DNA from: Verrucomicrobiota bacterium
GTDB lineage: Bacteria; Verrucomicrobiota; Verrucomicrobiia; Verrucomicrobiales; Akkermansiaceae
Length of the DNA stretch: 64,000 nt
Direction: 5' to 3'
NCBI GenBank assembly: GCA_004293285.1
Contig: RDYF01000026.1
Coordinates: forward strand, 6,812 to 70,811
The translations under genes were made by a program, and so were the position numbers. Positions within the stretch are counted from its first letter, which is position 1, and the number at the start of each line of letters is the position of its first letter. The notes beneath the pieces are model-generated. The model was given only the letters and a program-made list of their open reading frames with translations, searched no databases and was not told where the DNA came from. This document shows positions 1 through 64,000 of the stretch, piece after piece.

Positions 1-2452
1 CTTGGCCGATGCGATTCGGACCACCGCCGAGGATGATGATTTTCTTCTTCTCCGAGCAACGCGCTTCATTTTCCTCGCCATAAGACGAGTAGAAATACGG
101 GGTGTATGCTTCGAACTCCGCCGCGCAGGTGTCGACCAATCGATACGTCGGAATGATGCCCGCAGCCTTTCGTTCCGCGCGCACTTGATCTTCCGTCGTC
201 CCCTGCGCCTTGGCGATTTGGCGATCCGAGAAACCGAGTTTCTTCCAGCGTCGGAGGACAGGCGTCCCGCCTGTCTGGGCCGACGGGCTTCCAGCCTGTC
301 GCGTGTGGTTGACCAATGAATGAGGCGCATGCAATCCAAAGGAATTTTCCGGCATGTCCTTGGTATTGCCCGAGATGTAACGGCGGAAGTCCATCAAATC
401 CTCGGAATGGCGAATGATCGTGTCATACGATTCTTCCATCCAAACTTGTCCTTCCGCGTTGATTGCTTTGTTGAGTTCCTTGGCTGTGAAAGATTTCCAC
501 GAATGCAAAATATCGGCGAGCGTGTGATTTCCGATAGGCTTGACAATCACATGAACGTGATTCGGCATGACCACATAGCTATCAAGAATGTAGCGATCGC
601 CATGGAAGAACTTCAGTGCATTCTCCACGATCGACCGCGAGGCAGGATCGCGCAAAATGCAGCTACCATGTCCGGCATCGAGCCACTTCTCCATCGTATC
701 GCGGAAGCGAAGGATAAACTGGCGCTGCGTCTGGAAACTCCAGGGTTGAGGGTGATTTTTGTGGAATAGATCCAGTTCCTTTTGCCAATCTTGGAGGACC
801 GTTGCGGGAAGGGAGTCGGCGAGGCGAAAGGTCACAAAATAACAGCATCCGTCTTGCTGCCAGTGCGGGAGATGACGGAAAGTTTTTTCGATCGGAAGAT
901 TCTCCGCTAACGGCAAAAATGTTTCCGCAGGGAACATTTGTGTGCGATCAGGAGACTGAAGGCCTTCTGGATTTTGACAGGCGGGACGCCCGTCTGCCGA
1001 GACAGGCAGGATGCCTGTCCTCCCCAATTCCAAGCCTTCCTTGGCGATTTCTTCCAAATGGCGCAAGAACCAGGGATCGATGGCGGTGAGGTCAAAAATT
1101 TCCTCCACCGAGTAACCGGCGACAAAGGCCGTTTGCAGCCAGAAAATGCGTTCGGCATTCGGCACGCGCAGATTGCGCTCAATCTCCTCGCGACTCGGAG
1201 AGACGGGTGCCTTGCTATCGAAGCCAAAGCCCCAGCGTCCGGTTTCCAGCGAACGAAGGCATTTTTGCATCGACTCCTTGAACGTGCGACCGATGGCCAT
1301 GGCCTCGCCGACCGACTTCATCGAGGTCGTCAGCACGGGATTGGCGGCGGTGAATTTTTCAAAAGTGAAACGCGGGATCTTCGTGACCACGTAGTCGATG
1401 GTCGGTTCAAACGACGCCGGTGTCTCGCGGGTGATGTCATTGCGAATTTCATCCAGCGTATAACCCACGGCCAGTTTGGCGGCGATTTTGGCAATGGGGA
1501 AGCCCGTTGCCTTCGAAGCGAGAGCTGACGAACGCGAGACGCGGGGGTTCATTTCAATAACGATCATGCGTCCGGTTTTCGGATCGGTGGCGAACTGGAT
1601 GTTCGAGCCGCCCGTTTCCACGCCAATTTCGCGAATGACAGCGAACGAGGCATCGCGCATGATTTGGTATTCGCGATCGCTCAGCGTTTGGATCGGTGCC
1701 ACGGTGATCGAGTCGCCCGTGTGCACGCCCATGGGATCGAGGTTTTCGATCGAGCAAATCACCACGCAGTTGTCGGCGCGGTCGCGCATGACTTCCATTT
1801 CAAACTCCTTCCAACCAAGCAGCGATTCCTCCACCAGCACCTCGCTGACGGGGGAAAGATCGAGCCCGCGGGTGATGATTTCTTCAAACTCCTCGCGATT
1901 GTAGGCAATGCCGCCGCCTTGACCGCCGAGCGTGAAAGCGGGGCGAATGATCAGCGGGTAGCGTCCGATTTTTTCGGCAATGGCACGCGCCTCTTCCATC
2001 GTGTGCGCGGTGCCCGATTGCGGCACATCGAGGCCGATTTTCAGCATCGCATCCTTAAAGCGCTGGCGGTCCTCGCCTTTATCAATGGCATCGGCATTCG
2101 CTCCGATCATACGCACGCCGTGCTTTTCCAGAGTGCCGGATTTGAAAAGCGACATGGAGGTATTCAGTGCCGTCTGACCGCCGAGAGTGGGCAATAGGGC
2201 ATCGGGTTTCTCGCGGATGATGATTTTTTCCACGACCTCCGGTGTGATGGGCTCGATGTAAGTGCGGAACGCGAATTCCGGGTCGGTCATGATGGTAGCC
2301 GGATTGGAATTCACCAGCACCACTTGATAACCTTCCTCGCGCAGAGCTTTGCAGGCCTGAACACCCGAATAGTCAAACTCACAACCTTGACCAATAACGA
2401 TGGGGCCGGAGCCGATGACGAGAATTTTCTGAATCGAGGTGTCTTTGGGCAT
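1..2452 (-). CDS. carB: Carbamoyl-phosphate synthase large subunit. Only the N-terminal part is in the window; the 3' end lies beyond the window start. It carries a ~250-codon in-frame foreign insert.
   Basis: ATG at 2452-2450. I checked every triplet of this minus frame down to position 2 and found no stop (817 codons). It is missing from the ORF track only because it runs off the window. [37 protein letters not shown]..., ...[65 protein letters not shown]... and ...[25 protein letters not shown]...[15 protein letters not shown] are collinear with E. coli CarB. Confidence 0.9.
257..300. repeat. REP-like hairpin doublet (3' side of the RAYT in gene orientation)
   Basis: 257-275 is GACAGGCG-TCC-CGCCTGTC, a perfect 8-bp stem. 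After a 6-nt spacer, 282-300 is GACGGGCT-TCC-AGCCTGTC, with one stem mismatch. Confidence 0.85.
976..1019. repeat. REP-like hairpin doublet (5' side of the RAYT in gene orientation), inverted relative to 257-300
   Basis: 976-994 is GACAGGCG-GGA-CGCCCGTC, with one mismatch. After a 6-nt spacer, 1001-1019 is GACAGGCA-GGA-TGCCTGTC, a perfect stem. The loops are GGA here versus TCC at the other end, so the two doublets are in reverse-complement arrangement. Confidence 0.85.
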
Positions 2453-2565
2453 AAGCGTAGTGGCGGGTGTAAACTCGCAGGGATTTGGCAGTTCAACGGC
2501 AATTTGTAAAGGATTGGATGCGGAAAAAATGATTTTTCTGCGTCCGTAAGGCGGCAGCACAGGAA

Positions 2566-5037
2566 TTACTCGGCATCGATGCGGAAAGGCATGGAGACAT
2601 CGGGGAAATCCTTGAGCGTGAAGTTGATCATGAATCCGTATTCACTGCGGATCCGGTTGTCGCGACGCATCAAGCCGGCGCTGACAATCCAGTTTTCAAA
2701 ATTGCGGTGCATGGTGTATTGCTCCATCTCCAAGGTGTCGTCGGCAAATTCCCATTGCTGCAATAGACCAAAGCCCCAGTTTTCGTTGATGCGCCAATAG
2801 GCTCGGAAATTGATCCGATTGGAGTCGAGCAGGAACGGGTGGTTGTCGAGCATGCGCTGCTGCACCGCAAACTCAAAATTCGGGGTCGGCATGAAGCGTA
2901 AGCCGGTGGTGAACTCGTTGTAGCCCGAACCAGAACCGAAAATCGGGAACTGCAGCTGCCAATCGACCGCCATCCACGGCAAGGGCTGAAAGGTGATGTC
3001 TTGGTAGAGGTTGGAAAATTCGCGATTGAGCTCGGGGTCGTCGATGTAGCTATCGAGATAGGTATCAGTGAAAAGCCACTGATGCGTGCCGCCGTCACGC
3101 TGCGTCAGGAGTCGATTGCGGAAGCCGAGTCGCACAAGGTTCCAGTTGTTCAGGTCATCGATGGCGGTGAAGCGACCGACGCGGATGGGCACGGGGCGGG
3201 TGAAAAAGGTCAGTCGATCAATCTGCGGCGTGCTGGGATCGAGCGAGCTCACCGAGAGATAGGACCAGTGTGCATAGGGCTGGAGGGTGTGCCGCACGCC
3301 ATTGACACCGAGGCTGCTGATGCGGAAATCGGGGTAGTCTTTTTGCAGCTTAAACGAAGCCTCGAGCCCCAGCGACATCATGCCGCGATCGGTATCACCC
3401 GCTACGCCCGAGGCATCGAAATAACGATTGTAGCCCGCTCCCGCGTGAGGAGCGAGATGCAGCCAGTCGGAGATCGTCCACTGTGTGGCAAAGTCTTGGT
3501 ACGTGTGAAAGCGCGAGTATTCCGGGTTGGTGAGCTGACGATAGAGCGTCTCATACTGCGGGTCGCCGGGAGGCAGGGCGCGCAATTGCCCAATCAGAAA
3601 TTGCTCATAGCGCCCCACTTGCGGCAGCATGCGCTGATAGGTGGGATCGGACTCAGGCAAGGTCAGTAAAGGATCCAACAGCGTGTCACGGGTGGGATCG
3701 GCCATGTTTTCCTGGGCCACGGTGAAACTCGTTTGTCCCTCGTGCTGCAGGGCACCGCCGAAGATGGGGCGACGGATGTGATCGAAGGAAATCTCGGGCG
3801 AGCGAGAATCCGCGCGATAGAAGTCATTCACCCGCAGACGCGCTAGTCCGGTGAACAGGGTGGTTTCATCCCGACGCGTAAAAAAGATGGTGTTATCGGG
3901 CTGTGAGTTGTCGCGGTAAAAGCGCGGATCGAAGTCCTCGAGGAAATTGTTGTCGCTCAGGATATGCAGATCGTAGTTGAGAGCATATTCAGCATCTTTG
4001 TTCCAAGGGTCTCGAAATTCCAAGGGAATCCGATACTGGAACTCTGCGCGATAACGATTCGGATCAATCGGGCCGCGGGGAATGCCCGAGCGAGTGATGG
4101 TGGGATCGAGGTCATCGGCGTAGTAGAATTTCATCCAGCCGAGATTGGGATTGTCCGCGAGTCGGGTATCGAAAAGATCCACGCCCGTAGCGAGACCGCG
4201 TCGACTCCGTGCATCGAGGTGCCAGCGCGAGAGCAGCCACGGTTTTTTGCCACCGAGAAAGGCGTTGTCAGCATCGCCCAGCATGATGCCGTAATTTTGC
4301 AGCAGGTAAAAGCCGAGGTTCGTTCGACCACCGGGAAGGAACCGATAGCCGAGCTGGCCATTGAGCGGCTGGCTGAGATAGGGCAGCCAAAAAATCGGGG
4401 TATCGCCAATGAAGAGCTTCAGGTCATCAAACACCACCTTTTCCCCGGGGTAGAGAGTAGTGCGATTCGCTCGCAGCCAATAGTGCGGCAGCTCGACGTC
4501 ATTGGTCGTGATCCCCGCATTTTCGCCAACGAGAATGCGCTCGCCATTTTCATCCATCACGGCATCGAACGAGCCCGCTTCGAGGATGATCGGGTCATAG
4601 CTCACACTGAGACGCGAGGTTTCGAGCTTTTGCGTTTTCAGATCATAAGTCACGCGCTCACCACGTTGGATCATGGGCCCGTTGAAAATGCTGACATGGC
4701 CCTGCAGCAGATACGTTTGGCGATCGAGATCGAGAATCGCTTCATCAGCAAAAACCTCCTCGCCGCGATTCGTCTTCAGCTCAATCGGACCCGAGATGCG
4801 GAAGCGGCGATTGCTGGCATCGAGCGGCTCGATTTTCCCTTGGAGCGAAAGATTGACCCCAGTGGGCAGCTCCGAAGAAACCTGGTGAGGATCGACATGG
4901 GCCGCAGGAGCGGGCGCGGTGAGCTCCGGAATTTCCACCGCAGCGGGTGGCGCGAGATCAGAAGACTCAGGTTCCTGAGCAAAAGCACCCACCAAAAAAG
5001 GCAAAAACCAAAAGCACCAAGAACCCCTCATGAACAA
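2566..5037 (-). CDS. lptD: LPS-assembly outer-membrane protein LptD/OstA-like (823 aa)
   Basis: Signal peptide [22 protein letters not shown]. The OstA-like N-terminal jellyroll pattern is [59 protein letters not shown]. This is followed by ~650 aa rich in aromatic/Gly/Asp beta-barrel-type sequence. The size fits LptD. Confidence 0.55.
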
Positions 5038-5170
5038 ACCCAGAATGCGTGAAGCCCCTCAAATGTAAAGACGGAAATGGACTAGCCAAAGAAGACAAAC
5101 AGAGAATTTCGCCTCATGAAGCTTCGGATGAATTTCTTCAATCAGTCTCACGAAAACAGCATGTCCCCCT

Positions 5171-5351
5171 CATCCAACATCCAACATCCAACATCCAACA
5201 TCCAACATCCAACATCCAACATCCAACATCCAACATCCAACATCCAACATCCAACATCCAACATCCAAATCCAACATCCAACATCCAACATCCAAAATCC
5301 AAAATCCAAAATCCAAAATCCAAAATCCAAAATTCAAAATTCAAAATTCAA
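5171..5351. repeat. Compound heptanucleotide tandem repeat: (CATCCAA)14, one 6-nt unit, (CATCCAA)3, (AATCCAA)5, (AATTCAA)3
   Basis: Units were counted base by base: 5171-5268, 5269-5274, 5275-5295, 5296-5330 and 5331-5351. On the minus strand, which is the sense strand of both flanking genes, the units read TTGGATG / TTGGATT / TTGAATT. Confidence 0.98.
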
Positions 5352-6049
5352 AACCCCCCATTCCCCATTCCTGAATCGAAGGAAGGGTCGAGCTCTAGGA
5401 CTCCGTCTTCGATTTTGATGCGAGCCATTTCTTCAATGCCCAGACGGATTTCCTCGGGAAATGCTTCGGCCAGGGCGATGTAGCTGGGACGCACGAAAAG
5501 CATGAATCCCTGCGGCAGGAGCAGTCGACCAAAGCGTCCGCCTTGTCGCACGAAGGGCAGAACGGGCATGGGGCCGCCATCGATATCGACATGCGTGACG
5601 AGGGCGCCGTCGCTGCTTTCGGTTTGTTCCAGCTTAAGAAAGATCGAGCTGGTCAAGGTCAGTCCCGCGGCGCGACGCACCATGATCAGTTCAGCGCGTT
5701 CCTTTTCCAACCGCACCAGCACTTTTTCGAGCGTGACCAGACCCGCCAGCCAGCCCTTTTGCTCGGCGACCAGAGTTCGGGCAAAGTAGCCATTGATTTC
5801 CGCTTCCGTGAGACGCAGCGGATAGGAGCCCGAGATCGACTGAGAAAACACCGCCTTCAGATCACGCACTGGCGCAGCGGAAGAACTCGGATCTTGGACG
5901 ACAACCAAATCCGACAAATCTTGCGCACGAAACACCTGCACCAAACCCCACGATAAGGTCGAAATGATCAAAAACACCAAAAACAACCCAGCGCGGGGAA
6001 TGTCGCGCGGGCGTTTTCTGGATGCCGGCATGTCGCGCAACCTCGTCAT
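5348..6049 (-). CDS. Hypothetical membrane-anchored protein (233 aa)
   Basis: ORF with a basic N-terminus and one TM helix (GLFLVFLIISTLSWGLVQVF). I recognise no family. Its stop codon lies in the last unit of the heptamer repeat. Confidence 0.5.
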   Translation of the reverse strand: MTRLRDMPASRKRPRDIPRAGLFLVFLIISTLSWGLVQVFRAQDLSDLVVVQDPSSSAAPVRDLKAVFSQSISGSYPLRLTEAEINGYFARTLVAEQKGWLAGLVTLEKVLVRLEKERAELIMVRRAAGLTLTSSIFLKLEQTESSDGALVTHVDIDGGPMPVLPFVRQGGRFGRLLLPQGFMLFVRPSYIALAEAFPEEIRLGIEEMARIKIEDGVLELDPSFDSGMGNGGF

Positions 6050-6261
6050 GCCGACAAGCTAGTCAGCGGCTTTCTGAGGGTCAATCAAGAATCGAAGGTC
6101 TGACATCTCCCCTACTGGCCGATTGGTCGCCCTCACCGGAGAAGCAAACACGCCCGCGTTCTCTGCCGATCGAAATGACAAACGTCGCGCCGAACTCTCG
6201 TTTCTGCAAAAAACTCTGTGAAAGACTTGACCATCTCCCGCGCAATCGCTTGCCTTTGTGC

Positions 6262-6609
6262 GTGCTAGTTCAAGTCCTGAAATCAAAACTCCATCGCGCC
6301 ATGATCTCCGCTGCCGATGTGGAATACGAAGGCAGCATCGAGATCCCCACGGACCTGATGGAATCCGTCGGCTTGTGGGAAGGCGAGAAAGTGCTGGTCG
6401 CCTCGATCAGCACCGGCAACCGACTCGAAACGTATGTGCAGCCAGGACCTCCGGGCACCGGAAACATCATCATCAACGGCGGAGCGGCTCATCGCATCAA
6501 AAAAGGCGAGCGCGTGGCCATCATGTCCTTCGCCTTGTCCGAAACCCCGATCGTGGCGCGCAAAGTCGTGCTCAACGATGAAAATCAAATCATCCGCCCC
6601 GGGCGCTGA
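6262..6609 (+). CDS. panD: Aspartate 1-decarboxylase
   Basis: (V)LVQVLKSKLHRAMISAADVEYEGSIEIPTDLMESVGLWEGEKVLVASISTGNRLETYV...IIINGGAAHRIKKGERVAIMSFA parallels E. coli PanD, including the self-cleavage Gly-Ser (YEGS). I chose the GTG start at 6262; the TTG at 6256 is an alternative. The upstream part of the 6022 ORF overlaps the divergent gene. Confidence 0.85.
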   Translation: MLVQVLKSKLHRAMISAADVEYEGSIEIPTDLMESVGLWEGEKVLVASISTGNRLETYVQPGPPGTGNIIINGGAAHRIKKGERVAIMSFALSETPIVARKVVLNDENQIIRPGR

Positions 6610-6633
6610 TGGTTTTCATGGCCCGATCCGACA

Positions 6634-7581
6634 TCAGATCCGTGCTCCCATTAGCACTTTCATCACGTCGTCCATCGTGATCCAACCACTGAGTTCTCCC
6701 CCTGCTTGGTCGACCAGCGCGGCGATCTCGTGATGATCGAGAAACATCGCCAACAATTGTGTGAGCGACATGCGTTCATCAATCGATAGAGCGGGTCGTA
6801 TCAGCGCTTCCCATTCCGCTTCGGCATCGACTAGCTGCGCTGCGAACAACTCGCGAATGCGCACATATCCGATAATGTTCGCAAAACCACCATCGGCGCT
6901 CACAGGATAACTTCGATGCAGCTTCGGACCGAGACGGTCGATGTTTTCGCGAAGAGATTTCCCGACTTGGAAGACCTTAACTGCTTCCTTCGGCACCATA
7001 GCCGTGTGGATGCGTCTAGCCGATAGCGTCGCAGCATGCAGAATGATGATTTCTTCCCGATTGTGAATCAACTGCTCCGCCCGGGCCGATTCGACCAGCG
7101 TCAAAATGTCGAGGATCGGATTAGACCGATCGCCTGCCGTTGGTTCCTTTTGTTTGAACCAAAAGCAAAAGCGTTCCATCACCCAGACCAGCGGATGAGT
7201 GACTTTGAGCAAAACCTGCAACACCGGAAGAAGGTGCGGTGCGAGTCGGTCGGCATGCTGCACCCCTAACATTTTCGGCGCCAATTCGCCGCCAAAAATC
7301 ACCGCAATCGTGATCAACCCAGTAAACAGCCATAGCCATTGCGTGCCATAAAGAGAGCCAAAAATCGACGCCGCCAGTGCCGCCAGTCCGGTGTTTGCAA
7401 TCGTATTGCAAATCAGAATGGCCGATACGGGGCGTTCGATTCCCTGCTTCATCGCCAGCCACTGCTTGGCTTTTTTCTCCCCGCGTGAACTTTGTACTTT
7501 CAGCGAAAGCGGGTTCAAACTCAAGAGCACAGCTTCCGCCAAAGAGCTGATGAAAGAAATCAGCAAGATGAAACCGCACAA
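6634..7581 (-). CDS. CNNM/DUF21 transmembrane domain plus CBS-pair protein (HlyC/CorC/TlyC-like transporter)
   Basis: N-terminal TM region (ILLISFISSLAEAVLLSL..., ICNTIANTGLAALAASIFG, ELAPKMLG), then a CBS-pair-like region (REEIIILHAATLSARRIHTAMVPKEAV...IGYVRIRELF). TTG start. Confidence 0.7.
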   Translation of the reverse strand: MCGFILLISFISSLAEAVLLSLNPLSLKVQSSRGEKKAKQWLAMKQGIERPVSAILICNTIANTGLAALAASIFGSLYGTQWLWLFTGLITIAVIFGGELAPKMLGVQHADRLAPHLLPVLQVLLKVTHPLVWVMERFCFWFKQKEPTAGDRSNPILDILTLVESARAEQLIHNREEIIILHAATLSARRIHTAMVPKEAVKVFQVGKSLRENIDRLGPKLHRSYPVSADGGFANIIGYVRIRELFAAQLVDAEAEWEALIRPALSIDERMSLTQLLAMFLDHHEIAALVDQAGGELSGWITMDDVMKVLMGARI

Positions 7582-7605
7582 AAAAAGAGTAAGACATGCA
7601 TACCA

Positions 7606-8373
7606 TCAGAGATTCTCTTGGTGAGATTGATACTGGCGGTATTCCTTCAGAATCGTTTTCACAGCAACCGCCGACGCCATCGCCCGATGATTCAAAGGCG
7701 CCAAACGCGGAGTCTCAAAAACGATTTCCAAAGCCCGCGGGCGCTGCTCGGGAGGTGCCGATAAGACGCCATGATAGCCATCTTGAATCATCCCATCGCG
7801 CGCAGCAAAGCCGTCGATCACGGGATCCGTATTGATTGGCAAGTACGTGGATGCCGCCAGCAAAGCGGGCCGCAAGATGTTTTCGCTGAGCATGCTGCCG
7901 CTGACGAAACCATACAAACCATGCGAGGTATCATCTTCATGCAGCGACAGAATGATGTCGTATTTCTCCTGCCGGAGCTCGGTCTCGATGTATTGCACTT
8001 CGGGCAAATTCGAACCGCACCAGAACTCGCGATTGATGTCAAAGCCGCGCTGATTGGTTCTCGTGCCCTCTTTCAGCCCGCTCGGATTGCATGCGGGATA
8101 GAGATGGAGCTCATAGCCGAACAACTCCGCAGGCAACGTAGTCGCCCAGCGATGAAGAATGTGAGCCGCCCGAACACCCGCTGGTTCATCACCATGAATG
8201 CCGGCAAAAACTCCGACCTTCCATCGCACATCGGTCGCAGGGTTGGTCTGCGCCACCCATTTTTTCACGACCAACCCGTTCGCAGAAAAGCCCTCATGCG
8301 AGATCTCATGCTGGGGTCGATTCCAACGCCATCGAGAAACCACATCCGAAGAATGGGAGGAGTGTTCGTTCAT
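7606..8373 (-). CDS. M14-type zinc carboxypeptidase / succinylglutamate desuccinylase-aspartoacylase family protein
   Basis: Motifs [43 protein letters not shown] and ILSLHED. It overlaps the cysK stop by 4 nt. Confidence 0.65.
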
Positions 8374-9332
8374 ACACTTTGTTGCTTTCTTACTTCATCG
8401 GCCAATGCTGTGCTCAGGTAGCGTTCGCCGGTACTGCATCCCACGGTCACAATCAGTTTGCCGCGGTTTTCTTCTCGACCAGCCACTTGCAAGGCCGCCC
8501 AAACATTGGCACCTGTCGAGATCCCGACCAACAAGCCTTCGTGCGTTGCCAGTTTTTGTGCGGTAGCAATGGCGTCTTCGTTCGAGACCTGAATCACTTC
8601 ATCGAGCAAGCGAAGGTCCAGATTTTGGGGAACAAAACCAGCCCCCGTGCCCTGGATTTTGTGCGGGCCCGGTATCACTTCTTGCCCAGCAAGAGTCTGT
8701 GTAATCACCGGTGAGGCCGAAGGTTCGACCGCAATCGCTTGGAATCCCGGCTTGCGCGGTTTGAGAACCGAAGTCACTCCCGTGATGGTGCCGCCGGTTC
8801 CCACAGCTGAGACAAAGATGTCGATCGCCCCCTCGGTATCCCGCCAGATCTCTTCAGCTGTGGTACGTCGATGCACCTCTGGATTGGCAGGATTGTTGAA
8901 TTGCTGAGGAATCCATGAGTGGGGAATGTTTTGCGCCAACTCCTCCGCTTTTGCAATCGCACCTTTCATTCCTAAAGGTCCAGGAGTCAACACCAGCTCC
9001 GCGCCTAAGAGCCCGAGCAGCGTTCGACGCTCCAAGCTCATGGTCTCTGGCATCACGAGAATCAAACGATAGCCTCGTGCTGCAGCCACGAATGCCAAAG
9101 CAATTCCCGTGTTGCCCGAAGTAGGTTCAATGATCGTGGACTCGGGCGTGAGAATGCCCCGCTGCTCGGCATCGTAAATCATCGCTTGACCAATGCGGTC
9201 TTTCACACTGCCCAATGGGTTCTTGAATTCCCCCTTCAGAGCAATGGTCGCTGGCAAGTTTTGGGTCAAACGATTGAGTCGGATCAAAGGGGTCGAGCCA
9301 ATGACTTCGATGATGTTTTGATAAATCGGCAT
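8370..9332 (-). CDS. cysK: Cysteine synthase A (O-acetylserine sulfhydrylase)
   Basis: [22 protein letters not shown]...[30 protein letters not shown]...[37 protein letters not shown]. The start is moved to the internal ATG at 9332 because the 37-aa ORF extension overlaps the upstream gene. Confidence 0.9.
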
Positions 9333-9354
9333 ATCCGTAGAAAGTGAATTTTTG

Positions 9355-10092
9355 TTAGTGAGAAAGAATCGCCTGACGTTTGCGATTGATGGTGACTTCG
9401 CGCTCTTGGATGATGGAGTAGACTTCGTGCTCGCTCTTCGCAATGCTCAGAGCCGCTTTGGTGTGATCATCAAGCACGCGCGCCAAACGTGCCAATGTCT
9501 GCAAATGACCGCGATCATCGGTGGCAACCAGCAAGAAGAACAACTGGGTGTCGCTCAGGTCCTCTGCGCCAAAAGCAATGGGCCGACGAGTGCGGAGGAA
9601 GCGGATGAATGGCTTTGCGGCCAATTGTTTCAGTGTCCGACGTGGGTGGCAAATCGCCACGCCTCCCGTCAATGCCGTGCTGCACAATTCTTCCCGCTCT
9701 TTGAGCGAATCGAGCAAGGTGATGCGATCGGTAATCGCTCCCGTCTCGTAAGAAAAATCCACAAGCCGCCGCAAAAGCTCTGCTTTGTTCTGAATCGGCT
9801 CATCGAGCAAAATGCCCGCCTTCGACAACTGCAGTGTCACGGGATCGTACTCCTCGCTGTCCTTCGCTGGCGTGGCAATCTGATTCTCCAATTCGACCAC
9901 ATGCGTATGATCCAGAGTTTTGATTTTTTGCTCCAGCCAGCCAATCAACTCGGCGCGCTCAAACTTCCATTCCCCGCGGATCTCCAAACCGGGCAATTTC
10001 TCATGGCGCACCAGACTGTCGATGAATCGAGGACTCCAACCGAGCATTGCGGCCACTTCTCCTGTTGTTAAATATTGATGATTTTCACTCAT
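9355..10092 (-). CDS. Excisionase/MerR-type HTH domain fused to a PTS EIIA type-2 (PtsN-like) domain
   Basis: N-terminus [47 protein letters not shown] is HTH-like. The C-terminal half has [15 protein letters not shown]...[25 protein letters not shown], which is typical of EIIA(Ntr). Confidence 0.65.
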
Positions 10093-10115
10093 AGTATTGT
10101 TAGGGTAATCAGATG

Positions 10116-10334
10116 TTAGGATTGATTCTTTTTTTTGTTTTTTGCCTTTCGAGCATCGGACGCTTTGGCTTCAAATCGAAATTTTTCAGTGCATTGGGAA
10201 TAAACCACAACACCATCTTGCAGATACAACTGCACCGTTCCGTAGCGGATGCGGCTCACATCTCTGACGACGACTTCGACCCATGACTCCTCGCTCAATG
10301 GCAAACGATCATTGTTTTCATTGATTTCACACAT
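10116..10334 (-). CDS. YezD/DUF2292-like small protein (72 aa)
   Basis: IRYGTVQLYLQDGVVVYSQCTEKFRF matches my recollection of the DUF2292 core (yGsv.i.vqdG.vvqie..ek.r). Lys-rich tail. Confidence 0.5.
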   Translation of the reverse strand: MCEINENNDRLPLSEESWVEVVVRDVSRIRYGTVQLYLQDGVVVYSQCTEKFRFEAKASDARKAKNKKKNQS

Positions 10335-10441
10335 AATTAACGAAGAATTTTTAATTCACACAAGATTGTATACATAAAACGGTATAGGTAAAGGAAATTG
10401 TTCATTTTTTGTTCAAAAAATTGTTACGAGTGAGGGGTGGA

Positions 10442-10494
10442 GAGCAGGGATTGCGGTAGCGCAACCCCTGCTCGATTTATTTGCTTTTTGTTTT
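10442..10494 (+). terminator. Strong stem-loop plus T-tract on the plus strand, an orphan intrinsic-terminator-like element
   Basis: GAGCAGGG-a-TTGCG-GTAG-CGCAA-c-CCCTGCTC (13 bp, 10442-10473) is followed by GATTTATTTGCTTTTTGTTTT. A second hairpin, CTCAGG-TGG-CCTGAG, lies at 10498-10512. Both flanking genes are on the minus strand, where there is no U-tract. Confidence 0.35.
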
Positions 10495-10538
10495 CGGCTC
10501 AGGTGGCCTGAGAATGGTTGAATGAGTGCTTCGAAATT

Positions 10539-13500
10539 TCAGAAAGAATCCTCCTTGTTTTCCTCGTCGTCTTCTTCCTCGCCGCCGCCATAGCCGAGGA
10601 CTTCGACATCGATCAGCGAGATGCCTTGCGCGAGTTCTTGCTCGGAGGATTCCTGATCTTGACGATTGGCGGCATCGCTCTGAGTGGTGTTGACATTGGC
10701 ATTATTGGCCGCAGTCACGGCCGAGATGCTGGGTGCGGAGGGGCCCGTGGGAGTGCCGACCGAGTTGCCTCCGACGGAAATGTTTCCTGCGTTCAACACT
10801 TGTTGTGCGGCGATGTTCAGATTGCCTGAAACTCGGATGCCCGCATCACCGGCATCGACCGTTCCGTTCGGTGCGATTAGATCGACATCACCGAGCGGCA
10901 CACCCGCCACAGCGGCCAAGGCACCAATGCCCCCACCCGTGGCGAGGCCGGCGAGGTCCGTTTGTACTGCGGCGCTCTGAGAATCAATCAGCACGCGGGT
11001 CGGCGGCGCGGAAGTAATCGTTTTGGACGAAGAACCTGCCGCGATGTCTCCTTTCGACGACCAAATGATTTGATTGCCGCCGCGAAGCGTGAAGATCCGA
11101 CCGATGCCGATATCGATATTGTTCTGCGCAAAAATGGAAATGTTGCCACCGAACTCCGTGATGATCCCTGGCGGAGAAGCGGGAGAGCCGATCACCGTAT
11201 CCGCGAGAGTCAATCCACCTCCGGGCATGGCGAGTTGAATTTCGCCACCTGCGGTGGTGCGAATGTTGCGCGCCCGCGTGAAAATGTTGCCTGCGGCAGG
11301 ATTTTCTCCCATCAGCAACTTGATCGCTCGCTCTGCGATGTCGTAATTTTGCGCAGTGGGGAAATTGCGCCCTGCATCGCGAAGGATCAACGAGAACACG
11401 CCGAGCGCGAGTCGCGATTGCTCTTCCTCCGAAAGCGTCGAGAAATTCACACCGGGCGCGAGCTTCTCAAGATACTTGGCTCCGCTTTCGGTATTGACGA
11501 ACTGATCGATGAAGCCGGACCAGTTCAAGGAGCTATTGGCTAGCGTAAAGGCTTGGGCAATGCCTGCGCCCAGAACCAAATTCGCCCCTGCCGAGGGGAG
11601 ATAGGGATTGCGCGTATTGCCAATGCTCGTCACCCCAGTGCCGGTGCCATCGGTAAAATCCAACCCAATTCCCAAGTCGAGATTGCGCCCCGCGAGGACT
11701 TGCAATGTTCCATTACCCGAAATCTGAATGTCTCCTGCGAGCGGAATGCTATCGATGTTGACAACATTCCCCGAACGGTTCGCCGCAATGCGCAGTGGCG
11801 AATTGGCGTTCGATAGAATGATATCGCGCCCGGCCGTGACCGATGTGGCATCGCTTGGTCTCGCATTTTGCAAATAGAAGGCAATGTCCGATAGATCTCT
11901 GCCGGCGTGAATCAAAGCGAATTTCGATGAAAACAAGGTCAGCCCCGAGATATCGCCCGTTCCTGCAAAAAGGCGCAAGGGATTGGGATCATCTCGATGC
12001 AGGATGCCTGGTGTGTGCAGGGTTTGCTTGTTTTCCAGAGCAGCAAAGGGACCACTGGTGGCACCGGTTTCTTGGAACAGGCGATTGATGAAGCTGAGGA
12101 AACCGGAGCGCGTCGACCGCGCCTGTGTCAAGTCATTGCCCACCAGCGTCTTGTATCCAAAGGGACTCGTGATGCCAGGAATCGCGGCGGGGTTAGCGTC
12201 CGATAGATTGATGCGCGCAGCACCCCATGATGTACTCGTGCCATTGAAAGTAACGCGTCCATTGGGTTGCAGGCCATCAATCGAATTCGCGGCAAGGATC
12301 TCCACATTGCCAGTCGACGAGGGCGTCAAATTCATTTGCCCGACCAAGCTCACCGATCCCGCGAGAGCGGTCGCAGAGAGCGTCGGTGGCAACAACGAGA
12401 CCGTCGTGCGGAATGGCTCTGCACTCGTTTCGGCAAGACGCAGCCAAGGTTGATAAAACGACGAAGTCACCGGGTTGGTTCGAAGGATCTGTTGTCGATC
12501 GATCCAAGCAGCGAGCAGCGACGTGGTATTGCCCGCGCCCGAAACCGGCAAGGTGGCACTTTGTCTCAGCGTTAGATTGCCTCCTAACGAAAGCGCATTC
12601 ACATAGCTATCGGCAGCATACGTGCTGAAATACGATTTCTGCCAAAACGTGTTGTTGATGCCAACAGGCAACAAAAAGACATTCGCCGTCGGACCGAGTA
12701 GCAGATTGCCTGAGGCCGTGACATCAAAGCCGCCTTTGCCCACAAACAGGGTGGTCGGCAACCATGTGTTCGCATCGAGAATGTTCGATGCCCCCGTGAG
12801 CTGGGTCACCGAAGGCGACCGGGTCGCATTGGTGATGATATTGCCGCCAGCGGAAATTTCGCCTTTGCCACGCTCGACATAATACACTCCGGCATCGAGA
12901 TCATTGCCTGCGCGAACCAATAGATCACCACCGCCCAACTCCAACATCTGAGAGGCATTCGGTGTGCCGCGCTCCATGCGCGCATTGGTGGGAATCACCG
13001 CGTCGACGTTGTTGATGTTGTTCGCAGCAACCATGCGCACGTTGCCTCCGCCCAGTGCTCCGACTCCTTGGAAGAAATTGCTGAAGTCCACCCACCATGT
13101 GGTAGAAGCCACATCGCCAAAGCGCGAGGTGCCAAACTCTCCCGTCAAGGGATCAACAAAGCCCCGACGATAGAGCCAGTTGTTCGGCAGTTGCCGCTGC
13201 GAGTCGGCGATGACCTGATTCTGGTTATTGCGTGTGATTCGTTCAATGTCCTGACCCGCAGTAAGCGAAACATTGCCACCTGCCATGGTGTATTGCACGG
13301 GATAGGTGGGGTTTTGCTGAATCGCACCTAAGGTCACATTGCCGCCACTTTGATCGAGGATCGGAAGGTCAAAGCGTCCGCCCATGGTCGGATCGAGCAC
13401 TTGCGTACCTGCCGTGTAAATGGTGGCAAACTGATTCAACAATTGCACACTGCGCCCGGTGTGGATGGAAATGTCTCCGGTGCCGGTGCGAATCACTTGA

Positions 13501-16500
13501 AAGCGATTGTTCAAGGCAAGCGCAGTCGTCGCATTGTTGCCCGGGGTATTGTTCGATCCGTTGCTGTTCGAGAAATTGCTCCCGTTGTTCTTGCCTAACA
13601 GCAAAGAACCATTTCCTGCCGCTAGCGATGGCAGGGCTAAGGTTTGACCAAAGTGGGCAGCACTAAGATCCGCACCAGCGACCAAGCGATAGGACCAAGA
13701 TTGCACATTGGCGGGCAACAGCAAATTGCGCGACAACAAGGGTGCGGTGTAGGCCGAGGAAACAAAACCGTCACTCAAAGCATTATGAAACACCAAGTTG
13801 CCTGAGGCTCGTAGCGTCAACACACCGGGAGCTTGATTGGGCCCCACGCGGAAATTGCCCAGATTCCAGTCCGCAGCAGCGGTCGATGTCGGCGTGCCTA
13901 AAGTCAGATTGCCATTGCGATTGATGATTTCCGCACCGGGCGCCAGGACCAAGGAAGAGGCCCATAGCGACTGACTCGACAACAAGCGATTCATCATCGT
14001 CGAGTAACCTGCCGAAGCATTTCCTGAAGTGCCCAGAAAACTCTCCGCGTCGGACCGAATCTGATTCTGCACCGCCGTCGTCATGGTGCCACCACTCGCC
14101 GTTAGATCATACAGTCGATAGGCTTCGGCGATGATCGAAGAAGCTCCGAGAATTTGACCGCTGATGGCTTGAATGGCGACATCTTGGTTGATACGAGGAG
14201 CGCGCAAATGCAATTGCCCCGTGAACTTGCCACGGCTGGCACTTTGAAGATCCGCTTCTGCCACTTGCAAGTTGATCAAAGAACCTGCTCGAATGTCGAG
14301 CACACCCGAACCCACGACTCCCAAGCGCTGACTCCCTGCTTCGAGTGTCACTTGGCCACCCTTGCCTGCATTGCTGAATTTCTGCGCCGAGGCATCGAGC
14401 TCAGCACCATCGAGCAAGCTGAGATTGCGATGGGCCGATAGATGAATCGTTCCTCCTTCCGTGCCGTTTGCAGCGATGCGACCACTGACTTCGATCGAGC
14501 CCTGATCGGCATACAAGCGGAATTCGCGCGCTTGCACATTGCCGTCTATGGTCACATCCCCTTGACGCACTCGGAAGCTTTGCCGCTGAGTAAACGCCGA
14601 ATTACTCAACTTTTCGGCAAACGCAGAAATCGTCGGAAGAGTGCTCACGTCGAACGCGACCGAACCATTTCTCCCATTACGGCCTGCTTGCCCCATGAGC
14701 TGACCCGCGAGTTCGATGCGACCTTGTGGCGCCGAGAGAGTAAGCGCACCTGCATCGCCGCCCGCAGCCTTGGCAGAGAGGTCCATCTTCGCTGTCGACG
14801 CGATCACGATGTTGCCGGTTTGCGATGCGAGCCCCACTTGACCTGCCGACGTGTAGCGTCGTGCACCACCGAAATTTCTCTCCGTGCCTGCAACATCGAT
14901 CGATCCACCGACGGTAATATCACCCACGCTTTCTAACGATAAAGATCCACTGGGAAGTTGGATTTCACTCTGCATCTGAATCGAATTCCCGATCAGGCGC
15001 AACGAGGCGCCAAGGCCCGAAGAAACCAAATTGCTGGTCGAGCTAGCATTCGTTACGACCAAATTTCCACCCGCAGTGATCGACCGCACGGACCCCGCAG
15101 TGCCGCTGATGCGCGGCGTCTGCACGTTCAAATCCGACTGCACCGAAAAGCCGCCATTGCTTTCGCCGAGGATGCCACGCGATGCTTGCAACTCCACTTG
15201 TGCGTAGTGTTGCGCCGCCGTTTGATTCACACCCAAGCGAATCCGATCCGCCACCAATCGCAAAGTACCATTGGTCGCTTGTGTGGGTTGAGCCACCGCA
15301 ATCTGATTCGGGTTTTGCAACACGATTTCACGCGCGGTGATTTGCGTCACTCCAGCATTTTGCTGCAATCCTTGAATCGTCGACGCGCTCAATCGCAAGG
15401 ATGTCAGCTGCGAGCTGCCGAAGGAACCGCTGCCATAGAGATCAATCGTCGAATAGCTCGACAAGTTGATGCTCGATGCGCTCTGCAAATCGCGCAAGGT
15501 GCGATTGGTCAAAACAAGACCGTTCGAGGGAGCTGTGAGTGTGTCGTCGAAAAGAATGTTGATTTTCCCAGCGCCAAAGGTTGACGCGGTCGACAACAAC
15601 GAAGCGGTTGGATCCAGTGACAAGCGTGACGTAGAATCGAAAATCGTAGCACCACCCTGAATTCGTGCGCCGCTGCCAATGCTGAGTAGTGGCACTGTCG
15701 AGGCAGTCACATTGCTGCGAACAAGCTCTGCCTGAGCATCCGCCGCCACGCGCAACAGTGCGCCGTCGCCCGATATCACGATTTTGTCGGCAGACGCCGT
15801 GGTGGTTGAGGTCGAACGGATCACCGAATTTGCCGACACCGTTACCTGATTTTTCGCTGCGAGGATGATGTCTTCCGCAACCAGCTCGACACCTTCATTG
15901 TCCACGATCACAGAACCACTGTTGACTTGAACGGCGACACCCGATTCGGTGCGCTTGCGGGTTCCTCCGATCAACAAGCTCGCAGCATTGAACTCACGCA
16001 ACACTTGCGCATTCAATTGAATGGCGTCAGACGCTTGGGACCACTGATTCGAAATTCGGAGATTCAACTGCGAACTGATATCGATCTCCGCACCTCTGCC
16101 ACCGGAGATCGACGGGGATAGGACCGTGCCACGCAAATCCATCGACTGAGAGGAAGAGATGCGCAAAGACCCAGAGTCCTTCGGCAACAGAGGAATCGAG
16201 GCATTCAGAGCTGTTGCGCTTTGCTGCAAAAATGCATTTGCGGAAAAATCCTGGTATTGCGCCCGCGCTCGCACGACGGCAGCGGGAACGACTTCGAATC
16301 GAGTTCCTACCGATGGGAAGGCGCGTTGTTGATTCAAGGCATTGTAACGCACACCCGTGACGATGGCCGCGCCATCAGGCGTTTGTACTGTTCCCACACT
16401 GTTTTGCTGGTTCGCTTGCACCATCAAGGCTCCAGGCAACAGAGCATAGCGAGCCGGCAACAAGGTGTAATACCCCGCTGGCAAATCTTTGCTAGCGCTC

Positions 16501-19500
16501 AGATAAATCCGATCGCCCACATTCAACTGACCATTCAGGTAGCCCGGAGCACCTTTGATCAAATTGTTCACATTCTGAGAATCATTGAATGCTGCAAAAG
16601 GCGCGATGTTCGCATCATATCCGGGAATGACGGCAAATCGCTGGGTGGAATCAAGAATGTCGGTAGGACCACCCAAACCTGGCACAAATCTCGTCGCATA
16701 CAAATCACCACCACCGCGAAGATCGATCGTCGACCCCGCTTCCTGGGTAATGTTTGCACCGAACAAACTCACGGTTTTCTGAGGGGGACCTGAAGCGGTA
16801 ATGTCGACTCCACGAGGATCAATCCACTGATTTCCGTTAGGGCTAAAACCATAGGGCAAAACCAAGCCTTTGCCGGTTTGCGGATCAACGCCCGATACCG
16901 ATGTGATGGACCCGTTGGCCAGCACCAAACTGGTCGTGACAGGAAACGGCCGCGCATTGCCTGTGAACCAATCGCGCGGCAAGTCTCCCGTGCCATCATA
17001 ACCCAAGCGAATCGATCCAAATGGCGCACGCAGGACACCTTGGTGATGGATGCTGGACGCGAATACGTTCAAGCTTCCGCCAGCCGACAAAGGCAAGCGC
17101 CGAGAACCCGATTGCTCGATCGAGATCGAACCCTTTTGCGCGCCTTGTGCGTTTTGATAATCGTAGGCGATCAACTGAAATTCGCTCGCCGTGGTGGGAT
17201 AAATTTGCGCCGCTTTGAGCTTCAAATCGCCGGCAATGATCATGGTGCCATTGCCGCGAATGTCTCCATTTTGCGCCGTCAATGACGCCGAACCCGTGCC
17301 TTGCAAACTCAATCCTCCTACGTCGATCGTATTTGCTACGATATCCATCGTACCAAGTCCATGTTTGGCAGGAATGATCAAGGGAAGATTGTTGAACAAG
17401 ATCGGGCTCACTTCTTCTTCAGGCAGTGCAGGTCGCTGGAATGGCAGACCGATGGAGACCGCTCCCGCTTCGATGGAAAGTGCCGACTCCCCGAAGAGCA
17501 AACCACGATCGGCAAGTTTGACTTCTCCTCTTGCACGAATCGCAACATCTTCCCGGACTTGCAACACGCCGCCGAGTGACAAGGAGTCGAAGCCGCCGTT
17601 GGCAAATGAATCGATCTGAAAAAATCCCTGTCCGCTTCCCAGATGGCTCGAAACAAATTGCCCCAATGGATTGCCGAGCAAAGGCTGTGTCAGAGTGGGT
17701 CCTCGTTGACCAATCGTCAGAGTAATGTCGGCGGGCGATTCGATTTCTGCGAGAGAGTAAAACCGATTCGACGAAACACTCAAAGTTCCACCCAGTGCCG
17801 TAGCGCCACCCGCATGGGCTTGCAGCGTGGCATCGGTGATCAACGATTGACCACCCCGCAGCACGATGGCTCCGCCATTGCTTTCCACCGTGACAGGCAC
17901 AAACTGCTCGACACGCGGCACGCTGACCACACCATTGTCGTTGAGCGCGAGGTTTGGTTGAAACACATTCGCCAAGGCTGGGTCGATGTCCAACACGCCA
18001 CTCGTGCCCGAAACATCGATCAAGGCGCCCGACTCGGCAACGATGTTGCCTTCAACGGTGATCGAGCCTCCAGAATAGACCGTTCCGATTCTCCGACCAA
18101 AGGGATCAGGTGTCAGCACCACCGAACCGCGTGCCGAAAGCACACTGTTGCATCCCAAGTGTGTGGTCGTCAGCGGTCGCGCAAAATCTCCAAAGATCGA
18201 GCTCGAGTTGCTCGCTCCCGAAATCTTGATGTCGCCCGCCGGTGTGATGATCGATCCTTGAATCGAAACCGCATTGGCAACCGCCGAAAACGATCCGCGC
18301 GATTCGAGCTGAATCAGCGAATTCGCTTCCATGACAATGCGGCCCACCGAAAGAAGTCCGCCCGTGAGAGTATCCGTCACACCAGGAGCCGAAAGATGAA
18401 TGCTCACGGGTTGACGCTCCCCTTCGACTGGCGCACGACCGAACAATTCTTCAAATGCTCCCACCGTGATACCTTCACCAGGTGCCTTGGCGACAGCTCC
18501 AAGAATTTTCTGCACCGGACGAATGATGGTGTTTTCTTTGATCGTGATCGCATCGCGCTGATCATTGCCCAAACCACGCAGGAGAAAGCGCTGGAATCCG
18601 CCTTCACTGAAAAATTCCGGTGCGATCCAAAACGCATCAGCGTCCGCTGTCGATCCACCGATTTGCAAGAAAGGGGCCTGCAATGATAAGGTGCCACCGC
18701 GCTTGCCTGAATACCCTAACAAGTTTCCTTTGAGCGACAATCCGCCGCCAGTGATCGAAGAAACCAAAGGATCTTGACCAGCTTTGAGAGTGATGGTTCC
18801 GCCATCCCCAAAGACCCCTACTCCTTGCGGGCTCAGCGCGTAACCACCGGAAACATCGATCACACTCTTTTCTTCCAAGTTCAGCGAGAGAGCTTGGATG
18901 GATACACTACCTCCTTGAATCGTGACGGGGGTCGAACCAGAAGAACTGGTCCGGTCATCGGTGATCGATCCCGAAACGTCCAACCGCGCATTGGCTCCCA
19001 AGCGGAAAATGCCACGACCCGGTTGTAGGGTTGGAAGTTCCGGCACTTGCTGACCTAACAACACTGCCGTAAGAAAGGGCGATACATTCAAGGCGCGGAA
19101 AGACAACTGACCGCCGGGTGCATGGACATTTCCTGCCACATCGATGATCGATGCACTCAACGACAAAGCTCCGCCTGGACCCATGGTGATGTTGGTCGAT
19201 TCGGGAATGATGATTCGTCCCAATTCATTATGAATCGTCAACGAACCCATGCCGCGCGACTGCAAGACATCGGCATCGATCTGCACGAGATTTCTGCGAC
19301 TTTCGGCGATCGGTGTCGGATTGCCATTTTCATCTAACGAAAAATCAGCAACATCTGGCACATCATCATTTGGTTCAAAAACGACATCGACCGAATCGGG
19401 ATAAGTGATGAAGAAATTGGGTGATGTGCTTTGTTGTCCGCGGAAGTTCAAGATCATGCTTCCTGCTTTCGGAAGAGAGCTACTGAGCAAATTGTTGCGA

Positions 19501-21740
19501 ACTTGATTTTCTCCGGCAAAAGACTGGCCCTTGACTTGACCATCGAGAACAATGCTTGGCGCAGAGACTTCGATGCGTCCGGCATTGGCACCCTGAGTAT
19601 AGCTTTGTTGGAATCGAATTCCCGCAGGAGCCAAGGCTCGCGTGAATCCTCGGACCACACCCCAACGTTGCGATGTTATGTTCGACACTCCCGTGTAAAC
19701 ACCTGAAAAGACTTGGTCAGGTGTGGCTTCGGCGATGTCGACAATTTGTCCATTCGATACCACCCGTGTGGTCTCTACAGTGCCACCCTCGAAGTTGGTC
19801 CAGCCGCCCGATAGATCAATGATCGACCCTTGACGGATGACCGCCGATTGTCCGGCGCTGATGGCGAGATTGCCGCCCGCTGTCGTCAATTGCGCGACAT
19901 TTCGCTCGATCAAACCAAGATATCCCACGAGGTCTGCTAGAGGCGTGCCAATCCATTCTCGGCCCTCATACACACCGCGGATATTGGCATCGACCACGAT
20001 TTCTTGCCCGCGCAATTCTCCCTCGCGTTGTAGCGGTGCCGGAGCGAGTTCGGAACCACGCAGCACGAGACGCAAGAGATTTTGCGTAACCGATGCTCGA
20101 GCATCGACTGTTCCCGCCAAATGGATTACGGATCCTTGGTCCAAATACACTTGTCCAGCCGACGGCAAGAAAAACGATAGAGGCAAGCTCGCTGAAGGAA
20201 GGAAAGACCACGAGCCGGCTTTGATCGCTAGGTCGGCACTGGGTGCCAAAACAATCGATCCTGTGGCGTGATGGATGGTCTTGCCCTCAATATTGATTTG
20301 CGACTTCAGCGCAAGTTCGGTGCCGATGGTTTTGGCGGTGCTCGCAATTTCCGGTAAAATGCGTGTGACGCTATCGGTGCCCATGACCACTTGACCCGAT
20401 TGTCGATTCACAAAAGGCAAACCCGAGTTGGGATTGGCAGCATCGAAACCCGCATTGCTCACGGCATCGTAATGCGCCTTGAGATCAATTCTGCCATTCA
20501 AAGCAACAGACGTCGAACTATCGATGATACCCGCATGGCGAATTTTCGCGCCGACCAATGTCGCATTCGCACGAGGGATGTCGATGATTCCCGTATGTGT
20601 CACTTGACCTGCATAAGGAGTCAGCAGCGAAGCAGGATCGGCAATCGCACCCACATAGACATCCAAACCACGCAATGAAGGATCGGACGAGCTATGAGGC
20701 GCAATGCCGACTTGCAAGCCCGCAGCTAAAATGACTTGTCCATTCGCCGAGCTCAATGTGCCGGCATTGTTGACATTGGCTCCGGCGAGAAAAATCCGAC
20801 CACCATTGCCATCCGCCGTCACGGGAGTGCGAATCTGCGCGCCCGCTTGCACGGTCACATCACCGATCCGCGCATTCGCTGACAGGTCGGGCGTGAAACC
20901 GGGAGTGCCGTTGATGCCTTGGGGAATGCTCAAGGAGCTGAACAAAAATTGTTGATCAGGATTGTTGACCAATCCTTGTGCGATCAGGTTCTCGTTGATG
21001 GGCAAAGAAGACGCCGTCAAGGTATGCACATTCACTTTGCTCGTGGCACCAAATACGATGCCATTGGTGTTGATGATGAACACTTGGCCCGGCGCGGAAA
21101 TCTGACCAAGAATCTGTGTTGGATTGCCGCTTGGGTCCAACACGCGATTGAAGGCAATGGATTGCGACGACGCACCCGATGCGGTTTGATCAAATCGCAA
21201 AATGGTATCGCGCCCAATGTTGAAGGTGTTCCAATGCAACAACGCTTGTTGCGCGTTTTGCTTGATCGTGACTTCGGTTTTGCCATTGACCGTCGCTTGT
21301 GTCGGCAAGTCGGCTCCTTTCCACCACTGAGCATCTTGTGCGACGCGCGAATCGATCTGCAAGCCTCCCGGGGCGAGACCATTGGCCACCGAAGGCAGAG
21401 GCTGGCCGGTGGTGGGATGCAGTCCGAGATGATTCGTTCCCGCAGTCTCCGCCGCTACACGCGCTGCTTCTTGCATCGCACGCACCGCATTCAACGCATT
21501 CGTCGTACGCGCTAACACATCATTCGCATTCGCACGAGCTGGCTGCAATTGTGTCGGCAACGCACCAGTGACCGCAGAGCCCGCGTTCGATGATGACCCC
21601 GGCGCGGTTGGAGCAGGAGCACGCAAGATGTCCCCTTGCACCAAAATCGGATGCATAAACACCAGACGTCCGACGAGCGAGACGAGCTTACGACTTTTCG
21701 CGCGAGCCGAGGATTGATCTTTTGGATGGGGTAACGACAT
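10539..21740 (-). CDS. Giant two-partner-secretion exoprotein (TpsA, filamentous-haemagglutinin family, PdtA-like), 3733 aa
   Basis: TPS/haemagglutination-activity signature at about aa 150-290: ALLHWNTFNIGRDTILRFDQ...IAFNRVLDPSGNPTQILGQISAPGQVFIINTNGIVFG. It is followed by >3000 aa of G/N/S/T/A-rich beta-helix-type sequence. The acidic C-terminus is ISLIDVEVLGYGGGEEEDDEENKEDSF. Confidence 0.85.
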   Translation of the reverse strand: MSLPHPKDQSSARAKSRKLVSLVGRLVFMHPILVQGDILRAPAPTAPGSSSNAGSAVTGALPTQLQPARANANDVLARTTNALNAVRAMQEAARVAAETAGTNHLGLHPTTGQPLPSVANGLAPGGLQIDSRVAQDAQWWKGADLPTQATVNGKTEVTIKQNAQQALLHWNTFNIGRDTILRFDQTASGASSQSIAFNRVLDPSGNPTQILGQISAPGQVFIINTNGIVFGATSKVNVHTLTASSLPINENLIAQGLVNNPDQQFLFSSLSIPQGINGTPGFTPDLSANARIGDVTVQAGAQIRTPVTADGNGGRIFLAGANVNNAGTLSSANGQVILAAGLQVGIAPHSSSDPSLRGLDVYVGAIADPASLLTPYAGQVTHTGIIDIPRANATLVGAKIRHAGIIDSSTSVALNGRIDLKAHYDAVSNAGFDAANPNSGLPFVNRQSGQVVMGTDSVTRILPEIASTAKTIGTELALKSQINIEGKTIHHATGSIVLAPSADLAIKAGSWSFLPSASLPLSFFLPSAGQVYLDQGSVIHLAGTVDARASVTQNLLRLVLRGSELAPAPLQREGELRGQEIVVDANIRGVYEGREWIGTPLADLVGYLGLIERNVAQLTTAGGNLAISAGQSAVIRQGSIIDLSGGWTNFEGGTVETTRVVSNGQIVDIAEATPDQVFSGVYTGVSNITSQRWGVVRGFTRALAPAGIRFQQSYTQGANAGRIEVSAPSIVLDGQVKGQSFAGENQVRNNLLSSSLPKAGSMILNFRGQQSTSPNFFITYPDSVDVVFEPNDDVPDVADFSLDENGNPTPIAESRRNLVQIDADVLQSRGMGSLTIHNELGRIIIPESTNITMGPGGALSLSASIIDVAGNVHAPGGQLSFRALNVSPFLTAVLLGQQVPELPTLQPGRGIFRLGANARLDVSGSITDDRTSSSGSTPVTIQGGSVSIQALSLNLEEKSVIDVSGGYALSPQGVGVFGDGGTITLKAGQDPLVSSITGGGLSLKGNLLGYSGKRGGTLSLQAPFLQIGGSTADADAFWIAPEFFSEGGFQRFLLRGLGNDQRDAITIKENTIIRPVQKILGAVAKAPGEGITVGAFEELFGRAPVEGERQPVSIHLSAPGVTDTLTGGLLSVGRIVMEANSLIQLESRGSFSAVANAVSIQGSIITPAGDIKISGASNSSSIFGDFARPLTTTHLGCNSVLSARGSVVLTPDPFGRRIGTVYSGGSITVEGNIVAESGALIDVSGTSGVLDIDPALANVFQPNLALNDNGVVSVPRVEQFVPVTVESNGGAIVLRGGQSLITDATLQAHAGGATALGGTLSVSSNRFYSLAEIESPADITLTIGQRGPTLTQPLLGNPLGQFVSSHLGSGQGFFQIDSFANGGFDSLSLGGVLQVREDVAIRARGEVKLADRGLLFGESALSIEAGAVSIGLPFQRPALPEEEVSPILFNNLPLIIPAKHGLGTMDIVANTIDVGGLSLQGTGSASLTAQNGDIRGNGTMIIAGDLKLKAAQIYPTTASEFQLIAYDYQNAQGAQKGSISIEQSGSRRLPLSAGGSLNVFASSIHHQGVLRAPFGSIRLGYDGTGDLPRDWFTGNARPFPVTTSLVLANGSITSVSGVDPQTGKGLVLPYGFSPNGNQWIDPRGVDITASGPPQKTVSLFGANITQEAGSTIDLRGGGDLYATRFVPGLGGPTDILDSTQRFAVIPGYDANIAPFAAFNDSQNVNNLIKGAPGYLNGQLNVGDRIYLSASKDLPAGYYTLLPARYALLPGALMVQANQQNSVGTVQTPDGAAIVTGVRYNALNQQRAFPSVGTRFEVVPAAVVRARAQYQDFSANAFLQQSATALNASIPLLPKDSGSLRISSSQSMDLRGTVLSPSISGGRGAEIDISSQLNLRISNQWSQASDAIQLNAQVLREFNAASLLIGGTRKRTESGVAVQVNSGSVIVDNEGVELVAEDIILAAKNQVTVSANSVIRSTSTTTASADKIVISGDGALLRVAADAQAELVRSNVTASTVPLLSIGSGARIQGGATIFDSTSRLSLDPTASLLSTASTFGAGKINILFDDTLTAPSNGLVLTNRTLRDLQSASSINLSSYSTIDLYGSGSFGSSQLTSLRLSASTIQGLQQNAGVTQITAREIVLQNPNQIAVAQPTQATNGTLRLVADRIRLGVNQTAAQHYAQVELQASRGILGESNGGFSVQSDLNVQTPRISGTAGSVRSITAGGNLVVTNASSTSNLVSSGLGASLRLIGNSIQMQSEIQLPSGSLSLESVGDITVGGSIDVAGTERNFGGARRYTSAGQVGLASQTGNIVIASTAKMDLSAKAAGGDAGALTLSAPQGRIELAGQLMGQAGRNGRNGSVAFDVSTLPTISAFAEKLSNSAFTQRQSFRVRQGDVTIDGNVQAREFRLYADQGSIEVSGRIAANGTEGGTIHLSAHRNLSLLDGAELDASAQKFSNAGKGGQVTLEAGSQRLGVVGSGVLDIRAGSLINLQVAEADLQSASRGKFTGQLHLRAPRINQDVAIQAISGQILGASSIIAEAYRLYDLTASGGTMTTAVQNQIRSDAESFLGTSGNASAGYSTMMNRLLSSQSLWASSLVLAPGAEIINRNGNLTLGTPTSTAAADWNLGNFRVGPNQAPGVLTLRASGNLVFHNALSDGFVSSAYTAPLLSRNLLLPANVQSWSYRLVAGADLSAAHFGQTLALPSLAAGNGSLLLGKNNGSNFSNSNGSNNTPGNNATTALALNNRFQVIRTGTGDISIHTGRSVQLLNQFATIYTAGTQVLDPTMGGRFDLPILDQSGGNVTLGAIQQNPTYPVQYTMAGGNVSLTAGQDIERITRNNQNQVIADSQRQLPNNWLYRRGFVDPLTGEFGTSRFGDVASTTWWVDFSNFFQGVGALGGGNVRMVAANNINNVDAVIPTNARMERGTPNASQMLELGGGDLLVRAGNDLDAGVYYVERGKGEISAGGNIITNATRSPSVTQLTGASNILDANTWLPTTLFVGKGGFDVTASGNLLLGPTANVFLLPVGINNTFWQKSYFSTYAADSYVNALSLGGNLTLRQSATLPVSGAGNTTSLLAAWIDRQQILRTNPVTSSFYQPWLRLAETSAEPFRTTVSLLPPTLSATALAGSVSLVGQMNLTPSSTGNVEILAANSIDGLQPNGRVTFNGTSTSWGAARINLSDANPAAIPGITSPFGYKTLVGNDLTQARSTRSGFLSFINRLFQETGATSGPFAALENKQTLHTPGILHRDDPNPLRLFAGTGDISGLTLFSSKFALIHAGRDLSDIAFYLQNARPSDATSVTAGRDIILSNANSPLRIAANRSGNVVNIDSIPLAGDIQISGNGTLQVLAGRNLDLGIGLDFTDGTGTGVTSIGNTRNPYLPSAGANLVLGAGIAQAFTLANSSLNWSGFIDQFVNTESGAKYLEKLAPGVNFSTLSEEEQSRLALGVFSLILRDAGRNFPTAQNYDIAERAIKLLMGENPAAGNIFTRARNIRTTAGGEIQLAMPGGGLTLADTVIGSPASPPGIITEFGGNISIFAQNNIDIGIGRIFTLRGGNQIIWSSKGDIAAGSSSKTITSAPPTRVLIDSQSAAVQTDLAGLATGGGIGALAAVAGVPLGDVDLIAPNGTVDAGDAGIRVSGNLNIAAQQVLNAGNISVGGNSVGTPTGPSAPSISAVTAANNANVNTTQSDAANRQDQESSEQELAQGISLIDVEVLGYGGGEEEDDEENKEDSF

Positions 21741-21770
21741 AACAAATCATGAAAAGAGGTTAGGGAATCG

Positions 21771-22625
21771 CTAGCGCTTGAGCAGCTTCAGCAATTCGAT
21801 TTCGTTGATCGCCAGAGGATGTTCTTGAAGCAATTGTGCCAGATACTCTTGACGAGCGACCTGCAAACGCTGCGCCCGCAGCTCTGCCGTCAATTGGTCT
21901 TTGATTTCAGCGAGGGTGGGCGTGCGTGCTTCTTTGGTCTCGTGCAATTTGACGATGTGCCAGCCATCATCCAACAAAATGGGAGCAGAAACTTTGCCGA
22001 CGACAAGCGACTTCACCACATCGCGCAAGCCGCTGTGGAGTTGACTCTCGGCCACCCAGCCAATCTCTCCTTGCGTCGTTGCCGCCTGAGGCTCGTCGGA
22101 GTACGTTGCCGCCAAGGAAGCAAAATTCGCATCAGCGGATTTGAGCTTGCCGACAATTTCATCGACACGTGCTTGGTCGCGCTTTTTCGCCACATAAATC
22201 TGAGCAATGCGATAGCTTTTCGGTATCAGAAGACCGCCTTTGGCTTTTTCGTATGCCGCTGCAAGTTCGGCTTCGGAAGGATATCCCTCCGGTAGCTTGC
22301 AGGCCGCATCGATGAAAGTCTCGGCAATCACGGCTTCTCGTGCACGGACGATTTTATGAACGACTTTAGGATCTTGATCCCAGGATTTTTCTTCCGCTTT
22401 TTTGAGAATCCATTTCTGAATCAGCAAGGCCCGCACGTATTCATTCAATGCTTCCGCACTCTTCGGGTGGATCGAACCGTTAGAAGATTCAAGCCCCGAA
22501 ATCATTTCTCGCAACTCCTCGGTCTTGACTTCAATGTCGCCGATTTTGCCCGCGACCGAATCGGCAGACGTCGGCAAGATGAGACTCCCTGAGAAAAATA
22601 AAATTGGTAAGATCGATGTTTTCAT
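21771..22625 (-). CDS. Periplasmic parvulin-type peptidyl-prolyl isomerase (SurA/PpiC-like)
   Basis: Signal peptide, then the rotamase domain SYRIAQIYVAKK...FASLAATYSDEPQAATTQGEIGWVAESQLHSGLRDVVKSLVVGKVSAPILLDDGWHIVKLHE. Confidence 0.75.
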   Translation of the reverse strand: MKTSILPILFFSGSLILPTSADSVAGKIGDIEVKTEELREMISGLESSNGSIHPKSAEALNEYVRALLIQKWILKKAEEKSWDQDPKVVHKIVRAREAVIAETFIDAACKLPEGYPSEAELAAAYEKAKGGLLIPKSYRIAQIYVAKKRDQARVDEIVGKLKSADANFASLAATYSDEPQAATTQGEIGWVAESQLHSGLRDVVKSLVVGKVSAPILLDDGWHIVKLHETKEARTPTLAEIKDQLTAELRAQRLQVARQEYLAQLLQEHPLAINEIELLKLLKR

Positions 22626-22636
22626 AGATTCTTTGC

Positions 22637-23284
22637 TTATGGTTTCTTCTCCGCGTGCAAACGCTGATTGATGATTTTTTGATGATAGTCTTGCACCAGA
22701 TTTTCGACTTTCACACGCGTGTTCCCAATGAACGGCTCACGCGCAGCCAATGATTTTCCTAACGCAAATTTTTGATAACGATCGAGCACTTCGATCGAGA
22801 TGTTGAACAGTTCGATGTTCTTGCGCTCGCGATCTTCGATGGTGTTTTTCAATTCGACAATGTTCGAGCGATGCGACTCCAATTCAGTGCGCAGTTGGTG
22901 AATGAGGGTGGTCGACTTCTGGTATCCCTTTTTCCACGAATCCAACGCTTCGGAAAACTCTTTCAAGCGCTGATCGCGATCGGCGATTTTGTTGTGCAAG
23001 CTCGCAATGGTTTTCTCGCTCGCTGCACGCTGTTGAGTGAGCTCTTGCGTGAGGCTGCTGTTGGTCTTTTCCAGCGCGCTCAATTTTTTCTCTAGTTCGG
23101 CGATTTTCCGAACACTCGACTCATGCAAAGCCACGGCATTGACCTTATCGGTCTCCGCCGTACGCAATTGCAACGCCGTTGCGCGCAATTGCTCGCGTAA
23201 ACGGTCTTCAGGAGATGCTTGATTTTGCGCAAACGCAAATGAAGAAAAAGGAAGCGTGAGAATAAAGATCAGTGATCGTTTCAT
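22637..23284 (-). CDS. Secreted coiled-coil protein, function unknown
   Basis: Signal peptide MKRSLIFILTLPFSSFAFAQ. I prefer the ATG at 23284 over the ORF-track start at 23302. The rest is heptad-rich (LREQLRATALQLRTAE...ELEKKLSALEKTNSSLTQELTQQ...). Confidence 0.55.
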   Translation of the reverse strand: MKRSLIFILTLPFSSFAFAQNQASPEDRLREQLRATALQLRTAETDKVNAVALHESSVRKIAELEKKLSALEKTNSSLTQELTQQRAASEKTIASLHNKIADRDQRLKEFSEALDSWKKGYQKSTTLIHQLRTELESHRSNIVELKNTIEDRERKNIELFNISIEVLDRYQKFALGKSLAAREPFIGNTRVKVENLVQDYHQKIINQRLHAEKKP

Positions 23285-23288
23285 GACA

Positions 23289-25088
23289 TCAGAAGTTGGC
23301 ATTCAATTCAAATTGGAAGATATCGACACCAAAGGGCGCACCGGAAACTTCATCGCAACTCATCCATCGCACTCCCGCACGGGTGTGCGGGTTGATGGCC
23401 ATGACTCCGCCGAGGCTGAATCCTTTGATGTTGGTTCCTGCAGAAAACTCCGAGTCGGTGAAACCATCAACCACCGCATCGGACTCGACGTAGCGATAGC
23501 CCATGGTCACACTCCAATCACCTCGCACTTCAAAGGCGGGTTTTCCAAACTGAAACAACATGTTGTAGGCATTGTTGCCGCCATCAAAGGCGCCACTGCC
23601 ATTGCGATTGTTGACCGCAATCGACTGCACCGAACCGGCATCAAAGGCGATGTTGCGCGAGTACTCGCTGATCAATGACAGGCGATGCCCCGAGAGCAGA
23701 TCATAGTCCAATCGACCCGTATTCGAGATCACTTGGAACGGTGTGGCGAGACCATAGTACTGGAATTGATTGATGGTGCCAAAGTTGTTCGCCGCCGTTG
23801 GCAAAATGTTGCGGATGGGCCGATAGGTGTTGCCACGTTGCGCAAAGCCTGGACGGGACGCATCGGTATCGCCGATGTCTTCCGGTGTCAGCGGAACAAA
23901 AGGCGACGACAGCTTGCCTTCGATGTTGTCGAAATCATAATACGCCGACGCCAGGCGGGCTGTCGTTTTTTCATTGATGCGCCAGTCGATCCCAACTTGT
24001 GCACCATACAACCACTTATCGTAGCTCTCAAACTTCTTCGGCTGATTGATCGCAAAATCGAGTGCCGTGTTGAAGATCGGGAAAAGGCCTCCTGCATAAA
24101 AGAATGTTAGATCGCGATTGAGCACCTGATTGCCTTTGAAGCCTATGCCATCGAATCCGATGTCTAAGTCCCATACGACATCTGTGGAAAAAAACGGATT
24201 GTCGAATCGACCCAACATGATGTTGAACTTCGAATCGCTCTCGTCGACAATCTTGATGTCGAGAAACGCGCGGTCAAGCCACAGCGGATAGCGGGAAAAG
24301 CTCCCTGGTCCGCCGCCCAAGGTTTGGTTGGTGGTAACGGGTGATGTGCCATTGCCCGTCGCCATGCGAATGCCTGCCATGAATCCGTCATCGATGTCGA
24401 TCTCAGCACCAAAGCGCGCGCGCTGAAGCATCCGCGAACGATTTTGGTCGACATTGAATTGAGGCGAAAACTGATTGCCTGTGGTATCAAAGGGCAAGCC
24501 TGTATTGATCACATTGAAATTCGGAAAGACGCCCGAATTGTCATTGCCATCGGCGTACATAAAACTTTGGTGTCGAGTCCGCAGATCGATAATCGGACGA
24601 ATGCGATTGGTCCACTGTGCAGCTTCCGGCTGGCCCCACTGCTGCTCGCTTGCTTCTGCGAGGATCTCTTGTTTGATCTCATCGCGAATGTTGTCTCTCA
24701 CCACCTTGGGCACATACGTGACGCTGACTTCATCCTCCTCGACGGCGGGCAAGACCGAAGGTGCCGTAGCAGTAGCAGCTGCGGCGGCTTTTGCTTCTGC
24801 TTCGGCTTGGGCAATCAGCGCCAATCCTTCTTCTTTTGTCAAAAGACCTTTTTTCACTAGCAAGGCCGTGAGATTGACTGCGACATTGGTCGATGGCTCG
24901 GGACGCGCTTCCTCCACGGGTGGTAAAATCTCATTGAGCTCAGCAGGCAAATCGGGAGTCGCGACTTGCGAAGGCAGCGCATCGATCTCGGGCAACTGAG
25001 TCGACTCTTGTGCCGCAGCCCACTGAATGGACATGCTTGTGGCAGCGACCAGCATGGGATGGATGCGATTGTTAGGATACCATTTCAT
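23289..25088 (-). CDS. Outer-membrane beta-barrel ('putative porin' type) with a long periplasmic N-terminal extension
   Basis: Signal peptide. The N-terminal segment LLVKKGLLTKEEGLALIAQAEAEAKAAAAA is typical of PVC putative porins. It has alternating aromatic/Gly beta-strand sequence and the C-terminal barrel signature ...FQFELNANF. Confidence 0.65.
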   Translation of the reverse strand: MKWYPNNRIHPMLVAATSMSIQWAAAQESTQLPEIDALPSQVATPDLPAELNEILPPVEEARPEPSTNVAVNLTALLVKKGLLTKEEGLALIAQAEAEAKAAAAATATAPSVLPAVEEDEVSVTYVPKVVRDNIRDEIKQEILAEASEQQWGQPEAAQWTNRIRPIIDLRTRHQSFMYADGNDNSGVFPNFNVINTGLPFDTTGNQFSPQFNVDQNRSRMLQRARFGAEIDIDDGFMAGIRMATGNGTSPVTTNQTLGGGPGSFSRYPLWLDRAFLDIKIVDESDSKFNIMLGRFDNPFFSTDVVWDLDIGFDGIGFKGNQVLNRDLTFFYAGGLFPIFNTALDFAINQPKKFESYDKWLYGAQVGIDWRINEKTTARLASAYYDFDNIEGKLSSPFVPLTPEDIGDTDASRPGFAQRGNTYRPIRNILPTAANNFGTINQFQYYGLATPFQVISNTGRLDYDLLSGHRLSLISEYSRNIAFDAGSVQSIAVNNRNGSGAFDGGNNAYNMLFQFGKPAFEVRGDWSVTMGYRYVESDAVVDGFTDSEFSAGTNIKGFSLGGVMAINPHTRAGVRWMSCDEVSGAPFGVDIFQFELNANF

Positions 25089-25113
25089 CTTTGTCTTGGA
25101 TGGATTGAATTGA

Positions 25114-25812
25114 TTAGGATTTTTGCATTTTGATGCGCATGCGAATCGGCATGGGCATGTCTTCGGGGGGAGCAGGAAACAACACGCCCATGAAGATTTG
25201 GCGTATGGTTTCGGATGAGAGAGAGCTTTCTTGCGATCGACGAAGAACGACGACTTTGTTGACTCGTCCTGTGCGATCGGCCCAGACCTTGAGCTCGAAA
25301 ACCAAGGCTTGGCCCTTGGTATCGGGATGAGCGGCGAGCGCAGACTTCAGAGTGTTTTGAATTCGACCAGCATACCAACCCCATCGCGATCCTTGACCAC
25401 GACCTGCACCACCATTGCCGCGACCACCTCCGGCATCATTGCCTGCGGTGAGTCCGTAGCCATTTGCGCCATCGCCTGTAATGCCTGTGCCCAAGTCGCC
25501 CGGCGCTTGATCAGGAGTCGCCGGAAGTTCGTCGGGCGGCGGCTCTTCTTCTGTGACCGGTTCTTGGGCGATCATTTCTTCGACCACTTCTTGCTCGGGC
25601 GCGTCGGGTGGAGTTTGCTCCGGCTCTTTCGTCGGTGGAGGTGGTGGCGGCTCGGGAGGCGGTGGTGGCGGCGGAACAAACACTTGAATGGGCTTGTTGT
25701 TCAGCGTCGGACGCTGTGAAGAACTTTTGCCGCTAGGCCATAGCGTATACGACAGCAACACCAGGACGATCCCAGCGGCCCAGTACCACTTTGTTGTTGC
25801 GAACTTGTTCAT
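25114..25812 (-). CDS. tonB: TonB-family energy transducer
   Basis: N-terminal TM helix (WYWAAGIVLVLLSY), a Pro-rich rod (PPPPPPPEPPPPPPTKEPEQTPPDAPE) and a C-terminal TonB-like domain. It overlaps the exbD stop by 4 nt. Confidence 0.7.
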   Translation of the reverse strand: MNKFATTKWYWAAGIVLVLLSYTLWPSGKSSSQRPTLNNKPIQVFVPPPPPPPEPPPPPPTKEPEQTPPDAPEQEVVEEMIAQEPVTEEEPPPDELPATPDQAPGDLGTGITGDGANGYGLTAGNDAGGGRGNGGAGRGQGSRWGWYAGRIQNTLKSALAAHPDTKGQALVFELKVWADRTGRVNKVVVLRRSQESSLSSETIRQIFMGVLFPAPPEDMPMPIRMRIKMQKS

Positions 25813-26246
25813 TTCTGTGTGGCCAATCCAATTTTTTCGATTTCTACCCGACCCAATACATCCAGCACATCCATGATGGTCTGATACTGCGAGGAACGAT
25901 CGCCGCGAACCACGACAGGTACATCGGCATTCTCTTGCTTGATGCTGGTGAGCTTGCTCTCCAGTTCCGTAAGGCTCACAGGAATGGTGTTGAGAAAAAT
26001 TTTCCCCTCAGGACTGATGGTGATCGCCTGAATTTTAGGCGTGCTCAAGTCGGCCGTCGCCGGCTTGCTGGAGGCTTGAGGCAAGTCCACTTTCAAACCC
26101 TGCACTCCCGCCGTCGTCATGATAATGAAGATCAACAAGAGTACAAGGTAGAGATCCACCATCGGCGTAACGTTGATGTCGTCGTAACTTTTTTCTTCAT
26201 CTCCTGCGTTCATAATGAAATCGATGGTTGTGATGGTTCGAGTCAA
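25809..26246 (-). CDS. exbD: ExbD/TolR biopolymer transport protein
   Basis: DINVTPMVDLYLVLLLIFIIMTT...VDLP...ISPEGKIFLN...VVVRGDRSSQYQTIMDVLDVL is the canonical ExbD layout. The alternative ATG at 26213 is possible. Confidence 0.85.
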   Translation of the reverse strand: MTRTITTIDFIMNAGDEEKSYDDINVTPMVDLYLVLLLIFIIMTTAGVQGLKVDLPQASSKPATADLSTPKIQAITISPEGKIFLNTIPVSLTELESKLTSIKQENADVPVVVRGDRSSQYQTIMDVLDVLGRVEIEKIGLATQK

Positions 26247-26257
26247 AGATCAGATGA

Positions 26258-28159
26258 TCATTCCTTGCCGACCTCAGACGGACGGCCCGACTGCGGCGAT
26301 GGATCGATCGCTTTTTCGGGAAACAACTCGGCGATGCGAGCCACGTATTCTTCGATGAAAACTCGCATTTCGATCACGGTGTCTTTGATTCGGGAATTGA
26401 GATAAGAATAAATGAACAGAGCAGGAATCGCGACCACTAGGCCCGCCACAGTGGCGAGCAAGGCCGAGGCGATCCCGGGAGCGATGGAGTTCACATCCAC
26501 CTCGCCCGATTTGGCAATGATGGCGAAAGTAATCATCACACCCACCACCGTGCCCAAAAGGCCGACGTAAGGACCACCCGCAATCGAAATGGTCAGATAG
26601 ATCAAACCCTTGCCGAGCTTCTTTTGTTCTCTTGCTAGCCCCGTATCGAGCGATGCTTTGATGGCGTTGATCGATCTCTCGGTAAGTCCAGTAACGAACA
26701 ATAGTTCTTCTTCGGAACGATTTTTCAGCTCTTTGAAGCCAATGGAAAATACATGGAAGATAGGCGACTTGCGGATTGCCGCCATGTCTTTCTCATCCGC
26801 TAGATTTTCTAACAAAACTTCAGGATCTTCGTCGATCGAACGCAACAGCTTTTTGTCGGCGGAAATTTGACTCCACAGTCGGACAAAGGACTGGGTGCCT
26901 TGATCAATCGAATTGAGGTAACGAAACTTGCGCACTGCCACCGACCAGCCGAAAACGATCATGATCAAGCAAACGCCTACCGCAATCCATCCGTCGAACA
27001 TCATGTTTTTGGCAATGTCGCCAAACAGCATGACGTGCTCTAGCGCTTCTGAGGCATGACCTCCTTGTCCTTCTTCATCACTCTGTTGGACAGACACCAC
27101 GCGCTGCGCCACTTCGCTGGGCCCTTGGGCGATGGCATCAAACTTGATCCAGTCGACACTGCGATCGACATCCGCCAGTGTCAATGCATCGAGCTCACCG
27201 GTATAAGGCAGCACACCATTGGTGGCCGACTCGACACCACCGAGCAAGATCGATGAATCCAAGAGCGGCGTTTTCGCATTGATGGAGCTGCTTTCCACTC
27301 CGTCGATGTATGTTGTGATCTTCTCCCCTTGAGCAACCACGGCGATGTGGCTCCAGGAGTTGATCGGAATTTTTTTCCCAGCAGTACTGGTTGTCGTTGC
27401 CGCACGATTGCCCACTTCCACCACTGGAGCGTCGGCGATCAACTTGACTCGGAAGATCGCTTGGGCATTTTCTCTCGATAGAATCACCGCATTTTCATGG
27501 CTCTGGGTAGGCTTGATCCAGAAAGACACGGTCAGCTTTTGCCCATCAGACCAATTCAATGATTCGGATGAAGGAATGACAATCGGATCGCCAGCCAGTT
27601 TGACACTTGAGCCGATGATTCCTGCATTCGAAGTAACACCACGATTGCTCGAACGATTTTGATGTTTCGTGCTGTCTTTGAAAGGCTCGCCTTGGCTCAA
27701 GAAATCGAACTGGAGTCGCGTTGCGTCATCATAGGCATCGAACGATTCGGTCTTTCCGCTGGCATCGCTCGATCCATAATAGAGATTGATCGTGGTTGTT
27801 TTTTTGCTCGATAGGTTGGGAACTTTGACCCAGACCAAGGCTTCGTATAGCAAAGCGTCGTAACGCTCGATCGAGTGAGGCAGAACAGTCTTGCCGTCGT
27901 CGGCGATGAATCGCAAATCACTGCCTTGATCGGCGGCGACGGCGAAGTTGAAATTGCCTTCGTGCAAACGAATCAATACCGTTTTTTGGGACAAATCGCT
28001 AGAGAACCCTTCGATGTGCTGTCCCGGGTTGAGAATGATCTGTTGCTTTTGCGTCCAAGAGTCGTTCCACCACTCATTGGCGGCAGCAAAAGAGGACGTC
28101 AGAATCGTCAGGAGTGTTGCAATTTTGAACATGGTATCGGAAGTTAGAAGTTGGTCCAA
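26258..28159 (-). CDS. exbB: MotA/TolQ/ExbB proton-channel protein with a ~390-aa N-terminal periplasmic DUF2341/LamG-like domain
   Basis: The C-terminal ~230 aa have ExbB TM helices and GGPYVGLLGTVVGVMITF...APGIASALLATVAGLVVAIPALFIYSYL. The N-terminus has a signal peptide (MFKIATLLTILTSSFAAA), a WWNDSW...LRFIADDG region resembling DUF2341, and a concanavalin/LamG-like segment (LTVSFWIKPT...WSHIAVV...TTYIDGV). Confidence 0.8.
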   Translation of the reverse strand: MDQLLTSDTMFKIATLLTILTSSFAAANEWWNDSWTQKQQIILNPGQHIEGFSSDLSQKTVLIRLHEGNFNFAVAADQGSDLRFIADDGKTVLPHSIERYDALLYEALVWVKVPNLSSKKTTTINLYYGSSDASGKTESFDAYDDATRLQFDFLSQGEPFKDSTKHQNRSSNRGVTSNAGIIGSSVKLAGDPIVIPSSESLNWSDGQKLTVSFWIKPTQSHENAVILSRENAQAIFRVKLIADAPVVEVGNRAATTTSTAGKKIPINSWSHIAVVAQGEKITTYIDGVESSSINAKTPLLDSSILLGGVESATNGVLPYTGELDALTLADVDRSVDWIKFDAIAQGPSEVAQRVVSVQQSDEEGQGGHASEALEHVMLFGDIAKNMMFDGWIAVGVCLIMIVFGWSVAVRKFRYLNSIDQGTQSFVRLWSQISADKKLLRSIDEDPEVLLENLADEKDMAAIRKSPIFHVFSIGFKELKNRSEEELLFVTGLTERSINAIKASLDTGLAREQKKLGKGLIYLTISIAGGPYVGLLGTVVGVMITFAIIAKSGEVDVNSIAPGIASALLATVAGLVVAIPALFIYSYLNSRIKDTVIEMRVFIEEYVARIAELFPEKAIDPSPQSGRPSEVGKE

Positions 28160-29733
28160 GTGCGGAAAATGAGTCGTGATTCCCCTTGGGACGTGTCTGC
28201 AAAATCGGTAAACGGAAAAGCGAGATCGAGCGTGCCATGATAGCGCTCTGCGAGGGAGAATCGACCGCCCACGCCAACACTAAGAAATTCTTCGTGCTGG
28301 TCCTGTGCTGGGAGTGGATCGTGAATGCTCGACACCCCCGCGTCTGCAAAGACATGCAAGCGTGCTTCGTCGTTGGCAAAAAACTTGTCGTGGATCCACG
28401 GCAGGAAGTTCGGGGTGCGAAGCTCGGTACTGAGGAACCACGCTTGATCGCCGAGTGCGGTCGATTCGAGATAGCCGCGGGCCGAACTCCATCCGCCAGC
28501 AGCAAATTGTTCGGTATTGATCAAGGGTTGATCGGAAATCTGGCCTTGGATTTTTCCGTACCATTGCCACTGACGAAAGATTTCGTGAGTATGCGACACA
28601 TCGAAGCGGTTGTAGATGTAACTGCCCTTTGCGAGAAAACGCTTGTCGTCAAACCGTGCATCATCATCGCCGAGCTGACGCAGAGCAAAATTGAGTGAGC
28701 TATTGACTTCAGTGAGCGATTTTTCTTTTTTGCGAAACCAGCTGTAGGCGAAAGAAGCGGGATAGTAATTGATGGGATTGCGGATGGTCTCCGTGCCGAT
28801 GGTCAGACGATCATCAAAGCGCTTGGCATCGATGCCAACGCTCAGCGAATGAGTATCCGGCAAGCGGAACAAGGCCCGCAAGCCGAGGATTTGACCGCGC
28901 CCTGCCGATGCCGCGCCGCCTAGGGTCGATACATCCGAGTTTTGCTTGGTCGCACTCAGCATCAACGACAAATGAGGATGAATCGGTGCCAAGTAGTATC
29001 CCGATGCCACTTCGGCATCATCGCGATTTTCTGGTGCAATCTGATAACTGATTCCTGCGGTATGACCTAACTGAAACAAGTTGCCATAACTGATCGAAGC
29101 ATTCGCACGCAGTGGCGATGTTTGCGGGTTGTAACGATTGTTCAATTCGAAAGAACCGTGGAGTGGGAAATGATCTTCGACATCCAGATCGACATCAAAT
29201 GTCCCGGGAATGCTGCCCGCCTGAATGCGTGGTGTGACTTTCAGGTCCGCACTCTGATTCAGCCCAACAATTTCTTTTTTGACCGTTTCAAAATTCGGCA
29301 CCGTTCCTGGCGCGAGAGAAGTGATTTGCGATTTGATACGGCTCGGCAAATGATACCGTGAGCCATTGACGCGGAGGTTGGCGATTTCCGACTCGACCAC
29401 GCGGAATTGGATGATTCCCTTCGTAGGATCTTGCTGCGGGATGATGACGGAAACGGTTTGATAACCCTTTTCGTGATAAACCTTTTCTAACGCCGTGCGT
29501 GCCTTTTCGACATCGGCAATGCTTTTGCCTTTGCCGAGATAGGGATAAATCGCTCTCTCGATCTCCTCGACACCGATCTTCTTCGCTCCTTTGACGCGGT
29601 ATTCTCGGATGAAAAGTCGTGCGCTTTCTTTGTCTGGTGCAGGGTTTCCTAACGCGACCGAAAGCAGCGTTAGCAGCCCTGCAACAGAAAGTGTTTTGGC
29701 CGATGATCCGAATGTTATGCGCCGAGTGCTCAC
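28144..29733 (-). CDS. TpsB outer-membrane transporter (ShlB/FhaC/HecB family)
   Basis: POTRA region IREYRVKGAKKIGVEEIERAIYPYLGKGKSIADVEKARTALEKVYHEKGYQTVSVIIPQQD...IQFRVVESEIANLRVNG. The barrel has FELNNRYNPQTSPLR and INTEQFAAGGWSSARGYLESTALGDQAWFLSTEL, and ends ...TWTNF. Confidence 0.85.
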   Translation of the reverse strand: MSTRRITFGSSAKTLSVAGLLTLLSVALGNPAPDKESARLFIREYRVKGAKKIGVEEIERAIYPYLGKGKSIADVEKARTALEKVYHEKGYQTVSVIIPQQDPTKGIIQFRVVESEIANLRVNGSRYHLPSRIKSQITSLAPGTVPNFETVKKEIVGLNQSADLKVTPRIQAGSIPGTFDVDLDVEDHFPLHGSFELNNRYNPQTSPLRANASISYGNLFQLGHTAGISYQIAPENRDDAEVASGYYLAPIHPHLSLMLSATKQNSDVSTLGGAASAGRGQILGLRALFRLPDTHSLSVGIDAKRFDDRLTIGTETIRNPINYYPASFAYSWFRKKEKSLTEVNSSLNFALRQLGDDDARFDDKRFLAKGSYIYNRFDVSHTHEIFRQWQWYGKIQGQISDQPLINTEQFAAGGWSSARGYLESTALGDQAWFLSTELRTPNFLPWIHDKFFANDEARLHVFADAGVSSIHDPLPAQDQHEEFLSVGVGGRFSLAERYHGTLDLAFPFTDFADTSQGESRLIFRTWTNF

Positions 29734-29774
29734 AGTCTTGATGTGCGATGAAATCGAGAGGTCGATGAGATCGA

Positions 29775-31217
29775 TTACAATGTTCCTGGGAATACCGTGC
29801 CGCCGTCTTCGGTGCGGAAGACTTTGAGGTTGGTATCGTCGAGACGAATTCCTTGCTGACTGCCGACATCAATCTTGATGCGATTGATCAATGCTTGCAC
29901 AAAGTTGGCACGGAAACTTGGACTTGGATCGCCGGCGCGTGCGGCCACTCCCGATTCTGGAATCACCACGCGATTGTACAACCACAGCGTGTAGCTGCCA
30001 TTTTTCACATTTTCTGGAGTATTCTCTACGCCATTGAAACGCAATTTGACCCCGACCGTGCTCGCGGGACGCTGACCTGCTGGCTGACCAATGCCGAGAA
30101 TCGTGGCATCGGCATCACCCGGTGTGACATAACCAATGTACCAGCCATCTTCCGCAGCGGGATCGACTTTTTTGTATGCCGTAGGGGAAAGTCGATAGGT
30201 CAATGCCGTCGCCAAGGTCGCCCCACTGGGGTATCCACCGCTCGCGGTAATGCCCGAGAAAGTTTCTTCGACGCCGTTGTTCCATTGACGGTGATCAGAC
30301 ACCAGGCCACCAATCGGTTGACTGCTACCGATGACAAACGAATTGTTTGGATTGTAATTCGGATTCGGAATCAGTGCGTTAGGATTGTTCGGATCGACGA
30401 TCTGTGGCGTGTTCGCGGTTCCCCCGTTGGTCGGGGCTGGATTCGGCTGCCAGTTGTATTGAAAACCAATGCCCGATCGACCGATTTCTTGCTGCGCGGC
30501 AAAGCGCTGCCCGGCATCGGTGTTACGACCCAGCGCATAAATGTACTTCTTCGAGTCGGTCGCCCAATTGCCAGTGAATAGCGCAAGCGGCACAACGCCA
30601 GTGTCATAGAGCAATTTCGCCTGTTGGGTGGTGATGTTGGTCACGCCCGTGTTCTGAAATCCCGGACTGGCATAAAAACCCAACTGCGAAATGCCTACCG
30701 GAATTTCACTGATGTTGTTGTAGGTTCTGCCATTGTACTCGCCGATGAAGGGAGAGGTCGACTGGAAGTTGGTCGAAAGCCCGAAGTCGACGTTCGACGT
30801 GATGAAATGCGCGGGATTGGTGGCAGTATTGGGATTGGAGGGAATCGCTACGCCGCCGCGTCCATTGGTGGAGTCGAACCGCACTTGCAGCGTCGGATCG
30901 GCCACAGCTGCAATGCCTGCAAGCGCACCGGCATAGTTGGTTTTGATGATCACGTTGGTGCCATTCCAAGTACCATTCCAAGTGCCCGCGTTGGATCCAC
31001 GCGAGTTGTTATCGACAGCTTGGTTCTCGCCACCTGCACCGGTTGATGATCCTGTTAGACCTTGGTAGCTCCAGTTGGTGAGAAGTCGGCTAATCGCCAC
31101 TTGTGTGGCATTGCGGTCGCCATTCGATGCCGCAAAATAGATCGTCACTTGAGCGTGTAGGGTCGGTGCCAGAAACAAGCCAAGCGCACTGAGGGTGTTG
31201 ATAAGTTGATTTTTCAT
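29775..31217 (-). CDS. Secreted protein of unknown function with a weak periplasmic-binding-protein (PstS/PBP-like) signature
   Basis: Signal peptide MKNQLINTLSALGLFLAPTLHAQ. The C-terminal YIGYVTPGDA...VKLRFNGVENTPENVKNGSYTLWLYNRVV resembles the conserved end of PstS-family binding proteins. The N-terminal match is poor. Confidence 0.3.
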   Translation of the reverse strand: MKNQLINTLSALGLFLAPTLHAQVTIYFAASNGDRNATQVAISRLLTNWSYQGLTGSSTGAGGENQAVDNNSRGSNAGTWNGTWNGTNVIIKTNYAGALAGIAAVADPTLQVRFDSTNGRGGVAIPSNPNTATNPAHFITSNVDFGLSTNFQSTSPFIGEYNGRTYNNISEIPVGISQLGFYASPGFQNTGVTNITTQQAKLLYDTGVVPLALFTGNWATDSKKYIYALGRNTDAGQRFAAQQEIGRSGIGFQYNWQPNPAPTNGGTANTPQIVDPNNPNALIPNPNYNPNNSFVIGSSQPIGGLVSDHRQWNNGVEETFSGITASGGYPSGATLATALTYRLSPTAYKKVDPAAEDGWYIGYVTPGDADATILGIGQPAGQRPASTVGVKLRFNGVENTPENVKNGSYTLWLYNRVVIPESGVAARAGDPSPSFRANFVQALINRIKIDVGSQQGIRLDDTNLKVFRTEDGGTVFPGTL

Positions 31218-31246
31218 AATGATTCGATTTTTGATTTTTCTTGTTT

Positions 31247-32341
31247 TTAGGGATTGGAAACGATGGTGCGGTAAAAACCTTTGCTGCGCGACGTGCGCAC
31301 GGGGTCGGTATCGACAAAGTTGAGCGGAGTCGCAGCGCTGCCCGATAGATGAACGTGCACTTCTTGCCAGTCGTTCGATAAGGTCTGGCTGTATTGCACA
31401 ACATAGCGACGATTGGCGATGGTCGACAACTGAATGGTCGCTGAGACTCCGGGAACGATGGTGGGAGGATTCATGCGAAAGAACGAAGACGCACTTTGCG
31501 GATCAGTGCCTGCTAACAACTCTTCTCCATCGCTGAAGTGATCGCCATCGGTATCGATGGTGAATGGATCGATGAGCGATGGCTTGGTAAAGCTGATGAC
31601 GCCGTTCGTGCTGATGCTGAAGTAGCCCAAATATTCGACCGTTCCTCGGGCGAAGAGCGATGCTCCTTTGCGATGCACGTAGAAGTCCAAGGCCGCATCG
31701 GCGGCACCGCTCGCGAAGCTTTTTTCGACATTACTCCAAGTGCTGAAATCTTGCCGACCTGGTGTCGCCACTTGCGCAAAGTAGCTTTCACTTCCTGTGA
31801 GCTGAGTCTGAAACGAGCCGCGCGGATTGTTCGAAGTAGGCGATAAGACGTTGTAGCCTTGCGACGTGACCGTACTGATTTGACCATACGCCGCATTCTG
31901 CTGCTGTCCTGTCAAGGCAGTCCACGGGACGCTTTGAGTCGGAATCGACGGCCTTGCTTTGGTGATAAAGACCGCTTCATTGTCCGAGAAATTTCTCGCA
32001 AAGGCCGACCAAACCACTTGGGCTCTTTGATGCCATTGCGTGAGACCATTCTCATTGAATGTATCGTAATTGCTCAAATCGGTACCAAGTGCACTCAGTT
32101 GAGTCAACGGAGTGGTTGTGCCGGGATTGGCATTGACGAACTGCGAGACCGGACCGGCGTTGACCAAGTACGACCCGGTCGACGCGTTGGAGGTATCTCG
32201 GAAGGCGATAATCACATCGCCCTGCGCCGCCTGCGTGACTTGTGTCGCGCGCAAGACCATGGTGTGGGCCATGAGCACGATGGCGATCCATTTCCAATCA
32301 TGGAGATGAAGCAACTTACTTTTTGTTTTGAAGAAATGCAT
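31247..32341 (-). CDS. Secreted hypothetical protein with a thrombospondin-type-3-like Ca-binding motif
   Basis: The likely start is the ATG at 32341 (MHFFKTKSKLL...IAIVLMAHTMVLRA). It contains IDTDGDHFSDGEELLAGTDPQSASS. I recognise no other family. Confidence 0.5.
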   Translation of the reverse strand: MHFFKTKSKLLHLHDWKWIAIVLMAHTMVLRATQVTQAAQGDVIIAFRDTSNASTGSYLVNAGPVSQFVNANPGTTTPLTQLSALGTDLSNYDTFNENGLTQWHQRAQVVWSAFARNFSDNEAVFITKARPSIPTQSVPWTALTGQQQNAAYGQISTVTSQGYNVLSPTSNNPRGSFQTQLTGSESYFAQVATPGRQDFSTWSNVEKSFASGAADAALDFYVHRKGASLFARGTVEYLGYFSISTNGVISFTKPSLIDPFTIDTDGDHFSDGEELLAGTDPQSASSFFRMNPPTIVPGVSATIQLSTIANRRYVVQYSQTLSNDWQEVHVHLSGSAATPLNFVDTDPVRTSRSKGFYRTIVSNP

Positions 32342-32879
32342 AATTCGATAGTTTCGAGAGGATTGAGGATGGAACCGACATCCACTTGATCGCATCGCAA
32401 GACGACGATGAGCTCAAAAGGAGGCCGACAACTTCGGAATCTGGTGTTTCATTTTTGTGCGAGCTCGCAGCGCGTCGCTCCATCAATCTCCTTCGTGGAG
32501 TATGAGGCAAAAATGTGGTTCCATGAAATTCGGGGCTTCTTGGTAGAATCGCCTCCCATTTGTTTTACCGGTGCAGCGACATGGATGACTGACCGACCAA
32601 GGATTCTTTCGAAAGATATCCCTGCGTTAACTCCGAAATTCTGGTCGTTAACGGCGCACGCTCATTTGCGGCGACGGCGAAAGCATACTATCTAGTGTAG
32701 TATTGTCAAAATATTTTTTAACTTTTTTTGTTACGCCGTGATGACGTCGGGCGAAGTCGAAAAAATCCAAAAAAATCTCAGAAAATGGGCTCAAAGAGGG
32801 CCGTAGTCGCGCTGATGCTCCATTGACCTCGCTGCAGATCGTCATTGGCGCTGGGCGAGCGATGCCGTTCCGGCATCAG

Positions 32880-33671
32880 TCATCCCCTTTTTGTAATGTC
32901 CCCGCCCGAGCGGTGACAGGAGTGCTCAAGTTGAGTCTTGGTTTGGCAGCAAAAAAAAAGCCGGACTCGCAAGAGTCCGACTTTTCGACGCAACATCGCC
33001 AAAGCGCCCAACGCACCAAGCAAAGTCGTGCTGGTTTCGGGGACGATTGTGAACGAAGTTCCATTAGTAGCAAAATCAACGAGTCCACCACTAGAAGGAG
33101 AAGATGCACTAAGTCCCAATGCTACTTGATCACGGTGAGAACTAGCGGTGCCAAAAGTCTGAGTGCCTGTATCTGAAGCAGGAACAACCCAGTCACCACC
33201 GCGTGCAATACCATACTTCGTGTCAGCCAAAGCTTGACCAGTGCTAGAGTCAGGTAAATCGAGCCATACAATAGCATATCTCAAGTTAAGAATATTCGAA
33301 GCATTATAGTTTGAAACAGCACCTGCAATTGTTGTGTCACCGAAAGCATTTACTGTTGTTAATCGACCAATGATCAAATCTCCGCCAAAGAGAGTACCTG
33401 CGCCAAGATTTGCGGAAGTGCTATTCAATTTTGGATCGTTAGCAACCAATAAGTTGTTAGTGTTGGCGTCAACTTTGATACTACCGTTGATAAAGCCATC
33501 GTTATCAACGTCTACAATGAATAGAGCAAGTCTGTTCGATGGCAAATCAGTCGGCGTGACACCGCTGCCCTGCACATTAGTTAAAGCAACTCCTGTCCAT
33601 GTCACCGCAGCCTGAGAAACTGACAATGAGAAACCGAGTAAAAGGATTAGTTTGGATAGTATTTTTTTCAT
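32880..33671 (-). CDS. PEP-CTERM sorting-signal protein (secreted), with the ORF extended through its terminator
   Basis: Signal peptide MKKILSKLILLLGFSLSVSQA. The C-terminal VPETSTTLLGALGALAMLRRK is the PEP motif plus a TM helix plus a basic cluster. A further 33 codons run through the hairpin and U-tract. The gene is low in GC. Confidence 0.7.
   Translation of the reverse strand: MKKILSKLILLLGFSLSVSQAAVTWTGVALTNVQGSGVTPTDLPSNRLALFIVDVDNDGFINGSIKVDANTNNLLVANDPKLNSTSANLGAGTLFGGDLIIGRLTTVNAFGDTTIAGAVSNYNASNILNLRYAIVWLDLPDSSTGQALADTKYGIARGGDWVVPASDTGTQTFGTASSHRDQVALGLSASSPSSGGLVDFATNGTSFTIVPETSTTLLGALGALAMLRRKVGLLRVRLFFCCQTKTQLEHSCHRSGGDITKRG
32951..32979 (-). terminator. Rho-independent terminator (minus strand)
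   Basis: On the minus strand: CGGACTC-TTGC-GAGTCCG (7-bp stem, tetraloop), then GC and T9 (plus-strand A9 at 32951-32959). Confidence 0.7.
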
Positions 33672-33714
33672 TACTTTCGATAAGGTAAAATTGGATTGAA
33701 TATTAGTATTCGAA

Positions 33715-34812
33715 TTATTGATTCAAATTGTAAGGCATCGGAGCTTGCCAAATCGTAACTCCATTGGCAACACCTGGACCTTTTCTGATTACGATAGAAC
33801 TGCCAGCTTTGAGTAATGGATTTTCTCCAATGATCCCACTATTTAGGTTATTGGCATCATACCAACCTGAAGGCCCACCTACTGCTCCACTGTAATGGAA
33901 ATAAGTGGCTGAGACACCTACATCTTGCCCAGTTGATTCGACATCGTAAACATACACAACATCAAGAGGTGAAAAGGGATTATCTGATGAACGGATAACT
34001 CCATTCGTCAATAAACCTGAAGCGTTCAGTGAAGTATCTACCGCAAAAGGAAGTTGCAAGTAAACGTCATTGGGCTCTACGTCTTCGTCGACTGGGACGG
34101 CAGCTGGAGAAATTCTTACTGATCCACTATTAACAAGAGTCAGTGGTGACGACTTTGAATTACGTATTGTGATCGTGAATCCTGGGTCAATGATCACGTG
34201 CGACTGCAAGCCAGCACCCAAGTTGTCTGCGTTGTACCAACCAGCATCTCCACCAACAGACCCATCGTAATGGAAATAAGTTGCAACTGAAGATCTGTCA
34301 GTTCCTATGCCTCTAGCGTCAGTAAACAATAGTGTAGTTTCTGGAGCAAACGGGCTAGAATTCGTTCCGATTCCTGCACCATTGGGATACAAAGTCTCTA
34401 AAGTCCAGTATGGCACCAATTGGAATGTGCTAGACGCAGTTAAACCTTGGGATTCAACAGAGTTGGCAGCATCCGGATCCAGTGTGATGGTGTTAACATC
34501 GTTAGCCAAAACCTTAAATCGACGGCCCGCAATGGGACCCGTCATAACCTCAAGATAGTATGTTTTGAACTTATCTTGACTGGCATCAAATACAAATTGT
34601 TGAGGATTTGTCGCAAAAGATGCATTAGCGACTGTGACGGTATTTGCAGAAACAGATTGAATAGTGCCACTAAATTCAGGATTCCGCATCAGGGGAACTG
34701 ATATGTTCGCATCCGATTCTGCGGGAACGACATAAGTCACATACCCGACCGGAGTCGTTGTGGCTGTATTCTGCGCGTGGAGCGCTATGGGAGCCAAGAA
34801 ACTGGCTACCAA
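33715..34812 (-). CDS. Secreted protein with two tandem internal repeats (possibly the PVC 'TIGR02597'-type family)
   Basis: Signal-like N-terminus (L)VASFLAPIALHAQ with a TTG start; KLLPLL lies just upstream in frame. The repeated blocks are VATYFHYDGSVGGDAGWYNADNLGAG and SATYFHYSGAVGGPSGWYDANNLNSG. The gene is low in GC. Confidence 0.55.
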   Translation of the reverse strand: MVASFLAPIALHAQNTATTTPVGYVTYVVPAESDANISVPLMRNPEFSGTIQSVSANTVTVANASFATNPQQFVFDASQDKFKTYYLEVMTGPIAGRRFKVLANDVNTITLDPDAANSVESQGLTASSTFQLVPYWTLETLYPNGAGIGTNSSPFAPETTLLFTDARGIGTDRSSVATYFHYDGSVGGDAGWYNADNLGAGLQSHVIIDPGFTITIRNSKSSPLTLVNSGSVRISPAAVPVDEDVEPNDVYLQLPFAVDTSLNASGLLTNGVIRSSDNPFSPLDVVYVYDVESTGQDVGVSATYFHYSGAVGGPSGWYDANNLNSGIIGENPLLKAGSSIVIRKGPGVANGVTIWQAPMPYNLNQ

Positions 34813-35249
34813 GAGGGGAAGAAGTTTGTTTGTTGTAATAAGTTGAAAAAAGGGAGGTGTTTCGCTTGTTGGTCACAGTGGCGAAAGGTTTTTGACGTTG
34901 TGGTTGCTGCGTAACTTGCCAAACGGTAATTCACACACTTTCGTATGCGAATGACATCTACAATCAATCACGAGCCCCCGAAGATCGCAAGAAAAAAAAC
35001 AAAGTCGTCTGCAAAAAATTTTACCACCTCGTCTTATCTTGCCCCCATTCGCAAAAAAGCTCTGATTTTCAACAGCTTTCCCCTTTTATCAATCTGACGA
35101 AAAGCGTCACATTGGCGATGATCGCCCGACTTTTTCGCGCATTTTCTCTCTCTCCAGCTTAGATCATGAGCTCATTTCATAAAATTTTATGACTCCTTTG
35201 CTCCTGCCGAGGCTTGGGGCAGGGGCATGTGCTGGGTCGGACGTTCCTT

Positions 35250-36176
35250 TCAATGAGGCATCTTCTCGCGGGCGGAGTCGACCCATGGAGCGAACTCGGG
35301 AGGGATGGGTGCTGTGAAATGAAGTCGCTCGCCCGTGCGTGGGTGATCGATGCCCAGTTTCCAGGCATGGAGCATCAGTCGACCTGGCTGCACGGTTTGT
35401 CGGGCGATCGAAGAATAAATCGGATCGCCGATCAGAGGTGTGCCCTTGTGCTTCATGTGCACGCGGATTTGGTGAGTGCGTCCGGTGTGCAAGTGGCACA
35501 GCACGAGCGCGGTGCGGGACTGCGGGTCAGAAAACAGCACTTCATAATCCGTGATCGAGGGTCGGCCCGCGGGCGGAGTGACGACGGTCATTTTTTGTCG
35601 ATTGCGCGGATCGCGTCCGATGTGTGTGAACACCGTTTCGCTCGGGGGCTGGGGCGTTTGTTGCGTCACGCAGAGATAGATTTTCTCATTCGTGCGGTCG
35701 GCAAACTGGCTGGCGAGGTGCTGGTGCGTGCGATCATTTTTCGCCACAATCAGGCAGCCGGAAGTGTCCTTATCCAGTCGATGAACAATGCCGGGGCGCT
35801 CGACGCCGCCGATGCCTGAAAGCTGGCCTTTGCAGTGATGGAGCAGCGCATTCACCAGCGTGCCATCGGGATTTCCCGCAGCGGGGTGCACAACAATGCC
35901 CGATTCCTTATCCAGCACAATCAGGTCCTCGTCCTCAAACAGCACCTTCAGCGGGATCTCTTGTGGGGCGGCCTCAGCGGGGACCGCTTCCGGCAGGGCA
36001 ATGTCAATGACATCGCCCACCTTTACCGCATCGCGAGGCTTAGCGGGTTTGCCATTGCTGAGAATGTATTGCTCACGGATCAGTTCTTGGATGCGCGAGC
36101 GCGACAAGTCCGCCAAGCGACTGGCGAGCCAAGCATCGAGGCGGTCATGATCGGCGATGTCGACAGTCAGGATCAT
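35250..36176 (-). CDS. rluD: RluA-family 23S rRNA pseudouridine synthase (RluD-like) with an S4 domain
   Basis: RLDAWLASRLADLSRSRIQELIREQYILSNGKPAKPRDAVKVGDVI is the S4 domain. The catalytic motif is VHRLDKDTSGCLIVAKN. It also has GRTHQIRVHM. Confidence 0.85.
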   Translation of the reverse strand: MILTVDIADHDRLDAWLASRLADLSRSRIQELIREQYILSNGKPAKPRDAVKVGDVIDIALPEAVPAEAAPQEIPLKVLFEDEDLIVLDKESGIVVHPAAGNPDGTLVNALLHHCKGQLSGIGGVERPGIVHRLDKDTSGCLIVAKNDRTHQHLASQFADRTNEKIYLCVTQQTPQPPSETVFTHIGRDPRNRQKMTVVTPPAGRPSITDYEVLFSDPQSRTALVLCHLHTGRTHQIRVHMKHKGTPLIGDPIYSSIARQTVQPGRLMLHAWKLGIDHPRTGERLHFTAPIPPEFAPWVDSAREKMPH

Positions 36177-36323
36177 GGAGAAGTGATCAGTGGCAAATGA
36201 TCAGGGAAAAGGGAATCGCGTGAGAGCTTGGAGAGGGCTTGTGCTGAGGGCATGGAAAGAATGGAGGCAGGGAGGCGAGACGCCTCCGCCACGACTACGA
36301 ATCACTCCGCACTGCCTACGGCA

Positions 36324-37283
36324 TCAAATCTCCTGCACGGGGAGGTTAGCGCATTCCTCGCGAAGCTTCTCAGCGAGCAGCGTGCTGAGATAGCGTTCCG
36401 AGCTCGAGCAACCGATCGTAACAATGCGTTTGCCGGCAAATTCTGGGCGTTTTGCCACCTGCATGGCAGCCCAGACATTGGCACCCGTGGAGATGCCTGC
36501 GGGAATGCCTTCATCCTGAGCAAGCGCGCGAGCGGTTTCAAAAGCGTCCTCATTAGTGACCTGGATGACCTCATCGATGATCTCGACATTCAGGTTTTTC
36601 GGGATAAAGCCCGCGCCGATGCCTTGAATCATGTGTGGGCCAGGAGCGCCGCCCGAGATGACAGGGCTGGCGGTCGGTTCAACAGCAAACGTTTTCATGG
36701 CGCAGCGTTGTTTCAAGACTTCCGAAACACCCGTAATCGTGCCGCCGGTGCCGACACCTGCGACAAAGGCATCGATCTGCCCATCCGTAGCCGCCCAGAT
36801 TTCCTCGGCGGTGGTTTCGCGGTGGACTTGAGGGTTCGCGGGGTTATCAAACTGTCCAGGGCCAAAAGCACCGGGAGTTTCCTCCAGCATTTTTTTCGCC
36901 ATAGCAATCGCACCGCCCATGCCGCGGGCGCGAGGAGTGAGGACAATTTCGGCACCGAGCAAACGCAGCAGCACACGACGCTCCACCGACATGCTTTCAG
37001 GCATGGTGAGAATGCAGCGATAGCCCTTCGAGCGAGCGACAAAAGCGAGAGCGATACCCGTATTGCCCGACGTCGGTTCAATGATCAGACCGCCAGGTTT
37101 CAGCAAGCCATCGCGCTCTGCGGCTTCGATCATCGCCTTGCCAATCCGGTCCTTCACGCTAAAAAGCGGGTTAAAGAACTCGGCCTTCACGCAGATTTCG
37201 GCATTCAGGCCCTTGGTCACGTGATTCAGACGGATGAGGGGCGTATTGCCCACGGTGTCGACCATGCTATTCGCGATTTTCAT
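36324..37283 (-). CDS. cysK: Cysteine synthase (CysK/CysM family), second paralogue
   Basis: [22 protein letters not shown]...[29 protein letters not shown]...[38 protein letters not shown] used the internal ATG at 37283. Confidence 0.85.
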
Positions 37284-37388
37284 AATTGTGAGGAGTAAAG
37301 AGTGAGAGGTGAGAGCTGGAGGTACTGAAAGGTCTGTTCTTTGCCCTTTGGAACAAAAAAGATGGGGGTGGCTCAAGCGTGGCTGCGA

Positions 37389-38882
37389 TCAATTCGAGCC
37401 CGTGCCAGGGAGGAAGCGGTAATACACCTCCAACATCAGCGTGCAAAGAGCAGTGCGGTAGAAAGTGCTTTGGGCACCATCGCCTTGGAACTGCGCACCG
37501 ACAGCGCGGAGCTGGCCTGGAGGGCTATTCCAAGCACCATCCGAACGCTGATTGCGGAGGACTTCATCGCGCATCATGTCGTTGTATTTTTTCCACTCCT
37601 GACCACCGCGATGCATCATCGCTTGGGCTTCGTAGTAATGGCCATAGAGGTCGCACTCCGGCGCGCCCCATTTCAGATTGGTATTTTTCGAGATGTATTT
37701 CGCACCGCGGCGCACTTGCGAGCTGCTGCCTTTGTCCCACATCTGGAAGCAAAGAACACCGACGCCGGTGAGGGTGTAATAGCTAAGACCAGCGTGGTGA
37801 CCCTTGCTGTTGTAGCCGAAGCCGCCATCATCGGCTTGCATATCCTCAATGTAACGCAGGCCTTTGCTGGCGGTGTGACTGAGGTTTTTGAAATCGAGCC
37901 CCGTGTGCTTCATGGCCTTAAGAGCTTGCAAGTGCCAGCCCGTGATCGAGACGTCGGTATGAGCGTTCGAAGAAGCGTCGTAGCCATAAGCCCAGCCGCC
38001 ATTTTTGTGTTGGCCATCGATCAACACCTGACCCGCCTTCTGAGTGACCTCGGGCAAATTCGGCACCGTGATGCCAAGCTGTTTGCAGAAGGTCGTGGAC
38101 TCAGCGAGAGCATAAACGGCGATCGAGTGTTCATAGACCCAGCCGTGGCCGCCGAAGTTTTGCGCCAGCTTGCCATCCTTCATGCCGAGATTGACCAAAA
38201 AGGTCATAGCCTTGAGGCAGGAGTCGCCAAATTCTTCCGAGAGAGGCGTTTCGCAATGTCCGAGATAGGCGAGGAGACCGAGACCCGTCATCGCGGCTTT
38301 ATTGGATTCGCCCCAAGAGCCATCGGAATTTTGCGTTTGTTTCATCCAGCGAAGAGCCTTCAACACAGCTTCCTCGCACTGTTCCGTGCCGCCGGTTTCC
38401 GAGAGACGTTGCAGGCGGTCTTCCTTCGAGCAGCGCTTGCGCATGGTCGCTGGGATGGCACCGAAGCCACCACCGCCGCCACCGCCGTCGCCACCCGAGC
38501 CCCAGCCATCGCCGAAGTCATCGCCATTGCCGAAATCGGTCGTAGGCTGCGTGATATCGACTTCCGGCACAGGAATGGCGACATTCGACGCGGTTGCGGC
38601 AGCAATCACCTTCGCGCTCGAGGCCGAAGGAGCAGAGGGTTTTTGCTTTGAATTGGTGCTGACTTTCTTGGTTTCCAGCACTTCTTCCGTAGGCACGCTC
38701 GCGCTGTAGGTAACAATCACCGGAGTCTCCTTGATGAAGGGCTGAATGAAAATGAAGGCAAGCAAAAGCCCTATGAGAATCAACGAGAGAAACGCGATGA
38801 TGATCGAAGTAATCGTCGAATTCCGCTTCATCGCGTCGAGGCGAGCTTTGGCTTCCGGGCTAAGTTGTGCGTGAATGCTCAT
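37389..38882 (-). CDS. Membrane-anchored prenyltransferase/squalene-oxidase-repeat (alpha/alpha-toroid) protein
   Basis: One N-terminal TM helix and a Gly-rich linker (GDGGGGGGGFG). Repeated QxxDGSWG / NGGWAY / DDGGFGY motifs are typical of terpene-cyclase-like repeats common in PVC bacteria. Confidence 0.6.
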   Translation of the reverse strand: MSIHAQLSPEAKARLDAMKRNSTITSIIIAFLSLILIGLLLAFIFIQPFIKETPVIVTYSASVPTEEVLETKKVSTNSKQKPSAPSASSAKVIAAATASNVAIPVPEVDITQPTTDFGNGDDFGDGWGSGGDGGGGGGGFGAIPATMRKRCSKEDRLQRLSETGGTEQCEEAVLKALRWMKQTQNSDGSWGESNKAAMTGLGLLAYLGHCETPLSEEFGDSCLKAMTFLVNLGMKDGKLAQNFGGHGWVYEHSIAVYALAESTTFCKQLGITVPNLPEVTQKAGQVLIDGQHKNGGWAYGYDASSNAHTDVSITGWHLQALKAMKHTGLDFKNLSHTASKGLRYIEDMQADDGGFGYNSKGHHAGLSYYTLTGVGVLCFQMWDKGSSSQVRRGAKYISKNTNLKWGAPECDLYGHYYEAQAMMHRGGQEWKKYNDMMRDEVLRNQRSDGAWNSPPGQLRAVGAQFQGDGAQSTFYRTALCTLMLEVYYRFLPGTGSN

Positions 38883-39133
38883 GGTTTTTACGGGTTAAAT
38901 CAGCGGCACCAAAAGAAGGAGCAACGAAAAACTAAAAGAAAATCAAAAAATTGCCAGCGGAAAGTTTGGGCATTGATCGCAGGGCGATCAAGCGAGTGGG
39001 AATCGATCCCTGATACGAACGACCGATGGCCATCGAGATTGGTTTGGACGGCATTTCCGCATTTTTCAAAATTTTTGCCATGGCAATGAAGCGGAGATCG
39101 ATGGTGAAGAGTGCTTTGGGGGGGCGGGGGGAG

Positions 39134-39162
39134 AAAAAAAACGGGCGTCATGCGACGCCCGT
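39134..39162 (-). terminator. Rho-independent terminator (minus strand)
   Basis: Stem CGGGCGTC / GACGCCCG (39142-39149 / 39154-39161) with a 4-nt loop, followed on the minus strand by T8 (plus-strand A-run at 39134-39141). Confidence 0.75.
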
Positions 39163-39271
39163 TTGCGAGAGAAGGAAAAAAGAGGCTGGGAATGCTTATT
39201 CCTTACCGAGCTGCTGGGCGGTCCAGGGGGCAGCTTGGTCTTTGTATTTTTCGCGAGCCGCTTTGACTTGC

Positions 39272-42200
39272 TCAGGCATAGGTCAAGACATCTGCGACTT
39301 TTTGGTCATCGAGATCATTGTGTGGGGGCATAACGCTGACAAATTTCACACCCTTAACCGTGACAGGACCTTGCAGACCTTTGAGCACGATCTTGATCGG
39401 CAATTCGGCATCATTGACCAGCCATTCCGAGGCATCGAGCGGCGGGAAGGCACCAGGTGTGCCTTGGCCATCGGGGCCGTGGCAAGCGGTGCAGGTCATG
39501 GCATAAACAGCTTCGCCACGCTTGTGCACGGCGGCATCGATCGGATGCTTGCGGACCTTGGCCACAGTTGCAGCAGCGGTCGTTTTGTGCCAAGCACGCA
39601 GACCCTCCAGAGCCGACTCAGCGCTGCCGCCGCTGGCGATCTTGATCAGCGAAACGTCATCAAACCAAGCCGTGCCAGTCGATCCGCCATAACCGCCGAG
39701 AAGAAGATTCAGCACCTCCGTGCCAGCTTCCTCGCTATTGAAGTCAAAGCTGATTTGCTGCCAATCCTTCGTGCCATCGACACCAGCCGACTTCACCTGA
39801 GCCGTGTGAGCATTGATCAACGCGCCGAGACCGCCGGTGCGGACGACATTTTCCGTGCGCACCCAAGCGGAAAAGCGGTAGGAAGTATTCGCCTCGACCG
39901 GCACATCAAAGCCTGCGGCGACGTCGGCACTGCGATTGACCGTGAGTTGGATCGCCTTGCTGTTATTTCGGCCTTTGTCCGAGAGCGACAGTGCGACCGA
40001 AGCGGGGTCACCGCCGTAGACGCGCAGGCTCCAGCCTTTCGGCAGCCCGCCGGAATCCTCTTCAAAGCCAGGGTTCGGCAGCAAATTCGGGGCGACCACG
40101 GGAACAGCAGGCTTGCCGGCATTTTGGGCATCGTCGAGCGCGAGAATGCCCGCCGCATTCTTGCGCGCAGCCATCTGCCAGGCATCGGCGAGAACAGGGT
40201 CAGCAAAGATCTCCTGCGCGCGATCCGTGGCGAGAGCATACAGCTGCTTCGCCAGATCAGCCGATGGTTCAGCGTAAGAGAGCGCGACCAATTTTTCCGC
40301 GAGTTCGCGCGGCGACTTAGCACCCAGTTCCGGCCCCGTGCTGGTGCTGACCAACAGAGCAGGTGAGGACTTCGCTGCAAACTCCGTCGAAATCCGGCGC
40401 AGCGCGCGATTGCCCGAAGTGAGAGCCTCGCGGGTGGTGGCATCGTCCGTCGCCTTCAGTGCCGTCAAAACGGCGTAGGCATGAGAAGAAGCAGCATCGC
40501 CCTTGGCGACAAGAGCTTTGAGCGCAGGAACGACATCGGCCTTGCCGCGCTGAATGAGCAGGCCTTGAGCGGTCAAGCGCCAGAACAAATTCGGATGCGA
40601 CAGGGCATCGACCAAGGTCTTTTCCTTCGTCAGATCAAGCTTCGGATTCACATCATCCTTCGAGCCAGCGGGGTAAACGCGATAGACACGACCGTGGCGG
40701 GTATCGCGCACCGGAGTTTCATAGGCATTGCCCTTGCCATTCTTGGCATCCATGCCCGAATTCGCCTTACTCGGCGTGGGGTTGTGTTGGATGATGAGAT
40801 TGTACCAATCGCTGATCCAGACCGCGCCATCGGGTCCCGTTTCCGCAGCGACAGGGCCCGACCAGGCATCGGCGGAGTTGTAGAGGTTGTTGTTGACCTG
40901 CTTGGCGACATACGACGCGCCTTTCGGAGTGATGGCAAACTGACCGACGAGCTTGCCCGTGCCTTCCGTAACAAAGGCGTATTTTTCGCGATACTCCTCG
41001 GGGAAACGGTTCGAGGTGTAGAAACTGTGTCCGGCGCCCGCAGTGTAGCGTTCAAACTGGTCGACCTGACGAATGTCGGTCGAAGATGGCAGGTAGATCG
41101 GATTGTCATCCGCGCGCGGCGTTTTGGGCTGGCTTAGGCCAAAGGCGTCGTAGCGCTCCTTGGGGAAAGTGAAGACCCACGAAGGATTCGCGTTCGCGGT
41201 CGAACCAAGGATATCGAAATCCGAAGTAAAGCCCAAGCCCCAGGTATTGTTCGTGGTGCTCTGCAAGTATTCCATCTTCGAGCCATCGGGCAAAAAGCGG
41301 AAAAGTCCCGAGGAAAAGCCGAGATTCACTCCGCCGACCGTGCCACGGAAGCCGCTGTAACCGACCGTGCCATAGACCCAGTTGTCGAGACCGATGCGCA
41401 GGTTCGAGACCCCCGCGTGGGTATCGCCAATGCCAAAGCCTTCGATGATCGTCTTACGCACATCGGCCTTGTCGTCACCATCCGTGTCTTCCAGCACGAG
41501 GATTTCGGAAGCGTTGGTGCAAATGACCTTGGTGCCATAGAAACAGAGCGAAGTGGGAATGGAAAGCTTGTCGGCAAAAACCGTGAACTTATCGGCGCGA
41601 CCATCGCGATTGGTGTCTTCACAAATGGTGATCTTATCATTGCCCATTTTGTTTTCGTGCAGATTGTTCGGGTAATCGACCGTTTGCAGCACGTAGGCAC
41701 GACCCTTGTGATCCCAGGCCACATAGATCGGATTGACGATATCGGGCTCGCTGGCAAAGAGCGACAGCTCAAAGCCGACAGGCACCTGGGCCATTTTGAT
41801 CGAATCTTCGGGTTTCAGCGGTTTTTGGCCTTCGGTGATCAGTTGGCGCTTGAGGTAGCCCGGAAGCTCCATGGGTTCCATTTCCAGCTTCGGCAGATTG
41901 AGTGCCTTCAACTTGCTGTATGCTTGAGGGCCGACCGACCAATAGATCGCGCGCTTGAGCAAATCGTGAAACTGCGCTTGATCCCAAACGCGGTGATCGT
42001 GACCAGAAGCGGTGTAAAACACCCGACCCTTGCCTTGATTGCGCACCCAAGACCAAGGTTCCTCCTCGCGCGTTTGCAGGATGACGCGGTCGTCGCCATG
42101 ATTGTCGTGAACATAGGTTTCATCCCATGCCGAAAAACCTTGGTAGCCATTGGTGATCGGATGCTTGGTATTCACCGTTTTCGGCTCAAACACGCCCTCG

Positions 42201-42652
42201 GTGTGAGACTTAAAGCGTCCGCCCACGAGTTTGATGAACTCGGGCGAGCCACCATAGCACGCCGAGGCGCAATGGATGGGCAAGAAACCTTTGCCGCTTT
42301 CCACATAGCTGAGCAATGCCTTGAGTTGATCCGCCGGCATGGCCTCATTTTGTTTCCAATTGCCATACATCATCACGGCATCGAAATGACGCAAGGTCTC
42401 AGGCTTAAACACTTCCGCGGGATCTTCCGAGTACGTGAAATTGATGCCAGCAGTGCCGAGATGGCGCTTAATCACGCGGTAGCGGGTCACGGGATCATGG
42501 CCGGGATGAGCTGCGGTGGGAGCGCCAAAAAACAGCACCTCGAGGCGACGAGCCTCTTGCTTGGGCTGAATCAGCGACGCGGCCAGCGCAGAGAAACAGA
42601 GTAGGATCGGTAGGAAGATACGCATAGGTCGATGGGTCAATGCAATACGCAC
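39272..42652 (-). CDS. Multidomain ThuA-like + PVC-type membrane-bound dehydrogenase + HEAT + CBM-like + C-terminal cytochrome c (CxxCH) protein, 1126 aa
   Basis: The ThuA-like N-terminus has GKGFLPIHCASA and GRVFYTASGHD. It also has FELSLFASEPDIVNPIYVAWDHKGRAYV, a CBM-like NLLPNPGFEED...YRFSAWVRTE, and the heme motif YAMTCTACHGPDGQG...VMPPHNDLDDQKVADVLTYA. Confidence 0.7.
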   Translation of the reverse strand: MRIALTHRPMRIFLPILLCFSALAASLIQPKQEARRLEVLFFGAPTAAHPGHDPVTRYRVIKRHLGTAGINFTYSEDPAEVFKPETLRHFDAVMMYGNWKQNEAMPADQLKALLSYVESGKGFLPIHCASACYGGSPEFIKLVGGRFKSHTEGVFEPKTVNTKHPITNGYQGFSAWDETYVHDNHGDDRVILQTREEEPWSWVRNQGKGRVFYTASGHDHRVWDQAQFHDLLKRAIYWSVGPQAYSKLKALNLPKLEMEPMELPGYLKRQLITEGQKPLKPEDSIKMAQVPVGFELSLFASEPDIVNPIYVAWDHKGRAYVLQTVDYPNNLHENKMGNDKITICEDTNRDGRADKFTVFADKLSIPTSLCFYGTKVICTNASEILVLEDTDGDDKADVRKTIIEGFGIGDTHAGVSNLRIGLDNWVYGTVGYSGFRGTVGGVNLGFSSGLFRFLPDGSKMEYLQSTTNNTWGLGFTSDFDILGSTANANPSWVFTFPKERYDAFGLSQPKTPRADDNPIYLPSSTDIRQVDQFERYTAGAGHSFYTSNRFPEEYREKYAFVTEGTGKLVGQFAITPKGASYVAKQVNNNLYNSADAWSGPVAAETGPDGAVWISDWYNLIIQHNPTPSKANSGMDAKNGKGNAYETPVRDTRHGRVYRVYPAGSKDDVNPKLDLTKEKTLVDALSHPNLFWRLTAQGLLIQRGKADVVPALKALVAKGDAASSHAYAVLTALKATDDATTREALTSGNRALRRISTEFAAKSSPALLVSTSTGPELGAKSPRELAEKLVALSYAEPSADLAKQLYALATDRAQEIFADPVLADAWQMAARKNAAGILALDDAQNAGKPAVPVVAPNLLPNPGFEEDSGGLPKGWSLRVYGGDPASVALSLSDKGRNNSKAIQLTVNRSADVAAGFDVPVEANTSYRFSAWVRTENVVRTGGLGALINAHTAQVKSAGVDGTKDWQQISFDFNSEEAGTEVLNLLLGGYGGSTGTAWFDDVSLIKIASGGSAESALEGLRAWHKTTAAATVAKVRKHPIDAAVHKRGEAVYAMTCTACHGPDGQGTPGAFPPLDASEWLVNDAELPIKIVLKGLQGPVTVKGVKFVSVMPPHNDLDDQKVADVLTYA

Positions 42653-42760
42653 AGATTAGGTTCGAGTTGTCAAAAATCGAGATGAGGTTGTGTCATTCAT
42701 GTCACGCAGCAGTAAACTGCCGAGAGAGGCATCGATCCCGACCTTTTCCGAAGCGAGGAT

Positions 42761-45490
42761 TTACTCGATTGGCGCCAGCAGCTGACGCAGAGTCCCGGCA
42801 TCGAGCTTGGCCGTGCGGTCGGCCTGGGAGAGGAGATTGCTGGCGAGCTCGGCTTTTTCTTGTTGGAGCAAATGGATTCGTTGCTCGACCGTGTGTTCGC
42901 ACAGAAGTTTGTGCACGAAAACCGGTTTGTCTTGGCCAATGCGATAAGCGCGGTCGGTCGCTTGGGCTTCGGCGGCAGGGTTCCACCAGGGGTCGTAGTG
43001 GATCACGGTATCGGCTGCGGTAAGATTGAGCCCGGTGCCGCCGGCTTTGAGCGAAATCAGGAAAAGCGGGATTTTTCCGGTTTGAAATTGCTCGACAAGC
43101 GCACCGCGGTCTTTGCTGCTGCCGGTGAGGATGAGGTAAGGGATGTTGTTTTTTTGCAAGTGCTTCTCGATGATGGCGAGCATGCTGGTGAACTGCGAAA
43201 ACAACAGGATGCGTCGACCTTCTTCAAGCAGCGTGCTCAGCAGCTCGGTGAGGAAGTCGAGCTTCGACGACTGGTTGAGCTGATTGGCAAACTCCTCCGG
43301 CAGCAGGCTGGGGTGACAACAGAGCTGTCGGAGTTTCAGCAGCGCATCGAGAAACAGAATTTGGCTTTGTTCCATGCCGCGCGCGGCGATGGCGGCCCGC
43401 ACGCGTTTGTCCATGGTGGCGCGGATGGTCTCGTAAAGGTCCTTTTGAGGGGTCGAGAGCTCGATCAAATGCACCAGCGTGGTTTTGGGCGGCAGCTCCT
43501 TGGCGACTTGGTCCTTCGTCCGACGAAGAATCAGCGGGGCGAGTCGGTTTTTGAGAGCGAGAAATCGCGTTTCATCGCCCTGTTTTTCAATAGGCTTGCG
43601 GAATTGGGAGTCGAACGATTTTTCCGTGCCGAGAAAGCCGGGCATGAGGAAGCGCATCAGGCTCCAGAGTTCGCCGAGGTGATTTTCTACGGGCGTACCC
43701 GAGAGGCAGAGTCGGTGACGGGCGGTCAGCTGGCAGGCCGCTTGAGCAACCTGGGCGCGGGGGTTTTTGATGTATTGTGCTTCATCGAGAATGACCAAGT
43801 GAAATTCCTGCGCCTTCAGCTTGGCGATATCGCGATGCAGCAGTGCGTAGGATGTGAGGACGACATCGGCATAGGCCAGGCTGCGAAAATACTTGCTGCG
43901 ATCGGCACCACTGAGCACGAGGATGCGCAGTGAAGGAGCAAATTTCGTGGCTTCGGCACGCCAGTTCGAGACCACGGATGTCGGCGCGATAACCAACGAG
44001 GGCAGGCCTTTGCTATGGCCATTTTCCTTTTCAGCCAGCAAGTGCGCCAGCGTTTGCATGGTTTTGCCGAGCCCCATGTCATCAGCGAGGATGCCGTGCA
44101 GGCCGTGTCGGGCGAGAAACTGCATCCAGCGAAAGCCGGTGATTTGGTAATCGCGCATCGTCGCTTGTAGGCCTGCGGGGGCGGCGGTTTCTTCGATGCC
44201 GGAAAAGTGCTGCATTTTTTCGCGCAGTGCGACCAGTTCCGGCGGGGCCTCGAGTCCGAGCTCGGCAACGGCGCTGAGCGAAACGGCATCGAGGGCGTGA
44301 ATGCGGGTGTTGCCAAGAAACTTCGGGTCGATCAGTGCGACAAGGTGCTGGAGAATCGCACGCACCCGTCCGAGCGGAAGCTTGATCGCGGCGCCATCGG
44401 GCAGCGGGGCGAGGACAAAGCCGTTGTTGGGTCGGTCGAGCGTTTCCTCGAGGTAGTTTTCCTCAATCAGCTTCGCCAAAATCGGCAGCAGGTCGTAGGA
44501 TTTTCCGTTCACTTGGAAGCCAACGGAAAGATGGAACCAGCCCCCCGAGTCATCGGCGGCGTGCAGCGCAGTGTCCCAGTCGTCGGGGACTGTGTCGTAG
44601 ACTTCGTGGCCAACATTGTCGGTAAAAGTCACGTGCCATCCGCGCTCCACCAGCAAGGAGCGATGAAAGGCGCGGAACTGATGCCAATAGCTCGCCGCCG
44701 CAGAAGGCGGGATTTGCGGGACCCAGGGATTGTCGGCGGGAATCGCACGCTTTTGCGCTCCGTGGAGAAAGCGCAACATCGGCGTGGCATCGAAGGCCGA
44801 TAGACCAATTTCGCGCAGCGTCAGCGCGGCGACAGTCTCGTGGGCGCGGTCGCGTCGGACCAACAGCGCCTGCCCTTGTGCATCGCGCACCTCCGAAGCG
44901 GCTTCTGGCAGCACGGAAAAAAGCGGCAGGGCGTGAGCATCATAGACGGCAAAAGCGCGAGCGACGACCCATTCCGTCGGCTCCTTTTCCCCAAGGTATT
45001 GGCAGATCAGCGCGGCATTGCGATCGCGCACGGGTTCGCGGCAAATCTCCAAGCGAAAGTGCGGTTGCGTCACCAGAGTGGGGATGTCGGGCGGCTCCTG
45101 AGTCAGCAGCGACGCGGCGCTGGGCAGAGCGAGGGGCGACTTCAGCGACGCGCTGCGACCGTCCGTGAGGCGCAGCAGATTTTCCGATGTCGCCAACGTG
45201 CTGAGCAAAGCCGCCGCGTGTTCGCAGCAATGGGCGACAGTGCACGAGCAAGAAGTCTCGAACTCCCAAGCGCCGTCTTGTTGCCAAAAATTGATTTCGA
45301 GAGAGAGCGGTGGTTTGCTGCTGATTTGCGCGACGACCGTGAGATTTTGGTCATCGATGACATCGGCCTGCATCGCAGAAATGCGTCGTTCTTTATTGAT
45401 TTTCCGCGAAGCCGCGAGGATTTCCTCGTCAAAACGCCCGCGCCACTCCTCGTGGGCGAGAAGCGCTTGAAGAGAGGCAAAAGACGACAT
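42761..45490 (-). CDS. SNF2-family helicase with an N-terminal SWIM zinc finger
   Basis: The SWIM motif is SCSCTVAHCCEHAAALL. Helicase motifs are ILADDMGLGKT, LVILDEAQYIKN, SGTPVENHLGELWSL and SLKAGGTGLNLTAADTVIHYDPWWNPAAEAQATDRAYRIGQ. Confidence 0.85.
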   Translation of the reverse strand: MSSFASLQALLAHEEWRGRFDEEILAASRKINKERRISAMQADVIDDQNLTVVAQISSKPPLSLEINFWQQDGAWEFETSCSCTVAHCCEHAAALLSTLATSENLLRLTDGRSASLKSPLALPSAASLLTQEPPDIPTLVTQPHFRLEICREPVRDRNAALICQYLGEKEPTEWVVARAFAVYDAHALPLFSVLPEAASEVRDAQGQALLVRRDRAHETVAALTLREIGLSAFDATPMLRFLHGAQKRAIPADNPWVPQIPPSAAASYWHQFRAFHRSLLVERGWHVTFTDNVGHEVYDTVPDDWDTALHAADDSGGWFHLSVGFQVNGKSYDLLPILAKLIEENYLEETLDRPNNGFVLAPLPDGAAIKLPLGRVRAILQHLVALIDPKFLGNTRIHALDAVSLSAVAELGLEAPPELVALREKMQHFSGIEETAAPAGLQATMRDYQITGFRWMQFLARHGLHGILADDMGLGKTMQTLAHLLAEKENGHSKGLPSLVIAPTSVVSNWRAEATKFAPSLRILVLSGADRSKYFRSLAYADVVLTSYALLHRDIAKLKAQEFHLVILDEAQYIKNPRAQVAQAACQLTARHRLCLSGTPVENHLGELWSLMRFLMPGFLGTEKSFDSQFRKPIEKQGDETRFLALKNRLAPLILRRTKDQVAKELPPKTTLVHLIELSTPQKDLYETIRATMDKRVRAAIAARGMEQSQILFLDALLKLRQLCCHPSLLPEEFANQLNQSSKLDFLTELLSTLLEEGRRILLFSQFTSMLAIIEKHLQKNNIPYLILTGSSKDRGALVEQFQTGKIPLFLISLKAGGTGLNLTAADTVIHYDPWWNPAAEAQATDRAYRIGQDKPVFVHKLLCEHTVEQRIHLLQQEKAELASNLLSQADRTAKLDAGTLRQLLAPIE

Positions 45491-45606
45491 GGCAGAATCT
45501 GGGATGGAAGCGTGGTGGATGACAAGTCTCGACTGGGAAAAGGGCGGTGTCGAACATTTTCCCGCTCCTGTCTTGCACTTCTAGCGCGAGTGCGCATGAT
45601 GGCCGC

Positions 45607-46245
45607 GTGAAAGAGATTTTGGATTATTTTTTGCACTTGGATGTCAAGCTGGGCGAATTGGTTGCAGCATACGACGCGTGGGTCTACGGCATTTTGTTCG
45701 CCATCATTTTTTGCGAGACCGGATTGGTCGTGACGCCCTTTTTGCCGGGCGACTCGCTGCTTTTTGCGGTGGGAGCGATCGCACACAGCACACCGATCAA
45801 CCTCTGGTACTGCGGTGTGTTGATGTTCATCGCGGCGGTATTGGGCGATTTTGTCAACTATTGGATCGGTCGCAGTGCCGGACGCTGGATGATGAAAACC
45901 TTCCCGCGCATCGTCAAAAAGCAGCACATTGACAAGACTCACGAGTTTTTCGAAAAATACGGTGGCAAAACCATCATCATCGCACGCTTCGTGCCCATCG
46001 TACGAACCTTCGCACCCTTTGTCGCCGGCATGGGCCACATGGATGCGCGCAAGTTCATGAGCTTCAACGTCAGCGGCGCCTTGCTCTGGGTCGGCTTGCT
46101 GATTCCCGTGGGATACTACTTCGGCGCGATTCCCGTGGTGAAAGAAAACTTCGAGCTGGTGGTGTTCGGCATCATTGGCTTCTCGCTGCTGCCTATGGTT
46201 TTTGCCTTCGTCAAAGAAAAGCTGAAGTCGCAAACGCCGCAGTAA
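45607..46245 (+). CDS. dedA: DedA-family inner-membrane protein
   Basis: (V)KEILDYFLHLDVKLGELVAAYDAWVYGILFAIIFCETGLVVTPFLPGDSLLFAVGAIA is almost collinear with E. coli DedA/YqjA N-termini. I chose the GTG start at 45607. Confidence 0.85.
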   Translation: MKEILDYFLHLDVKLGELVAAYDAWVYGILFAIIFCETGLVVTPFLPGDSLLFAVGAIAHSTPINLWYCGVLMFIAAVLGDFVNYWIGRSAGRWMMKTFPRIVKKQHIDKTHEFFEKYGGKTIIIARFVPIVRTFAPFVAGMGHMDARKFMSFNVSGALLWVGLLIPVGYYFGAIPVVKENFELVVFGIIGFSLLPMVFAFVKEKLKSQTPQ

Positions 46246-46309
46246 CGCGAAATTCGACGATTTTTCTGATTCTCAATTCTTGGTTTTTTGTCTACACCCC
46301 TTGCCCACC

Positions 46310-47713
46310 ATGCAAACTACCGTAGGTCTCATCTCTCTCGGCTGCGCCAAAAATCTCATCGATTCGGAAGTGATGATTGGCCACCTCGCTCAAGCTGGCA
46401 TGGCGCTGACGCCTGATGCCGAGCTCGCGGATGTGCTGATCATCAACACCTGCTCGTTCATCGACATGGCGAAAACGGAGTCGGTGAACGCCATTTTCGA
46501 AGCCGTCAAGGAGCGCGCCGAAAATGAAGAACGCGCACGCCAGAAGATCATCGTCGCCGGTTGTTTGTCGCAACGCTTTGCCAAGGACCTACCCGGCATC
46601 ATGCCAGAGGTCGATGCCTTTATCGGGCTGGATCAAATCACTAAGGTTGCGCCGATCATTGAGAACCTGTTAGGCAAAGACAATGCCGAGGAAGTGCAGA
46701 AAACCGAAGGCCCAGCCGCGACTGAGGACCCACGAGATTTCGTGACTCTCAAGCCGCAGTACATTCCAGACTACTCGACTCCGCGCATGCGCTTGACGCC
46801 GGATCACTACGCCTATGTGAAGATCGCCGAAGGCTGCAATCACACCTGCACATTCTGCATCATTCCGCAAATCCGTGGTCGACATCGTTCCCGCACGCAG
46901 GAATCCGTCGTCAACGAGGTCAAGGCCTTGGTGGCATCGGGCGTGAAGGAGATCAATCTGATTTCGCAAGACACCACCTATTTCGGCATGGACCTGTGGG
47001 ACGACGCCCGACCCAAGCCGAACTCGCCCGTGGATTCGACGAAAGGTCATTCCTTGGCGACCTTGCTCCGCGAGCTCAATGAGATTCCGGGCGATTTCTG
47101 GATTCGCTTGCTCTACACTCACCCAGCGCACTGGAGTGATGAGTTGATCGAGACCATCGCGCAATGTGACAAAGTGGCGAAGTATGTCGACATCCCGCTG
47201 CAACACATTTCCGATCGCATGCTGACCGCTATGAAACGCGTAACCAGCGGCGACTACATCCGCGACCTGCTGCGCCGCATGCGCGCGGGGATTCCGAAAA
47301 TCGGCATCCGCACTACGTTCATTGTCGGCTTCCCTGGCGAAACCGAAGAAGATTTCCAAGAACTGCTAGAATTCATCGAAGAGTTCCGCTTTGAGCGCGC
47401 CGGCGTTTTTTCCTACTCGAAAGAGGAAGGCACACGCGCGAATAAGATGGACGGCCACATTCACCACGCGACGAAAAAATCGCGTTGGAGTCGTGCGATG
47501 AAAGCGCTGCAGCGCATTGCCAGCGAGGTCAACCAAGAGCAAATCGGCAAGACCGTCAAGGTGCTCGTCGAGCAACCCGGCATCGCCCGCACGGAATGGG
47601 ACGCTCCCGAAATCGATGGCTCGGTGCACGTGCCCGAAGACATCCCCGTCGGCAGCTTCACCGAGGTGACGATCAAAGACTGGCGCGGCTACGATCTGGT
47701 CGCCGCGCGCTAA
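46310..47713 (+). CDS. rimO: Ribosomal protein S12 methylthiotransferase
   Basis: VGLISLGCAKNLIDSEVM is the MTTase N-domain. The radical-SAM motif is CNHTCTFCIIP. It has a C-terminal TRAM domain (GKTVKVLVEQ...FTEVTIKDWRGYDL). The start is taken at the ATG at 46310. Confidence 0.85.
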   Translation: MQTTVGLISLGCAKNLIDSEVMIGHLAQAGMALTPDAELADVLIINTCSFIDMAKTESVNAIFEAVKERAENEERARQKIIVAGCLSQRFAKDLPGIMPEVDAFIGLDQITKVAPIIENLLGKDNAEEVQKTEGPAATEDPRDFVTLKPQYIPDYSTPRMRLTPDHYAYVKIAEGCNHTCTFCIIPQIRGRHRSRTQESVVNEVKALVASGVKEINLISQDTTYFGMDLWDDARPKPNSPVDSTKGHSLATLLRELNEIPGDFWIRLLYTHPAHWSDELIETIAQCDKVAKYVDIPLQHISDRMLTAMKRVTSGDYIRDLLRRMRAGIPKIGIRTTFIVGFPGETEEDFQELLEFIEEFRFERAGVFSYSKEEGTRANKMDGHIHHATKKSRWSRAMKALQRIASEVNQEQIGKTVKVLVEQPGIARTEWDAPEIDGSVHVPEDIPVGSFTEVTIKDWRGYDLVAAR

Positions 47714-47821
47714 GTGAATCGCAGCGGTGGATTCCTTCCGCCATGCCGATCAGTTTCATTGGGCTTGGCAAGGCGCTTGGAAAGGGCCGCCACGATCTGG
47801 CCCAACGAACGCCCTCGCGCC

Positions 47822-48454
47822 TCACCCCTGCTGCCACCGCTTGATGCCTTCCTCCAAATTGAAGCGCGCTTGTTCTTCGTAAATGTCGCGCATCGTTTCG
47901 CTTTCGTAGATGGCAGGTCGATCGAGAAATCCTTGCAGCCAGGCGATGCGAGCGGCCGCGTATTCCGCCGTAGGAGTAGCGGCATTTTCTTCGCACACGA
48001 GCTTTTCATAGGCCGCGTAACGCTGGGGACTGCGCGCGAAAATGTTGAGATCGAGCGCAATCACAATGGCGGCATCGGGATCGTCTTTCGCCTGATGATC
48101 TTGCGTGGCAAGGATCATGTCGCGCACAAATTCCACCACCGATTCGGAAGCCTGACACTCTAGCAAAAACTCTTTCGCCAGCACGGCGCTGGCCACGGCA
48201 TTGTTGCGCGAACCTGGTTCGCAGACGACATCATGAAACCACAGCGCCACTTCCATCAGCGCGAGCCGTTCTTCATCGCCCTCGATTTCATCGAGCTCTT
48301 CCAAGCATTCTTCCAGATGCTGGAAGGTATGATAGCGACGATGCGACTCACGATAGCTTTGGTCGAGCCGATCAAACCAGCGCTTGGCAATGGTGCGATC
48401 GGCACCGAGAAATTCGACAAGTTCCATCCAGCGTGATCGGGTAGCGTATTCCAT
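47822..48454 (-). CDS. HD-domain-like predicted metal-dependent phosphohydrolase
   Basis: RRYHTFQHLEECL...ALWFHDVVCEP is typical of a small conserved HD-superfamily protein. Confidence 0.5.
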   Translation of the reverse strand: MEYATRSRWMELVEFLGADRTIAKRWFDRLDQSYRESHRRYHTFQHLEECLEELDEIEGDEERLALMEVALWFHDVVCEPGSRNNAVASAVLAKEFLLECQASESVVEFVRDMILATQDHQAKDDPDAAIVIALDLNIFARSPQRYAAYEKLVCEENAATPTAEYAAARIAWLQGFLDRPAIYESETMRDIYEEQARFNLEEGIKRWQQG

Positions 48455-48650
48455 GGCAAAGAGAGGTGATTTCCTGAAGCAGGGAGAACGACCCTAATGC
48501 CCCGCGATCAGGTCGGCAAGACAAACTGCGAAGGCAAGAGCGGTCGCATTCGCTGTCTTGCGGCGTTTTGTGTCAGCGCAACCAAAATGAGCTTGTGCCA
48601 TTTTGCTCCACTGATTAGATGGCAACTTACTCGCATTTTCCCAAAACCCT

Positions 48651-49241
48651 ATGATCATCCAATCACGTCACCGTCACGTTTGGGCCATCGGCCTTTGCTG
48701 TGTCTTGTCCACCGCCATCTGGCAGTGGAGAAAGCAACCCACTTCACCCCACTCCGCTCCCACCGCCGCCAAGACCGCGACTTCGGCATCGACACGCCCC
48801 CTGCCCTCACCGTCGACCGATCAATCGATCGCAGAAAAAACAAAGCCCGCTCCTGCGCTGGACCTCGCCGAATTGCAAAGCGAAATCGAAGCCGCTTTGC
48901 GCGAGAACGACTATCCGTCGGCTCACGAATTGATCGATCACAGCATCGCCACATCAAGTCGGACCGCTGAGGAAAAACAGCAACTGCTGGCCATCAAACT
49001 CGGCCTGTTCGGTCGAAACGGCGACCACCAGCAAATGCTCGCACTGATGGATCAGATCATTGCGGAAAACCCCAATTCTGCGCTCGCCGCAAACATGGCG
49101 AAACAGCGCGCCTTTGTCCAAGATTTCGCCGAACGCGATCCACATGACTCCGGCATGTGCGAAACCTGCAACGGCCACCATGCCGAAGGTGAACCCCATC
49201 TCCCCCCCAAAACCGAAAGCCCCCCGAAGAACAAACCCTAA
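48651..49241 (+). CDS. Hypothetical membrane-anchored protein (196 aa)
   Basis: One TM helix (VWAIGLCCVLSTAIWQW), a Pro/Ser/Thr-rich linker and a helical C-terminal part. I recognise no family. Confidence 0.4.
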   Translation: MIIQSRHRHVWAIGLCCVLSTAIWQWRKQPTSPHSAPTAAKTATSASTRPLPSPSTDQSIAEKTKPAPALDLAELQSEIEAALRENDYPSAHELIDHSIATSSRTAEEKQQLLAIKLGLFGRNGDHQQMLALMDQIIAENPNSALAANMAKQRAFVQDFAERDPHDSGMCETCNGHHAEGEPHLPPKTESPPKNKP

Positions 49242-49282
49242 ACCCTAAACCCTAGCAGAAAGTACCTCAAACCCCAATCATC

Positions 49283-52200
49283 ATGAACCACTCCAAAAAA
49301 CCACCCTCTCCCGACCGGCACGGCGGCGTTTCCTTACGCCACTCGCTGCTGGCTTGCCTCTTCGCCACCACGATGACGCATGCTCAAAGCTCCCTTGTTG
49401 CGGTCGATCCCCCGACCTCGGTCACGCCGACTTTCGCTGCGGATTTCAATACCGCTGGCAATTTCCAAGGCTGGTCCGCCAATACCCAAGTCACAGGCAC
49501 CACGGTGTCGGGCGGCTTGCTCACTGGCACCTCATCCTCCAATGACCCTTGGATTCAAACCACCAACATCACCAACGCTCCGGATCTCGATCTGGGCTTC
49601 AATGATTACTTGGAAATCCGCATGCAGCTGCCCGCAACCTACTCCGGTAACATCGAAATCTTTTTCGGTGCGACCGATGCCGGCGTCGCTGCGCAAACAG
49701 GATTCTCCAGCAATCGTATGGTCACGGTGCCGAATGCTGCCATTCCCAAGGACGGCAATTTCCACACCTACCGCATCAACCTCGGCCCCGTGCCGATGTG
49801 GCGCGGCTACCTCAACGACCTACGCATCGACCCCGCAACGGTCAGTGGCACGCCCTTTGCCATCGACTTCATCCGCGTCGGCGATGACGCCACGGAAGTT
49901 TATCAGCGCAACACCATGGACTTTGCCGACAACGGCAGCTACGAATTAAGCTCCAAGCGCTTTCGTTTCCTGTGGAATGCCGAGCGCGAAACCACCTTCG
50001 GCATGAACGCCGCTTGGGCGCGCAAAAATCTCCGCAACGCGGAGGAAGCCTGGCAAATTTATGTGCATCGCTTCGGCTACAACGAGCCTGCAGAAAGCAT
50101 CGATGCCACCAAACGCGCGCTTTATCCGGGCAAGTGGAAAGTCAATTTCCTCTGCTGGTACGACGGCTTCTGGATGAGCGGCAGCGGCAATTCCTACGGC
50201 TTCATGAACATGCACCCCAGCGGACTCCGCGCCGATCCTCCGAGCTGGGTCATTCCTCACGAACTCATGCACGTCTTCCAAATGCACCAAGGCGGAGCCA
50301 ATGTGGGCAACGGCCCCATGGGCAAATGGTGGGAAGCACACGCCAATTACGGACGCGAAATCTGGCTGCAAAACATGAATCGTTCGTACGATACCAACCA
50401 GACGGCATGGACGGGTTTTTCCTCAGGATTTCTCCGCACTTCGAATCTCTTTCACTCGCACGGATCGCACTATTACGACAACTGGCCGATTTTCCAGTAT
50501 GTCGATGAGAATCCCGACAACCTCCCCGATCTGGGCATGTCGACTGGAGCCAATCAGAATGCTTTCTCGGCCCGCCTGTGGCGCGAGTCGCTGTTTCCCG
50601 AATACATCTACGAAGCGCTCGAACGACTTACTCCCAACGTTTCGCTCAAAGACGTGATTGGCGGCTACGCCAGCCGCATGGCCACCGCAAACTTCTCGAA
50701 TCAGGCCGACATCACTGCCTCTCTCAACAACCAAGACCCAGAGCACACGCAGCGCAGGCGCATCACCGACCTCGCGCGTCGGGCCGATGACCCTACTTGG
50801 TTGCAGCCTTACGCGGCATCGCTGCCCATGGCTTTCACCTACGCGACTCACGAACTCATCCCCACCGGCACGGGTGCCGGACGCGTGGTGAGCGTGAATT
50901 TGCGCGGCATCATCAATCCCGATCGACAATCGGATTGGCGCGCGCGCCTCATTGTCATCAATGACGCCGGCGAAGAACGCTACTCGCCGCTGTGGAGCAC
51001 GGGCTCTCAATCGGTCACTCTGGCCGCGAATGAAAATAAGGTGCTACTCAGCGTTGCCGCCACTCCAGGCGATATTCAGCCGACCTATCACCTTGATCGC
51101 GATCAACCTTACATCAGCCACCCCGCTCGCGAGCGTTTTCCTTATGAAATTCAGCTCACGGGAGCGACCGCCCAGGGATCGGGCGTTGGCAGCACGACGA
51201 TGCTGACGCATGCCAATGGCGGCGGACTGAAAGCCAGCACCGCTACCGTCGAAGCCGGAGCTTACGTCGGCCCGAATGCCCGCGTGCTCGATTATGCTGT
51301 GGTCCGCTCCGGCGCACGCGTTGAGGACAATGCCGTCGTCAGCGGTCGCGCGCTGCTGCGCAATGGTGCTGTGGTTCGCGGCCATGCCCGAGTTCGTGAA
51401 TATGCCTTACTGGAATCCTGCGATGTCTCCGGAAACGCCCGCATCGGCGGCCACGTGTGGGTCGGCGGCGGCATGGTTGTCCGCGACAACGCCACTGTCA
51501 AAGGCGTGGGCAATCTGTGGCGCAGTGAAGGCAATGATTTCATCGGCGGCGACGCCGTAATGGACGGCGATTTCCAAAACGGCAATAGCGCAAGCAATGG
51601 CTTCCATTTCGGTTGGGAATGGGGTGGCTTGCAAGATGGCACCATCGCTAGCAAAACCGCACCCGCCGCGTTGTTCGCGAGTTATGAGTTCGCCACAGCT
51701 CACGCCTATGCCGCGAAAGATCAATATGGAGCCACCGATGGCCTCTTGGTGGGCGCACCCGCTTGGGTCAATACCGATGGCACACGCAGTGGCTTCCTCA
51801 GCTTCAATGGCAACGGACAATACGTCTTGCTCAACCGCTGGGTCGGCGATTTCCGCGCGGCGACTTTCACCACCCGCGTCAAATGGGCAGGAGGGTCGGC
51901 CCATCAAGCCCTGTTCCACTTCGGCGATGGCACAACGAACAATCAAATCTACGTCACACCAGCAAACAGCGCCGGCGTCTGCGAATTGCGCGTTGTCAAA
52001 AATGGCACCAGCTACAGCGTTCCCGCTGCCAGCGCACTTCCTATCGGCTCATGGGTCCGACTTTCGGTCGTGTTCGATGGCTCCTCGGCGGCACTTTACA
52101 TCAATGAATCGCTCGCCGGCATCACCGCTTGCCCAGTGCGTCCAGAAGAGGTGCTGCCCGCCGACACCAATGAAACCCCTGCCCACGCCTTCATCGGTCG

Positions 52201-55200
52201 CGGTACGGGCTTGGCCGATTTGCAGGGTTCGATCGATGACTTCAAGGTCTACTCCGCAGCCATCGCCGGCGCTGTCGGCGTCGGCGTAGAACCTCTCGCC
52301 ACCTCCACCACGGAACAAGGCGCACCCGCGACGTTCCGCCTGCGCCGCCTGGCGCTCGATGCCGCATCGCTCGCCGCACCACTGACGGTTCATTACACGA
52401 TGAGCGGTTCCGCCAGCAACGGCGCGGACTACCTCCTCACTGGCAATAGCGCGATCATTCCCGCAAATGCGACCTTTGTCGATGTCACCATCACACCTGT
52501 TCCCGATGGCTCGACCGAGCCCTTGGAAAGCGTCGTCCTCACCGTCAACCCTGCCGCAGGGTATCAGGTGGCCACCGGCAATGCGACCGCGACCATCGAT
52601 TTGATCGACTCCCTGAGTTTGTTCGACAACCAACTTGCTTGGTATCGGTTCAATGAAACCACAGGCACTGTGGCGAATGATAGCTCGAATGCCAACAACG
52701 ACGCGACCTTGGTCAATGGACCTTTGTGGAGCAGCGGATCGTTGTCCTTCGATGGCGCGAACGACTACGTCAACACGCCTGTCGCCAATGGCGGCACGCG
52801 CACTTTGGCCGCTTGGATCAATCCGAGCTCTTCCGCCGCGAAAGGATGCGTCTTTGATACCGACGTTCCTTACCAATACGGCACAGGCTGGGGTGTGGTC
52901 AATGGCACCATCGAAGTCATTCTCGACAATCAATTCTGGGGAACAGGCGTTCCTGTCACCAACAATGCTTGGCAGCACATTGCACTTGCCCTCGATGCCA
53001 CCCAAGCCCGACTGTATGTCAATGGTGCTCTCGCTGCATCACTGAACTACAACCGTGGCGACATCAGCGTAGCGAACTACAGGATTGGCGCGAACTATGG
53101 CAGTGGTGGTGCCAACTTCAACGGCCGCATCCGCGATGCGCGCATTTTTGGCATCGCCGTATCCGATATCGATGCCGCAGATCTGCCAAACGGCACGCTG
53201 CAAGGCCCGACGACAGCTCCCGCCAATGTGACGGCGAATGTGAACAGCGGCTCCGTAGGACTCTCTTGGAGCGCCTCAGGTCCAGCCGGAACTCGTTATT
53301 ACATCGCCCGCGCCACCTCGCCCAGCGGACCTTATGTTTTCATCGGCACCAGCACGAGCACCAGCTTCAACGACAGCGGACTGGCCAATGGCACCGCCTA
53401 TTCGTATGTCGTTTATTCGGCAAATGGCTCTGGCCTCAGCCCAGCAAGCACGGTCATCACGGCCACGCCCGCAGGTGACTTGGTCTGGACCAATAGCACT
53501 GGCAATGGTTTGTGGAATGCCTCCGCCGCCAACTGGTCAAACCAAGTCTGGCAGTCGACAGCGGATGGCGTCATCGCCCACACCAGCAGCCCAGAAACGA
53601 TCACGCTCCAGGGCGCATTGGTCGCAGACTTGTTGCGCATCGGCAATGGCACCAGCAATGCCAACTACACGCTCTTGGGTGCCGCAGGCTCTTCGCTCAG
53701 CGCGAGCGCTCTGCAGATCCAAGGAGCATCCTCCAGCCACCTCGGCATCAATGCGACGACTTCGCTGCAAGACCTGAATCTATCGCTCTCGGCAGATCTT
53801 ACGGTCGGTCGCAGCAATGCCATCATCGGCGGCAATTCCGTGATCACTGCGAATCGCATCGGTGGTGCCATCGGCGGCATTGCCAATGCCGACTGGGGCC
53901 AATTGACGATTCAAGGAAACGCCCAAGTCACAGCCACCAATGGCGTGGTCGGCAATTCGACCGCTTGGGGATTGAACCTCAACGGCGGCACGCTCACCAC
54001 CCCCAGCATTGACTACGGCCCTCACGCCTTCAATGGCACGACCAACCTGAACTTCAACGGCACTTTGGTCAAAGCATCCGCAAACAACGCCGATTTCATC
54101 ACCGTGACGAACGGCTATGACTTTGCGCCGATCATCCACGCGGGCGGTGCCTTGCTGGACACCAATGGCTTCAACATCGGCATCAGCGCCTCGCTCACAG
54201 GCTCGGGCCCGCTGACGAAGCTGGGCCATGGCACTCTGACCCTCAGCGCAGCCAATGCTTTCACCGGCACAACTGCGGTGAATGCGGGCACGCTGGTGCA
54301 ACAGTCGTCGACCGCATCGAGCGCCCACGTTGTCGCCTCTGGTGCCGTGCTGGAACTCAATACCGCCGACACACTGAACGGACCAAGCACCTCGTTTAGC
54401 GGTGGCGGCACTTTGCGGAAATCGGGCACAGGCAATACCACTTGGCCCGCTACCTCGGCAACCTTTGCTCTGGCTGCTGGCTCGTTGATCGACATCCAAG
54501 AGGGCAGCTTTACCGCGGGTTCTTTCGGCAATGAAAATTGGGCCAACAACCTCTCCGACCTCCATGTCGCGTCGGGGGCCGCGTTTCACACGGTCGAAGC
54601 AAACGTCCGCGTCAATCGCATCACCGGCACTGGCACCATCGGCACAGGCTTTGCAGGCGCAGGCTACCAAAACCTCAGCATCGGCGTGAACAATGGCTCC
54701 AGCACCTTTGCCGGATCTCTCGTCAATACCGAAAACAATGCCTCTTGGATCGGCAATCTGGAAAAACTCGGAAGTGGCACGATCACTCTCTCGGGCTTCG
54801 TTTCCCACACCGGCAGCACGACGGTTCGTGCAGGCAAGTTGGTGATCTCTGGAACGGCTTCCGGCACGTCCTCGGTGGCCATTGCCAGCGGGGCAGAGCT
54901 GGAAGTTTCCGGCACGCTCAGCACCACGGGCAACCTGACCAACGATGGCACACTGGTTCTCACCGGTGCCGCCCAGCTCAGTGCAACAGGCACGATCACC
55001 AACAATGGCACGATCATCCATTCCGCTCCTGGCTATGTCCTGCCAGCGAACTTGGTCAACAATGGCACCATTCACGTGCTGCCTGCTGCACCGTCTAGCC
55101 TCACCGCCACCGCAGGCATTGCTCAGATCGCTCTGAGCTGGCCCGCCGTTGCCGGAGCATCGAGCTATGTGGTCAAGCAAGCGGTTTCTGCAAGCGGTCC

Positions 55201-55900
55201 TTTTACAACCATCGCTACGCCAACCAGCACCAGCCACACCGCGACGGGACTCGTGGGCGGCATGACGTACTACTTTGTGGTCAGTGCGGTCAACGTCGCT
55301 GGAGAAGGCGCTGCCTCAGCAGTAGCATCGGCCACGCCAACAATCTCATTGCCCGCACCTCGCCTCACGGCTGATATCGGCAATGTCGGTCTCGCAGGAA
55401 ATGCTCTGTTCAACGCCGGAACCTACACTCTCCAAGGCGCGGGCACGGGCTTTTCGGGCACAGCCGATGGCTGCCGTTTTGTCTATCAAACCGGCACGGG
55501 AGATTGCAGCGTTACCATCCGCGTGCAAAGCCTCACCAACACCGGCACAAATGCACGAGTGGGCGTAATGATCCGCGAGTCGCTCAATGCCAACGCCATC
55601 AGCGCAGGAGTTTGGCTCGCACCCACCAGCGGCGTTCACTTCACCCGACGCACCTCCACAGGAGGCACAACGGCGGTCAGCAGTGTCAGCGGCAGAACCG
55701 CGCCACAGTGGCTGCGCATCACCCGCACGGGCAATACCTTCCGTGCGTTCTACTCTGCCAATGGCACCAACTGGACGCAGTTTGGCAACAACCGCACGAT
55801 CTCAATGAGCTCGACAACCCTCATCGGCATCGCTACAAGTAGCGGCACTACCGCGACTCTCTGCACCGGTGTTATGACCAATGAATCCGTTACTCCTTGA
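49283..55900 (+). CDS. Giant secreted multidomain protein, 2205 aa. Domain order: CBM-like module, HExxH zincin-like domain, left-handed beta-helix, LamG x2, Calx-beta, FN3 x2, autotransporter-associated beta-strand repeats, C-terminal LamG-like domain.
   Basis: Signal peptide. HELMH is at 50258-50272 (VIPHELMHVFQMHQGG...WWEAHANYGRE). It has a hexapeptide-like stretch (ARVLDYAVVRSGARVEDNAVVSGRALLRNGAVVRGHARV). The Calx-beta-like segment is PLTVHYTMSGSASNGADYLL...FVDVTITPVPDGSTEPLESVVLTV. The FN3 segment is LSWSASGPAGTRYYIARATS...GTAYSYVVYSANGSG. It has many G.LTK.G.GTLTLS repeats. Confidence 0.75.
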   Translation: MNHSKKPPSPDRHGGVSLRHSLLACLFATTMTHAQSSLVAVDPPTSVTPTFAADFNTAGNFQGWSANTQVTGTTVSGGLLTGTSSSNDPWIQTTNITNAPDLDLGFNDYLEIRMQLPATYSGNIEIFFGATDAGVAAQTGFSSNRMVTVPNAAIPKDGNFHTYRINLGPVPMWRGYLNDLRIDPATVSGTPFAIDFIRVGDDATEVYQRNTMDFADNGSYELSSKRFRFLWNAERETTFGMNAAWARKNLRNAEEAWQIYVHRFGYNEPAESIDATKRALYPGKWKVNFLCWYDGFWMSGSGNSYGFMNMHPSGLRADPPSWVIPHELMHVFQMHQGGANVGNGPMGKWWEAHANYGREIWLQNMNRSYDTNQTAWTGFSSGFLRTSNLFHSHGSHYYDNWPIFQYVDENPDNLPDLGMSTGANQNAFSARLWRESLFPEYIYEALERLTPNVSLKDVIGGYASRMATANFSNQADITASLNNQDPEHTQRRRITDLARRADDPTWLQPYAASLPMAFTYATHELIPTGTGAGRVVSVNLRGIINPDRQSDWRARLIVINDAGEERYSPLWSTGSQSVTLAANENKVLLSVAATPGDIQPTYHLDRDQPYISHPARERFPYEIQLTGATAQGSGVGSTTMLTHANGGGLKASTATVEAGAYVGPNARVLDYAVVRSGARVEDNAVVSGRALLRNGAVVRGHARVREYALLESCDVSGNARIGGHVWVGGGMVVRDNATVKGVGNLWRSEGNDFIGGDAVMDGDFQNGNSASNGFHFGWEWGGLQDGTIASKTAPAALFASYEFATAHAYAAKDQYGATDGLLVGAPAWVNTDGTRSGFLSFNGNGQYVLLNRWVGDFRAATFTTRVKWAGGSAHQALFHFGDGTTNNQIYVTPANSAGVCELRVVKNGTSYSVPAASALPIGSWVRLSVVFDGSSAALYINESLAGITACPVRPEEVLPADTNETPAHAFIGRGTGLADLQGSIDDFKVYSAAIAGAVGVGVEPLATSTTEQGAPATFRLRRLALDAASLAAPLTVHYTMSGSASNGADYLLTGNSAIIPANATFVDVTITPVPDGSTEPLESVVLTVNPAAGYQVATGNATATIDLIDSLSLFDNQLAWYRFNETTGTVANDSSNANNDATLVNGPLWSSGSLSFDGANDYVNTPVANGGTRTLAAWINPSSSAAKGCVFDTDVPYQYGTGWGVVNGTIEVILDNQFWGTGVPVTNNAWQHIALALDATQARLYVNGALAASLNYNRGDISVANYRIGANYGSGGANFNGRIRDARIFGIAVSDIDAADLPNGTLQGPTTAPANVTANVNSGSVGLSWSASGPAGTRYYIARATSPSGPYVFIGTSTSTSFNDSGLANGTAYSYVVYSANGSGLSPASTVITATPAGDLVWTNSTGNGLWNASAANWSNQVWQSTADGVIAHTSSPETITLQGALVADLLRIGNGTSNANYTLLGAAGSSLSASALQIQGASSSHLGINATTSLQDLNLSLSADLTVGRSNAIIGGNSVITANRIGGAIGGIANADWGQLTIQGNAQVTATNGVVGNSTAWGLNLNGGTLTTPSIDYGPHAFNGTTNLNFNGTLVKASANNADFITVTNGYDFAPIIHAGGALLDTNGFNIGISASLTGSGPLTKLGHGTLTLSAANAFTGTTAVNAGTLVQQSSTASSAHVVASGAVLELNTADTLNGPSTSFSGGGTLRKSGTGNTTWPATSATFALAAGSLIDIQEGSFTAGSFGNENWANNLSDLHVASGAAFHTVEANVRVNRITGTGTIGTGFAGAGYQNLSIGVNNGSSTFAGSLVNTENNASWIGNLEKLGSGTITLSGFVSHTGSTTVRAGKLVISGTASGTSSVAIASGAELEVSGTLSTTGNLTNDGTLVLTGAAQLSATGTITNNGTIIHSAPGYVLPANLVNNGTIHVLPAAPSSLTATAGIAQIALSWPAVAGASSYVVKQAVSASGPFTTIATPTSTSHTATGLVGGMTYYFVVSAVNVAGEGAASAVASATPTISLPAPRLTADIGNVGLAGNALFNAGTYTLQGAGTGFSGTADGCRFVYQTGTGDCSVTIRVQSLTNTGTNARVGVMIRESLNANAISAGVWLAPTSGVHFTRRTSTGGTTAVSSVSGRTAPQWLRITRTGNTFRAFYSANGTNWTQFGNNRTISMSSTTLIGIATSSGTTATLCTGVMTNESVTP

Positions 55901-55903
55901 TTG

Positions 55904-56716
55904 ATGAATAAAGCAGCATGGCTCTCCGGCATTGGCACTTTGCTTTTGGCATTCCTTGCGGTCCTCTGGTTCCGCATGGATGACACCAAGCAAACGAGTT
56001 CATCGTCGCTGCGCTCGATGTCGAGCGCCCGACAAAACGCCGGAGCCCATGATGCAACCAGCCGACAGCGCGCCTTCTCTCGCTTTTCGCAACAAAGCGA
56101 AGAAGAGCGCCGCTCGCTGCTGCGCGATGGGGTAAAAGAAGACCCTAACGCAACCGCCGCATGGACGCTCGCCCTGCCTCCGGGCGAACTGCGCGATCAG
56201 GCCATCCAACAAGTCGCCTTGGCTTGGCAAGCCGAAGAGGAACAAGCCGCATGGAACTGGGCTTTATCGCTCGAACCCGCCTCCACTCGCGATGCCACGA
56301 TGATGGCACTCGCCTACGAACTCACTCGCCACGACCCTGCTCTGGCATTCGCCCGCGCCCAATCGATCGCCGAAGGCGCTGCACTTCTCCCCTTGATCGA
56401 ACACATCGTCGCCAACTGGGCACTGCAAGATCCTGCCACGGCATTGACCGAAGTCCGCAATCTTCCCCACGATGACCAACGGCATGCCGCTCTGGTGAGT
56501 CTCACAACCAGTTGGGCTGAGTCCAATCCCGCAGCCGCCGCCACTCTCGCCGTGGAATCGCTGCCCGCAGGCCCGCAACAAAATCGCGCAGTCGCCGCGA
56601 TCGTCCAACGCTGGGCCCAACAAGACCCCGAAGCCGTGGAACAATGGGTCGCCACTTTTCCGGACGGACCCATCAAAGAAAACGCCCTCGAACACATCGA
56701 ACACCTCGCGCATTGA
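55904..56716 (+). CDS. Membrane-anchored helical-repeat (HEAT-like) hypothetical protein
   Basis: The start overlaps the stop of the upstream gene (cct tga ttg atg). One TM helix (WLSGIGTLLLAFLAVLWF). Repeated ...A..W...DP.AA..W motifs. Confidence 0.5.
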   Translation: MNKAAWLSGIGTLLLAFLAVLWFRMDDTKQTSSSSLRSMSSARQNAGAHDATSRQRAFSRFSQQSEEERRSLLRDGVKEDPNATAAWTLALPPGELRDQAIQQVALAWQAEEEQAAWNWALSLEPASTRDATMMALAYELTRHDPALAFARAQSIAEGAALLPLIEHIVANWALQDPATALTEVRNLPHDDQRHAALVSLTTSWAESNPAAAATLAVESLPAGPQQNRAVAAIVQRWAQQDPEAVEQWVATFPDGPIKENALEHIEHLAH

Positions 56717-56744
56717 CCTTCGATCGCTTGAAAAAAAATGCCGC

Positions 56745-59700
56745 TTACGGTGGAGCCGTCGAGGAAACTTGCAGTCGACCGAAAATGCCACGGGCTCTCG
56801 CAGCCGGTACGGTGATGATGACTGTGTCGGTTCCTGCTTGCGGAGTGTTTGACTGAATTTCCACCATACCGCCATGCACGATGGGCACGTCGGTCCAGTC
56901 CTGGAGATTGTTGCTGTATTGAAAAATCTGCGTGGTATCTGCCTGAGCCATGGTCTGTCGGGTAAAGGCAAATACCATATGACCGGACTCCTCGCGCGCC
57001 GAAGGCCACAAGTGGTGCGAGGGTGCTTGGGGATTCCCTCCCAAAACATACTCGAGAATGTTGGCCATGCCGTCTTGATCCTCGTCGCCCAAGGGGCCAC
57101 TGGTGAGCTGATGAAAAGCACGACCCGACCATGTGGCAAAGTCAGCAAAGTCTGGCCCACGAGTCACGGTAAGCGAACCCGTTCCCGAAAGAAATCCCGA
57201 GCCCGCCGCATAGACCCCCGGCGGCAAGGCACGACCATCCACCGTCAGACCGCCAATTCGATCGGTGCCAATGTAGTCGAGATGAAGCATCGCCCCGGCT
57301 GCGACATGGACATCGGCACTGTCGGCCAAATTTGCCGAATTGCTGCCATTTCCTAAATGCAACATGCCACCCTGCACATGCGTCGGACCGCTGTAAGCAT
57401 TCACGCCGCGCAGCACCACTGTGCCATTGCCTCGTTTTTCCAACGACGCCGCACCTAAACCCACCCAGTCCTCGACCGTGCCTGTCACTGTGAGTGTGCG
57501 ACCCGTGCCAACATCCCACGTCATCGCTCCAGCGACGAGCATGCGATTTCCTATCGTTAGATTTTTGCTGTCGGACGCAATCGAAATCCGTCCCCCCAAT
57601 GAGGGAGCGACCCATTGATCCACCATCGCAGGAGCCATGTGAATGATCGCAGAACCGCCGATGTTGATATCGGTGCGCAGACCACTGAGCAGAGAAAGAT
57701 TGCCCCACCCGTGAATGGCGTCGACGCTGATGTTTCCTTGGATCGTATTGATATCAAACTGGTAATTGGCCCACTCAGTCCATGTGTCGTCCAAGTAGTT
57801 GGCAGCCGTGCGGAAATCCGTGTTCGTGTCTCCTTGCCAAATGTGCGTGGTCACAACACGGGAAATGCTCAAGTTGTCGATCCGCGTGATGTTGTAGGAT
57901 CCATTGAAAGGATTGGCGGAGAAGCTGATCCAACCATCGCCAGCCACGAGTTGAGGCAAGACATAGACTCCGACAAGTGTGCCGCCGTTGTAGAGAATCG
58001 CTTTCGATCCATTGCCATCGAACGCGGAGCCTAGACCATCGGTATCGGTGAGTATGATGCGAAAGCTGTTGCTGCTGCGACGAACGATCGGTTGCATCAC
58101 GCCATTAACCCAGACTTGTATGCTACCGTTGAGTGTCGGCAGGATGCCAAACTTCGCTCCATTGCTCACGGCGATGATGTTTTGTCTACTGCCGATGGTG
58201 ATCGAGGACCAGCAATCGCCATTCGACGTATCACTCACGGTAGCGTCGAACTCTAACGAAATCGGCTGCCTCAACGAGTTGGCCATCGAGGAGAAATCTT
58301 CGTTCAAACTCGCACTCGATGCGAATCCCGCATCGCCCACCAACAACATGCTGCCACCATTTCCATGTTGTGCCTGCCAACCTTGACCACCAGTCGTCAC
58401 GCTGTAGGTCGTGGGAGCAAGAAAACCCCGCTGATCGGTGCTCAAACTGTTGTTGAATTCGCCAGCACTGAAGCTCGGAGAATTGAAATCATCGCTCAGC
58501 AACAAAGTGCCACTGCTGCCTGATGTGGCGACGGTGACCGCATGGAGTTGCTCACTGGTAAGCGCGGTGGTGTAAAATTGCACGTCGTCGAGCGAACCCG
58601 CAAACATCGGCATGAGGCTTCCTTCCGAGCGAGCGAGGTAGTGATGCGAAGCCGCTGTCGGGATGTTTTCCGCAAGAAGTTGATCGGGACGCAAGCTGAT
58701 CGGGCCACGCGCTGCCTCGTTGCCGTTGACATACAACACCCCCGTGCTGCCATCGAGCGACACCGCCACGTGTGACCACACTCCTGTGGGCAGGGAAGCG
58801 GTGCTGAGCGTTTGCTCAACTCCGTCACGGGCGATCGAAAATTTCGTTAGACCAGCACCATCGTCTGGCGTGAGGCAGAGTCGACGCGTCGACGAAGCTC
58901 CCAACCACAACACCGCTTGGTTGGCAAGGCCACCCTCCGGTTTCACCCAGGCGGCGAAAGTCCATGCTCGGCTGTCGGCGACACTGCGATCGAGGAGGAT
59001 CGATTGACTGTTGCCATCGAATTGCAGAAAGCCTTTGCGTCGACCATCCGTGAAAGTCCAACGCGGGGTACCCTGAGGGAAGGCATCGACGACGCCATAC
59101 TGATCCAAGACCCGAGAATCGTGCGCTTGGCGAAAATCGTATGCCACATACAGCCCCGTGGGCGTCGTCGTGGTGAAGTTGTCCGGAATCCCGACAAAAG
59201 GCAAATGCCCGAAGGTGACGCCGCCGCTGAGAGACTTGTTGCCCATGTAATCGCCATCGACGATGGCATTGCCACTGAGCGTGCCGCCGACCTGATGAAG
59301 GGCGCTGCCTTTGGCCACGGCATTGCCCTGCATGTCGGCTTCCACCGTGGCATGCTCGAGCACTCGTGCGTTGCCGGAAATGGTGCCGCCATCGACAATC
59401 GCCCAATCGCGCACGCGGGCCTCGTTGGTGACGGTGCCACCTCGCACCCATGCATTGCCGCTAATGATGGCATTGCCTTGGACCGTTCCGCCCGAAACCA
59501 CGGCAAAGTCTTCGATGCGTGCATTGCCACTCACCGAGCCACCGGTCACGCGGGCGTTTGGACCGATGAAAACCGTATTCGGCACCGACACCGATCTCCA
59601 GCCGCCGCCATTGACATGCTGTGTCATGCCTACCGTCGATCCATTGTTGCGCACGCGCGGGGTCGCTCCGGTGATCTGCACTTGGTAGTGAAAACGCGAA

Positions 59701-61535
59701 CGCGATGGATGCGAACGAAAACGAAATGAGGCTTCGTCATGCCCACCATAATGATAGACATCGGGCGTACCCGCCACGGACAAGAACACCCGATTTTCGT
59801 CGGCAGCGAGAGTAATGGATTGCACGCCATGACTCCACAACGGCGTGTAACGCTCCACACCGCCATCGCTCACCGCGATCAACGAAGCGCGCCAATCTGC
59901 CCCGCGCGCGGAGTCGGCCAAGCCCTGCAAATTCACCGTCACCACACGACCAGCACCCGACCCGTTAGGAACTAGCTCGTGCATGGCATACGCACCTTGA
60001 GCCGGCGCTTTGTGCGATGGCACCCGCCACCAGCCCGGAGCATCGGGCCGTTGCAATAGATCGGTGAAAAGATGCCGCGCATTGCGTATCGGATCTTGCA
60101 AGTTGAGCTCAGCCGTCATGGCCGATTGATTGGAGAAATCCCAGGTCGCACATCGCCGCGCGTAGTATCCTGATAGATCTTTCAGCGAAGTCGTCGGAGT
60201 GATCCGATCCAACGCCATCATCGCAAATTCCCCTGGCTGCGTTTCTTGCCAAACACGCTTGATCGTACCTTCGCCGATGTCCGATAGGTTGTCGGGATTG
60301 GTGTCCACGTAGTACATGAACGGCCAAGTGAGATAGTAGTTGCGGCCCGACGACATCATGAAATGACCGTCGCGCACACCAAGAGCTTCGATGTTTGAAC
60401 CGTTGGGATAGAAATCCTGATAGTGCTGAATCCAGCGCTCTCGACCGTAATTGGCATGTGTTTCATACCACTCGCCATGGATATGACCTGAGGCATTGTG
60501 AAACTGAAAAGCGTGCATCAGTTCGTGAGGAATGATCCAAGAGGGAGGGCTCACGCGTAGTCCATCGGGCGTGATGTTCAGATACCCGAGTGCCATGCCG
60601 CCATGATCGTCCACTCCCGCCCAGTAACCGCTGTAGTAGCTGATGACATTGAGCTTGTATGCCGTACCGCTATTGCTGCCGATCGGATACCCGGGCTGGC
60701 GATAGCCGAGAACTTTGGTATACACCTGCCACGCTTCTTCCAAATTGCGCAGTGTGCCGCGCGCCATGTCGGAAGTCCACTCCGCGCGCGCACTGACGCT
60801 GCTATTCCAGATGAATCGAAAGCGCTTGGATTCCAGTGACGACACCGCCGTACCAGCTCCGAACGCAGCACCGCTGGGCGTAGCCCCTCCCGCAGCAGGA
60901 CACTGGGCAGTGAAACGCGGCTGATAAACCAGCGCATTGGGCTCGTCGCCCACGCGAATGTAGTCGATGGCAAAAGCCACGCCCGATGTCGTTCCAGGGG
61001 CGATGCGCAAGTGACTCAACAACGCTCGCCACCAAGGCTCCAAGCCCACATCGATTCGATAGACATGAAATGCGCCGTCTTTCGGAATCATCGCGTTAGG
61101 AATGGTGATCGTCCGCGCCGCATTGAAACCTGACGTGCCAGTGGTGCCGTACCAAATCCGCATGTCACTCGCGAAGTTCGCTGGGACCTGAAAACGGATT
61201 TCCAAAAAATCATTGAACCCCAGATCCAAATCCGCCCGCTCAGCCGCAGGAATGGTCCGCGATAAGGTCGGATTTGTGCCACTGGTAGTGCCCGTAAGCA
61301 CCCCGCTGCCCGCCGTCGCGCCGGTGATTTGACTGGCCGTCCAGCTCTCCAAGGTGCTGCCATTCCACTCGACAGCATAAGTGCCCGATAACGATGTCGC
61401 AGGGTCGACCACGATGGGCAGGTCGATGGCCGACACTGAGCACACGGGCGCGCCCAGGCCCATCAACACGCACGCCATTACGGAGAAACGGACATTTGTG
61501 CGAGCCTTGATGCGACTCGGCAAAGCCCGTGCCAT
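56745..61535 (-). CDS. Giant secreted paralogue of 49283-55900. Domain order: CBM-like module, HExxH zincin-like domain, beta-helix, LamG-type domains, autotransporter-associated beta-strand repeats, C-terminal DEDQDG...ILEY..GGNP domain.
   Basis: HELMH is on the minus strand at 60527-60513 (IIPHELMHAFQFHN...WYETHANYGRE). Long blocks are collinear with the 2205-aa protein (DLDLGFNDFLEIRF..., SKRFRFIWN, AFAIDYIRVGDE, GAGRVVTVNLQG..., RFHYQVQITGATP). The likely start is the ATG at 61535 (MARALPSRIKARTNVRFSVMACVLMGLGAPVCSVSA). The ORF track extends it to 61853. Confidence 0.75.
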   Translation of the reverse strand: MARALPSRIKARTNVRFSVMACVLMGLGAPVCSVSAIDLPIVVDPATSLSGTYAVEWNGSTLESWTASQITGATAGSGVLTGTTSGTNPTLSRTIPAAERADLDLGFNDFLEIRFQVPANFASDMRIWYGTTGTSGFNAARTITIPNAMIPKDGAFHVYRIDVGLEPWWRALLSHLRIAPGTTSGVAFAIDYIRVGDEPNALVYQPRFTAQCPAAGGATPSGAAFGAGTAVSSLESKRFRFIWNSSVSARAEWTSDMARGTLRNLEEAWQVYTKVLGYRQPGYPIGSNSGTAYKLNVISYYSGYWAGVDDHGGMALGYLNITPDGLRVSPPSWIIPHELMHAFQFHNASGHIHGEWYETHANYGRERWIQHYQDFYPNGSNIEALGVRDGHFMMSSGRNYYLTWPFMYYVDTNPDNLSDIGEGTIKRVWQETQPGEFAMMALDRITPTTSLKDLSGYYARRCATWDFSNQSAMTAELNLQDPIRNARHLFTDLLQRPDAPGWWRVPSHKAPAQGAYAMHELVPNGSGAGRVVTVNLQGLADSARGADWRASLIAVSDGGVERYTPLWSHGVQSITLAADENRVFLSVAGTPDVYHYGGHDEASFRFRSHPSRSRFHYQVQITGATPRVRNNGSTVGMTQHVNGGGWRSVSVPNTVFIGPNARVTGGSVSGNARIEDFAVVSGGTVQGNAIISGNAWVRGGTVTNEARVRDWAIVDGGTISGNARVLEHATVEADMQGNAVAKGSALHQVGGTLSGNAIVDGDYMGNKSLSGGVTFGHLPFVGIPDNFTTTTPTGLYVAYDFRQAHDSRVLDQYGVVDAFPQGTPRWTFTDGRRKGFLQFDGNSQSILLDRSVADSRAWTFAAWVKPEGGLANQAVLWLGASSTRRLCLTPDDGAGLTKFSIARDGVEQTLSTASLPTGVWSHVAVSLDGSTGVLYVNGNEAARGPISLRPDQLLAENIPTAASHHYLARSEGSLMPMFAGSLDDVQFYTTALTSEQLHAVTVATSGSSGTLLLSDDFNSPSFSAGEFNNSLSTDQRGFLAPTTYSVTTGGQGWQAQHGNGGSMLLVGDAGFASSASLNEDFSSMANSLRQPISLEFDATVSDTSNGDCWSSITIGSRQNIIAVSNGAKFGILPTLNGSIQVWVNGVMQPIVRRSSNSFRIILTDTDGLGSAFDGNGSKAILYNGGTLVGVYVLPQLVAGDGWISFSANPFNGSYNITRIDNLSISRVVTTHIWQGDTNTDFRTAANYLDDTWTEWANYQFDINTIQGNISVDAIHGWGNLSLLSGLRTDINIGGSAIIHMAPAMVDQWVAPSLGGRISIASDSKNLTIGNRMLVAGAMTWDVGTGRTLTVTGTVEDWVGLGAASLEKRGNGTVVLRGVNAYSGPTHVQGGMLHLGNGSNSANLADSADVHVAAGAMLHLDYIGTDRIGGLTVDGRALPPGVYAAGSGFLSGTGSLTVTRGPDFADFATWSGRAFHQLTSGPLGDEDQDGMANILEYVLGGNPQAPSHHLWPSAREESGHMVFAFTRQTMAQADTTQIFQYSNNLQDWTDVPIVHGGMVEIQSNTPQAGTDTVIITVPAARARGIFGRLQVSSTAPP

Positions 61536-61930
61536 CAAGGCAATGAGGCTTTGTTTCCCGAGAGCATGCCTCAAAATAAAGAAAACCGCTGCCAAAATTC
61601 GGCAAAATCGCCACGCCAACAGCGCACAGCAATCATAGGACACAGGTTTCATCAGAGGGTTCAGGTTCATCACCAGCGCCGCCCCACGACAGGAGCATGG
61701 AAAGCAACGCAAAGCAACAGGGTGGGTTCGAGCAAACAGGCGGGCAATCCCGCAGTGGCGCGAGAAGCTAGTCGCCTCTTGGGTGAGATGCAAGGCATAG
61801 ACGATCACCCAAACGGGTGAATCCATCCGCTCCCTACCGCGCCACTGGGACACAGTCCCGCCCGCCGATTTTTCCCATCGAAGGAGAAAATCACGACAAA
61901 TTTGTCGGACTTTGGACGTAGTTTCTTGTC

Positions 61931-64000
61931 ATGCTCAAAACATTTCTTTTCTTGAGCTTGTGCCAAATCTGCGCTTTGGCCCAAGTCCAGTTTTCCGGAG
62001 TTTATCCTCATCTCGTTCTCTCGAATCGCGAGGGCGAATGCGGACCCGGTGCGGTCGTGCCTTGGGCCGACCGACTCTGGGTCATCACCTACGGCCCCCA
62101 CTTGCCGAAGGGGTCGAGCGATAAGCTCTATGAAATCACCCCCGACTTGCAAAAAATCGTCCGCCCAGAAAGCATCGGCGGCACTCCGGCGAATCGCATG
62201 ATTCACGAGGAATCGCAGCAGTTGTTCATCGGACCTTATGTCATCGATGCCAAGGGCGGCGTGCGCACGATTCCTTACACCACGATGTTTGGTCGTCACA
62301 CCGGCAATGCCCGTCATTTGACGGATCCTGCGGGGAAAATTCTCTTCGCCACGATGGAAGAAGGCATTTACGAAGTGGATGTCAAAACGCTCGAAGTCAA
62401 AGACCTGTGGATCGATGAGCAGTTGGTCAGAAATGGACCACTGAAAAAAGGCGTGCAGGAAAATAAGTCGGGACGCGCGGCGAATTTGCCCGGCTATCAC
62501 GGCAAGGGATTTTACTCGTCGCAAGGTCGCTACGTTTACGCCAATAACGGCGATCACGCGAGTGAAGCGCGCAGCAATCCTCGCGTGCCCAGTGGCGTGC
62601 TGGCGGAATGGGACGGCAAGGCCGATGCCTGGACGGTGGTGCGACGCAATCAATTCACCGAAGTCACTGGCCCCGGCGGCATCATGGGCCGCGCCGATTC
62701 CCCCGATGCCCCCCTATGGGCCATGGGCTGGGATCATCGCTCGCTGTTGCTGATGTGCCTGCATCAAGGAAAATGGCATTCCTATCGCCTGCCGAAGGGC
62801 TCGCACTCGTACGATGGCGCTCACGGCTGGAATACGGAGTGGCCGCGCATTCGCGACATCGGCGAAAAGGATCTGCTGATGACCATGCACGGCACGTTCT
62901 GGCATTTCCCGAAAAATTTCCATCCGCAACAATCGGCCGGTATCACTCCTCGCTCGAATTACCTCAAGGTGGTCGGCGATTTCTGTGAATGGCAGGGCAA
63001 GGTGGTGCTCGGCTGCGACGACACCGCGAAGTCGGAGTTTCTCAACAAACGCTCGGCCAAAGGGGAAATCGCTCCGCCGCGCTCGCAATCGAATCTCTGG
63101 TTCGTGGACCATGATCGACTCGACCAACTCGGCTCGCCCATTGGTCGCGGTGCCGTGTGGCTGAATGATCGCGTGAAGGCCGATGAAGCCTCGGAAGCAT
63201 TTCTGTTTGCCGGCTATCATCATCGCGCTTTGCATCTCCGTCACCAAGGAAATCAGCCGATCCGACTACGCCTGGAGGTCGACCGCAAAGGCAAGGGCAC
63301 ATGGAGCCCGCTCGCCACTGTCACGGCGGCACCAGGAGCGCTGACGACTCATGTGTTTTCTCCGCAAGAAGCAGGAGCATGGGTGCGCGTAGTGGCGCTC
63401 GATGCCGCCGACTCGCTCACCGCCACTTTCACCTATCGCGCGCAAGCTCGTCATCTCAGCCCCGATACCAAGCTCTTCGCTGGTGTGGCCGATGAGTCGA
63501 CGAAAGCCCTCACGGGTGGCCTGATTCGCGCCCTAGATCACGACTCGCTCGCACTCGGCATGGTCGCCACCGATGCCGCTGGCACGCCGACGGGTTACTA
63601 CACGATGAATGCCGACATGAAGCTGGTTCCCAGCACCGATGCCGCCGCATACGACTACGCACAAAAACACACGAAGATTGCGGAAAAGGCCTATCAGATC
63701 GATGACGCTTCGGCCCTGATCATCGATGACAAAGGCCAGCGCTGGCGCTTTCCGCTCAGCGAGATGGCTCGCCCTGCGGGTGAATTTGGCAAAACACGCG
63801 TCGTGCGCGAGGTCGCTACCGAGCGCGATTTCCTCAATCTCGGCGGCTCTTTCTACGAACTTCCTGCCGAAAATGCGGGCGGCTTTGCCATGGCACGACC
63901 CGTCTGCACGCACAACCGCTTGGTTCACGATTTCTGTTCTTGGCATGGCCTCTTGCTCTTCACCGGCATCGATGCCAAGGAGAACAACAACCCCCATGTG
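61931..64000 (+). CDS. Conserved-looking secreted hypothetical protein (partial, 690 codons, continues beyond the window end)
   Basis: ATG at 61931, signal peptide MLKTFLFLSLCQICALAQ. I read all 690 codons to the window edge and found no stop. It is not in the ORF track because it is edge-truncated. I recognise no family. Confidence 0.6.
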   Translation, partial: MLKTFLFLSLCQICALAQVQFSGVYPHLVLSNREGECGPGAVVPWADRLWVITYGPHLPKGSSDKLYEITPDLQKIVRPESIGGTPANRMIHEESQQLFIGPYVIDAKGGVRTIPYTTMFGRHTGNARHLTDPAGKILFATMEEGIYEVDVKTLEVKDLWIDEQLVRNGPLKKGVQENKSGRAANLPGYHGKGFYSSQGRYVYANNGDHASEARSNPRVPSGVLAEWDGKADAWTVVRRNQFTEVTGPGGIMGRADSPDAPLWAMGWDHRSLLLMCLHQGKWHSYRLPKGSHSYDGAHGWNTEWPRIRDIGEKDLLMTMHGTFWHFPKNFHPQQSAGITPRSNYLKVVGDFCEWQGKVVLGCDDTAKSEFLNKRSAKGEIAPPRSQSNLWFVDHDRLDQLGSPIGRGAVWLNDRVKADEASEAFLFAGYHHRALHLRHQGNQPIRLRLEVDRKGKGTWSPLATVTAAPGALTTHVFSPQEAGAWVRVVALDAADSLTATFTYRAQARHLSPDTKLFAGVADESTKALTGGLIRALDHDSLALGMVATDAAGTPTGYYTMNADMKLVPSTDAAAYDYAQKHTKIAEKAYQIDDASALIIDDKGQRWRFPLSEMARPAGEFGKTRVVREVATERDFLNLGGSFYELPAENAGGFAMARPVCTHNRLVHDFCSWHGLLLFTGIDAKENNNPHV

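Follow-up and report, generated by a model that had tools for sequence, protein, structure and literature searches.

Results

The carB frame and its insert

The stretch of DNA analysed here (the window, 64 kb in length) begins within carB, which lies on the minus strand. The carB frame is open over 817 codons (2452..2, minus strand), as had been claimed in a first-pass annotation made from the sequence alone, and its translation is free of stops. The 5′ part of the gene (1024..2452, minus strand) runs from the start codon through the first pre-ATP-grasp domain and the first ATP-grasp domain into the oligomerisation domain, of which it encodes the first two thirds. The continuation (2..252, minus strand) encodes what remains of the oligomerisation domain and then the beginning of the second synthetase half (...GGGPNRIGQ) before it leaves the window, with the 3′ end of carB lying beyond it. 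Pfam matches on the 817-codon translation are CPSase_L_D1 (aa 7–125), CPSase_L_D2 (aa 128–335) and CPSase_L_D3 (aa 427–479), the last corresponding to profile positions 2–54 of 80. When aligned with E. coli CarB (1bxr), the 5′ flank of the insert covers residues 423–487, with its end at about 476–487, and the flank after the insert covers residues 488–574. The order in the window is thus D1, D2, D3, insert, rest of D3 and start of the second half. In one orthologous arrangement (L011), a single ORF of 1355 aa contains every CarB domain together with Y1_Tnp. A second carB was not found in the 64-kb window.

The insert occupies 253–1023 (771 nt, 257 codons) and interrupts the CarB oligomerisation domain. 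Its limits follow from how far the terminal inverted repeat (GGAGGACAGGC...GCCTGTCCTCC) reaches; the first-pass annotation had recognised the insert, but had placed it at about 257–1019 (∼ 250 codons). Along carB, the unit consists of two REP hairpins, the RAYT and two inverted REP hairpins, all of the following features being read on the minus strand. The 5′ REP arm (976..1023) begins with the tag GGAG, carries an outer hairpin (1001–1019, GACAGGCA-TCC-TGCCTGTC) and an inner hairpin (976–994, GACGGGCG-TCC-CGCCTGTC), and encodes 15 aa in the carB frame. It is followed by a 5′ linker coding segment (881..975, 32 aa) that holds a non-conserved ATG (937–935), by the RAYT catalytic core (350..880, 177 aa, FRHLPHW to NTKDMP) with the HUH motif (H-V-H, 551–559) and the catalytic Tyr codon (377–379), and by a 3′ linker coding segment (301..349, 16 aa) that has no stop codon. 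The 3′ REP arm (253..300), inverted relative to the 5′ arm, carries the tag CTCC and encodes 14 aa; its inner hairpin lies at 282–300 (GACAGGCT-GGA-AGCCCGTC) and its outer hairpin at 257–275 (GACAGGCG-GGA-CGCCTGTC).

The 5′ arm is an inverted copy of the 3′ arm (42/48), with compensatory changes at the closing base pairs, and folds as single-stranded DNA into two hairpins (z = −3.3). Searching the window with the 19-mer GACAGGCGGGACGCCTGTC (≤ 3 mismatches) gave five matches, all at the four hairpin positions, where none is expected by chance; in the other 63 kb of the window no copy of GACAGGCGGGACGCCTGTC or of the REP was found with up to three mismatches. A hairpin at 36271–36287 shares the GGCG-GAC-GCC core, yet it is a single weak look-alike and was not counted as a REP.

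The insert encodes a RAYT-type transposase

From its motifs the insert had been assigned to the Y1 transposases of the RAYT type, and profile searches agree. Pfam Y1_Tnp matches at aa 622–694 of the translation and is above the cut-off with the insert alone (25.6 bits versus 23). The best NCBIfam model for the insert is REP_Tyr_transpos (E = 2.2e-15, 56.8 bits; equivalog cut-off 80), while the IS200 model is much weaker (19.5 bits; cut-off 55). Every motif cited in the first-pass annotation (LPHW...YFVTFRL, NHVHV and ESYDTIIR...RRYISGN) occurs in the translation. NHVHV, VWMEE and RRYISGN follow the canonical arrangement (HUH ... W[QE] ... Y-x-x-x-N) and align, in the profile match, to PEHMH, WQ and DYI of E. 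coli TnpA-REP, whose structure was determined bound to a REP hairpin (PDB 4er8). All 45 clade-invariant columns, including HUH and Tyr, are present in the RAYT of the window. The Tyr-region motif YISGNT deviates from the usual YIxxNP, with NT for NP in both the window and P0001. An autonomous IS200/IS605 insertion sequence was considered and rejected: the match to the IS200 model is weak, the window holds no second copy of the insert, and there is no tnpB within the unit.

Structure prediction, suggested as a check in the first-pass annotation, gives an independently folded domain. In the AlphaFold2 model the RAYT domain has a pLDDT of 85–96 and is flanked by linkers below 50, and the CarB helices are confidently placed. 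Model residues 65–87 (pLDDT < 50) span the 5′ REP arm and run into the 5′ linker segment; the low-confidence residues 301–314 begin just past the 3′ linker segment, in the 3′ REP arm. Foldseek ranks 4er8_A first for the RAYT model (E = 1.3e-5), followed by the IS608 and ISDra2 TnpA proteins, making 4er8 the best match by sequence profile and by fold.

The reading frame is conserved at the CarB site

A RAYT is found at the same CarB position at 14 further loci in Verrucomicrobiota assemblies, and each of the 14 is in frame at both junctions. Among the CarB-site sequences the 5′ linker comes in 13 lengths and the 3′ segment in 15, and all of these variants preserve the frame. The a priori chance that a single insertion is on the same strand, preserves the phase and is free of stops is about 1 in 18 or less. 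The insert had been described in just these terms, and both the translation and the relatives (14/14) bear the description out; sequence, fold and comparative evidence likewise agree with the wider claim that carB carries a complete RAYT with its REP arms, be it tolerated, fused or domesticated.

It had also been proposed that the ATG at 937–935 could start a separate RAYT. We rejected this, since neither an internal start nor a stop is conserved: the ATG occurs in no relative, among the CarB-site relatives neither stretch between a junction and the neighbouring domain holds a conserved Met, and no stop codon follows the RAYT in the window sequence.

The frame breaks at the 3′ junction in P0004 and P0007, two carB-associated proteins from other assemblies; either these breaks are sequencing errors or a two-piece CarB can be tolerated. 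The carB::RAYT of P0134 has compensated frameshifts, which we do not read as decay of the RAYT with the frame kept; it lies on a long-read contig with carB in three gene calls, the frameshifts are probably sequencing errors, and the protein was left out of the analysis. L001 and L002 are error-prone long-read contigs and were used only locally. L005 and L010 were considered as frameshifted carB loci and rejected, both being in frame: the RAYT of L005 occupies a second site in carB, which falls within the second ATP-grasp domain, and the host at L010 is an MqnA-like gene. At L013 a single REP is found further along carB. L013, L014 and L017 are relatives from Chthoniobacter and Udaeobacter lineages.

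Age, inheritance and selection

The CarB-site RAYTs, including that of the window, form one clade in the tree, and the identity matrices of CarB and RAYT are correlated (Mantel r = 0.48; 0/2000 permutations as high). With 14 loci and monophyletic RAYTs, the insert is a vertically inherited, old state common to many Verrucomicrobiota, and not the one-off insertion that the first-pass annotation implied. The best match in the genome scan (L003) is 61% identical, and a metagenome scan with the insert gave one distant relative (45% identical).

Alignment with orthologous carB genes, also suggested earlier, places the insert in the carB of 14 relatives but not in that of a close one. The carB of P0140 has no RAYT; a single in-frame hairpin (GCGGGCG-CCC-CGCCCGC) is left at the RAYT site. 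In the shared region its CarB is 81% identical to that of the window, compared with 84% for the insert-bearing L003, and the translation of the carB continuation (2..252) is 85.7% identical to P0140 CarB.

The RAYT core has dN/dS values of 0.06–0.25 and the CarB flanks of 0.04–0.15. In the linkers dN/dS is 0.45–0.59 and dS is depressed, which points to constraint at the nucleotide level. Perfect hairpins of 7–9 bp are present at all loci while the stem sequences differ between lineages, so pairing is maintained by compensatory change. The 5′ tags are GGAG (window and L003), GTAG (L009 and L028), GTGG (L014 and L017) and GTAA (L011 and L013). An ancient segment without hairpins in related carB genes had been named as an outcome that would speak against a mobile element; it does not apply here, as the hairpins are shared too. 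Dispersed REPs are found in the relatives, with extra copies within about 6 kb on either side at 33 of 80 loci; these amount to 109 extra copies in 674 kb of flank, roughly one per 6 kb.

The RAYT clade resides in many other host proteins

The phenomenon is by no means limited to carB. The RAYT family has roughly 17,000 members. Among 80 surveyed genomic loci of this RAYT clade, 53 have the RAYT embedded mid-ORF in frame, compared with about 7% per side in control frames; at seven of the 80, host sequence is found upstream of the RAYT only. The clade is found in about 50 unrelated host protein families, and its hosts include LeuRS, DnaE, PriA, DinG, HsdR, MmeI/Eco57I-type enzymes and adenosine deaminase. 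A ‘leuS’ group could not be kept as one host or site: it combines LeuRS with another class I synthetase, which has the ValRS-like motif DWCISRQ-WWGHRIP, and the two correspond to the two RAYT clades. Some RAYT-only proteins of the clade are named ‘type I restriction enzyme R subunit’ by JGI. RAYTs from inside the carB clade also occur at the second carB site (L005) and in the MqnA-like gene (L010), which implies continued mobility of the whole unit.

Discussion

We think it likely that in an ancestor of several Verrucomicrobiota lineages a REPtron long ago reached fixation in frame within carB, at a surface loop of the oligomerisation domain, and that it has been passed down vertically with carB ever since; the mechanism would have five parts. 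The segment would be a REPtron, that is, a RAYT gene between inverted pairs of GTAG-type REP hairpins. carB would be transcribed and translated straight through the unit, giving one polypeptide in the order CarB N-half, REP-encoded disordered linker, folded RAYT, second REP-encoded disordered linker and CarB C-half; such a chain would be about 146 kDa in size, where a CarB of normal size has about 118 kDa. Because it has no conserved start, stop or promoter of its own, the RAYT would exist only as a domain of CarB, and its expression would track that of carB. CarB would remain functional for two reasons: the unit sits in a variable loop between helices, and long, flexible linkers join it to the enzyme. 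The RAYT may in turn remain catalytically competent and act on single-stranded REP hairpins, in analogy to E. coli TnpA-REP; that enzyme is a monomer (PMC3479197), so a tethered single RAYT domain could plausibly work. In an essential gene, removal would be possible by exactly frame-preserving deletion only, which would explain both the persistence of the unit and the single-hairpin footprint after its loss. Some observations count against this explanation. No other REP copy is present in 63 kb of the window, so a REP population for the RAYT to act on is questionable; the REP_Tyr_transpos score (56.8 bits) is below the cut-off of 80, YISGNT is unlike YIxxNP, and P0004 and P0007 are out of frame.

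CarB might instead be made in two pieces, by a restart in or after the RAYT or by proteolysis of a linker, with the halves associating and the RAYT either freed or left attached. Some organisms have a naturally split carB, and the insertion falls between two homologous synthetase halves, with linkers that are predicted to be disordered; the seven of 80 loci with host sequence upstream of the RAYT only would fit, as would P0004 and P0007, which, if their 3′ frame breaks are real, would mean that a split CarB is viable. A separate C-half needs no phase, yet the window and 14 loci are in phase at both junctions despite many indels, no Met or other start is conserved before the RAYT or before the CarB C-half, and the RAYT is not followed by a stop; we consider a two-piece CarB unlikely. 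That carB is dead, the frame of an insertional pseudogene or assembly chimera being open by luck, is scarcely credible. For a single sequence alone a chance of about 1 in 18 or less would not be negligible, but at least 14 independent assemblies share the architecture, purifying selection is strong on either half of CarB (dN/dS 0.04–0.15), L011 is a complete 1355-aa ORF and the window holds no second carB.

Exaptation, in which the RAYT fold has taken on a new function in CarB or elsewhere in the cell (for example in assembly, in regulation or in nucleic-acid binding) while REP mobilisation was lost and the hairpins were kept otherwise, e.g. as mRNA structure, appears quite improbable to us. 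It would suit the strong purifying selection on the RAYT core despite fixation at one locus, the divergent Tyr-region motif (NT not NP) of the window and P0001, and the lack of dispersed REPs in the 64-kb window. However, HUH, Tyr and every clade-invariant residue are kept, and the presence of the RAYT clade in about 50 unrelated host families speaks against a role specific to CarB; moreover, the flanking hairpins of the relatives are members of dispersed families, with 109 further copies counted in 674 kb of flank, and the carB-clade RAYTs at L005 and L010 imply mobility. We give very little credence to removal of the insert before translation, either by precise RAYT-mediated DNA excision in part of the population or by excision from the mRNA through pairing of the arms. 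The arms, complementary at 42 of their 48 positions, could form a duplex as RNA or as single-stranded DNA, and excision of the IS200/IS605 type is seamless. After such removal the reading phase of the insert would not matter, yet it is conserved throughout, and the filled site is the consensus in all assemblies examined. No ribozyme or intron family was detected in window 1–2600 (no Rfam family at E ≤ 1), and the flanks from junction to core, about 140 nt (5′) and about 100 nt (3′), are far below the size of a group I intron, which in IStrons is several hundred nt.

Read as a REPtron that is translated through as part of CarB, the unit resembles several known systems and differs from each. REPtrons (E. 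coli TnpA-REP, PDB 4er8; Nunvar 2010; Bertels and Rainey 2011; Ton-Hoang 2012; Quentin 2018) share the HUH and Tyr motifs and the Y1 fold with the carB unit, and likewise carry at each end inverted REP hairpins that are tagged 5′ with a GTAG-like tetranucleotide. The vertical, housekeeping-like inheritance of RAYTs (Bertels et al. 2017) is matched by the carB-borne RAYT. Known RAYTs are free-standing extragenic genes, whereas the carB unit shares the phase of an essential host gene and lacks conserved start and stop codons. Intragenic REPs and Rickettsia palindromic elements (RPEs) are short, GC-rich palindromes that lie in frame in genes of functional proteins, to which they add loops (Ogata 2000; Di Nocera 2013, PMC3733652); the REP arms of the carB unit, too, are read in frame, the host ORF being otherwise intact. 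The largest number of intragenic GTAG REPs belongs to the verrucomicrobium Opitutus terrae (Di Nocera 2013, PMC3733652). Hosts of these elements include replication and repair proteins and tRNA synthetases, as for the RAYT clade, and the single carB hairpins of L013 and P0140 resemble them. Intragenic REPs and RPEs are, however, non-coding repeats that add about 10–80 aa, whereas the carB unit represents their autonomous partner and amounts to 257 aa with a folded enzyme domain under selection.

Inteins with homing endonucleases are also selfish or domesticated DNA enzymes placed in frame in conserved, often essential proteins, and, as we propose for the carB unit, they are co-translated with the host and hard to lose, imprecise deletion being lethal. 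We rejected an intein at this locus: the carB translation has no Pfam match to a Hint fold or intein, splicing residues are absent at the junctions ELG/RTG and TPV/LRR, which vary between lineages, and the insert is presumably not spliced out. The enzyme of an intein is a LAGLIDADG or HNH endonuclease and its site a conserved active-site motif, whereas the carB unit encodes an HUH tyrosine transposase and RAYT insertion sites are variable loops. IStrons, which combine a group I intron with IS200/IS605 genes, carry a transposase of the same superfamily and reside in host genes without inactivating them. They rely on RNA self-splicing, whereas the carB unit keeps the frame open and has no ribozyme; with no Rfam match in window 1–2600, an IStron or ribozyme reading was rejected. 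SETMAR of primates is a host–transposase fusion that arose by domestication. In fusions of this type a transposase domain of a host protein is under purifying selection, as in the CarB RAYT, but they are terminal, eukaryotic and formed by exon capture, whereas the CarB RAYT is internal, bacterial, accompanied by its recognition hairpins and found, as a clade, in dozens of unrelated hosts.

The first-pass annotation knew of no description of an in-frame REPtron in an essential enzyme, and we found none in the searchable literature, including the main RAYT and REP papers. The habit of this RAYT clade of residing inside host proteins is apparently undescribed as well. That a whole unit lies in phase inside a host gene without its own start or stop is the point of novelty, and not grounds for excluding it from the RAYT family. 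The survey of Quentin et al. 2018 discarded long ‘fusion’ RAYT proteins as errors, filtering them out instead of studying them.

Looking beyond CarB, we lean towards the view that this RAYT clade, in Verrucomicrobiota, Kiritimatiellota, Lentisphaerota, Chloroflexota, Nitrospirota, Bacteroidota and others, has an intein-like lifestyle without splicing, taken together with the following parts. REP-RAYT-REP would be an ORF from end to end; it would either insert into permissive loops of large proteins, many of them essential, or persist nowhere else. Its REP arms would serve both as recognition hairpins for the transposase and as code for flexible linkers. The transposase would be made solely as a domain of its host protein, and the essential gene would make its deletion almost impossible.

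RAYTs and their REP/REPIN repeats are a standing puzzle: they behave as single-copy host genes with vertical inheritance, and their upkeep, expression and restraint are obscure. A RAYT that lacks expression signals of its own and sits in an essential enzyme would have its dosage tied to a housekeeping gene and be shielded from deletion. CarB, LeuRS, DnaE, PriA and other large proteins would accept a folded domain of 250 aa at defined loops, providing a natural map of permissive sites. For annotation, the finding bears on the long ‘fusion’ RAYT proteins that a published survey dropped as errors (Quentin 2018). carB::RAYT offers a testable system for the function of the enlarged CarB, for REP cutting by a tethered HUH domain and for removal of the insert. 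If the intein-like lifestyle is true, it would be a new route by which a domesticated or selfish DNA enzyme persists, and a widespread natural source of domain insertions.

Structure of the carB locus and identity of the insert

The carB open frame runs on the minus strand from 2452 to 2 (817 codons) and has a typical CarB N-terminus. Pfam assigns to it the pre-ATP-grasp domain (aa 7-125), an ATP-grasp domain (aa 128-335), the oligomerisation domain (aa 427-479, profile positions 2-54 of 80 only) and the IS200-like transposase family Y1_Tnp (aa 622-694). The flanks align with E. coli CarB (1bxr) at residues 423-487 (upstream) and 488-574 (downstream), which places the insertion in the loop at ∼ 476-488. 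The RAYT gene is accompanied by two hairpins per side, on the 5' side an outer (1001-1019, GACAGGCA-TCC-TGCCTGTC) and an inner one (976-994, GACGGGCG-TCC-CGCCTGTC), on the 3' side an inner (282-300, GACAGGCT-GGA-AGCCCGTC) and an outer one (257-275, GACAGGCG-GGA-CGCCTGTC). The arms repeat each other in inverted orientation (42/48 identical), and their differences at closing base pairs are compensatory (G-C versus A-T, T-A versus G-C). With its outer tag (GGAG...CTCC) counted in, the unit extends over 253-1023 and measures 771 nt, a whole number of codons (257). As single-stranded DNA, the arms fold into paired hairpins (z-scores of -2.2 to -3.6). Matches to the hairpin 19-mer in the window are confined to the four hairpin positions, where chance would give none; positions 1-2600 match no Rfam family. 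Neither a second carB nor a second RAYT is present within the 64-kb window.

The protein encoded by the insert is a RAYT. Its top NCBIfam model is REP_Tyr_transpos (E = 2.2e-15; 56.8 bits against an equivalog cut-off of 80), and the NCBIfam IS200 model scores far more weakly. When a profile of the RAYT clade was compared with solved structures, E. coli TnpA-REP (4er8) was the best match, with the HUH motif, the WQ motif and the Tyr helix aligned. An AlphaFold2 model of aa 418-817 (36 aligned sequences) contains a confident domain at model residues about 95-295 (pLDDT 85-96) and confident CarB helices on either side of the insert; residues 65-87 and 301-314, specified by the REP arms together with the linker codons next to them, have pLDDT < 50. 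Foldseek ranked 4er8_A first for this model (E = 1.3e-5), followed by the IS608, ISDra2 and IS200 transposases. Hairpins of related loci carry the canonical 5' tetranucleotide, as GTAG (L009, L028), GTGG (L014, L017) or GTAA (L011, L013); the 5' tag is GGAG in the window and in L003.

Other repeats were noted in the window. The 7-nt tandem repeat CATCCAA (5171-5353, about 23-26 copies; a 21-nt period also scored) lies where the only ORFs are mechanical ones that overlap one another on the two strands. A lone hairpin at 36271-36287 (GGAGGCG-AGA-CGCCTCC), with a GGCG-GAC-GCC core in common with the carB REPs, follows an ORF ending at 36200 at a distance of 71 nt and is overlapped by a mechanical TTG-start ORF (36228-37298); it could be a diverged REP or merely a terminator-like stem. 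The longest hairpin, a perfect 11-bp stem at 39139-39164 (AAACGGGCGTC-ATGC-GACGCCCGTTT), looks terminator-like.

The carB site in relatives

With the insert as protein query we obtained 3654 matches, several of which also have CarB domains, and a junction-spanning query of 400 aa retrieved about 25 proteins with the order CarB-RAYT-CarB in one frame. A RAYT-core profile, run against a single genome for each species, identified 80 loci. Twelve of these, and two more fetched via protein matches, carry a RAYT at exactly the CarB position of the window; L005 and L010 were reassigned on inspection and are outside these 14. In each of the 14 the frame continues across both junctions, and in one of them, L011, a complete ORF of 1355 aa comprises the full set of CarB domains as well as the RAYT. 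The distance from CarB WFL to RAYT LPHW takes 13 different lengths among the carB-site sequences and that from MPNHVH to CarB GFSD takes 15, all of them frame-preserving. Together with the open frame and the RAYT models, these loci bear out the proposal of the first-pass annotation that a RAYT lies in frame inside carB, and the arrangement is conserved and more general than the single case it described. L013 (4447-8586) has an extra single REP-derived in-frame insert (AFQADPSGKLPACSP) in carB, ∼ 20 codons past the 3' junction.

Neighbour joining of the RAYT cores groups the carB-site RAYTs, including that of the window, in one clade. Pairwise identities of CarB flanks and RAYT cores correlate (Mantel r = 0.48, 0/2000 permutations as high), with means among the carB-site loci of 76% for CarB and 58% for RAYT. 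Nei-Gojobori estimates from five informative orthologous pairs gave dN/dS values of 0.06-0.25 for the RAYT core (dS 0.07-2.1), 0.04-0.15 for the CarB flanks (dS 0.44-1.1) and 0.45-0.59 for the linkers (dS 0.11-0.45). The low dS of the linkers is the signature of constraint on the nucleotides, that is on the hairpins, not on the peptide. Perfect 7-9 bp stems with 3-nt loops occur at every carB-site locus, and the stems vary by lineage (GACAGGC, CACAGGC, TCAGGC, AGTCAGGC, CAGCAGGC). The unit is an old insertion, inherited vertically, and selection acts on the transposase, the hairpins, both CarB halves and the reading frame.

Relocation and other hosts

RAYT groups defined by host are mostly monophyletic in the neighbour-joining tree, thus most insertions are old. 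The unit has nevertheless relocated at least occasionally, since the RAYTs of L005 and L010 nest within the carB-site clade and occupy other sites. L005 (2-2302; Chthoniobacter sp. MAG JANPHJ010000184.1) has its RAYT in frame at a second carB site, within the second ATP-grasp domain of CarB (C-terminal half), between ...REAVEAGAGW and AEHPILVDHFLED. L010 (4986-6650; Verrucomicrobiae MAG CAWIWB010000006.1) has an in-frame RAYT, sister to that of L007, which splits the VitK2_biosynth domain of an MqnA-like menaquinone biosynthesis gene; this suggests that the whole unit moved between genes. At L007 (1126-1960), L005 and L010 each side of the RAYT has a directly repeated copy of a ∼ 110-nt three-hairpin module, with no simple inverted arms; hairpin loops face both ways within each module, so that every side has what amounts to a REPIN-like unit.

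GC-rich perfect hairpins are found on both flanks at 58/80 loci, compared with 8% of control windows. Further hairpin copies lie within about 6 kb either side at 33/80 loci (109 copies in 674 kb); the window has no further copy of its REP in 63 kb. The flanking hairpins of relatives are true dispersed repeats.

We extended the frame around each RAYT core from stop to stop. At least 100 open codons were present on both sides at 53/80 loci and on the upstream side only at seven (downstream side only, none); 14 RAYTs are free-standing and six are cut by contig ends. In two control frames extensions reached 100 codons on a given side in only about 7% of cases. Pfam identified the hosts as CarB, LeuRS, a second class I synthetase with a ValRS-like motif, HsdR (two different sites), Eco57I/MmeI-type restriction-modification enzymes, adenosine deaminase, PriA, DinG-like and SNF2 helicases, DnaE, XseA, a CCA-adding or poly(A) polymerase, B12-binding radical SAM proteins and an MqnA-like enzyme. 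When 1.84 billion cluster representatives were searched exhaustively with HMMER, 17,389 belonged to the family (E ≤ 1e-3); among the best 150, at least 100 aa of other sequence are present on both sides in 40 and on one side in 37. The 39 mid-protein representatives matched 50 Pfam families in all, Y1_Tnp among them, and their commonest hosts are MmeI/Eco57I-type restriction-modification enzymes (11 and 9), with HsdR also common.

Loci with such restriction-modification hosts include L030 and L042. Several RAYT-only proteins of the RAYT clade bear the JGI label 'type I restriction enzyme R subunit', which was probably carried over from RAYT-restriction enzyme fusions. Two hosts, DnaE and PriA, have essential or central roles in replication and restart; the RAYT lies in frame between the finger and HhH domains of DnaE (DNA polymerase III alpha) in L047 (564-5063) and between the 3' DNA-binding and helicase domains of PriA in L008 (5500-8388). 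In L034 (4651-7602) and L016 (4645-7665) one ORF comprises a zinc-type alcohol dehydrogenase domain, the RAYT and a GFO/IDH/MocA oxidoreductase domain; because both domains are normally separate proteins, the unit may have joined what were two adjacent genes.

Proposed expression and loss of the unit

In the best-supported account, carB would be translated straight through the unit, giving a CarB with an internal RAYT domain, because the frame is conserved, conserved internal starts and stops are lacking and both CarB halves are under purifying selection. The same three observations count against a carB pseudogene, against removal of the insert ahead of translation and against separate translation of the parts. 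From each junction to the neighbouring domain, the carB-site loci share no conserved Met. The internal ATG from which the first-pass annotation thought a separate RAYT might be made is found only in the window, and a free RAYT cannot come from the window sequence since no stop codon follows the RAYT. A further alternative is that the linkers are cut after translation. Under straight-through translation, the RAYT domain is predicted to fold independently, tethered at each end by a disordered linker that a REP arm encodes. TnpA-REP of E. coli is a monomer (PMC3479197), and by analogy a tethered single RAYT domain could be active. We infer that the protein works as the long chain, in which the RAYT domain would cut REPs and the enlarged CarB would be active.

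P0140, a CarB fragment 81% identical to the CarB of the window over the shared region, has no RAYT. Among insert-bearing proteins only that of L003 is closer (84%), all other carriers being at 57-70%. The loop DNA of P0140 (L085:61-2151, codons about 100-115) contains one in-frame hairpin, GCGGGCG-CCC-CGCCCGC, encoding SAGAPPAS. The simplest reading is that the RAYT was lost by a frame-preserving deletion which left a single REP behind; a REP-only insertion could also account for the hairpin. Within an essential gene the unit would be lost only by an exact, frame-preserving deletion, which fits the P0140 footprint.

In-frame REPs inside genes are known, Opitutus terrae being the richest case, as are the in-frame Rickettsia palindromic elements (PMC3733652), and REPs have been noted in frame within tnpA-REP genes (Quentin et al., 2018). 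RAYTs and REPtrons are well described as free-standing extragenic genes, whereas the carB RAYT is in frame within its host gene. Bertels et al. (2017) make no mention of RAYT fusions, and full-text searches of open-access papers and bioRxiv turned up no account of a RAYT residing in frame within a host gene. The genomic and proposed expression mode resembles that of inteins, but without splicing. The protein itself is a RAYT, a known kind, and this mode appears to be new.

Follow-up and report, generated by a model that had tools for sequence, protein, structure and literature searches.

The window, that is, the whole stretch of 64,000 nucleotides analysed here, carries ten co-directional genes on the minus strand, on which all the features given below also lie. 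When ORF coordinates and gaps were recomputed from the window ORFs, the ten genes and the spacing given in the first-pass annotation were reproduced exactly. From gene 1 to tpsA, the intergenic gaps are 29, 41, -16, 11, -4, 25, -14, 11, and 30 nt; with an internal ATG, the tpsB/exbB gap becomes 11 nt and the porin/coiled-coil gap 4 nt. Gene 1 (31247..32341; the ORF spans 31247-32395, with a likely start at 32341) encodes a secreted protein with one bacterial TSP3 repeat of the calcium-binding type (TSP3_bac, 28.8 bits; cutoff, 25). Gene 2 (29775..31217), directly upstream of tpsB, encodes a secreted PstS-fold protein with large insertions. They are followed by TpsB, an Omp85/ShlB-type transporter (28144..29733), an ExbB/TolQ-type proton-channel subunit (26258..28159), an ExbD/TolR-type subunit (25809..26246), a TonB/TolA-like protein (25114..25812), a Porin_5 outer-membrane protein (23289..25088; E=5.6e-177), a periplasmic coiled-coil protein (22637..23302), a parvulin-type PPIase (21771..22625), and the 3733-aa TpsA (10539..21740). 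The domains proposed for these proteins all held, the TonB match being weak (TonB_2, E=2e-4; its 21.7 bits fall slightly short of the cutoff of 22).

A putative sigma70-like promoter (TTGACA-16 nt-TATGCT, 32682..32709), the best of the region with 10/12 matches, lies approximately 340 nt upstream of gene 1. An intrinsic-terminator-like hairpin at 32955..32986, a 14-pair stem followed by a T-run, closes the upstream PEP-CTERM gene and marks the 5' boundary of the unit. The leader 5' of gene 1 had no Rfam match. Since this single promoter lies upstream and a terminator scan of the cluster found no comparable minus-strand terminator inside it, the ten genes appear to fit one transcription unit.

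Secretion pair, motor, and porin

TpsB contains POTRA_2 (4e-15) and ShlB (5e-20) domains, and TpsA contains a TPS secretion domain at aa 146-343 (20712..21305; PF05860, 58.8 bits, 1e-15; TIGR01901, 1e-15). In these domains and in the giant beta-helical exoprotein, the pair is similar to FhaB/FhaC and CdiA/CdiB. However, the partners in the window are six genes apart, TpsB has neither the N-terminal H1 plug helix nor the linker (its residue 42 aligns to residue 56 of mature-chain CdiB), and TpsA ends in a conserved DUF3739 module and tail motif where the classical exoproteins have a variable toxin or adhesin region. No motor is associated with the classical pairs. Only about 5-25 low-complexity residues separate the signal peptide from POTRA1 in this TpsB family. 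Most TpsB proteins are reported to have a predicted H1, and FhaC to need the linker for its activity (PMC5422565).

The N-terminus of TpsA consists of an extended signal peptide, a conserved mature start (DILR...), and then the TPS domain; the mature N-terminus includes a conserved helix (ARANA..LARTT..L..VRAMQ). DUF3739 (aa 3554-3665, 10746..11081; 5e-31) lies within a C-terminal module of about 380 aa, and the C-terminal 383 aa were 46-64% identical among the 120 relatives listed of 733 matches. The tail motif S-L-I-D-V-E-V-L-G-Y-G (aa 3708-3718, 10587..10619), found by alignment across two phyla, comes after a low-complexity linker and is itself followed by an acidic tail. Its V, E, and G are invariant in the TpsA proteins of the window, Methylosinus, Klebsiella, and Aquabacterium. 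By its sequence, this strand resembles a TonB box.

ExbB carries a MotA_ExbB domain (1e-27) and a periplasmic ectodomain (about nt 27020-28081) made up of DUF2341 (4e-16) and Laminin_G_3 (5e-17). No role has been assigned to a DUF2341/LamG ectodomain on ExbB (PMC12505986). The membrane part matched the structures of TolQ (1.9e-16) and ExbB (1.2e-14), and the family models gave 1.6e-33 for tolQ and 7e-22 for exbB. The ExbD domain scored 9e-27 and the tolR model 4e-27. The differences between Tol and Exb model scores were small. The motor looks functional because ExbD keeps the conserved transmembrane Asp (D31, in 'TPMVDLYLV').

The TonB-like protein has an N-terminal membrane helix, a polyproline spacer, and a C-terminal domain of about 90 aa. 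No His was found in the core of its membrane helix, and it showed faint matches to TolA and to AgmX/PglI tails. The set is similar to the 5:2-type stators of Tol-Pal and TonB in its MotA_ExbB channel domain, its ExbD/TolR transmembrane Asp, and an arm that is anchored in the membrane and continues through a Pro-rich spacer into a small C-terminal domain. It differs from them in the ExbB ectodomain of about 355 aa, in an arm without the SHLS-motif His, and in having neither TolB/Pal nor a plug-type receptor. The TonB-like gene occupied the same position in 81 loci. In a variant locus without exbB and exbD it was retained between tpsB and the porin gene, which suggests that its product belongs with the outer-membrane parts.

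The AF2 model of the porin (pLDDT 66, moderate) shows a 16-strand barrel without a plug, whose N-terminal extension of about 100 aa forms a helical stalk in the periplasm. Its best fold matches were OmpM1, OprB, OmpF/C, and DcaP, and no sequence relative was found in the PDB. OmpM1 of Veillonella parvula and DcaP of Acinetobacter share with the model the 16-strand barrel and N-terminal helical extension. However, the porin has no sequence similarity to them and no SLH domain, and its stalk-tip motif is specific to the Porin_5 family. This motif (aa 65-85, 24834..24896), P-S-x-N-V-T-V-N-L...L-V-K-K-G-x-L-T, was conserved in both alignments, with P65, N72, and V78 invariant, and may be where the TonB-like protein docks. 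Part of it is rendered by AF2 as a helix, not as an extended strand.

Conservation of the module and its relation to the Pdt locus

The association of the TPS pair with the motor genes, proposed from the window, was borne out by counts from two anchors. In the porin-anchored count (80 GTDB species, all Verrucomicrobiota), TpsB was found in 59/59, the ExbB ectodomain in 65/65, ExbD in 70/70, and the TpsA N-terminus in 61/61. Anchored on the ExbB ectodomain in 80 metagenome contigs, the count gave 59/59 for TpsB, 58/58 for ExbD, 43/43 for TonB, and 24/25 for the porin. Full-length DUF2341-ExbB and Porin_5 occurred in the same 12 of 72,556 plasmid records. Order and strand were fixed in more than 200 loci. 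Because co-occurrence is close to 100% from either anchor, these genes form a real conserved module and not a chance neighbourhood.

The coiled-coil protein was present in 73/73 related loci and detectable at 23-26% identity in the Methylosinus and Klebsiella loci. The PPIase (Rotamase, 6e-17, with an N-terminal chaperone-like region) is a facultative part of the cassette: tblastn detected it in 33/69 related loci, and an HMM search in 37 loci. Gene 1 was found in only 12 related loci even by iterative HMM search, with a distant homologue in the same position in one locus. Gene 2 was found in 12 related genome loci and several metagenome loci; about a quarter of verrucomicrobial loci have it. 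Genes 1 and 2 are lineage-specific accessories outside the fixed core, which comprises TpsB, the LamG-ectodomain ExbB/TolQ, ExbD/TolR, the TonB/TolA-like protein, the stalked Porin_5, the coiled-coil protein, and a DUF3739-type TpsA.

The module was found in at least two phyla, in agreement with the cross-phylum occurrence suggested earlier, and its gene order is common to the Methylosinus, Klebsiella, Aquabacterium, and Cupriavidus loci and the published PAO1 list (PMC2729926, PMC7035377). The first-pass annotation had correctly stated that Pseudomonas aeruginosa PdtA/PdtB is linked to exbB2-exbD2 and a TonB-like gene (PMC2729926, PMC7035377), but it missed the porin PA0696, the coiled-coil PA0697, and the PpiC-type PA0699. 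We compared the window with PAO1 through its published annotation, together with direct alignment of other proteobacterial loci. The PUMA3/sigmaVreI regulon of P. aeruginosa (PA0690-PA0701) encodes TpsB, ExbB, ExbD, a TonB-like protein, and a putative porin in the same order, then a signal-peptide hypothetical protein and a PpiC-type isomerase, and also a giant TpsA (PMC2729926, PMC7035377). The coiled-coil protein and PPIase of the window stand in the PA0697 and PA0699 positions. In contrast to P. aeruginosa, the window has no vreAIR signalling genes, YbjN (PA0698) gene, phdA, or recognised Pho box; its tpsA belongs to the operon as the 3'-terminal gene, and the PstS-fold and TSP3-repeat genes are added at the 5' end. 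A 2009 report had already described the association of TPS, exbBD, and PA0696 in Pseudomonas, Burkholderia, Rhodopseudomonas, and Janthinobacterium (PMC2729926). We conclude with high confidence that this is not a new kind of locus, but the counterpart of pdtA plus pdtB-exbB2-exbD2-tonB4-PA0696-PA0697-(PA0698)-PA0699. It is very probably a verrucomicrobial member of the Pdt-type cassette whose motor cooperates with the TPS pair and the porin.

Possible functions of the cassette

The first-pass annotation had called gene 2 PBP-like. It had no Pfam match, and a PstS fold was supported by its family profile, which matched the PstS structure 4exl (E=3e-5), by an AF2 model (pLDDT 87.3), and by Foldseek, in which the top 27 PDB matches were all phosphate-binding proteins. 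Gene 2 exceeds PstS/DING phosphate-binding proteins by about 200 aa, the operon provides no ABC-transporter partner for it, and in its ligand loops (ASNGDR, GRNTDAGQR) it differs from the canonical R...SGT phosphate site. In four lineages, that of the window and three proteobacterial ones, the cassette is accompanied by flanking PstS-type genes. In Methylomagnum, genes for PBP_like_2 binding proteins lie directly upstream of tpsB, with PhoU, PhoX, and alkaline phosphatase nearby; in Methylosinus such a gene adjoins tpsA; and in Pseudomonas, PstS-type LapA/DING genes lie beside pdtA (PMC2242829). The phosphate theme was absent from the first-pass annotation.

Previous reports showed that pdtB through PA0701 of P. 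aeruginosa form one low-phosphate-induced transcription unit dependent on PhoB/sigmaVreI (PMC4971064), and that PdtA, PA0696, and PA0698 rank with the most strongly enriched proteins when phosphate is limiting (PMC9769906). In P. aeruginosa, surface appendages that bear PstS/DING also appear under phosphate limitation (PMC2242829, PMC3949141). That these appendages are linked to PdtA is our speculation, and the link is absent from those two papers.

We tentatively favour, at a little less than an even chance, a proton-powered machine for phosphorus capture and import. The phosphorus part of this reading comes from the phosphate regulation of the P. aeruginosa cluster, the PstS fold of gene 2, and the PstS-type neighbours elsewhere. 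Capture and import follow the TPS-plus-Ton precedent of HxuCBA (PMC5422565). In Haemophilus influenzae, the HxuA/HxuB pair is likewise encoded with a Ton-dependent outer-membrane uptake component, HxuC, and the secreted TpsA HxuA captures an extracellular ligand for import (PMC5422565, PMC4873976). HxuC, however, is a classical plug-containing TonB-dependent transporter on the general TonB system, whereas the window has a stalked 16-strand porin fold, as modelled, and a motor of its own.

In the proposed mechanism, all envelope parts would be exported by Sec, and the parvulin and coiled-coil protein would handle the unfolded 3733-aa TpsA in the periplasm. TpsA would be threaded outward by the H1-less TpsB and fold outside as a long beta-helical fibre. 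Proton flow through the ExbB/ExbD-type stator would exert force on the TonB/TolA-like protein, which would span the periplasm and strand-pair with an outer-membrane partner; the conserved Porin_5 stalk tip and the conserved TpsA tail strand are the docking candidates. The fibre and the PstS-fold protein would capture phosphate-containing material, and the stalked porin would serve as the energised entry gate, following the logic of HxuA/HxuB/HxuC with the porin replacing the TonB-dependent transporter.

Several observations count against import. The modelled porin barrel has no plug, the tip motif is modelled as a helix, and gene 2 is accessory with altered loops. The TonB-like protein fails two family features, the Pfam cutoff and the membrane-helix His. 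No Pho box or phosphate-regulon gene was found in the window, and the promoter has a perfect -35 hexamer, unlike PhoB-activated promoters. We know of no TonB-gated porin. The import model also leaves the LamG ectodomain, the H1-less TpsB, and the strongly conserved TpsA C-terminus unexplained.

These three features are accommodated by a possible, though on balance unlikely, alternative of energised type Vb secretion. Here the TonB/TolA-like protein would grip the TpsA tail, and the pmf would drive, arrest, anchor, or retract the fibre through the H1-less TpsB. The TpsA C-terminal module would stay periplasmic, and nothing would be imported, Porin_5 and the coiled-coil protein serving as structural partners. 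FhaB and CdiA reportedly keep their C-terminal parts in the periplasm, and the same location is assumed for TpsA by this analogy only, which weakens the case. Consistent with this alternative are the strict tpsB-exbB adjacency (59/59 by either anchor), the conserved TpsA C-terminus with its tail V-E...G invariant across two phyla between low-complexity flanks, and a periplasmic LamG ectodomain that could bind a passing polypeptide. The operon also encodes its own PPIase and coiled-coil protein, and the variant locus without exbBD retains the TonB-like gene adjoining tpsB. Several tpsA genes accompany a single tpsB-motor set in Rhodopseudomonas and Janthinobacterium (PMC2729926). However, type V secretion is considered independent of an energy source, and its reconstitution has succeeded with none present (PMC5422565). 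This alternative also offers no explanation for the invariable porin, the PstS-type genes, or the phosphate regulation.

It is improbable that the TolQ/TolR-type motor and TolA-like arm act as a Tol-Pal-like tether, holding or remodelling the outer membrane through the stalked porin and stabilising the envelope at the anchoring site of a very large fibre or during starvation remodelling. The TolQ/TolR scores of the motor subunits equal or exceed their ExbB/ExbD scores, but by small differences. The faint TolA and AgmX/PglI-tail matches also point this way, as does the best fold match of the porin, OmpM1, an outer-membrane attachment porin with a periplasmic stalk. Against it, domain scans detected no TolB/Pal genes and no SLH or OmpA-like peptidoglycan-binding domain, and the obligatory TPS pair and PstS-type genes would have no explanation.

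Cell-surface signalling, in which TonB4 of Proteobacteria would act on the barrel-less receptor-like VreA to activate sigmaVreI and the TPS link would be regulatory only, is more improbable still. Genes for a VreA-like STN protein, a sigma factor, and FecR do lie 5' of the cassette in Methylosinus and Klebsiella, and STN/sigma/FecR genes are associated with it in several Proteobacteria (PMC2729926). However, the operon of the window neither contains nor adjoins an STN, sigma, or FecR gene, the metagenome VreA matches at or next to the TonB-like gene are probably spurious, and the motor is present in all verrucomicrobial loci examined. In P. aeruginosa, vreA deletion leaves expression of the regulon at low phosphate unchanged (PMC4971064). 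Finally, a coincidental adjacency, with exbB-exbD-tonB serving an unrelated TonB-dependent transporter beside an ordinary porin, draws only on the prior expectation of plug-containing transporters as the clients of Ton systems, and is effectively refuted by the near-100% two-way co-occurrence, with order and strand preserved across more than 200 loci, by gene spacings of overlap or 4-41 nt, and by the absence of Plug or TonB_dep_Rec among the operon genes and ten flanking ORFs scanned.

The first-pass annotation had described the function of the locus as essentially undescribed. This stands for the mechanism, for which our literature search found no explanation, but the cassette and its low-phosphate regulation were already published (PMC2729926, PMC4971064). 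The P. aeruginosa motor and PA0696-PA0700 are still described as of unknown function (PMC2729926, PMC7035377). The cassette is known as a kind and still called uncharacterised in papers.

Operon layout and kinship with the Pdt cassette

ORF calling confirmed the ten minus-strand genes that the first-pass annotation had placed at 10539-32341, and the gaps recomputed from the ORF coordinates (29, 41, -16, 11, -4, 25, -14, 11, and 30 nt) agreed with those it had reported. The overlaps of -16 and -14 nt become gaps of +11 and +4 nt if internal ATG starts are used, as was mentioned there. Its domain assignments were all reproduced by domain searches, that of the TonB-like protein being the weakest. 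TSP3_bac was found in gene 1, and POTRA_2 (4e-15) and ShlB (5e-20) were found in TpsB, which also matched the CdiB and FhaC structures. ExbB contained DUF2341, Laminin_G_3, and MotA_ExbB (1e-27), and ExbD contained the ExbD domain (9e-27). The porin (23289-25088, minus strand) matched Porin_5 (E=5.6e-177) and had its closest relatives among Luteolibacter proteins, and the PPIase contained a Rotamase domain. In the 3733-aa TpsA (10539-21740, minus strand), a TPS domain was detected at aa 146-343 (PF05860, 58.8 bits against a cutoff of 33.5 with the N-terminus scanned alone; TIGR01901, 1e-15), together with DUF3739 at the C-terminus. The gene 2 protein was 100% identical to the entry 'MAG: hypothetical protein EAZ81_02625 [Verrucomicrobia bacterium]'.

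The best-scoring sigma70-like promoter in the region (TTGACA, 16 nt, TATGCT; 32709-32682, minus strand) comes after a strong terminator-like hairpin (32986-32955, minus strand) that ends the upstream PEP-CTERM gene. A hairpin search found no comparable minus-strand terminator within the ten-gene cluster. This layout of predicted promoter and terminators fits one transcript. The upstream ORFs at 32880-33671 and 33715-34812 (both minus strand) lie in a stretch of low G+C (0.468, 32-34 kb), showed no Pfam match, and had no homologues in any related locus. The former carries a PEP-CTERM-like end (PETSTTLLGALGALAMLRRK), and its frame runs about 30 codons on through the hairpin before a stop. Elsewhere in the window, a 2205-aa protein with DUF6055, two Laminin_G_3, fn3, and PATR repeats (49283-55900, plus strand) and a 1126-aa protein with ThuA, DUF7133, CBM_4_9, and cytochrome c domains (39272-42652, minus strand) appear unrelated to the operon.

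The operon was compared with the published gene list of P. aeruginosa PA0690-PA0699, which runs pdtA (TpsA), phdA, pdtB (TpsB), exbB2, exbD2, tonB4, and PA0696-PA0699; PA0696 is a putative outer-membrane porin, PA0697 a hypothetical protein with a signal peptide, PA0698 a YbjN family protein, and PA0699 a PpiC-type isomerase (PMC2729926, PMC7035377). The window shares the order of the tpsB, exbB, exbD, tonB-like, porin, hypothetical, and PPIase genes and has a DUF3739-type tpsA, but it lacks phdA and YbjN. A YbjN gene was excluded from the operon because the coiled-coil, PPIase, and tpsA genes follow one another at gaps of only 11 and 30 nt, too small to fit it; it is present in the related loci L001, L002, and L085. 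The annotated locus of Methylosinus sp. C49 (Alphaproteobacteria) has the arrangement of the window with tpsA last, and the annotated loci of Klebsiella quasipneumoniae, Aquabacterium olei, and Cupriavidus show the cassette gene order as in the window. In tblastn comparisons with the Methylosinus, Klebsiella, Aquabacterium, and Cupriavidus counterparts, homology at 23-56% identity was found for TpsB, ExbD, the porin, the coiled-coil protein, and the PPIase, as well as for the two halves of ExbB and the two ends of TpsA. The TonB-like protein, a low-complexity sequence, had no cross-phylum match by tblastn, and its gene in the proteobacterial loci was assigned by annotation and position.

The published order, the aligned proteobacterial loci, and the tblastn homology therefore indicate that this locus is a new member, from a second phylum, of a cassette that is already known but still lacks a mechanistic explanation. 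Homologues of the TPS, exbBD, and PA0696 genes have been reported to co-occur in Pseudomonas, Burkholderia, Rhodopseudomonas, and Janthinobacterium (Llamas et al. 2009, PMC2729926). In P. aeruginosa, phdA, pdtB, exbB2D2, tonB4, and PA0696-PA0701 are transcribed from one promoter, which is PhoB- and sigmaVreI-dependent in low phosphate (PMC4971064). DUF2341 on ExbB-type subunits was listed as of unknown function in a 2025 survey (PMC12505986). The earlier proposal of a cross-phylum machine is thus supported, but its novelty is less than was claimed, because the cassette and its co-transcription had already been published for P. aeruginosa.

Co-occurrence and the core gene set

The view that these genes keep company more often than expected by chance was borne out by three independent tests, anchored on the porin in GTDB, on ExbB in metagenomes, and on plasmid records. 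In the first, a Porin_5 alignment was searched against one genome per species; 286 relatives were obtained, and the best 80, all from Verrucomicrobiota (Akkermansiaceae, Verrucomicrobiaceae, and Chthoniobacterales), were examined. When only loci with enough flanking DNA were counted, TpsB was present in 59/59, the ExbB ectodomain in 65/65, the ExbB membrane part in 68/68, ExbD in 70/70, the coiled-coil protein in 73/73, and the TpsA N-terminus in 61/61. The PPIase was found in 33 of 69 such loci, gene 2 in 10 of 53, and gene 1 in 8 of 50. Strand and gene order were constant for every partner counted. The TonB-like gene was detected in 62 of 74 loci by tblastn and in 81 loci by an HMM search of ORFs.

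The converse scan of metagenome contigs used the ExbB ectodomain only (a five-sequence alignment) and covered 80 loci of at least 454 relatives. These loci are probably mixed taxonomically, since their G+C spans 0.53 to 0.74, and many were nearer to the Methylosinus version than to the window. TpsB was directly upstream in 59/59, and ExbD (58/58), the TonB-like gene (43/43), the porin (24/25), and the coiled-coil gene (23/24) were likewise recovered. TpsA lay downstream in 11 of 17 loci; in four without a downstream TpsA, its C-terminus was found just upstream of tpsB, as in Klebsiella and Aquabacterium. Matches to VreA (STN) in the metagenome loci were located at or beside the TonB-like gene; they are probably spurious and were left out.

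Among 72,556 plasmid and chromid records, full-length DUF2341-ExbB was found in 12 and full-length Porin_5 in the identical 12, with the two genes about 1.5 kb apart in 11 of them. DUF3739-type TpsA C-termini occurred in 16 records, 11 of which were among these 12. The three tests therefore exclude both a chance neighbourhood and a motor that serves an unrelated receptor. The fixed core consists of seven genes, TpsB, ExbB, ExbD, TonB-like, porin, coiled-coil, and TpsA. The PPIase is an optional addition, and genes 1 and 2 are restricted to particular lineages.

Variant arrangements were also observed. On metagenome contig ERZ27253305:k119_549287 (locus L087, 7543-21824), tpsB, the TonB-like, porin, coiled-coil, and PPIase genes, and tpsA are present without exbB or exbD, and the TonB-like gene sits between tpsB and the porin gene. 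Upstream of this cassette lie genes distantly homologous to genes 1 and 2 and one for a regulator with HTH_3 and PBP_like domains. The variant suggests that the arm, the TonB/TolA-like protein, forms a functional unit with the outer-membrane parts and can make use of a borrowed motor. On plasmid pRS11DPr1 of Methylomagnum ishizawai (L083/L088), the cassette is dispersed across about 40 kb. The exbB, exbD, tonB, and coiled-coil genes stay together, with tpsA, tpsB, and the PstS-type binding-protein gene about 15 kb away; the porin gene lies about 6 kb beyond the binding-protein gene and adjoins a calcium/proton exchanger and phoU. PhoX, an alkaline phosphatase, and a radical-SAM RiPP cluster are found in between.

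Gene 2, phosphate and regulatory sequences

The gene 2 sequence alone gave no matches in PDB or Pfam. Its family profile matched the PstS structures 4exl (3e-5) and 4ecf (9e-4) in PDB, and in a Foldseek search with its AF2 model (pLDDT 87.3), PDB ranks 1-27 were all phosphate-binding proteins, with a target-normalised TM-score of up to 0.77. Its PstS kinship was thus seen because a family profile and a predicted structure were used rather than the single sequence, and the model assigns gene 2 to the type II periplasmic-binding fold of the PstS family. The canonical PstS phosphate-binding loop is R...S-G-T. In the invariant gene 2 loop G-R-N-T-D-A-G-Q-R, the Arg and Gly are kept and the Ser and Thr are replaced; the Methylomagnum and Methylosinus binding proteins keep SGT. 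BLASTP and hhalign comparisons of gene 2 with these two proteins gave nothing significant beyond a '...NG..T..N...G.Y..W' motif. They are independent, divergent PstS-type proteins and not orthologues.

In other lineages, too, PstS-type genes lie next to the cassette. In Methylomagnum, a PBP_like_2 protein with the R..SGT loop is encoded immediately upstream of tpsB, and PhoU, PhoX, and alkaline phosphatase are nearby; in Methylosinus, a PstS-type gene adjoins tpsA. Cupriavidus has a type II secretion system and a DNA/RNA endonuclease adjoining the cassette. In P. aeruginosa, genes for the PstS-superfamily LapA/DING proteins and the Hxc secretion system adjoin pdtA (PMC2242829), and the cassette has been linked to low phosphate by proteomics (PMC9769906) and by PhoB control (PMC4971064). 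Taken together, these observations make phosphorus scavenging the most likely physiological setting, with the caveats that gene 2 is accessory and its ligand loops are altered.

In the window itself, an Rfam scan of the leader of about 340 nt (32300-33000) gave no matches, and inspection of the promoter and leader by eye revealed no Pho box. The flanking genes scanned included no phosphate-regulon functions, and apart from gene 2 the window has no phosphate-related genes. A GTTAACG direct repeat (32652-32646 and 32631-32625, minus strand) was noted in the gene 1 leader, 3' of the promoter, with its copies 21 nt apart; it may be due to chance, because only 1 of 56 upstream regions compared contains the heptamer. 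In the related loci L010-L077, a conserved palindrome, a.TGTGACAggaTcGTCACA, followed six bases on by CcCTTGAG, was observed upstream of tpsB. The TGTGACAggaTcGTCACA palindrome occurred within 250 bp upstream of tpsB in 44 of 47 verrucomicrobial loci without genes 1 and 2 and in only 2 of 12 that have them. It looks like an operator, with a TGTGA-N8-TCACA spacing that is not that of CRP. The window operon lacks this palindrome (TGTGAC-N6-GTCACA), the sole match in the window, at 42689, being at chance level, which implies that the cassette has two regulatory versions.

Motor, outer-membrane parts and mechanism

ExbD keeps the essential transmembrane Asp (D31, in the membrane helix), and the membrane part of ExbB matched TolQ and ExbB structures about equally. 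The motor formed by these two proteins is best called ExbB/TolQ-type and looks competent from its sequence. The TonB-like protein has a membrane helix, a polyproline spacer, and a C-terminal domain of about 90 aa, and it scored 21.7 bits with TonB_2 against a cutoff of 22. The membrane anchor of TonB carries the His of the SHLS motif. In the TonB-like membrane-helix segments examined, none had a His in the helix core, and any His lay in the cytoplasmic flank. Plug or TonB_dep_Rec domains were absent from the operon genes and the ten flanking ORFs scanned. Thus, unlike in TonB-ExbB-ExbD systems, no plug-containing 22-strand transporter was found among these genes, and the only other barrel is modelled as a 16-strand porin fold.

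The AF2 model of the porin, of moderate quality (pLDDT 66, pTM 0.61), has 16 strands, as general trimeric porins do, and N-terminal helices at residues 69-79, 85-106, and 128-148. Foldseek matched the model to OmpM1, OprB, OmpF/C, and PorB at E 1e-14 to 1e-9, the best fold matches being the outer-membrane attachment porin OmpM1, OprB, OmpF/OmpC, and DcaP; the Porin_5 profile gave no matches to PDB sequences. The stalk-tip motif P-S-x-N-V-T-V-N-L... is conserved in both phyla, and its core resembles the tail motif of TpsA.

TpsB shares the POTRA and ShlB barrel architecture of FhaC and CdiB but lacks their H1 plug helix and linker of about 30 residues. Its residue 42 (signal peptide counted) aligned to residue 56 of mature CdiB, only about 12 residues separate the signal peptide from POTRA1, and the ORF cannot be extended upstream. 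In 63 TpsB family members, POTRA1 was preceded only by short low-complexity segments (about 5-45 residues). According to the TPS review (PMC5422565), most TpsB proteins are predicted to have H1, and FhaC needs the linker to be active.

The last 383 aa of TpsA were 46-64% identical among 120 listed of 733 matches. In adhesin and toxin TpsA proteins the C-terminus is the variable end, whereas it is conserved in the window type. TpsA ends in a low-complexity linker, then (S)-I-I-T-V-E-V-L-G-Y-G-G, and then an acidic tail; the V, E, and G are invariant across the window, Methylosinus, Klebsiella, and Aquabacterium sequences. The motif resembles a TonB box, that of FhuA being D-T-I-T-V-T-A. Some verrucomicrobial DUF3739 C-terminal fragments (P0178, P0196, P0199, and P0235) are recorded with a PDZ domain after DUF3739, and two PDZ-bearing fragments were named RseP-like by their source. 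These records could be true fusions or could be artefacts of gene calling in which tpsA was joined to a gene for a PDZ protease, and they would matter if the conserved tail serves as a ligand of a protease or PDZ domain. At the other end, mature TpsA has a family-specific DILRGG followed by a conserved helix ahead of the TPS domain. The relatives have an extended signal peptide (MKPKRFYFR...FIGFTVLISGLDANA/GDILRGG); the N-terminus in the window (21600-21740, minus strand; MSLPHPKDQSSARAKSRKLVSLVGRLVFMHPILVQGDILR) is less hydrophobic, and its start codon and cleavage site are uncertain.

We infer that the arm transmits force to an outer-membrane partner inside the cassette. By analogy with HxuCBA, our preferred though tentative reading is that the exported TpsA fibre and the PstS-type protein would capture phosphorus-containing material, and that the stalked porin would act as an energised gate for import. 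In the main alternative, which we consider less likely and which is compatible with capture and import, the arm would act on the TpsA tail, driving, holding, or retracting the fibre by way of the H1-less TpsB. We give a lower probability still to an arm that binds the TonB-box-like tail in the periplasm and works as a proton-powered winch on a type Vb fibre carrying PstS-type binders outside. If this were true, the cassette would be the first energised type V system and would give a molecular identity to the unexplained PstS/DING surface appendages of phosphate-limited P. aeruginosa. A Tol-like tether is very unlikely because the operon, unlike Tol-Pal systems, contains no TolB or Pal. A role in signalling only is more improbable still, as the operon has no VreA, sigma, or anti-sigma genes, and STN, sigma, and FecR genes were absent from the operon and the ten flanking ORFs scanned.

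Type V secretion stands as the textbook example of export without an energy source, and Ton/Tol-type motors are generally seen as serving plug-type transporters or Tol-Pal. Here, across the more than 200 loci studied from at least two phyla, a TPS pair is joined to a private motor and a stalked porin. Either the type V fibre is mechanically energised or the porin is Ton-gated, and each would be new biology that breaks a textbook rule. The cassette can be tested genetically at once, since work on P. aeruginosa has listed it from 2009 on as uncharacterised genes induced by low phosphate. Contact points for such tests that emerge from our comparison are a TpsB lacking H1, the tail motif of TpsA, the tip of the porin stalk, and a PstS-type partner that recurs. 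The comparison further suggests phosphorus scavenging as the setting, including in the abundant Verrucomicrobiota of freshwater and soil.

Follow-up and report, generated by a model that had tools for sequence, protein, structure and literature searches.

A convergent pair of giant verrucomicrobial proteins shares a DUF6055/Svx-type peptidase head, probably glycan-guided, with different C-terminal tails

Introduction

To our knowledge, work on Svx-type peptidases has so far been confined to their role as virulence factors in soft-rot and Xanthomonas pathogens of plants. Svx of Pectobacterium is an EDTA-sensitive, Zn-dependent peptidase that is specific for a glycoprotein and is lowered in activity by the E141A and E167A substitutions (PMC9266454, PMC13164431). 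Its cleavage of extensins requires the beta-helix domain, which is needed for arabinan recognition and not for catalysis, whereas azocasein is cut even without this domain (PMC13164431). The M60 O-glycopeptidases ZmpB and ZmpC of Clostridium perfringens have a gluzincin fold with an HEXXHX(8,28)E site and carry carbohydrate-binding modules (CBM32 and CBM51) around the catalytic domain; they lack a beta-helix and act on animal mucins. A third related group is that of the giant verrucomicrobial PATR proteins (TIGR02601 / PF12951).

Here, we describe two proteins, P0001 and P0002, encoded in a 64,000-nucleotide stretch of DNA (the window) of a free-living, freshwater-type verrucomicrobium, in contrast to the plant-pathogenic hosts of Svx. 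As in Svx (Pectobacterium atrosepticum / Dickeya) and AvrXca (Xanthomonas), a signal peptide precedes a homologous HEXXH-X(n)-E peptidase that is followed by a beta-helix. Unlike Svx, which has two domains in about 600 aa, both proteins also contain an N-terminal domain of carbohydrate-binding module (CBM) fold, a LamG domain and tails that are 600-1200 aa long. They share the gluzincin fold and the surrounding lectin-type modules with the M60 enzymes, and PATR repeats with the giant PATR proteins, from which they are distinguished by the enzymatic head and by the lack of an autotransporter beta-barrel. The Svx/DUF6055 proteins are a known, little-studied enzyme family, and the novelty of this locus lies in its architecture and not in a new kind of system.

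Results

Gene pair and its surroundings

The genes face each other at the following positions.

49283..55900 (+), stop included: P0001, secreted multidomain protein of 2205 aa, open reading frame (ORF)
56745..61535 (-), stop included: P0002, secreted multidomain paralogue of 1596 aa, start ATG at 61535
55904-56716 (+): ORF of 270 aa between the two giants
48651..49241 (+): membrane-anchored helical protein of 196 aa, a syntenic neighbour in the P0001 subclade

The reading frame of P0002 is open from 61853 (-), and the ATG at 61535 precedes a typical signal peptide, which by inspection covers aa 1-36 (MARALPSRIKARTNVRFSVMACVLMGLGAPVCSVSA, followed by IDL); that of P0001 covers aa 1-34 and ends in ...TTMTHA before QSS. 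BLASTP aligned the two proteins with 693 bits (E = 0.0) and 409/1017 identities (40%), in a collinear alignment that begins at the signal peptides and stops where the first LamG domain ends. Thus, the proposal of an earlier note, made from the DNA letters, that giant paralogues (the minus-strand one of about 1600 aa) are collinear over their N-terminal halves was borne out, as all the motifs that it had listed occur in both: DLDLGFND, IPKDG.FH.YRI, FAID.IRVGD, SKRFRF.WN, PPSW.IPHELMH, W.E.HANYGRE, NPDNL, the GAGRVV block and RF.Y..Q.TGAT.

The genes are convergent but not directly neighbouring because of the intervening 270-aa ORF, which was rejected as a conserved partner, being without a homologue in any related locus. 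Homologues of the 196-aa protein directly adjoin P0001 orthologues in three loci (L006, L007 and L008), and this protein is a possible partner of P0001-type proteins.

Family identity of the peptidase

The peptidase was located in both proteins by profile matches and, in P0001, by structural comparison.

49925..51175 (+): P0001 DUF6055/Svx-type gluzincin peptidase with its C-terminal beta-sandwich, aa ~215-631 (PF19527, NF040510, Foldseek)
59658..60893 (-): P0002 DUF6055/Svx-type peptidase, aa ~215-626 (PF19527, NF040510)

The Pfam family DUF6055 (PF19527) matched P0001 at aa 249-631 with 100.9 bits (1.1e-28) and P0002 with 121.6 bits (5.3e-35), both above its gathering threshold of 27 bits. 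The NCBIfam model NF040510 (Svx/AvrXca) gave 111.9 bits (3.2e-32) for P0001 and 130.1 bits (1e-37; profile positions 41-519 of 601) for P0002, in an alignment that spans the peptidase and runs into the beta-helix. NF040510 is an equivalog model with a curated cut-off of 625 bits, far above both scores; judged by these profiles, P0001 and P0002 are homologous to Svx/AvrXca but not equivalogs, and the specificity of Svx is therefore not transferable to them. The head, which had earlier been left without a named family, belongs to DUF6055 and the Svx/AvrXca superfamily, whose characterised member Svx is a Zn peptidase; it did not map to a well-characterised non-protease family. The Peptidase_M60 profile (PF13402) had no match in either protein at E <= 0.1, and in the PDB, a profile built from the whole head recovered nothing but LamG and hexapeptide-repeat chains, with no M60 chain and no solved DUF6055 structure. 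A literature search on DUF6055/PF19527 yielded a single mention, which was unrelated.

Zinc site

The residues expected to bind zinc are at these positions.

50258..50335 (+): P0001 zinc site, H326-E-L-M-H330 ... E351, then H353-A-N355-Y, with the H, E, H and E of HExxH...E invariant in 64 sequences
60513-60527 (-): P0002 HELMH, aa 337-341
60462-60464 (-): P0002 Glu358

H326, E327, H330 and E351 of P0001 are invariant among 64 homologues of 32-83% identity, in which H-A-N-Y..E is also at least 90% conserved; the HExxH motif is thus retained among these homologues, a point on which the earlier reading depended. The arrangement, HELMH-X20-E in P0001 and HELMH-X16-E in P0002, falls within the HEXXH-X(8,28)-E pattern, and the spacing of about 23 residues to the Glu given earlier is corrected to 20 (E351) and 16 (E358) after the second His, compared with 22 in Svx. 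In Svx, the sugar-pocket residues are W136, G137 and N171, at His-4, His-3 and Glu+4, and the W and N positions belong to the Svx/ZmpB pocket described in PMC9266454. P0001 W322 (His-4) and N355 (Glu+4) correspond to W136 and N171, the pocket W being present in most homologues and the pocket N in at least 90%, whereas the position of the pocket Gly (His-3) is occupied by Val or Ile in P0001 and P0002.

Architecture of the head

The remaining domains of the head are as follows.

49388..49897 (+): P0001 N-terminal CBM-fold beta-sandwich, aa 36-205 (AF2 and Foldseek)
60921..61427 (-): P0002 N-terminal CBM-fold domain, aa 37-205, 47% identical to that of P0001
51185..51622 (+): P0001 left-handed beta-helix ("acyltransferase-like"), aa ~635-780 (Hexapep, GMPPB_C and YdcK matches)
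51665..52258 (+): P0001 LamG 1, which closes the conserved head, aa ~795-992 (Laminin_G_3, Foldseek)
58545..59618 (-): P0002 left-handed beta-helix (aa ~640-775) and LamG (aa ~800-997) (YdcK, Laminin_G_3)

The AF2 model of the head had a pLDDT of 93.6 and a pTM of 0.91, and Foldseek matched it to the M60 domains of ZmpB (5kdj/5kds) and ZmpC (6xsz) and also to 7js4 (E 3e-7 to 6e-7, probability 0.99-1.0). Together with the invariant HExxH...E and the relationship to Svx, a glycoprotein-specific Zn peptidase, this agrees with the earlier view of a gluzincin-type, M60-like, glycan-guided metalloprotease head.

The model of the N-terminal domain (pLDDT 87.3) was closest in Foldseek to CBM29, CBM15, CBM22, CBM16, CBM30 and CBM4 (E 5e-5 to 1e-3; TM normalised to the target 0.5-0.64), and its invariant residues include DLDLG.ND, DG..H.YR, WR..L and D..R.GD. 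Searched alone against Pfam, NCBIfam and PDB sequences, the domain had no match and fell into no catalogued CBM family; as modelled, it is a CBM-type beta-sandwich of an unnamed family.

The hexapeptide beta-helix and LamG domain anticipated for each protein were recovered in both as matches to Hexapep-type profiles and Laminin_G_3. Profiles and the AF2 model, in which short strands recur with a 6-residue period, place the left-handed beta-helix directly C-terminal to the peptidase, as is characteristic of the Svx family, although the N-terminal domain, LamG and long tails depart from the two-domain, ~600-aa Svx architecture. PDB 4qvs matched the beta-helix/LamG region of P0002 (1.3e-12), and LamG 1 resembled AbnA domain 4, CBM40 and the LamG of PAPP-A in Foldseek.

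Tails and the C-terminal module

Beyond the head, the proteins consist of the following regions.

52280..55897 (+): P0001 tail with a weak Calx-beta-like region, LamG 2, FN3, PATR-type repeats, FN3 and a DUF1349-like end
57126..58523 (-): P0002 tail with a beta-rich region (aa 1005-1232) and PATR-type repeats (aa 1235-1470) (PATR/TIGR02601)
56748..57125 (-): P0002 C-terminal module of ~125 aa, W..F..DxDxDG..N.LEY..G..P ... F.RL.V, position-locked in its own genome

For P0001, the two FN3 domains, the strand repeats (PATR-type, about 530 aa) and the LamG-like end of the earlier description were found, with a second Laminin_G_3 and with the end proving to be a DUF1349-like ConA-fold domain, whereas its Calx-beta domain is a weak match only (17.3 bits; cut-off 27). 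The DUF1349-like domain also ends two contig-edge ORFs. For P0002, the described DEDQDG..ILEY..GGNP module is present, along with PATR repeats, whereas the further LamG-type modules were not recovered, aa 1005-1232 having no match in Pfam, NCBIfam or PDB sequence and profile searches.

The C-terminal module of P0002, which likewise had no match in Pfam, NCBIfam or the PDB, occurs in 14 ORFs of its own genome, 13 of which end with it 0-4 residues short of the stop, and 25-56 times per genome in 11 of the 12 other genomes of the genus that were searched. It is an uncatalogued verrucomicrobial domain locked to the C-terminus of many different ORFs, and it probably directs proteins to the cell surface or keeps them there. 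Like the Por_Secre_tail of the type IX secretion system (T9SS), it is a folded module of ~100-125 aa that, within one genome, closes many otherwise unrelated exported proteins at their very C-terminal end; no sequence relationship between the two was found, and the sorting role is a putative analogy. We know of no T9SS in Verrucomicrobiota.

The suggestion that both proteins are surface-anchored was not supported: Pfam and NCBIfam searches revealed PATR repeats only and no autotransporter beta-barrel in P0001 or P0002, neither protein has a PEP-CTERM or a lipobox, no anchoring or export machinery was identified, and the candidate sorting domain is confined to the minus-strand P0002. A literature search for "autotransporter-associated beta strand" in Verrucomicrobia found nothing; several homologues are annotated as autotransporter-associated beta strand repeat proteins.

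Distribution and phylogeny

The 965-aa head (CBM-like domain, peptidase, beta-helix and LamG) was found with 99-100% coverage in > 80 protein clusters, mostly of Verrucomicrobiota, and the full head also occurs across metagenome-assembled genomes of Verrucomicrobiota, Lentisphaerota and Armatimonadota. Within the genus, the family is patchy (5 of 16 genomes), which marks it as an accessory function. Each of the two genes has a far nearer relative in other genomes (83% and 77% identical) than in its partner (40%), and the two fall into different subclades of the tree; on these comparisons, their lineages are old and separate. The duplicated pair of the earlier note, read as a recent local duplication, is rejected by the tree. 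A conserved convergent two-gene unit was also rejected, since it is absent from 80 related loci; two heads occur together in one of these, in tandem, and no paralogue faces the 83%-identical homologue P0153 in locus L006.

Discussion

We consider it likely that P0001 and P0002 are Sec-exported zinc metallopeptidases of the DUF6055/Svx-AvrXca type, that is, M60-like gluzincins with a glycan-guided, glycoprotein-cutting head, and by analogy they probably work like Svx in cleaving glycoproteins. Homology, retention of the active-site residues, the folds, the shared architecture and the position-locked C-terminal module are what the analysis shows, whereas we infer catalytic activity, a glycoprotein substrate, the export route and the localisation. 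In P0001 numbering, H326, H330 and E351 would bind Zn and E327 would act as the general base. The head would be a rigid unit of four parts (CBM-fold beta-sandwich, peptidase with its Ig-like sandwich, left-handed beta-helix and LamG), whose non-catalytic lectin-type domains may, by analogy with Svx, grip the sugar chains of a rod-like protein with heavy O-glycosylation, allowing the peptide backbone of this substrate to enter the active site. The variable tails (PATR, FN3 and LamG/ConA-type) could be spacers or adhesion modules that keep the head at, or away from, the cell surface, and in P0002 only, the order-wide C-terminal module would serve as a cell-surface address or retention domain. 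Candidate substrates are mucin-like proteins and the hydroxyproline-rich glycoproteins of plants or algae.

It is improbable that the proteins are non-catalytic adhesins, in which a pseudo-enzymatic peptidase-like domain is a binding scaffold and the PATR, FN3 and LamG modules attach to particles or cells. Adhesin-type repeats make up over half of each protein, and the N-terminal domain exists elsewhere in tandem arrays without any peptidase, but the invariance of HExxH and the Glu ligand in 64 diverged homologues is unexpected for a pseudo-enzyme. The C13 paralogue, which as assembled lacks the Glu-ligand segment and carries a 94-nt deletion, could be taken for such a form; because the copy is also frameshifted, it looks like decay or misassembly and not an adapted non-catalytic form. 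Cleavage of unglycosylated proteins, in nutrient scavenging or in the processing of the cell's own surface proteins, with lectin folds that are structural only, has a similarly small chance. Consistent with it, Svx cuts azocasein without its beta-helix (PMC13164431), and GH127 beta-L-arabinofuranosidase, expected for extensin stripping, is absent from the genome (90% complete), which weakens the idea of an extensin-degrading toolkit. On the other hand, the predicted structure shows the peptidase in a rigid packing with three lectin-type folds around it, the sugar-pocket W and N are conserved, and plant-biomass degraders, among them Herbivorax and Acetivibrio alkalicellulosi, have related heads that lack the N-terminal domain.

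A bifunctional glycan-modifying enzyme, with the beta-helix as a real acyltransferase or the head as carbohydrate-active rather than mainly a protease, is least probable of all. In its favour are profile similarities to hexapeptide transferases of the LpxA, YdcK and NeuD types and the "carbonic anhydrase/acetyltransferase-like protein" labels given by JGI to several homologues. The similarities are at repeat level only (14-48 bits, far under curated cut-offs), and the equivalent domain of Svx has a recognition role and not a catalytic one (PMC13164431). Hexapeptide acyltransferases work as trimers in the cytoplasm and draw on acyl-CoA or acyl-ACP, donors unavailable extracellularly.

Within the preferred reading, a glycan-guided peptidase, a more far-reaching proposal is offered as speculation that we regard as rather doubtful: free-living PVC bacteria may use the head as a dedicated machine that cuts heavily O-glycosylated proteins of algal or plant cell walls or mucilage, in which each lectin-type domain reads a distinct glycan feature and alternative tails address different surface systems, one of them by the uncatalogued C-terminal tag. 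If true, the Svx family would acquire an ecological role in carbon turnover that reaches far past plant disease, and a new CBM family would be defined. Uncultivated Verrucomicrobiota of freshwater and soil, and their neighbours, commonly carry a much larger and architecturally richer Svx-type branch, with invariant metal ligands and three lectin-type domains predicted to pack around the catalytic domain. If glycoprotein-specific, its members would be candidates for breaking down mucin-like polymers or the hydroxyproline-rich glycoproteins of algae or plants in the natural carbon cycle, with a potential use as O-glycoprotein-specific proteases for glycoproteomics. P0001 and P0002 offer a natural comparison of one enzymatic head on two different putative C-terminal address domains; a further paralogue, on contig C35, is a minimal Svx-like form.

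Family assignment of the head and gene arrangement

Profile searches named the shared N-terminal head (about 965 aa) of P0001 and P0002, the two giant proteins facing each other in the window, which the earlier note could not assign to a named family. The Pfam scores for DUF6055 (PF19527) were 100.9 bits for P0001 and 121.6 bits for P0002, both above the cut-off of 27 bits, and NCBIfam NF040510, "Svx/AvrXca family virulence/avirulence protein", also matched both (E of 3e-32 and 1e-37), aligning with P0002 over profile positions 41-519 of 601, a stretch that spans the peptidase domain and enters the hexapeptide beta-helix. The NF040510 scores of 112 and 130 bits were far under the equivalog cut-off of 625 bits, and the two proteins are thus homologues, not orthologues, of Svx. 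Judged by these profiles, the head belongs to DUF6055 and is distantly related to Svx/AvrXca. The genes concerned, with two further DUF6055 genes on contigs C13 and C35 of the source genome, are as follows.

48651-49241, plus strand: ORF of 196 aa; TM helix at the N-terminus, helical body, HDSGMCETCNGHH at the C-terminus
49283-55900, plus strand: P0001, 2205 aa
55904-56716, plus strand: ORF of 270 aa separating the convergent giants; TM helix, helical repeats
56745-61535, minus strand: P0002, 1596 aa from the chosen start ATG at 61535 (frame open from 61853 to 56745)
56748-57125, minus strand: C-terminal module of P0002, about 125 aa, a Ca-loop-like DxDxDG..N.LEY..G..P and then a small beta-rich domain ending in F.RL.V
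61931-64000, continuing on contig C119, plus strand: secreted protein of 811 aa, divergent and adjoining P0002
C13, about 2-5205, minus strand: third giant paralogue, running off the contig end
C35, 1693-3138, plus strand: minimal Svx-like DUF6055 gene (300 bits), ended by the 3.1-kb contig end

The ATG at 61535 is followed by a typical Sec signal peptide (positive n-region, hydrophobic core, SVSA/I), and P0001 also begins with a signal peptide (...TTMTHA/QSS), both assigned by inspection. The earlier ORF sizes agreed with this start, and all the motifs quoted with them were found. BLASTP aligned the two proteins with 693 bits (E = 0.0; 409/1017 identities, 40%), with collinearity extending from the signal peptides through LamG domain 1, beyond which there were short repeat-level matches only.

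Active site and structure of the head

When P0001 aa 36-640 was compared with 1.84 billion representative proteins, 938 relatives reached E <= 1e-3, and 133 reached E <= 1e-30. The 965-aa head, used as query in a word-indexed search, retrieved 120 clusters, of which more than 80 had 99-100% head coverage and 40-50% identity; those with names were called "DUF6055 domain-containing", "LamG-like jellyroll fold domain-containing", "autotransporter-associated beta strand protein" or "carbonic anhydrase/acetyltransferase-like". Across 64 of these homologues, once aligned, H326, E327, H330 and E351 (P0001 numbering) were invariant, so that the HExxH motif, whose loss among homologues the earlier note had named as counting against a protease, is retained together with the Glu; H353, A354, N355, Y356 and E359 were at least 90% conserved. 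The third zinc ligand, placed about 23 residues downstream in the earlier note, actually lies at +20 (P0001) and +16 (P0002) from the second His.

An AlphaFold2 model of P0001 aa 36-1000, based on the 64-homologue alignment, had a pLDDT of 93.6 and a pTM of 0.91 and comprised four parts.

aa ~36-205: beta-sandwich (N-domain)
aa ~215-631: alpha/beta-plus-helical peptidase domain and trailing beta-sandwich
aa ~635-780: beta-helix with 6-residue periodicity
aa ~795-992: LamG jelly-roll

Judged by its high pTM, from which the inter-domain geometry was read, the model indicates that these parts would be held in a fixed arrangement. Foldseek matched the model to lectin-type LamG/CBM40 structures in the PDB (AbnA domain 4, the trans-sialidase lectin domain and PAPP-A) and to the M60 peptidases ZmpB (5kdj, 5kds, 7js4) and ZmpC (6xsz) with E of 3e-7 to 6e-7; a PDB profile search found no solved DUF6055 structure. 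The N-domain had no match in Pfam, NCBIfam or PDB sequences. Modelled alone (pLDDT 87.3), it was closest to CBM29, CBM15, CBM22, CBM16, CBM30 and CBM4 folds (E of 5e-5 to 1e-3, target TM 0.5-0.64), and the earlier description as CBM-like is therefore correct at the level of fold, in no catalogued family. The N-domain is a mobile module: proteins of 800-1400 aa with no recognised catalytic domain (P0074, P0099, P0103, P0116 and P0143) carry 3-6 copies of it in tandem. Some of these array proteins also bear He_PIG, TSP3 or RibLong modules.

Predicted function

Svx of Pectobacterium atrosepticum is a gluzincin with HEXXHX(22)E, EDTA-sensitive activity that is impaired in the E141A and E167A mutants, a fold nearest to the M60 O-glycopeptidase ZmpB, a sugar pocket of W136, G137 and N171, and a left-handed beta-helix as its second domain (PMC9266454). 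It cleaves extensins, for which the beta-helix domain is required through arabinan recognition, whereas this domain is dispensable for azocasein hydrolysis (2026, PMC13164431). W136 and N171 correspond to W322 (His-4) and N355 (Glu+4) of P0001, and one pocket position differs from Svx, the Gly being Val or Ile in the P0001 and P0002 heads. By analogy, the head would work like an M60-type O-glycopeptidase, yet it does not belong to M60 by sequence.

We consider it probable that the heads are Sec-exported, zinc-dependent, Svx-like glycoprotein peptidases, in which an extended, glycosylated substrate would be positioned by lectin-type domains packed about the catalytic cleft, and the tails would supply reach and attachment. 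The analysis itself shows homology, conservation of the ligands, the folds and the architecture; activity, substrate and localisation are predictions. A non-catalytic adhesin is a less likely reading, given that the zinc ligands are invariant. The beta-helix could instead be a real acyltransferase, as one of the cluster names would have it, but this is also less probable, for the matches are at the repeat level only, the protein would be extracellular and the Svx precedent is one of recognition, not catalysis. A general protease with purely structural lectin-fold domains is likewise the weaker explanation, since three lectin folds are packed rigidly in the model and pocket residues are conserved. 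For a glycoprotein peptidase, extensin-type or algal hydroxyproline-rich glycoproteins would fit as candidate substrates with the Svx precedent and with the occurrence of related heads in plant-biomass degraders; this suggestion is tempered by the absence of GH127 from the source genome and by the differing pocket position.

Tails and C-terminal module

The P0001 tail consists, in order, of a weak Calx-beta-like match, a second Laminin_G_3, fn3, PATR-type repeats over about 530 aa, a second fn3 and, at the extreme C-terminus, a DUF1349-like ConA-fold domain, which recurs terminally in two contig-edge ORF fragments. The Calx-beta domain noted earlier is thus present as a match but sub-threshold. 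In P0002, a beta-rich region is followed by a PATR region and the C-terminal module with DEDQDG..NILEY..GGNP; the beta-rich region gave no family match, and no assignment was obtained for the additional LamG-type modules described there. A module profile built on four copies from the source genome had 15 matches in that genome. Of the 12 other genomes searched within the genus, 11 had 25-56 matches each and the remaining one had 5, and a further genome from the same order had 90. The full module was present on 14 ORFs of the source genome and ended 0-4 residues before the stop in 13 of them. Besides P0002, its carriers are unrelated large ORFs, for example on C170, C171, C209, C239, C104, C215 and C55. 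From this position-locking and copy number, the module is a candidate C-terminal address, sorting or retention domain. Neither protein had an autotransporter barrel, PEP-CTERM or a credible lipobox, and surface anchoring, which we infer, has a firmer basis in P0002 than in P0001.

Paralogues, neighbours and distribution

The source genome (3.02 Mb, 240 contigs, 90% complete) contains four DUF6055 genes, two of them in the window. The C13 giant has a P0002-like head (73% identity over its C-terminal part) and a P0001-like FN3 tail; a 94-nt deletion relative to P0002 right after HELMH..HHNA (junction near C13:4225-4270) causes a frameshift and the loss of both the Glu ligand and the HANYGRE motif. 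This copy is a pseudogene or else has been misassembled. In the C35 gene, the peptidase (AHEFTH...WFWESHAEW) comes directly after the signal peptide and is succeeded by a beta-sandwich and the first part of a beta-helix. FastTree paired P0001, P0002 and the C13 copy with the relatives P0153 (83% identity), P0177 (77%) and P0173 (84%), respectively, with high support, and placed P0001 in a different subclade from the other two. Each window gene is closer to a relative in another genome, and the recent local duplication implied by the earlier term "duplicated" was therefore rejected; the pair are old paralogues. P0153, at related locus L006, has no facing paralogue, and two heads occur together at just 1 of the 80 related loci, where they are arranged in tandem.

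The 196-aa ORF, which ends 41 nt upstream of P0001 and has no Pfam match, has homologues (38-47% identity) directly upstream of P0001 orthologues in loci L006 and L007 and, in L008, directly downstream of a 2723-aa orthologue, overlapping its stop; as judged from gene order, it appears to be a syntenic partner of the P0001 subclade. The 270-aa ORF begins 3 nt past the P0001 stop (TGA TTG ATG) and is probably co-transcribed with P0001. It has a single distant paralogue, on contig C15, and was ruled out as a conserved partner by the lack of a homologue among the 80 related loci. The 811-aa protein had no match in Pfam, NCBIfam or the PDB. In loci L041 and L077, it has homologues (36-42% identity) encoded a few kb downstream of DUF6055 heads.

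A scan of species-representative genomes gave 174 head relatives. The best 80 of these, largely from lakes and rivers, were nearly all from Verrucomicrobiota MAGs (Akkermansiaceae, Luteolibacter, Chthoniobacter, Limisphaerales, Prosthecobacter and Rariglobus), with a few from Lentisphaerota, Armatimonadota and one planctomycete. Heads without the N-domain were found in Herbivorax, Acetivibrio alkalicellulosi, one Porticoccaceae MAG and one Bathyarchaeota MAG. Within the window's genus, the family is patchy (5/16 genomes) and so counts as an accessory trait. Relative to the literature that could be searched, the new features are the four-domain head as a conserved unit, the unnamed CBM-fold domain in it and the abundance of this head among free-living PVC bacteria. 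At L006 (10001-18119, an ENA metagenome contig), the P0001 homologue (83%) is called as two overlapping genes of 1363 and 1350 aa, which probably reflects a frameshift or sequencing error in one giant gene.
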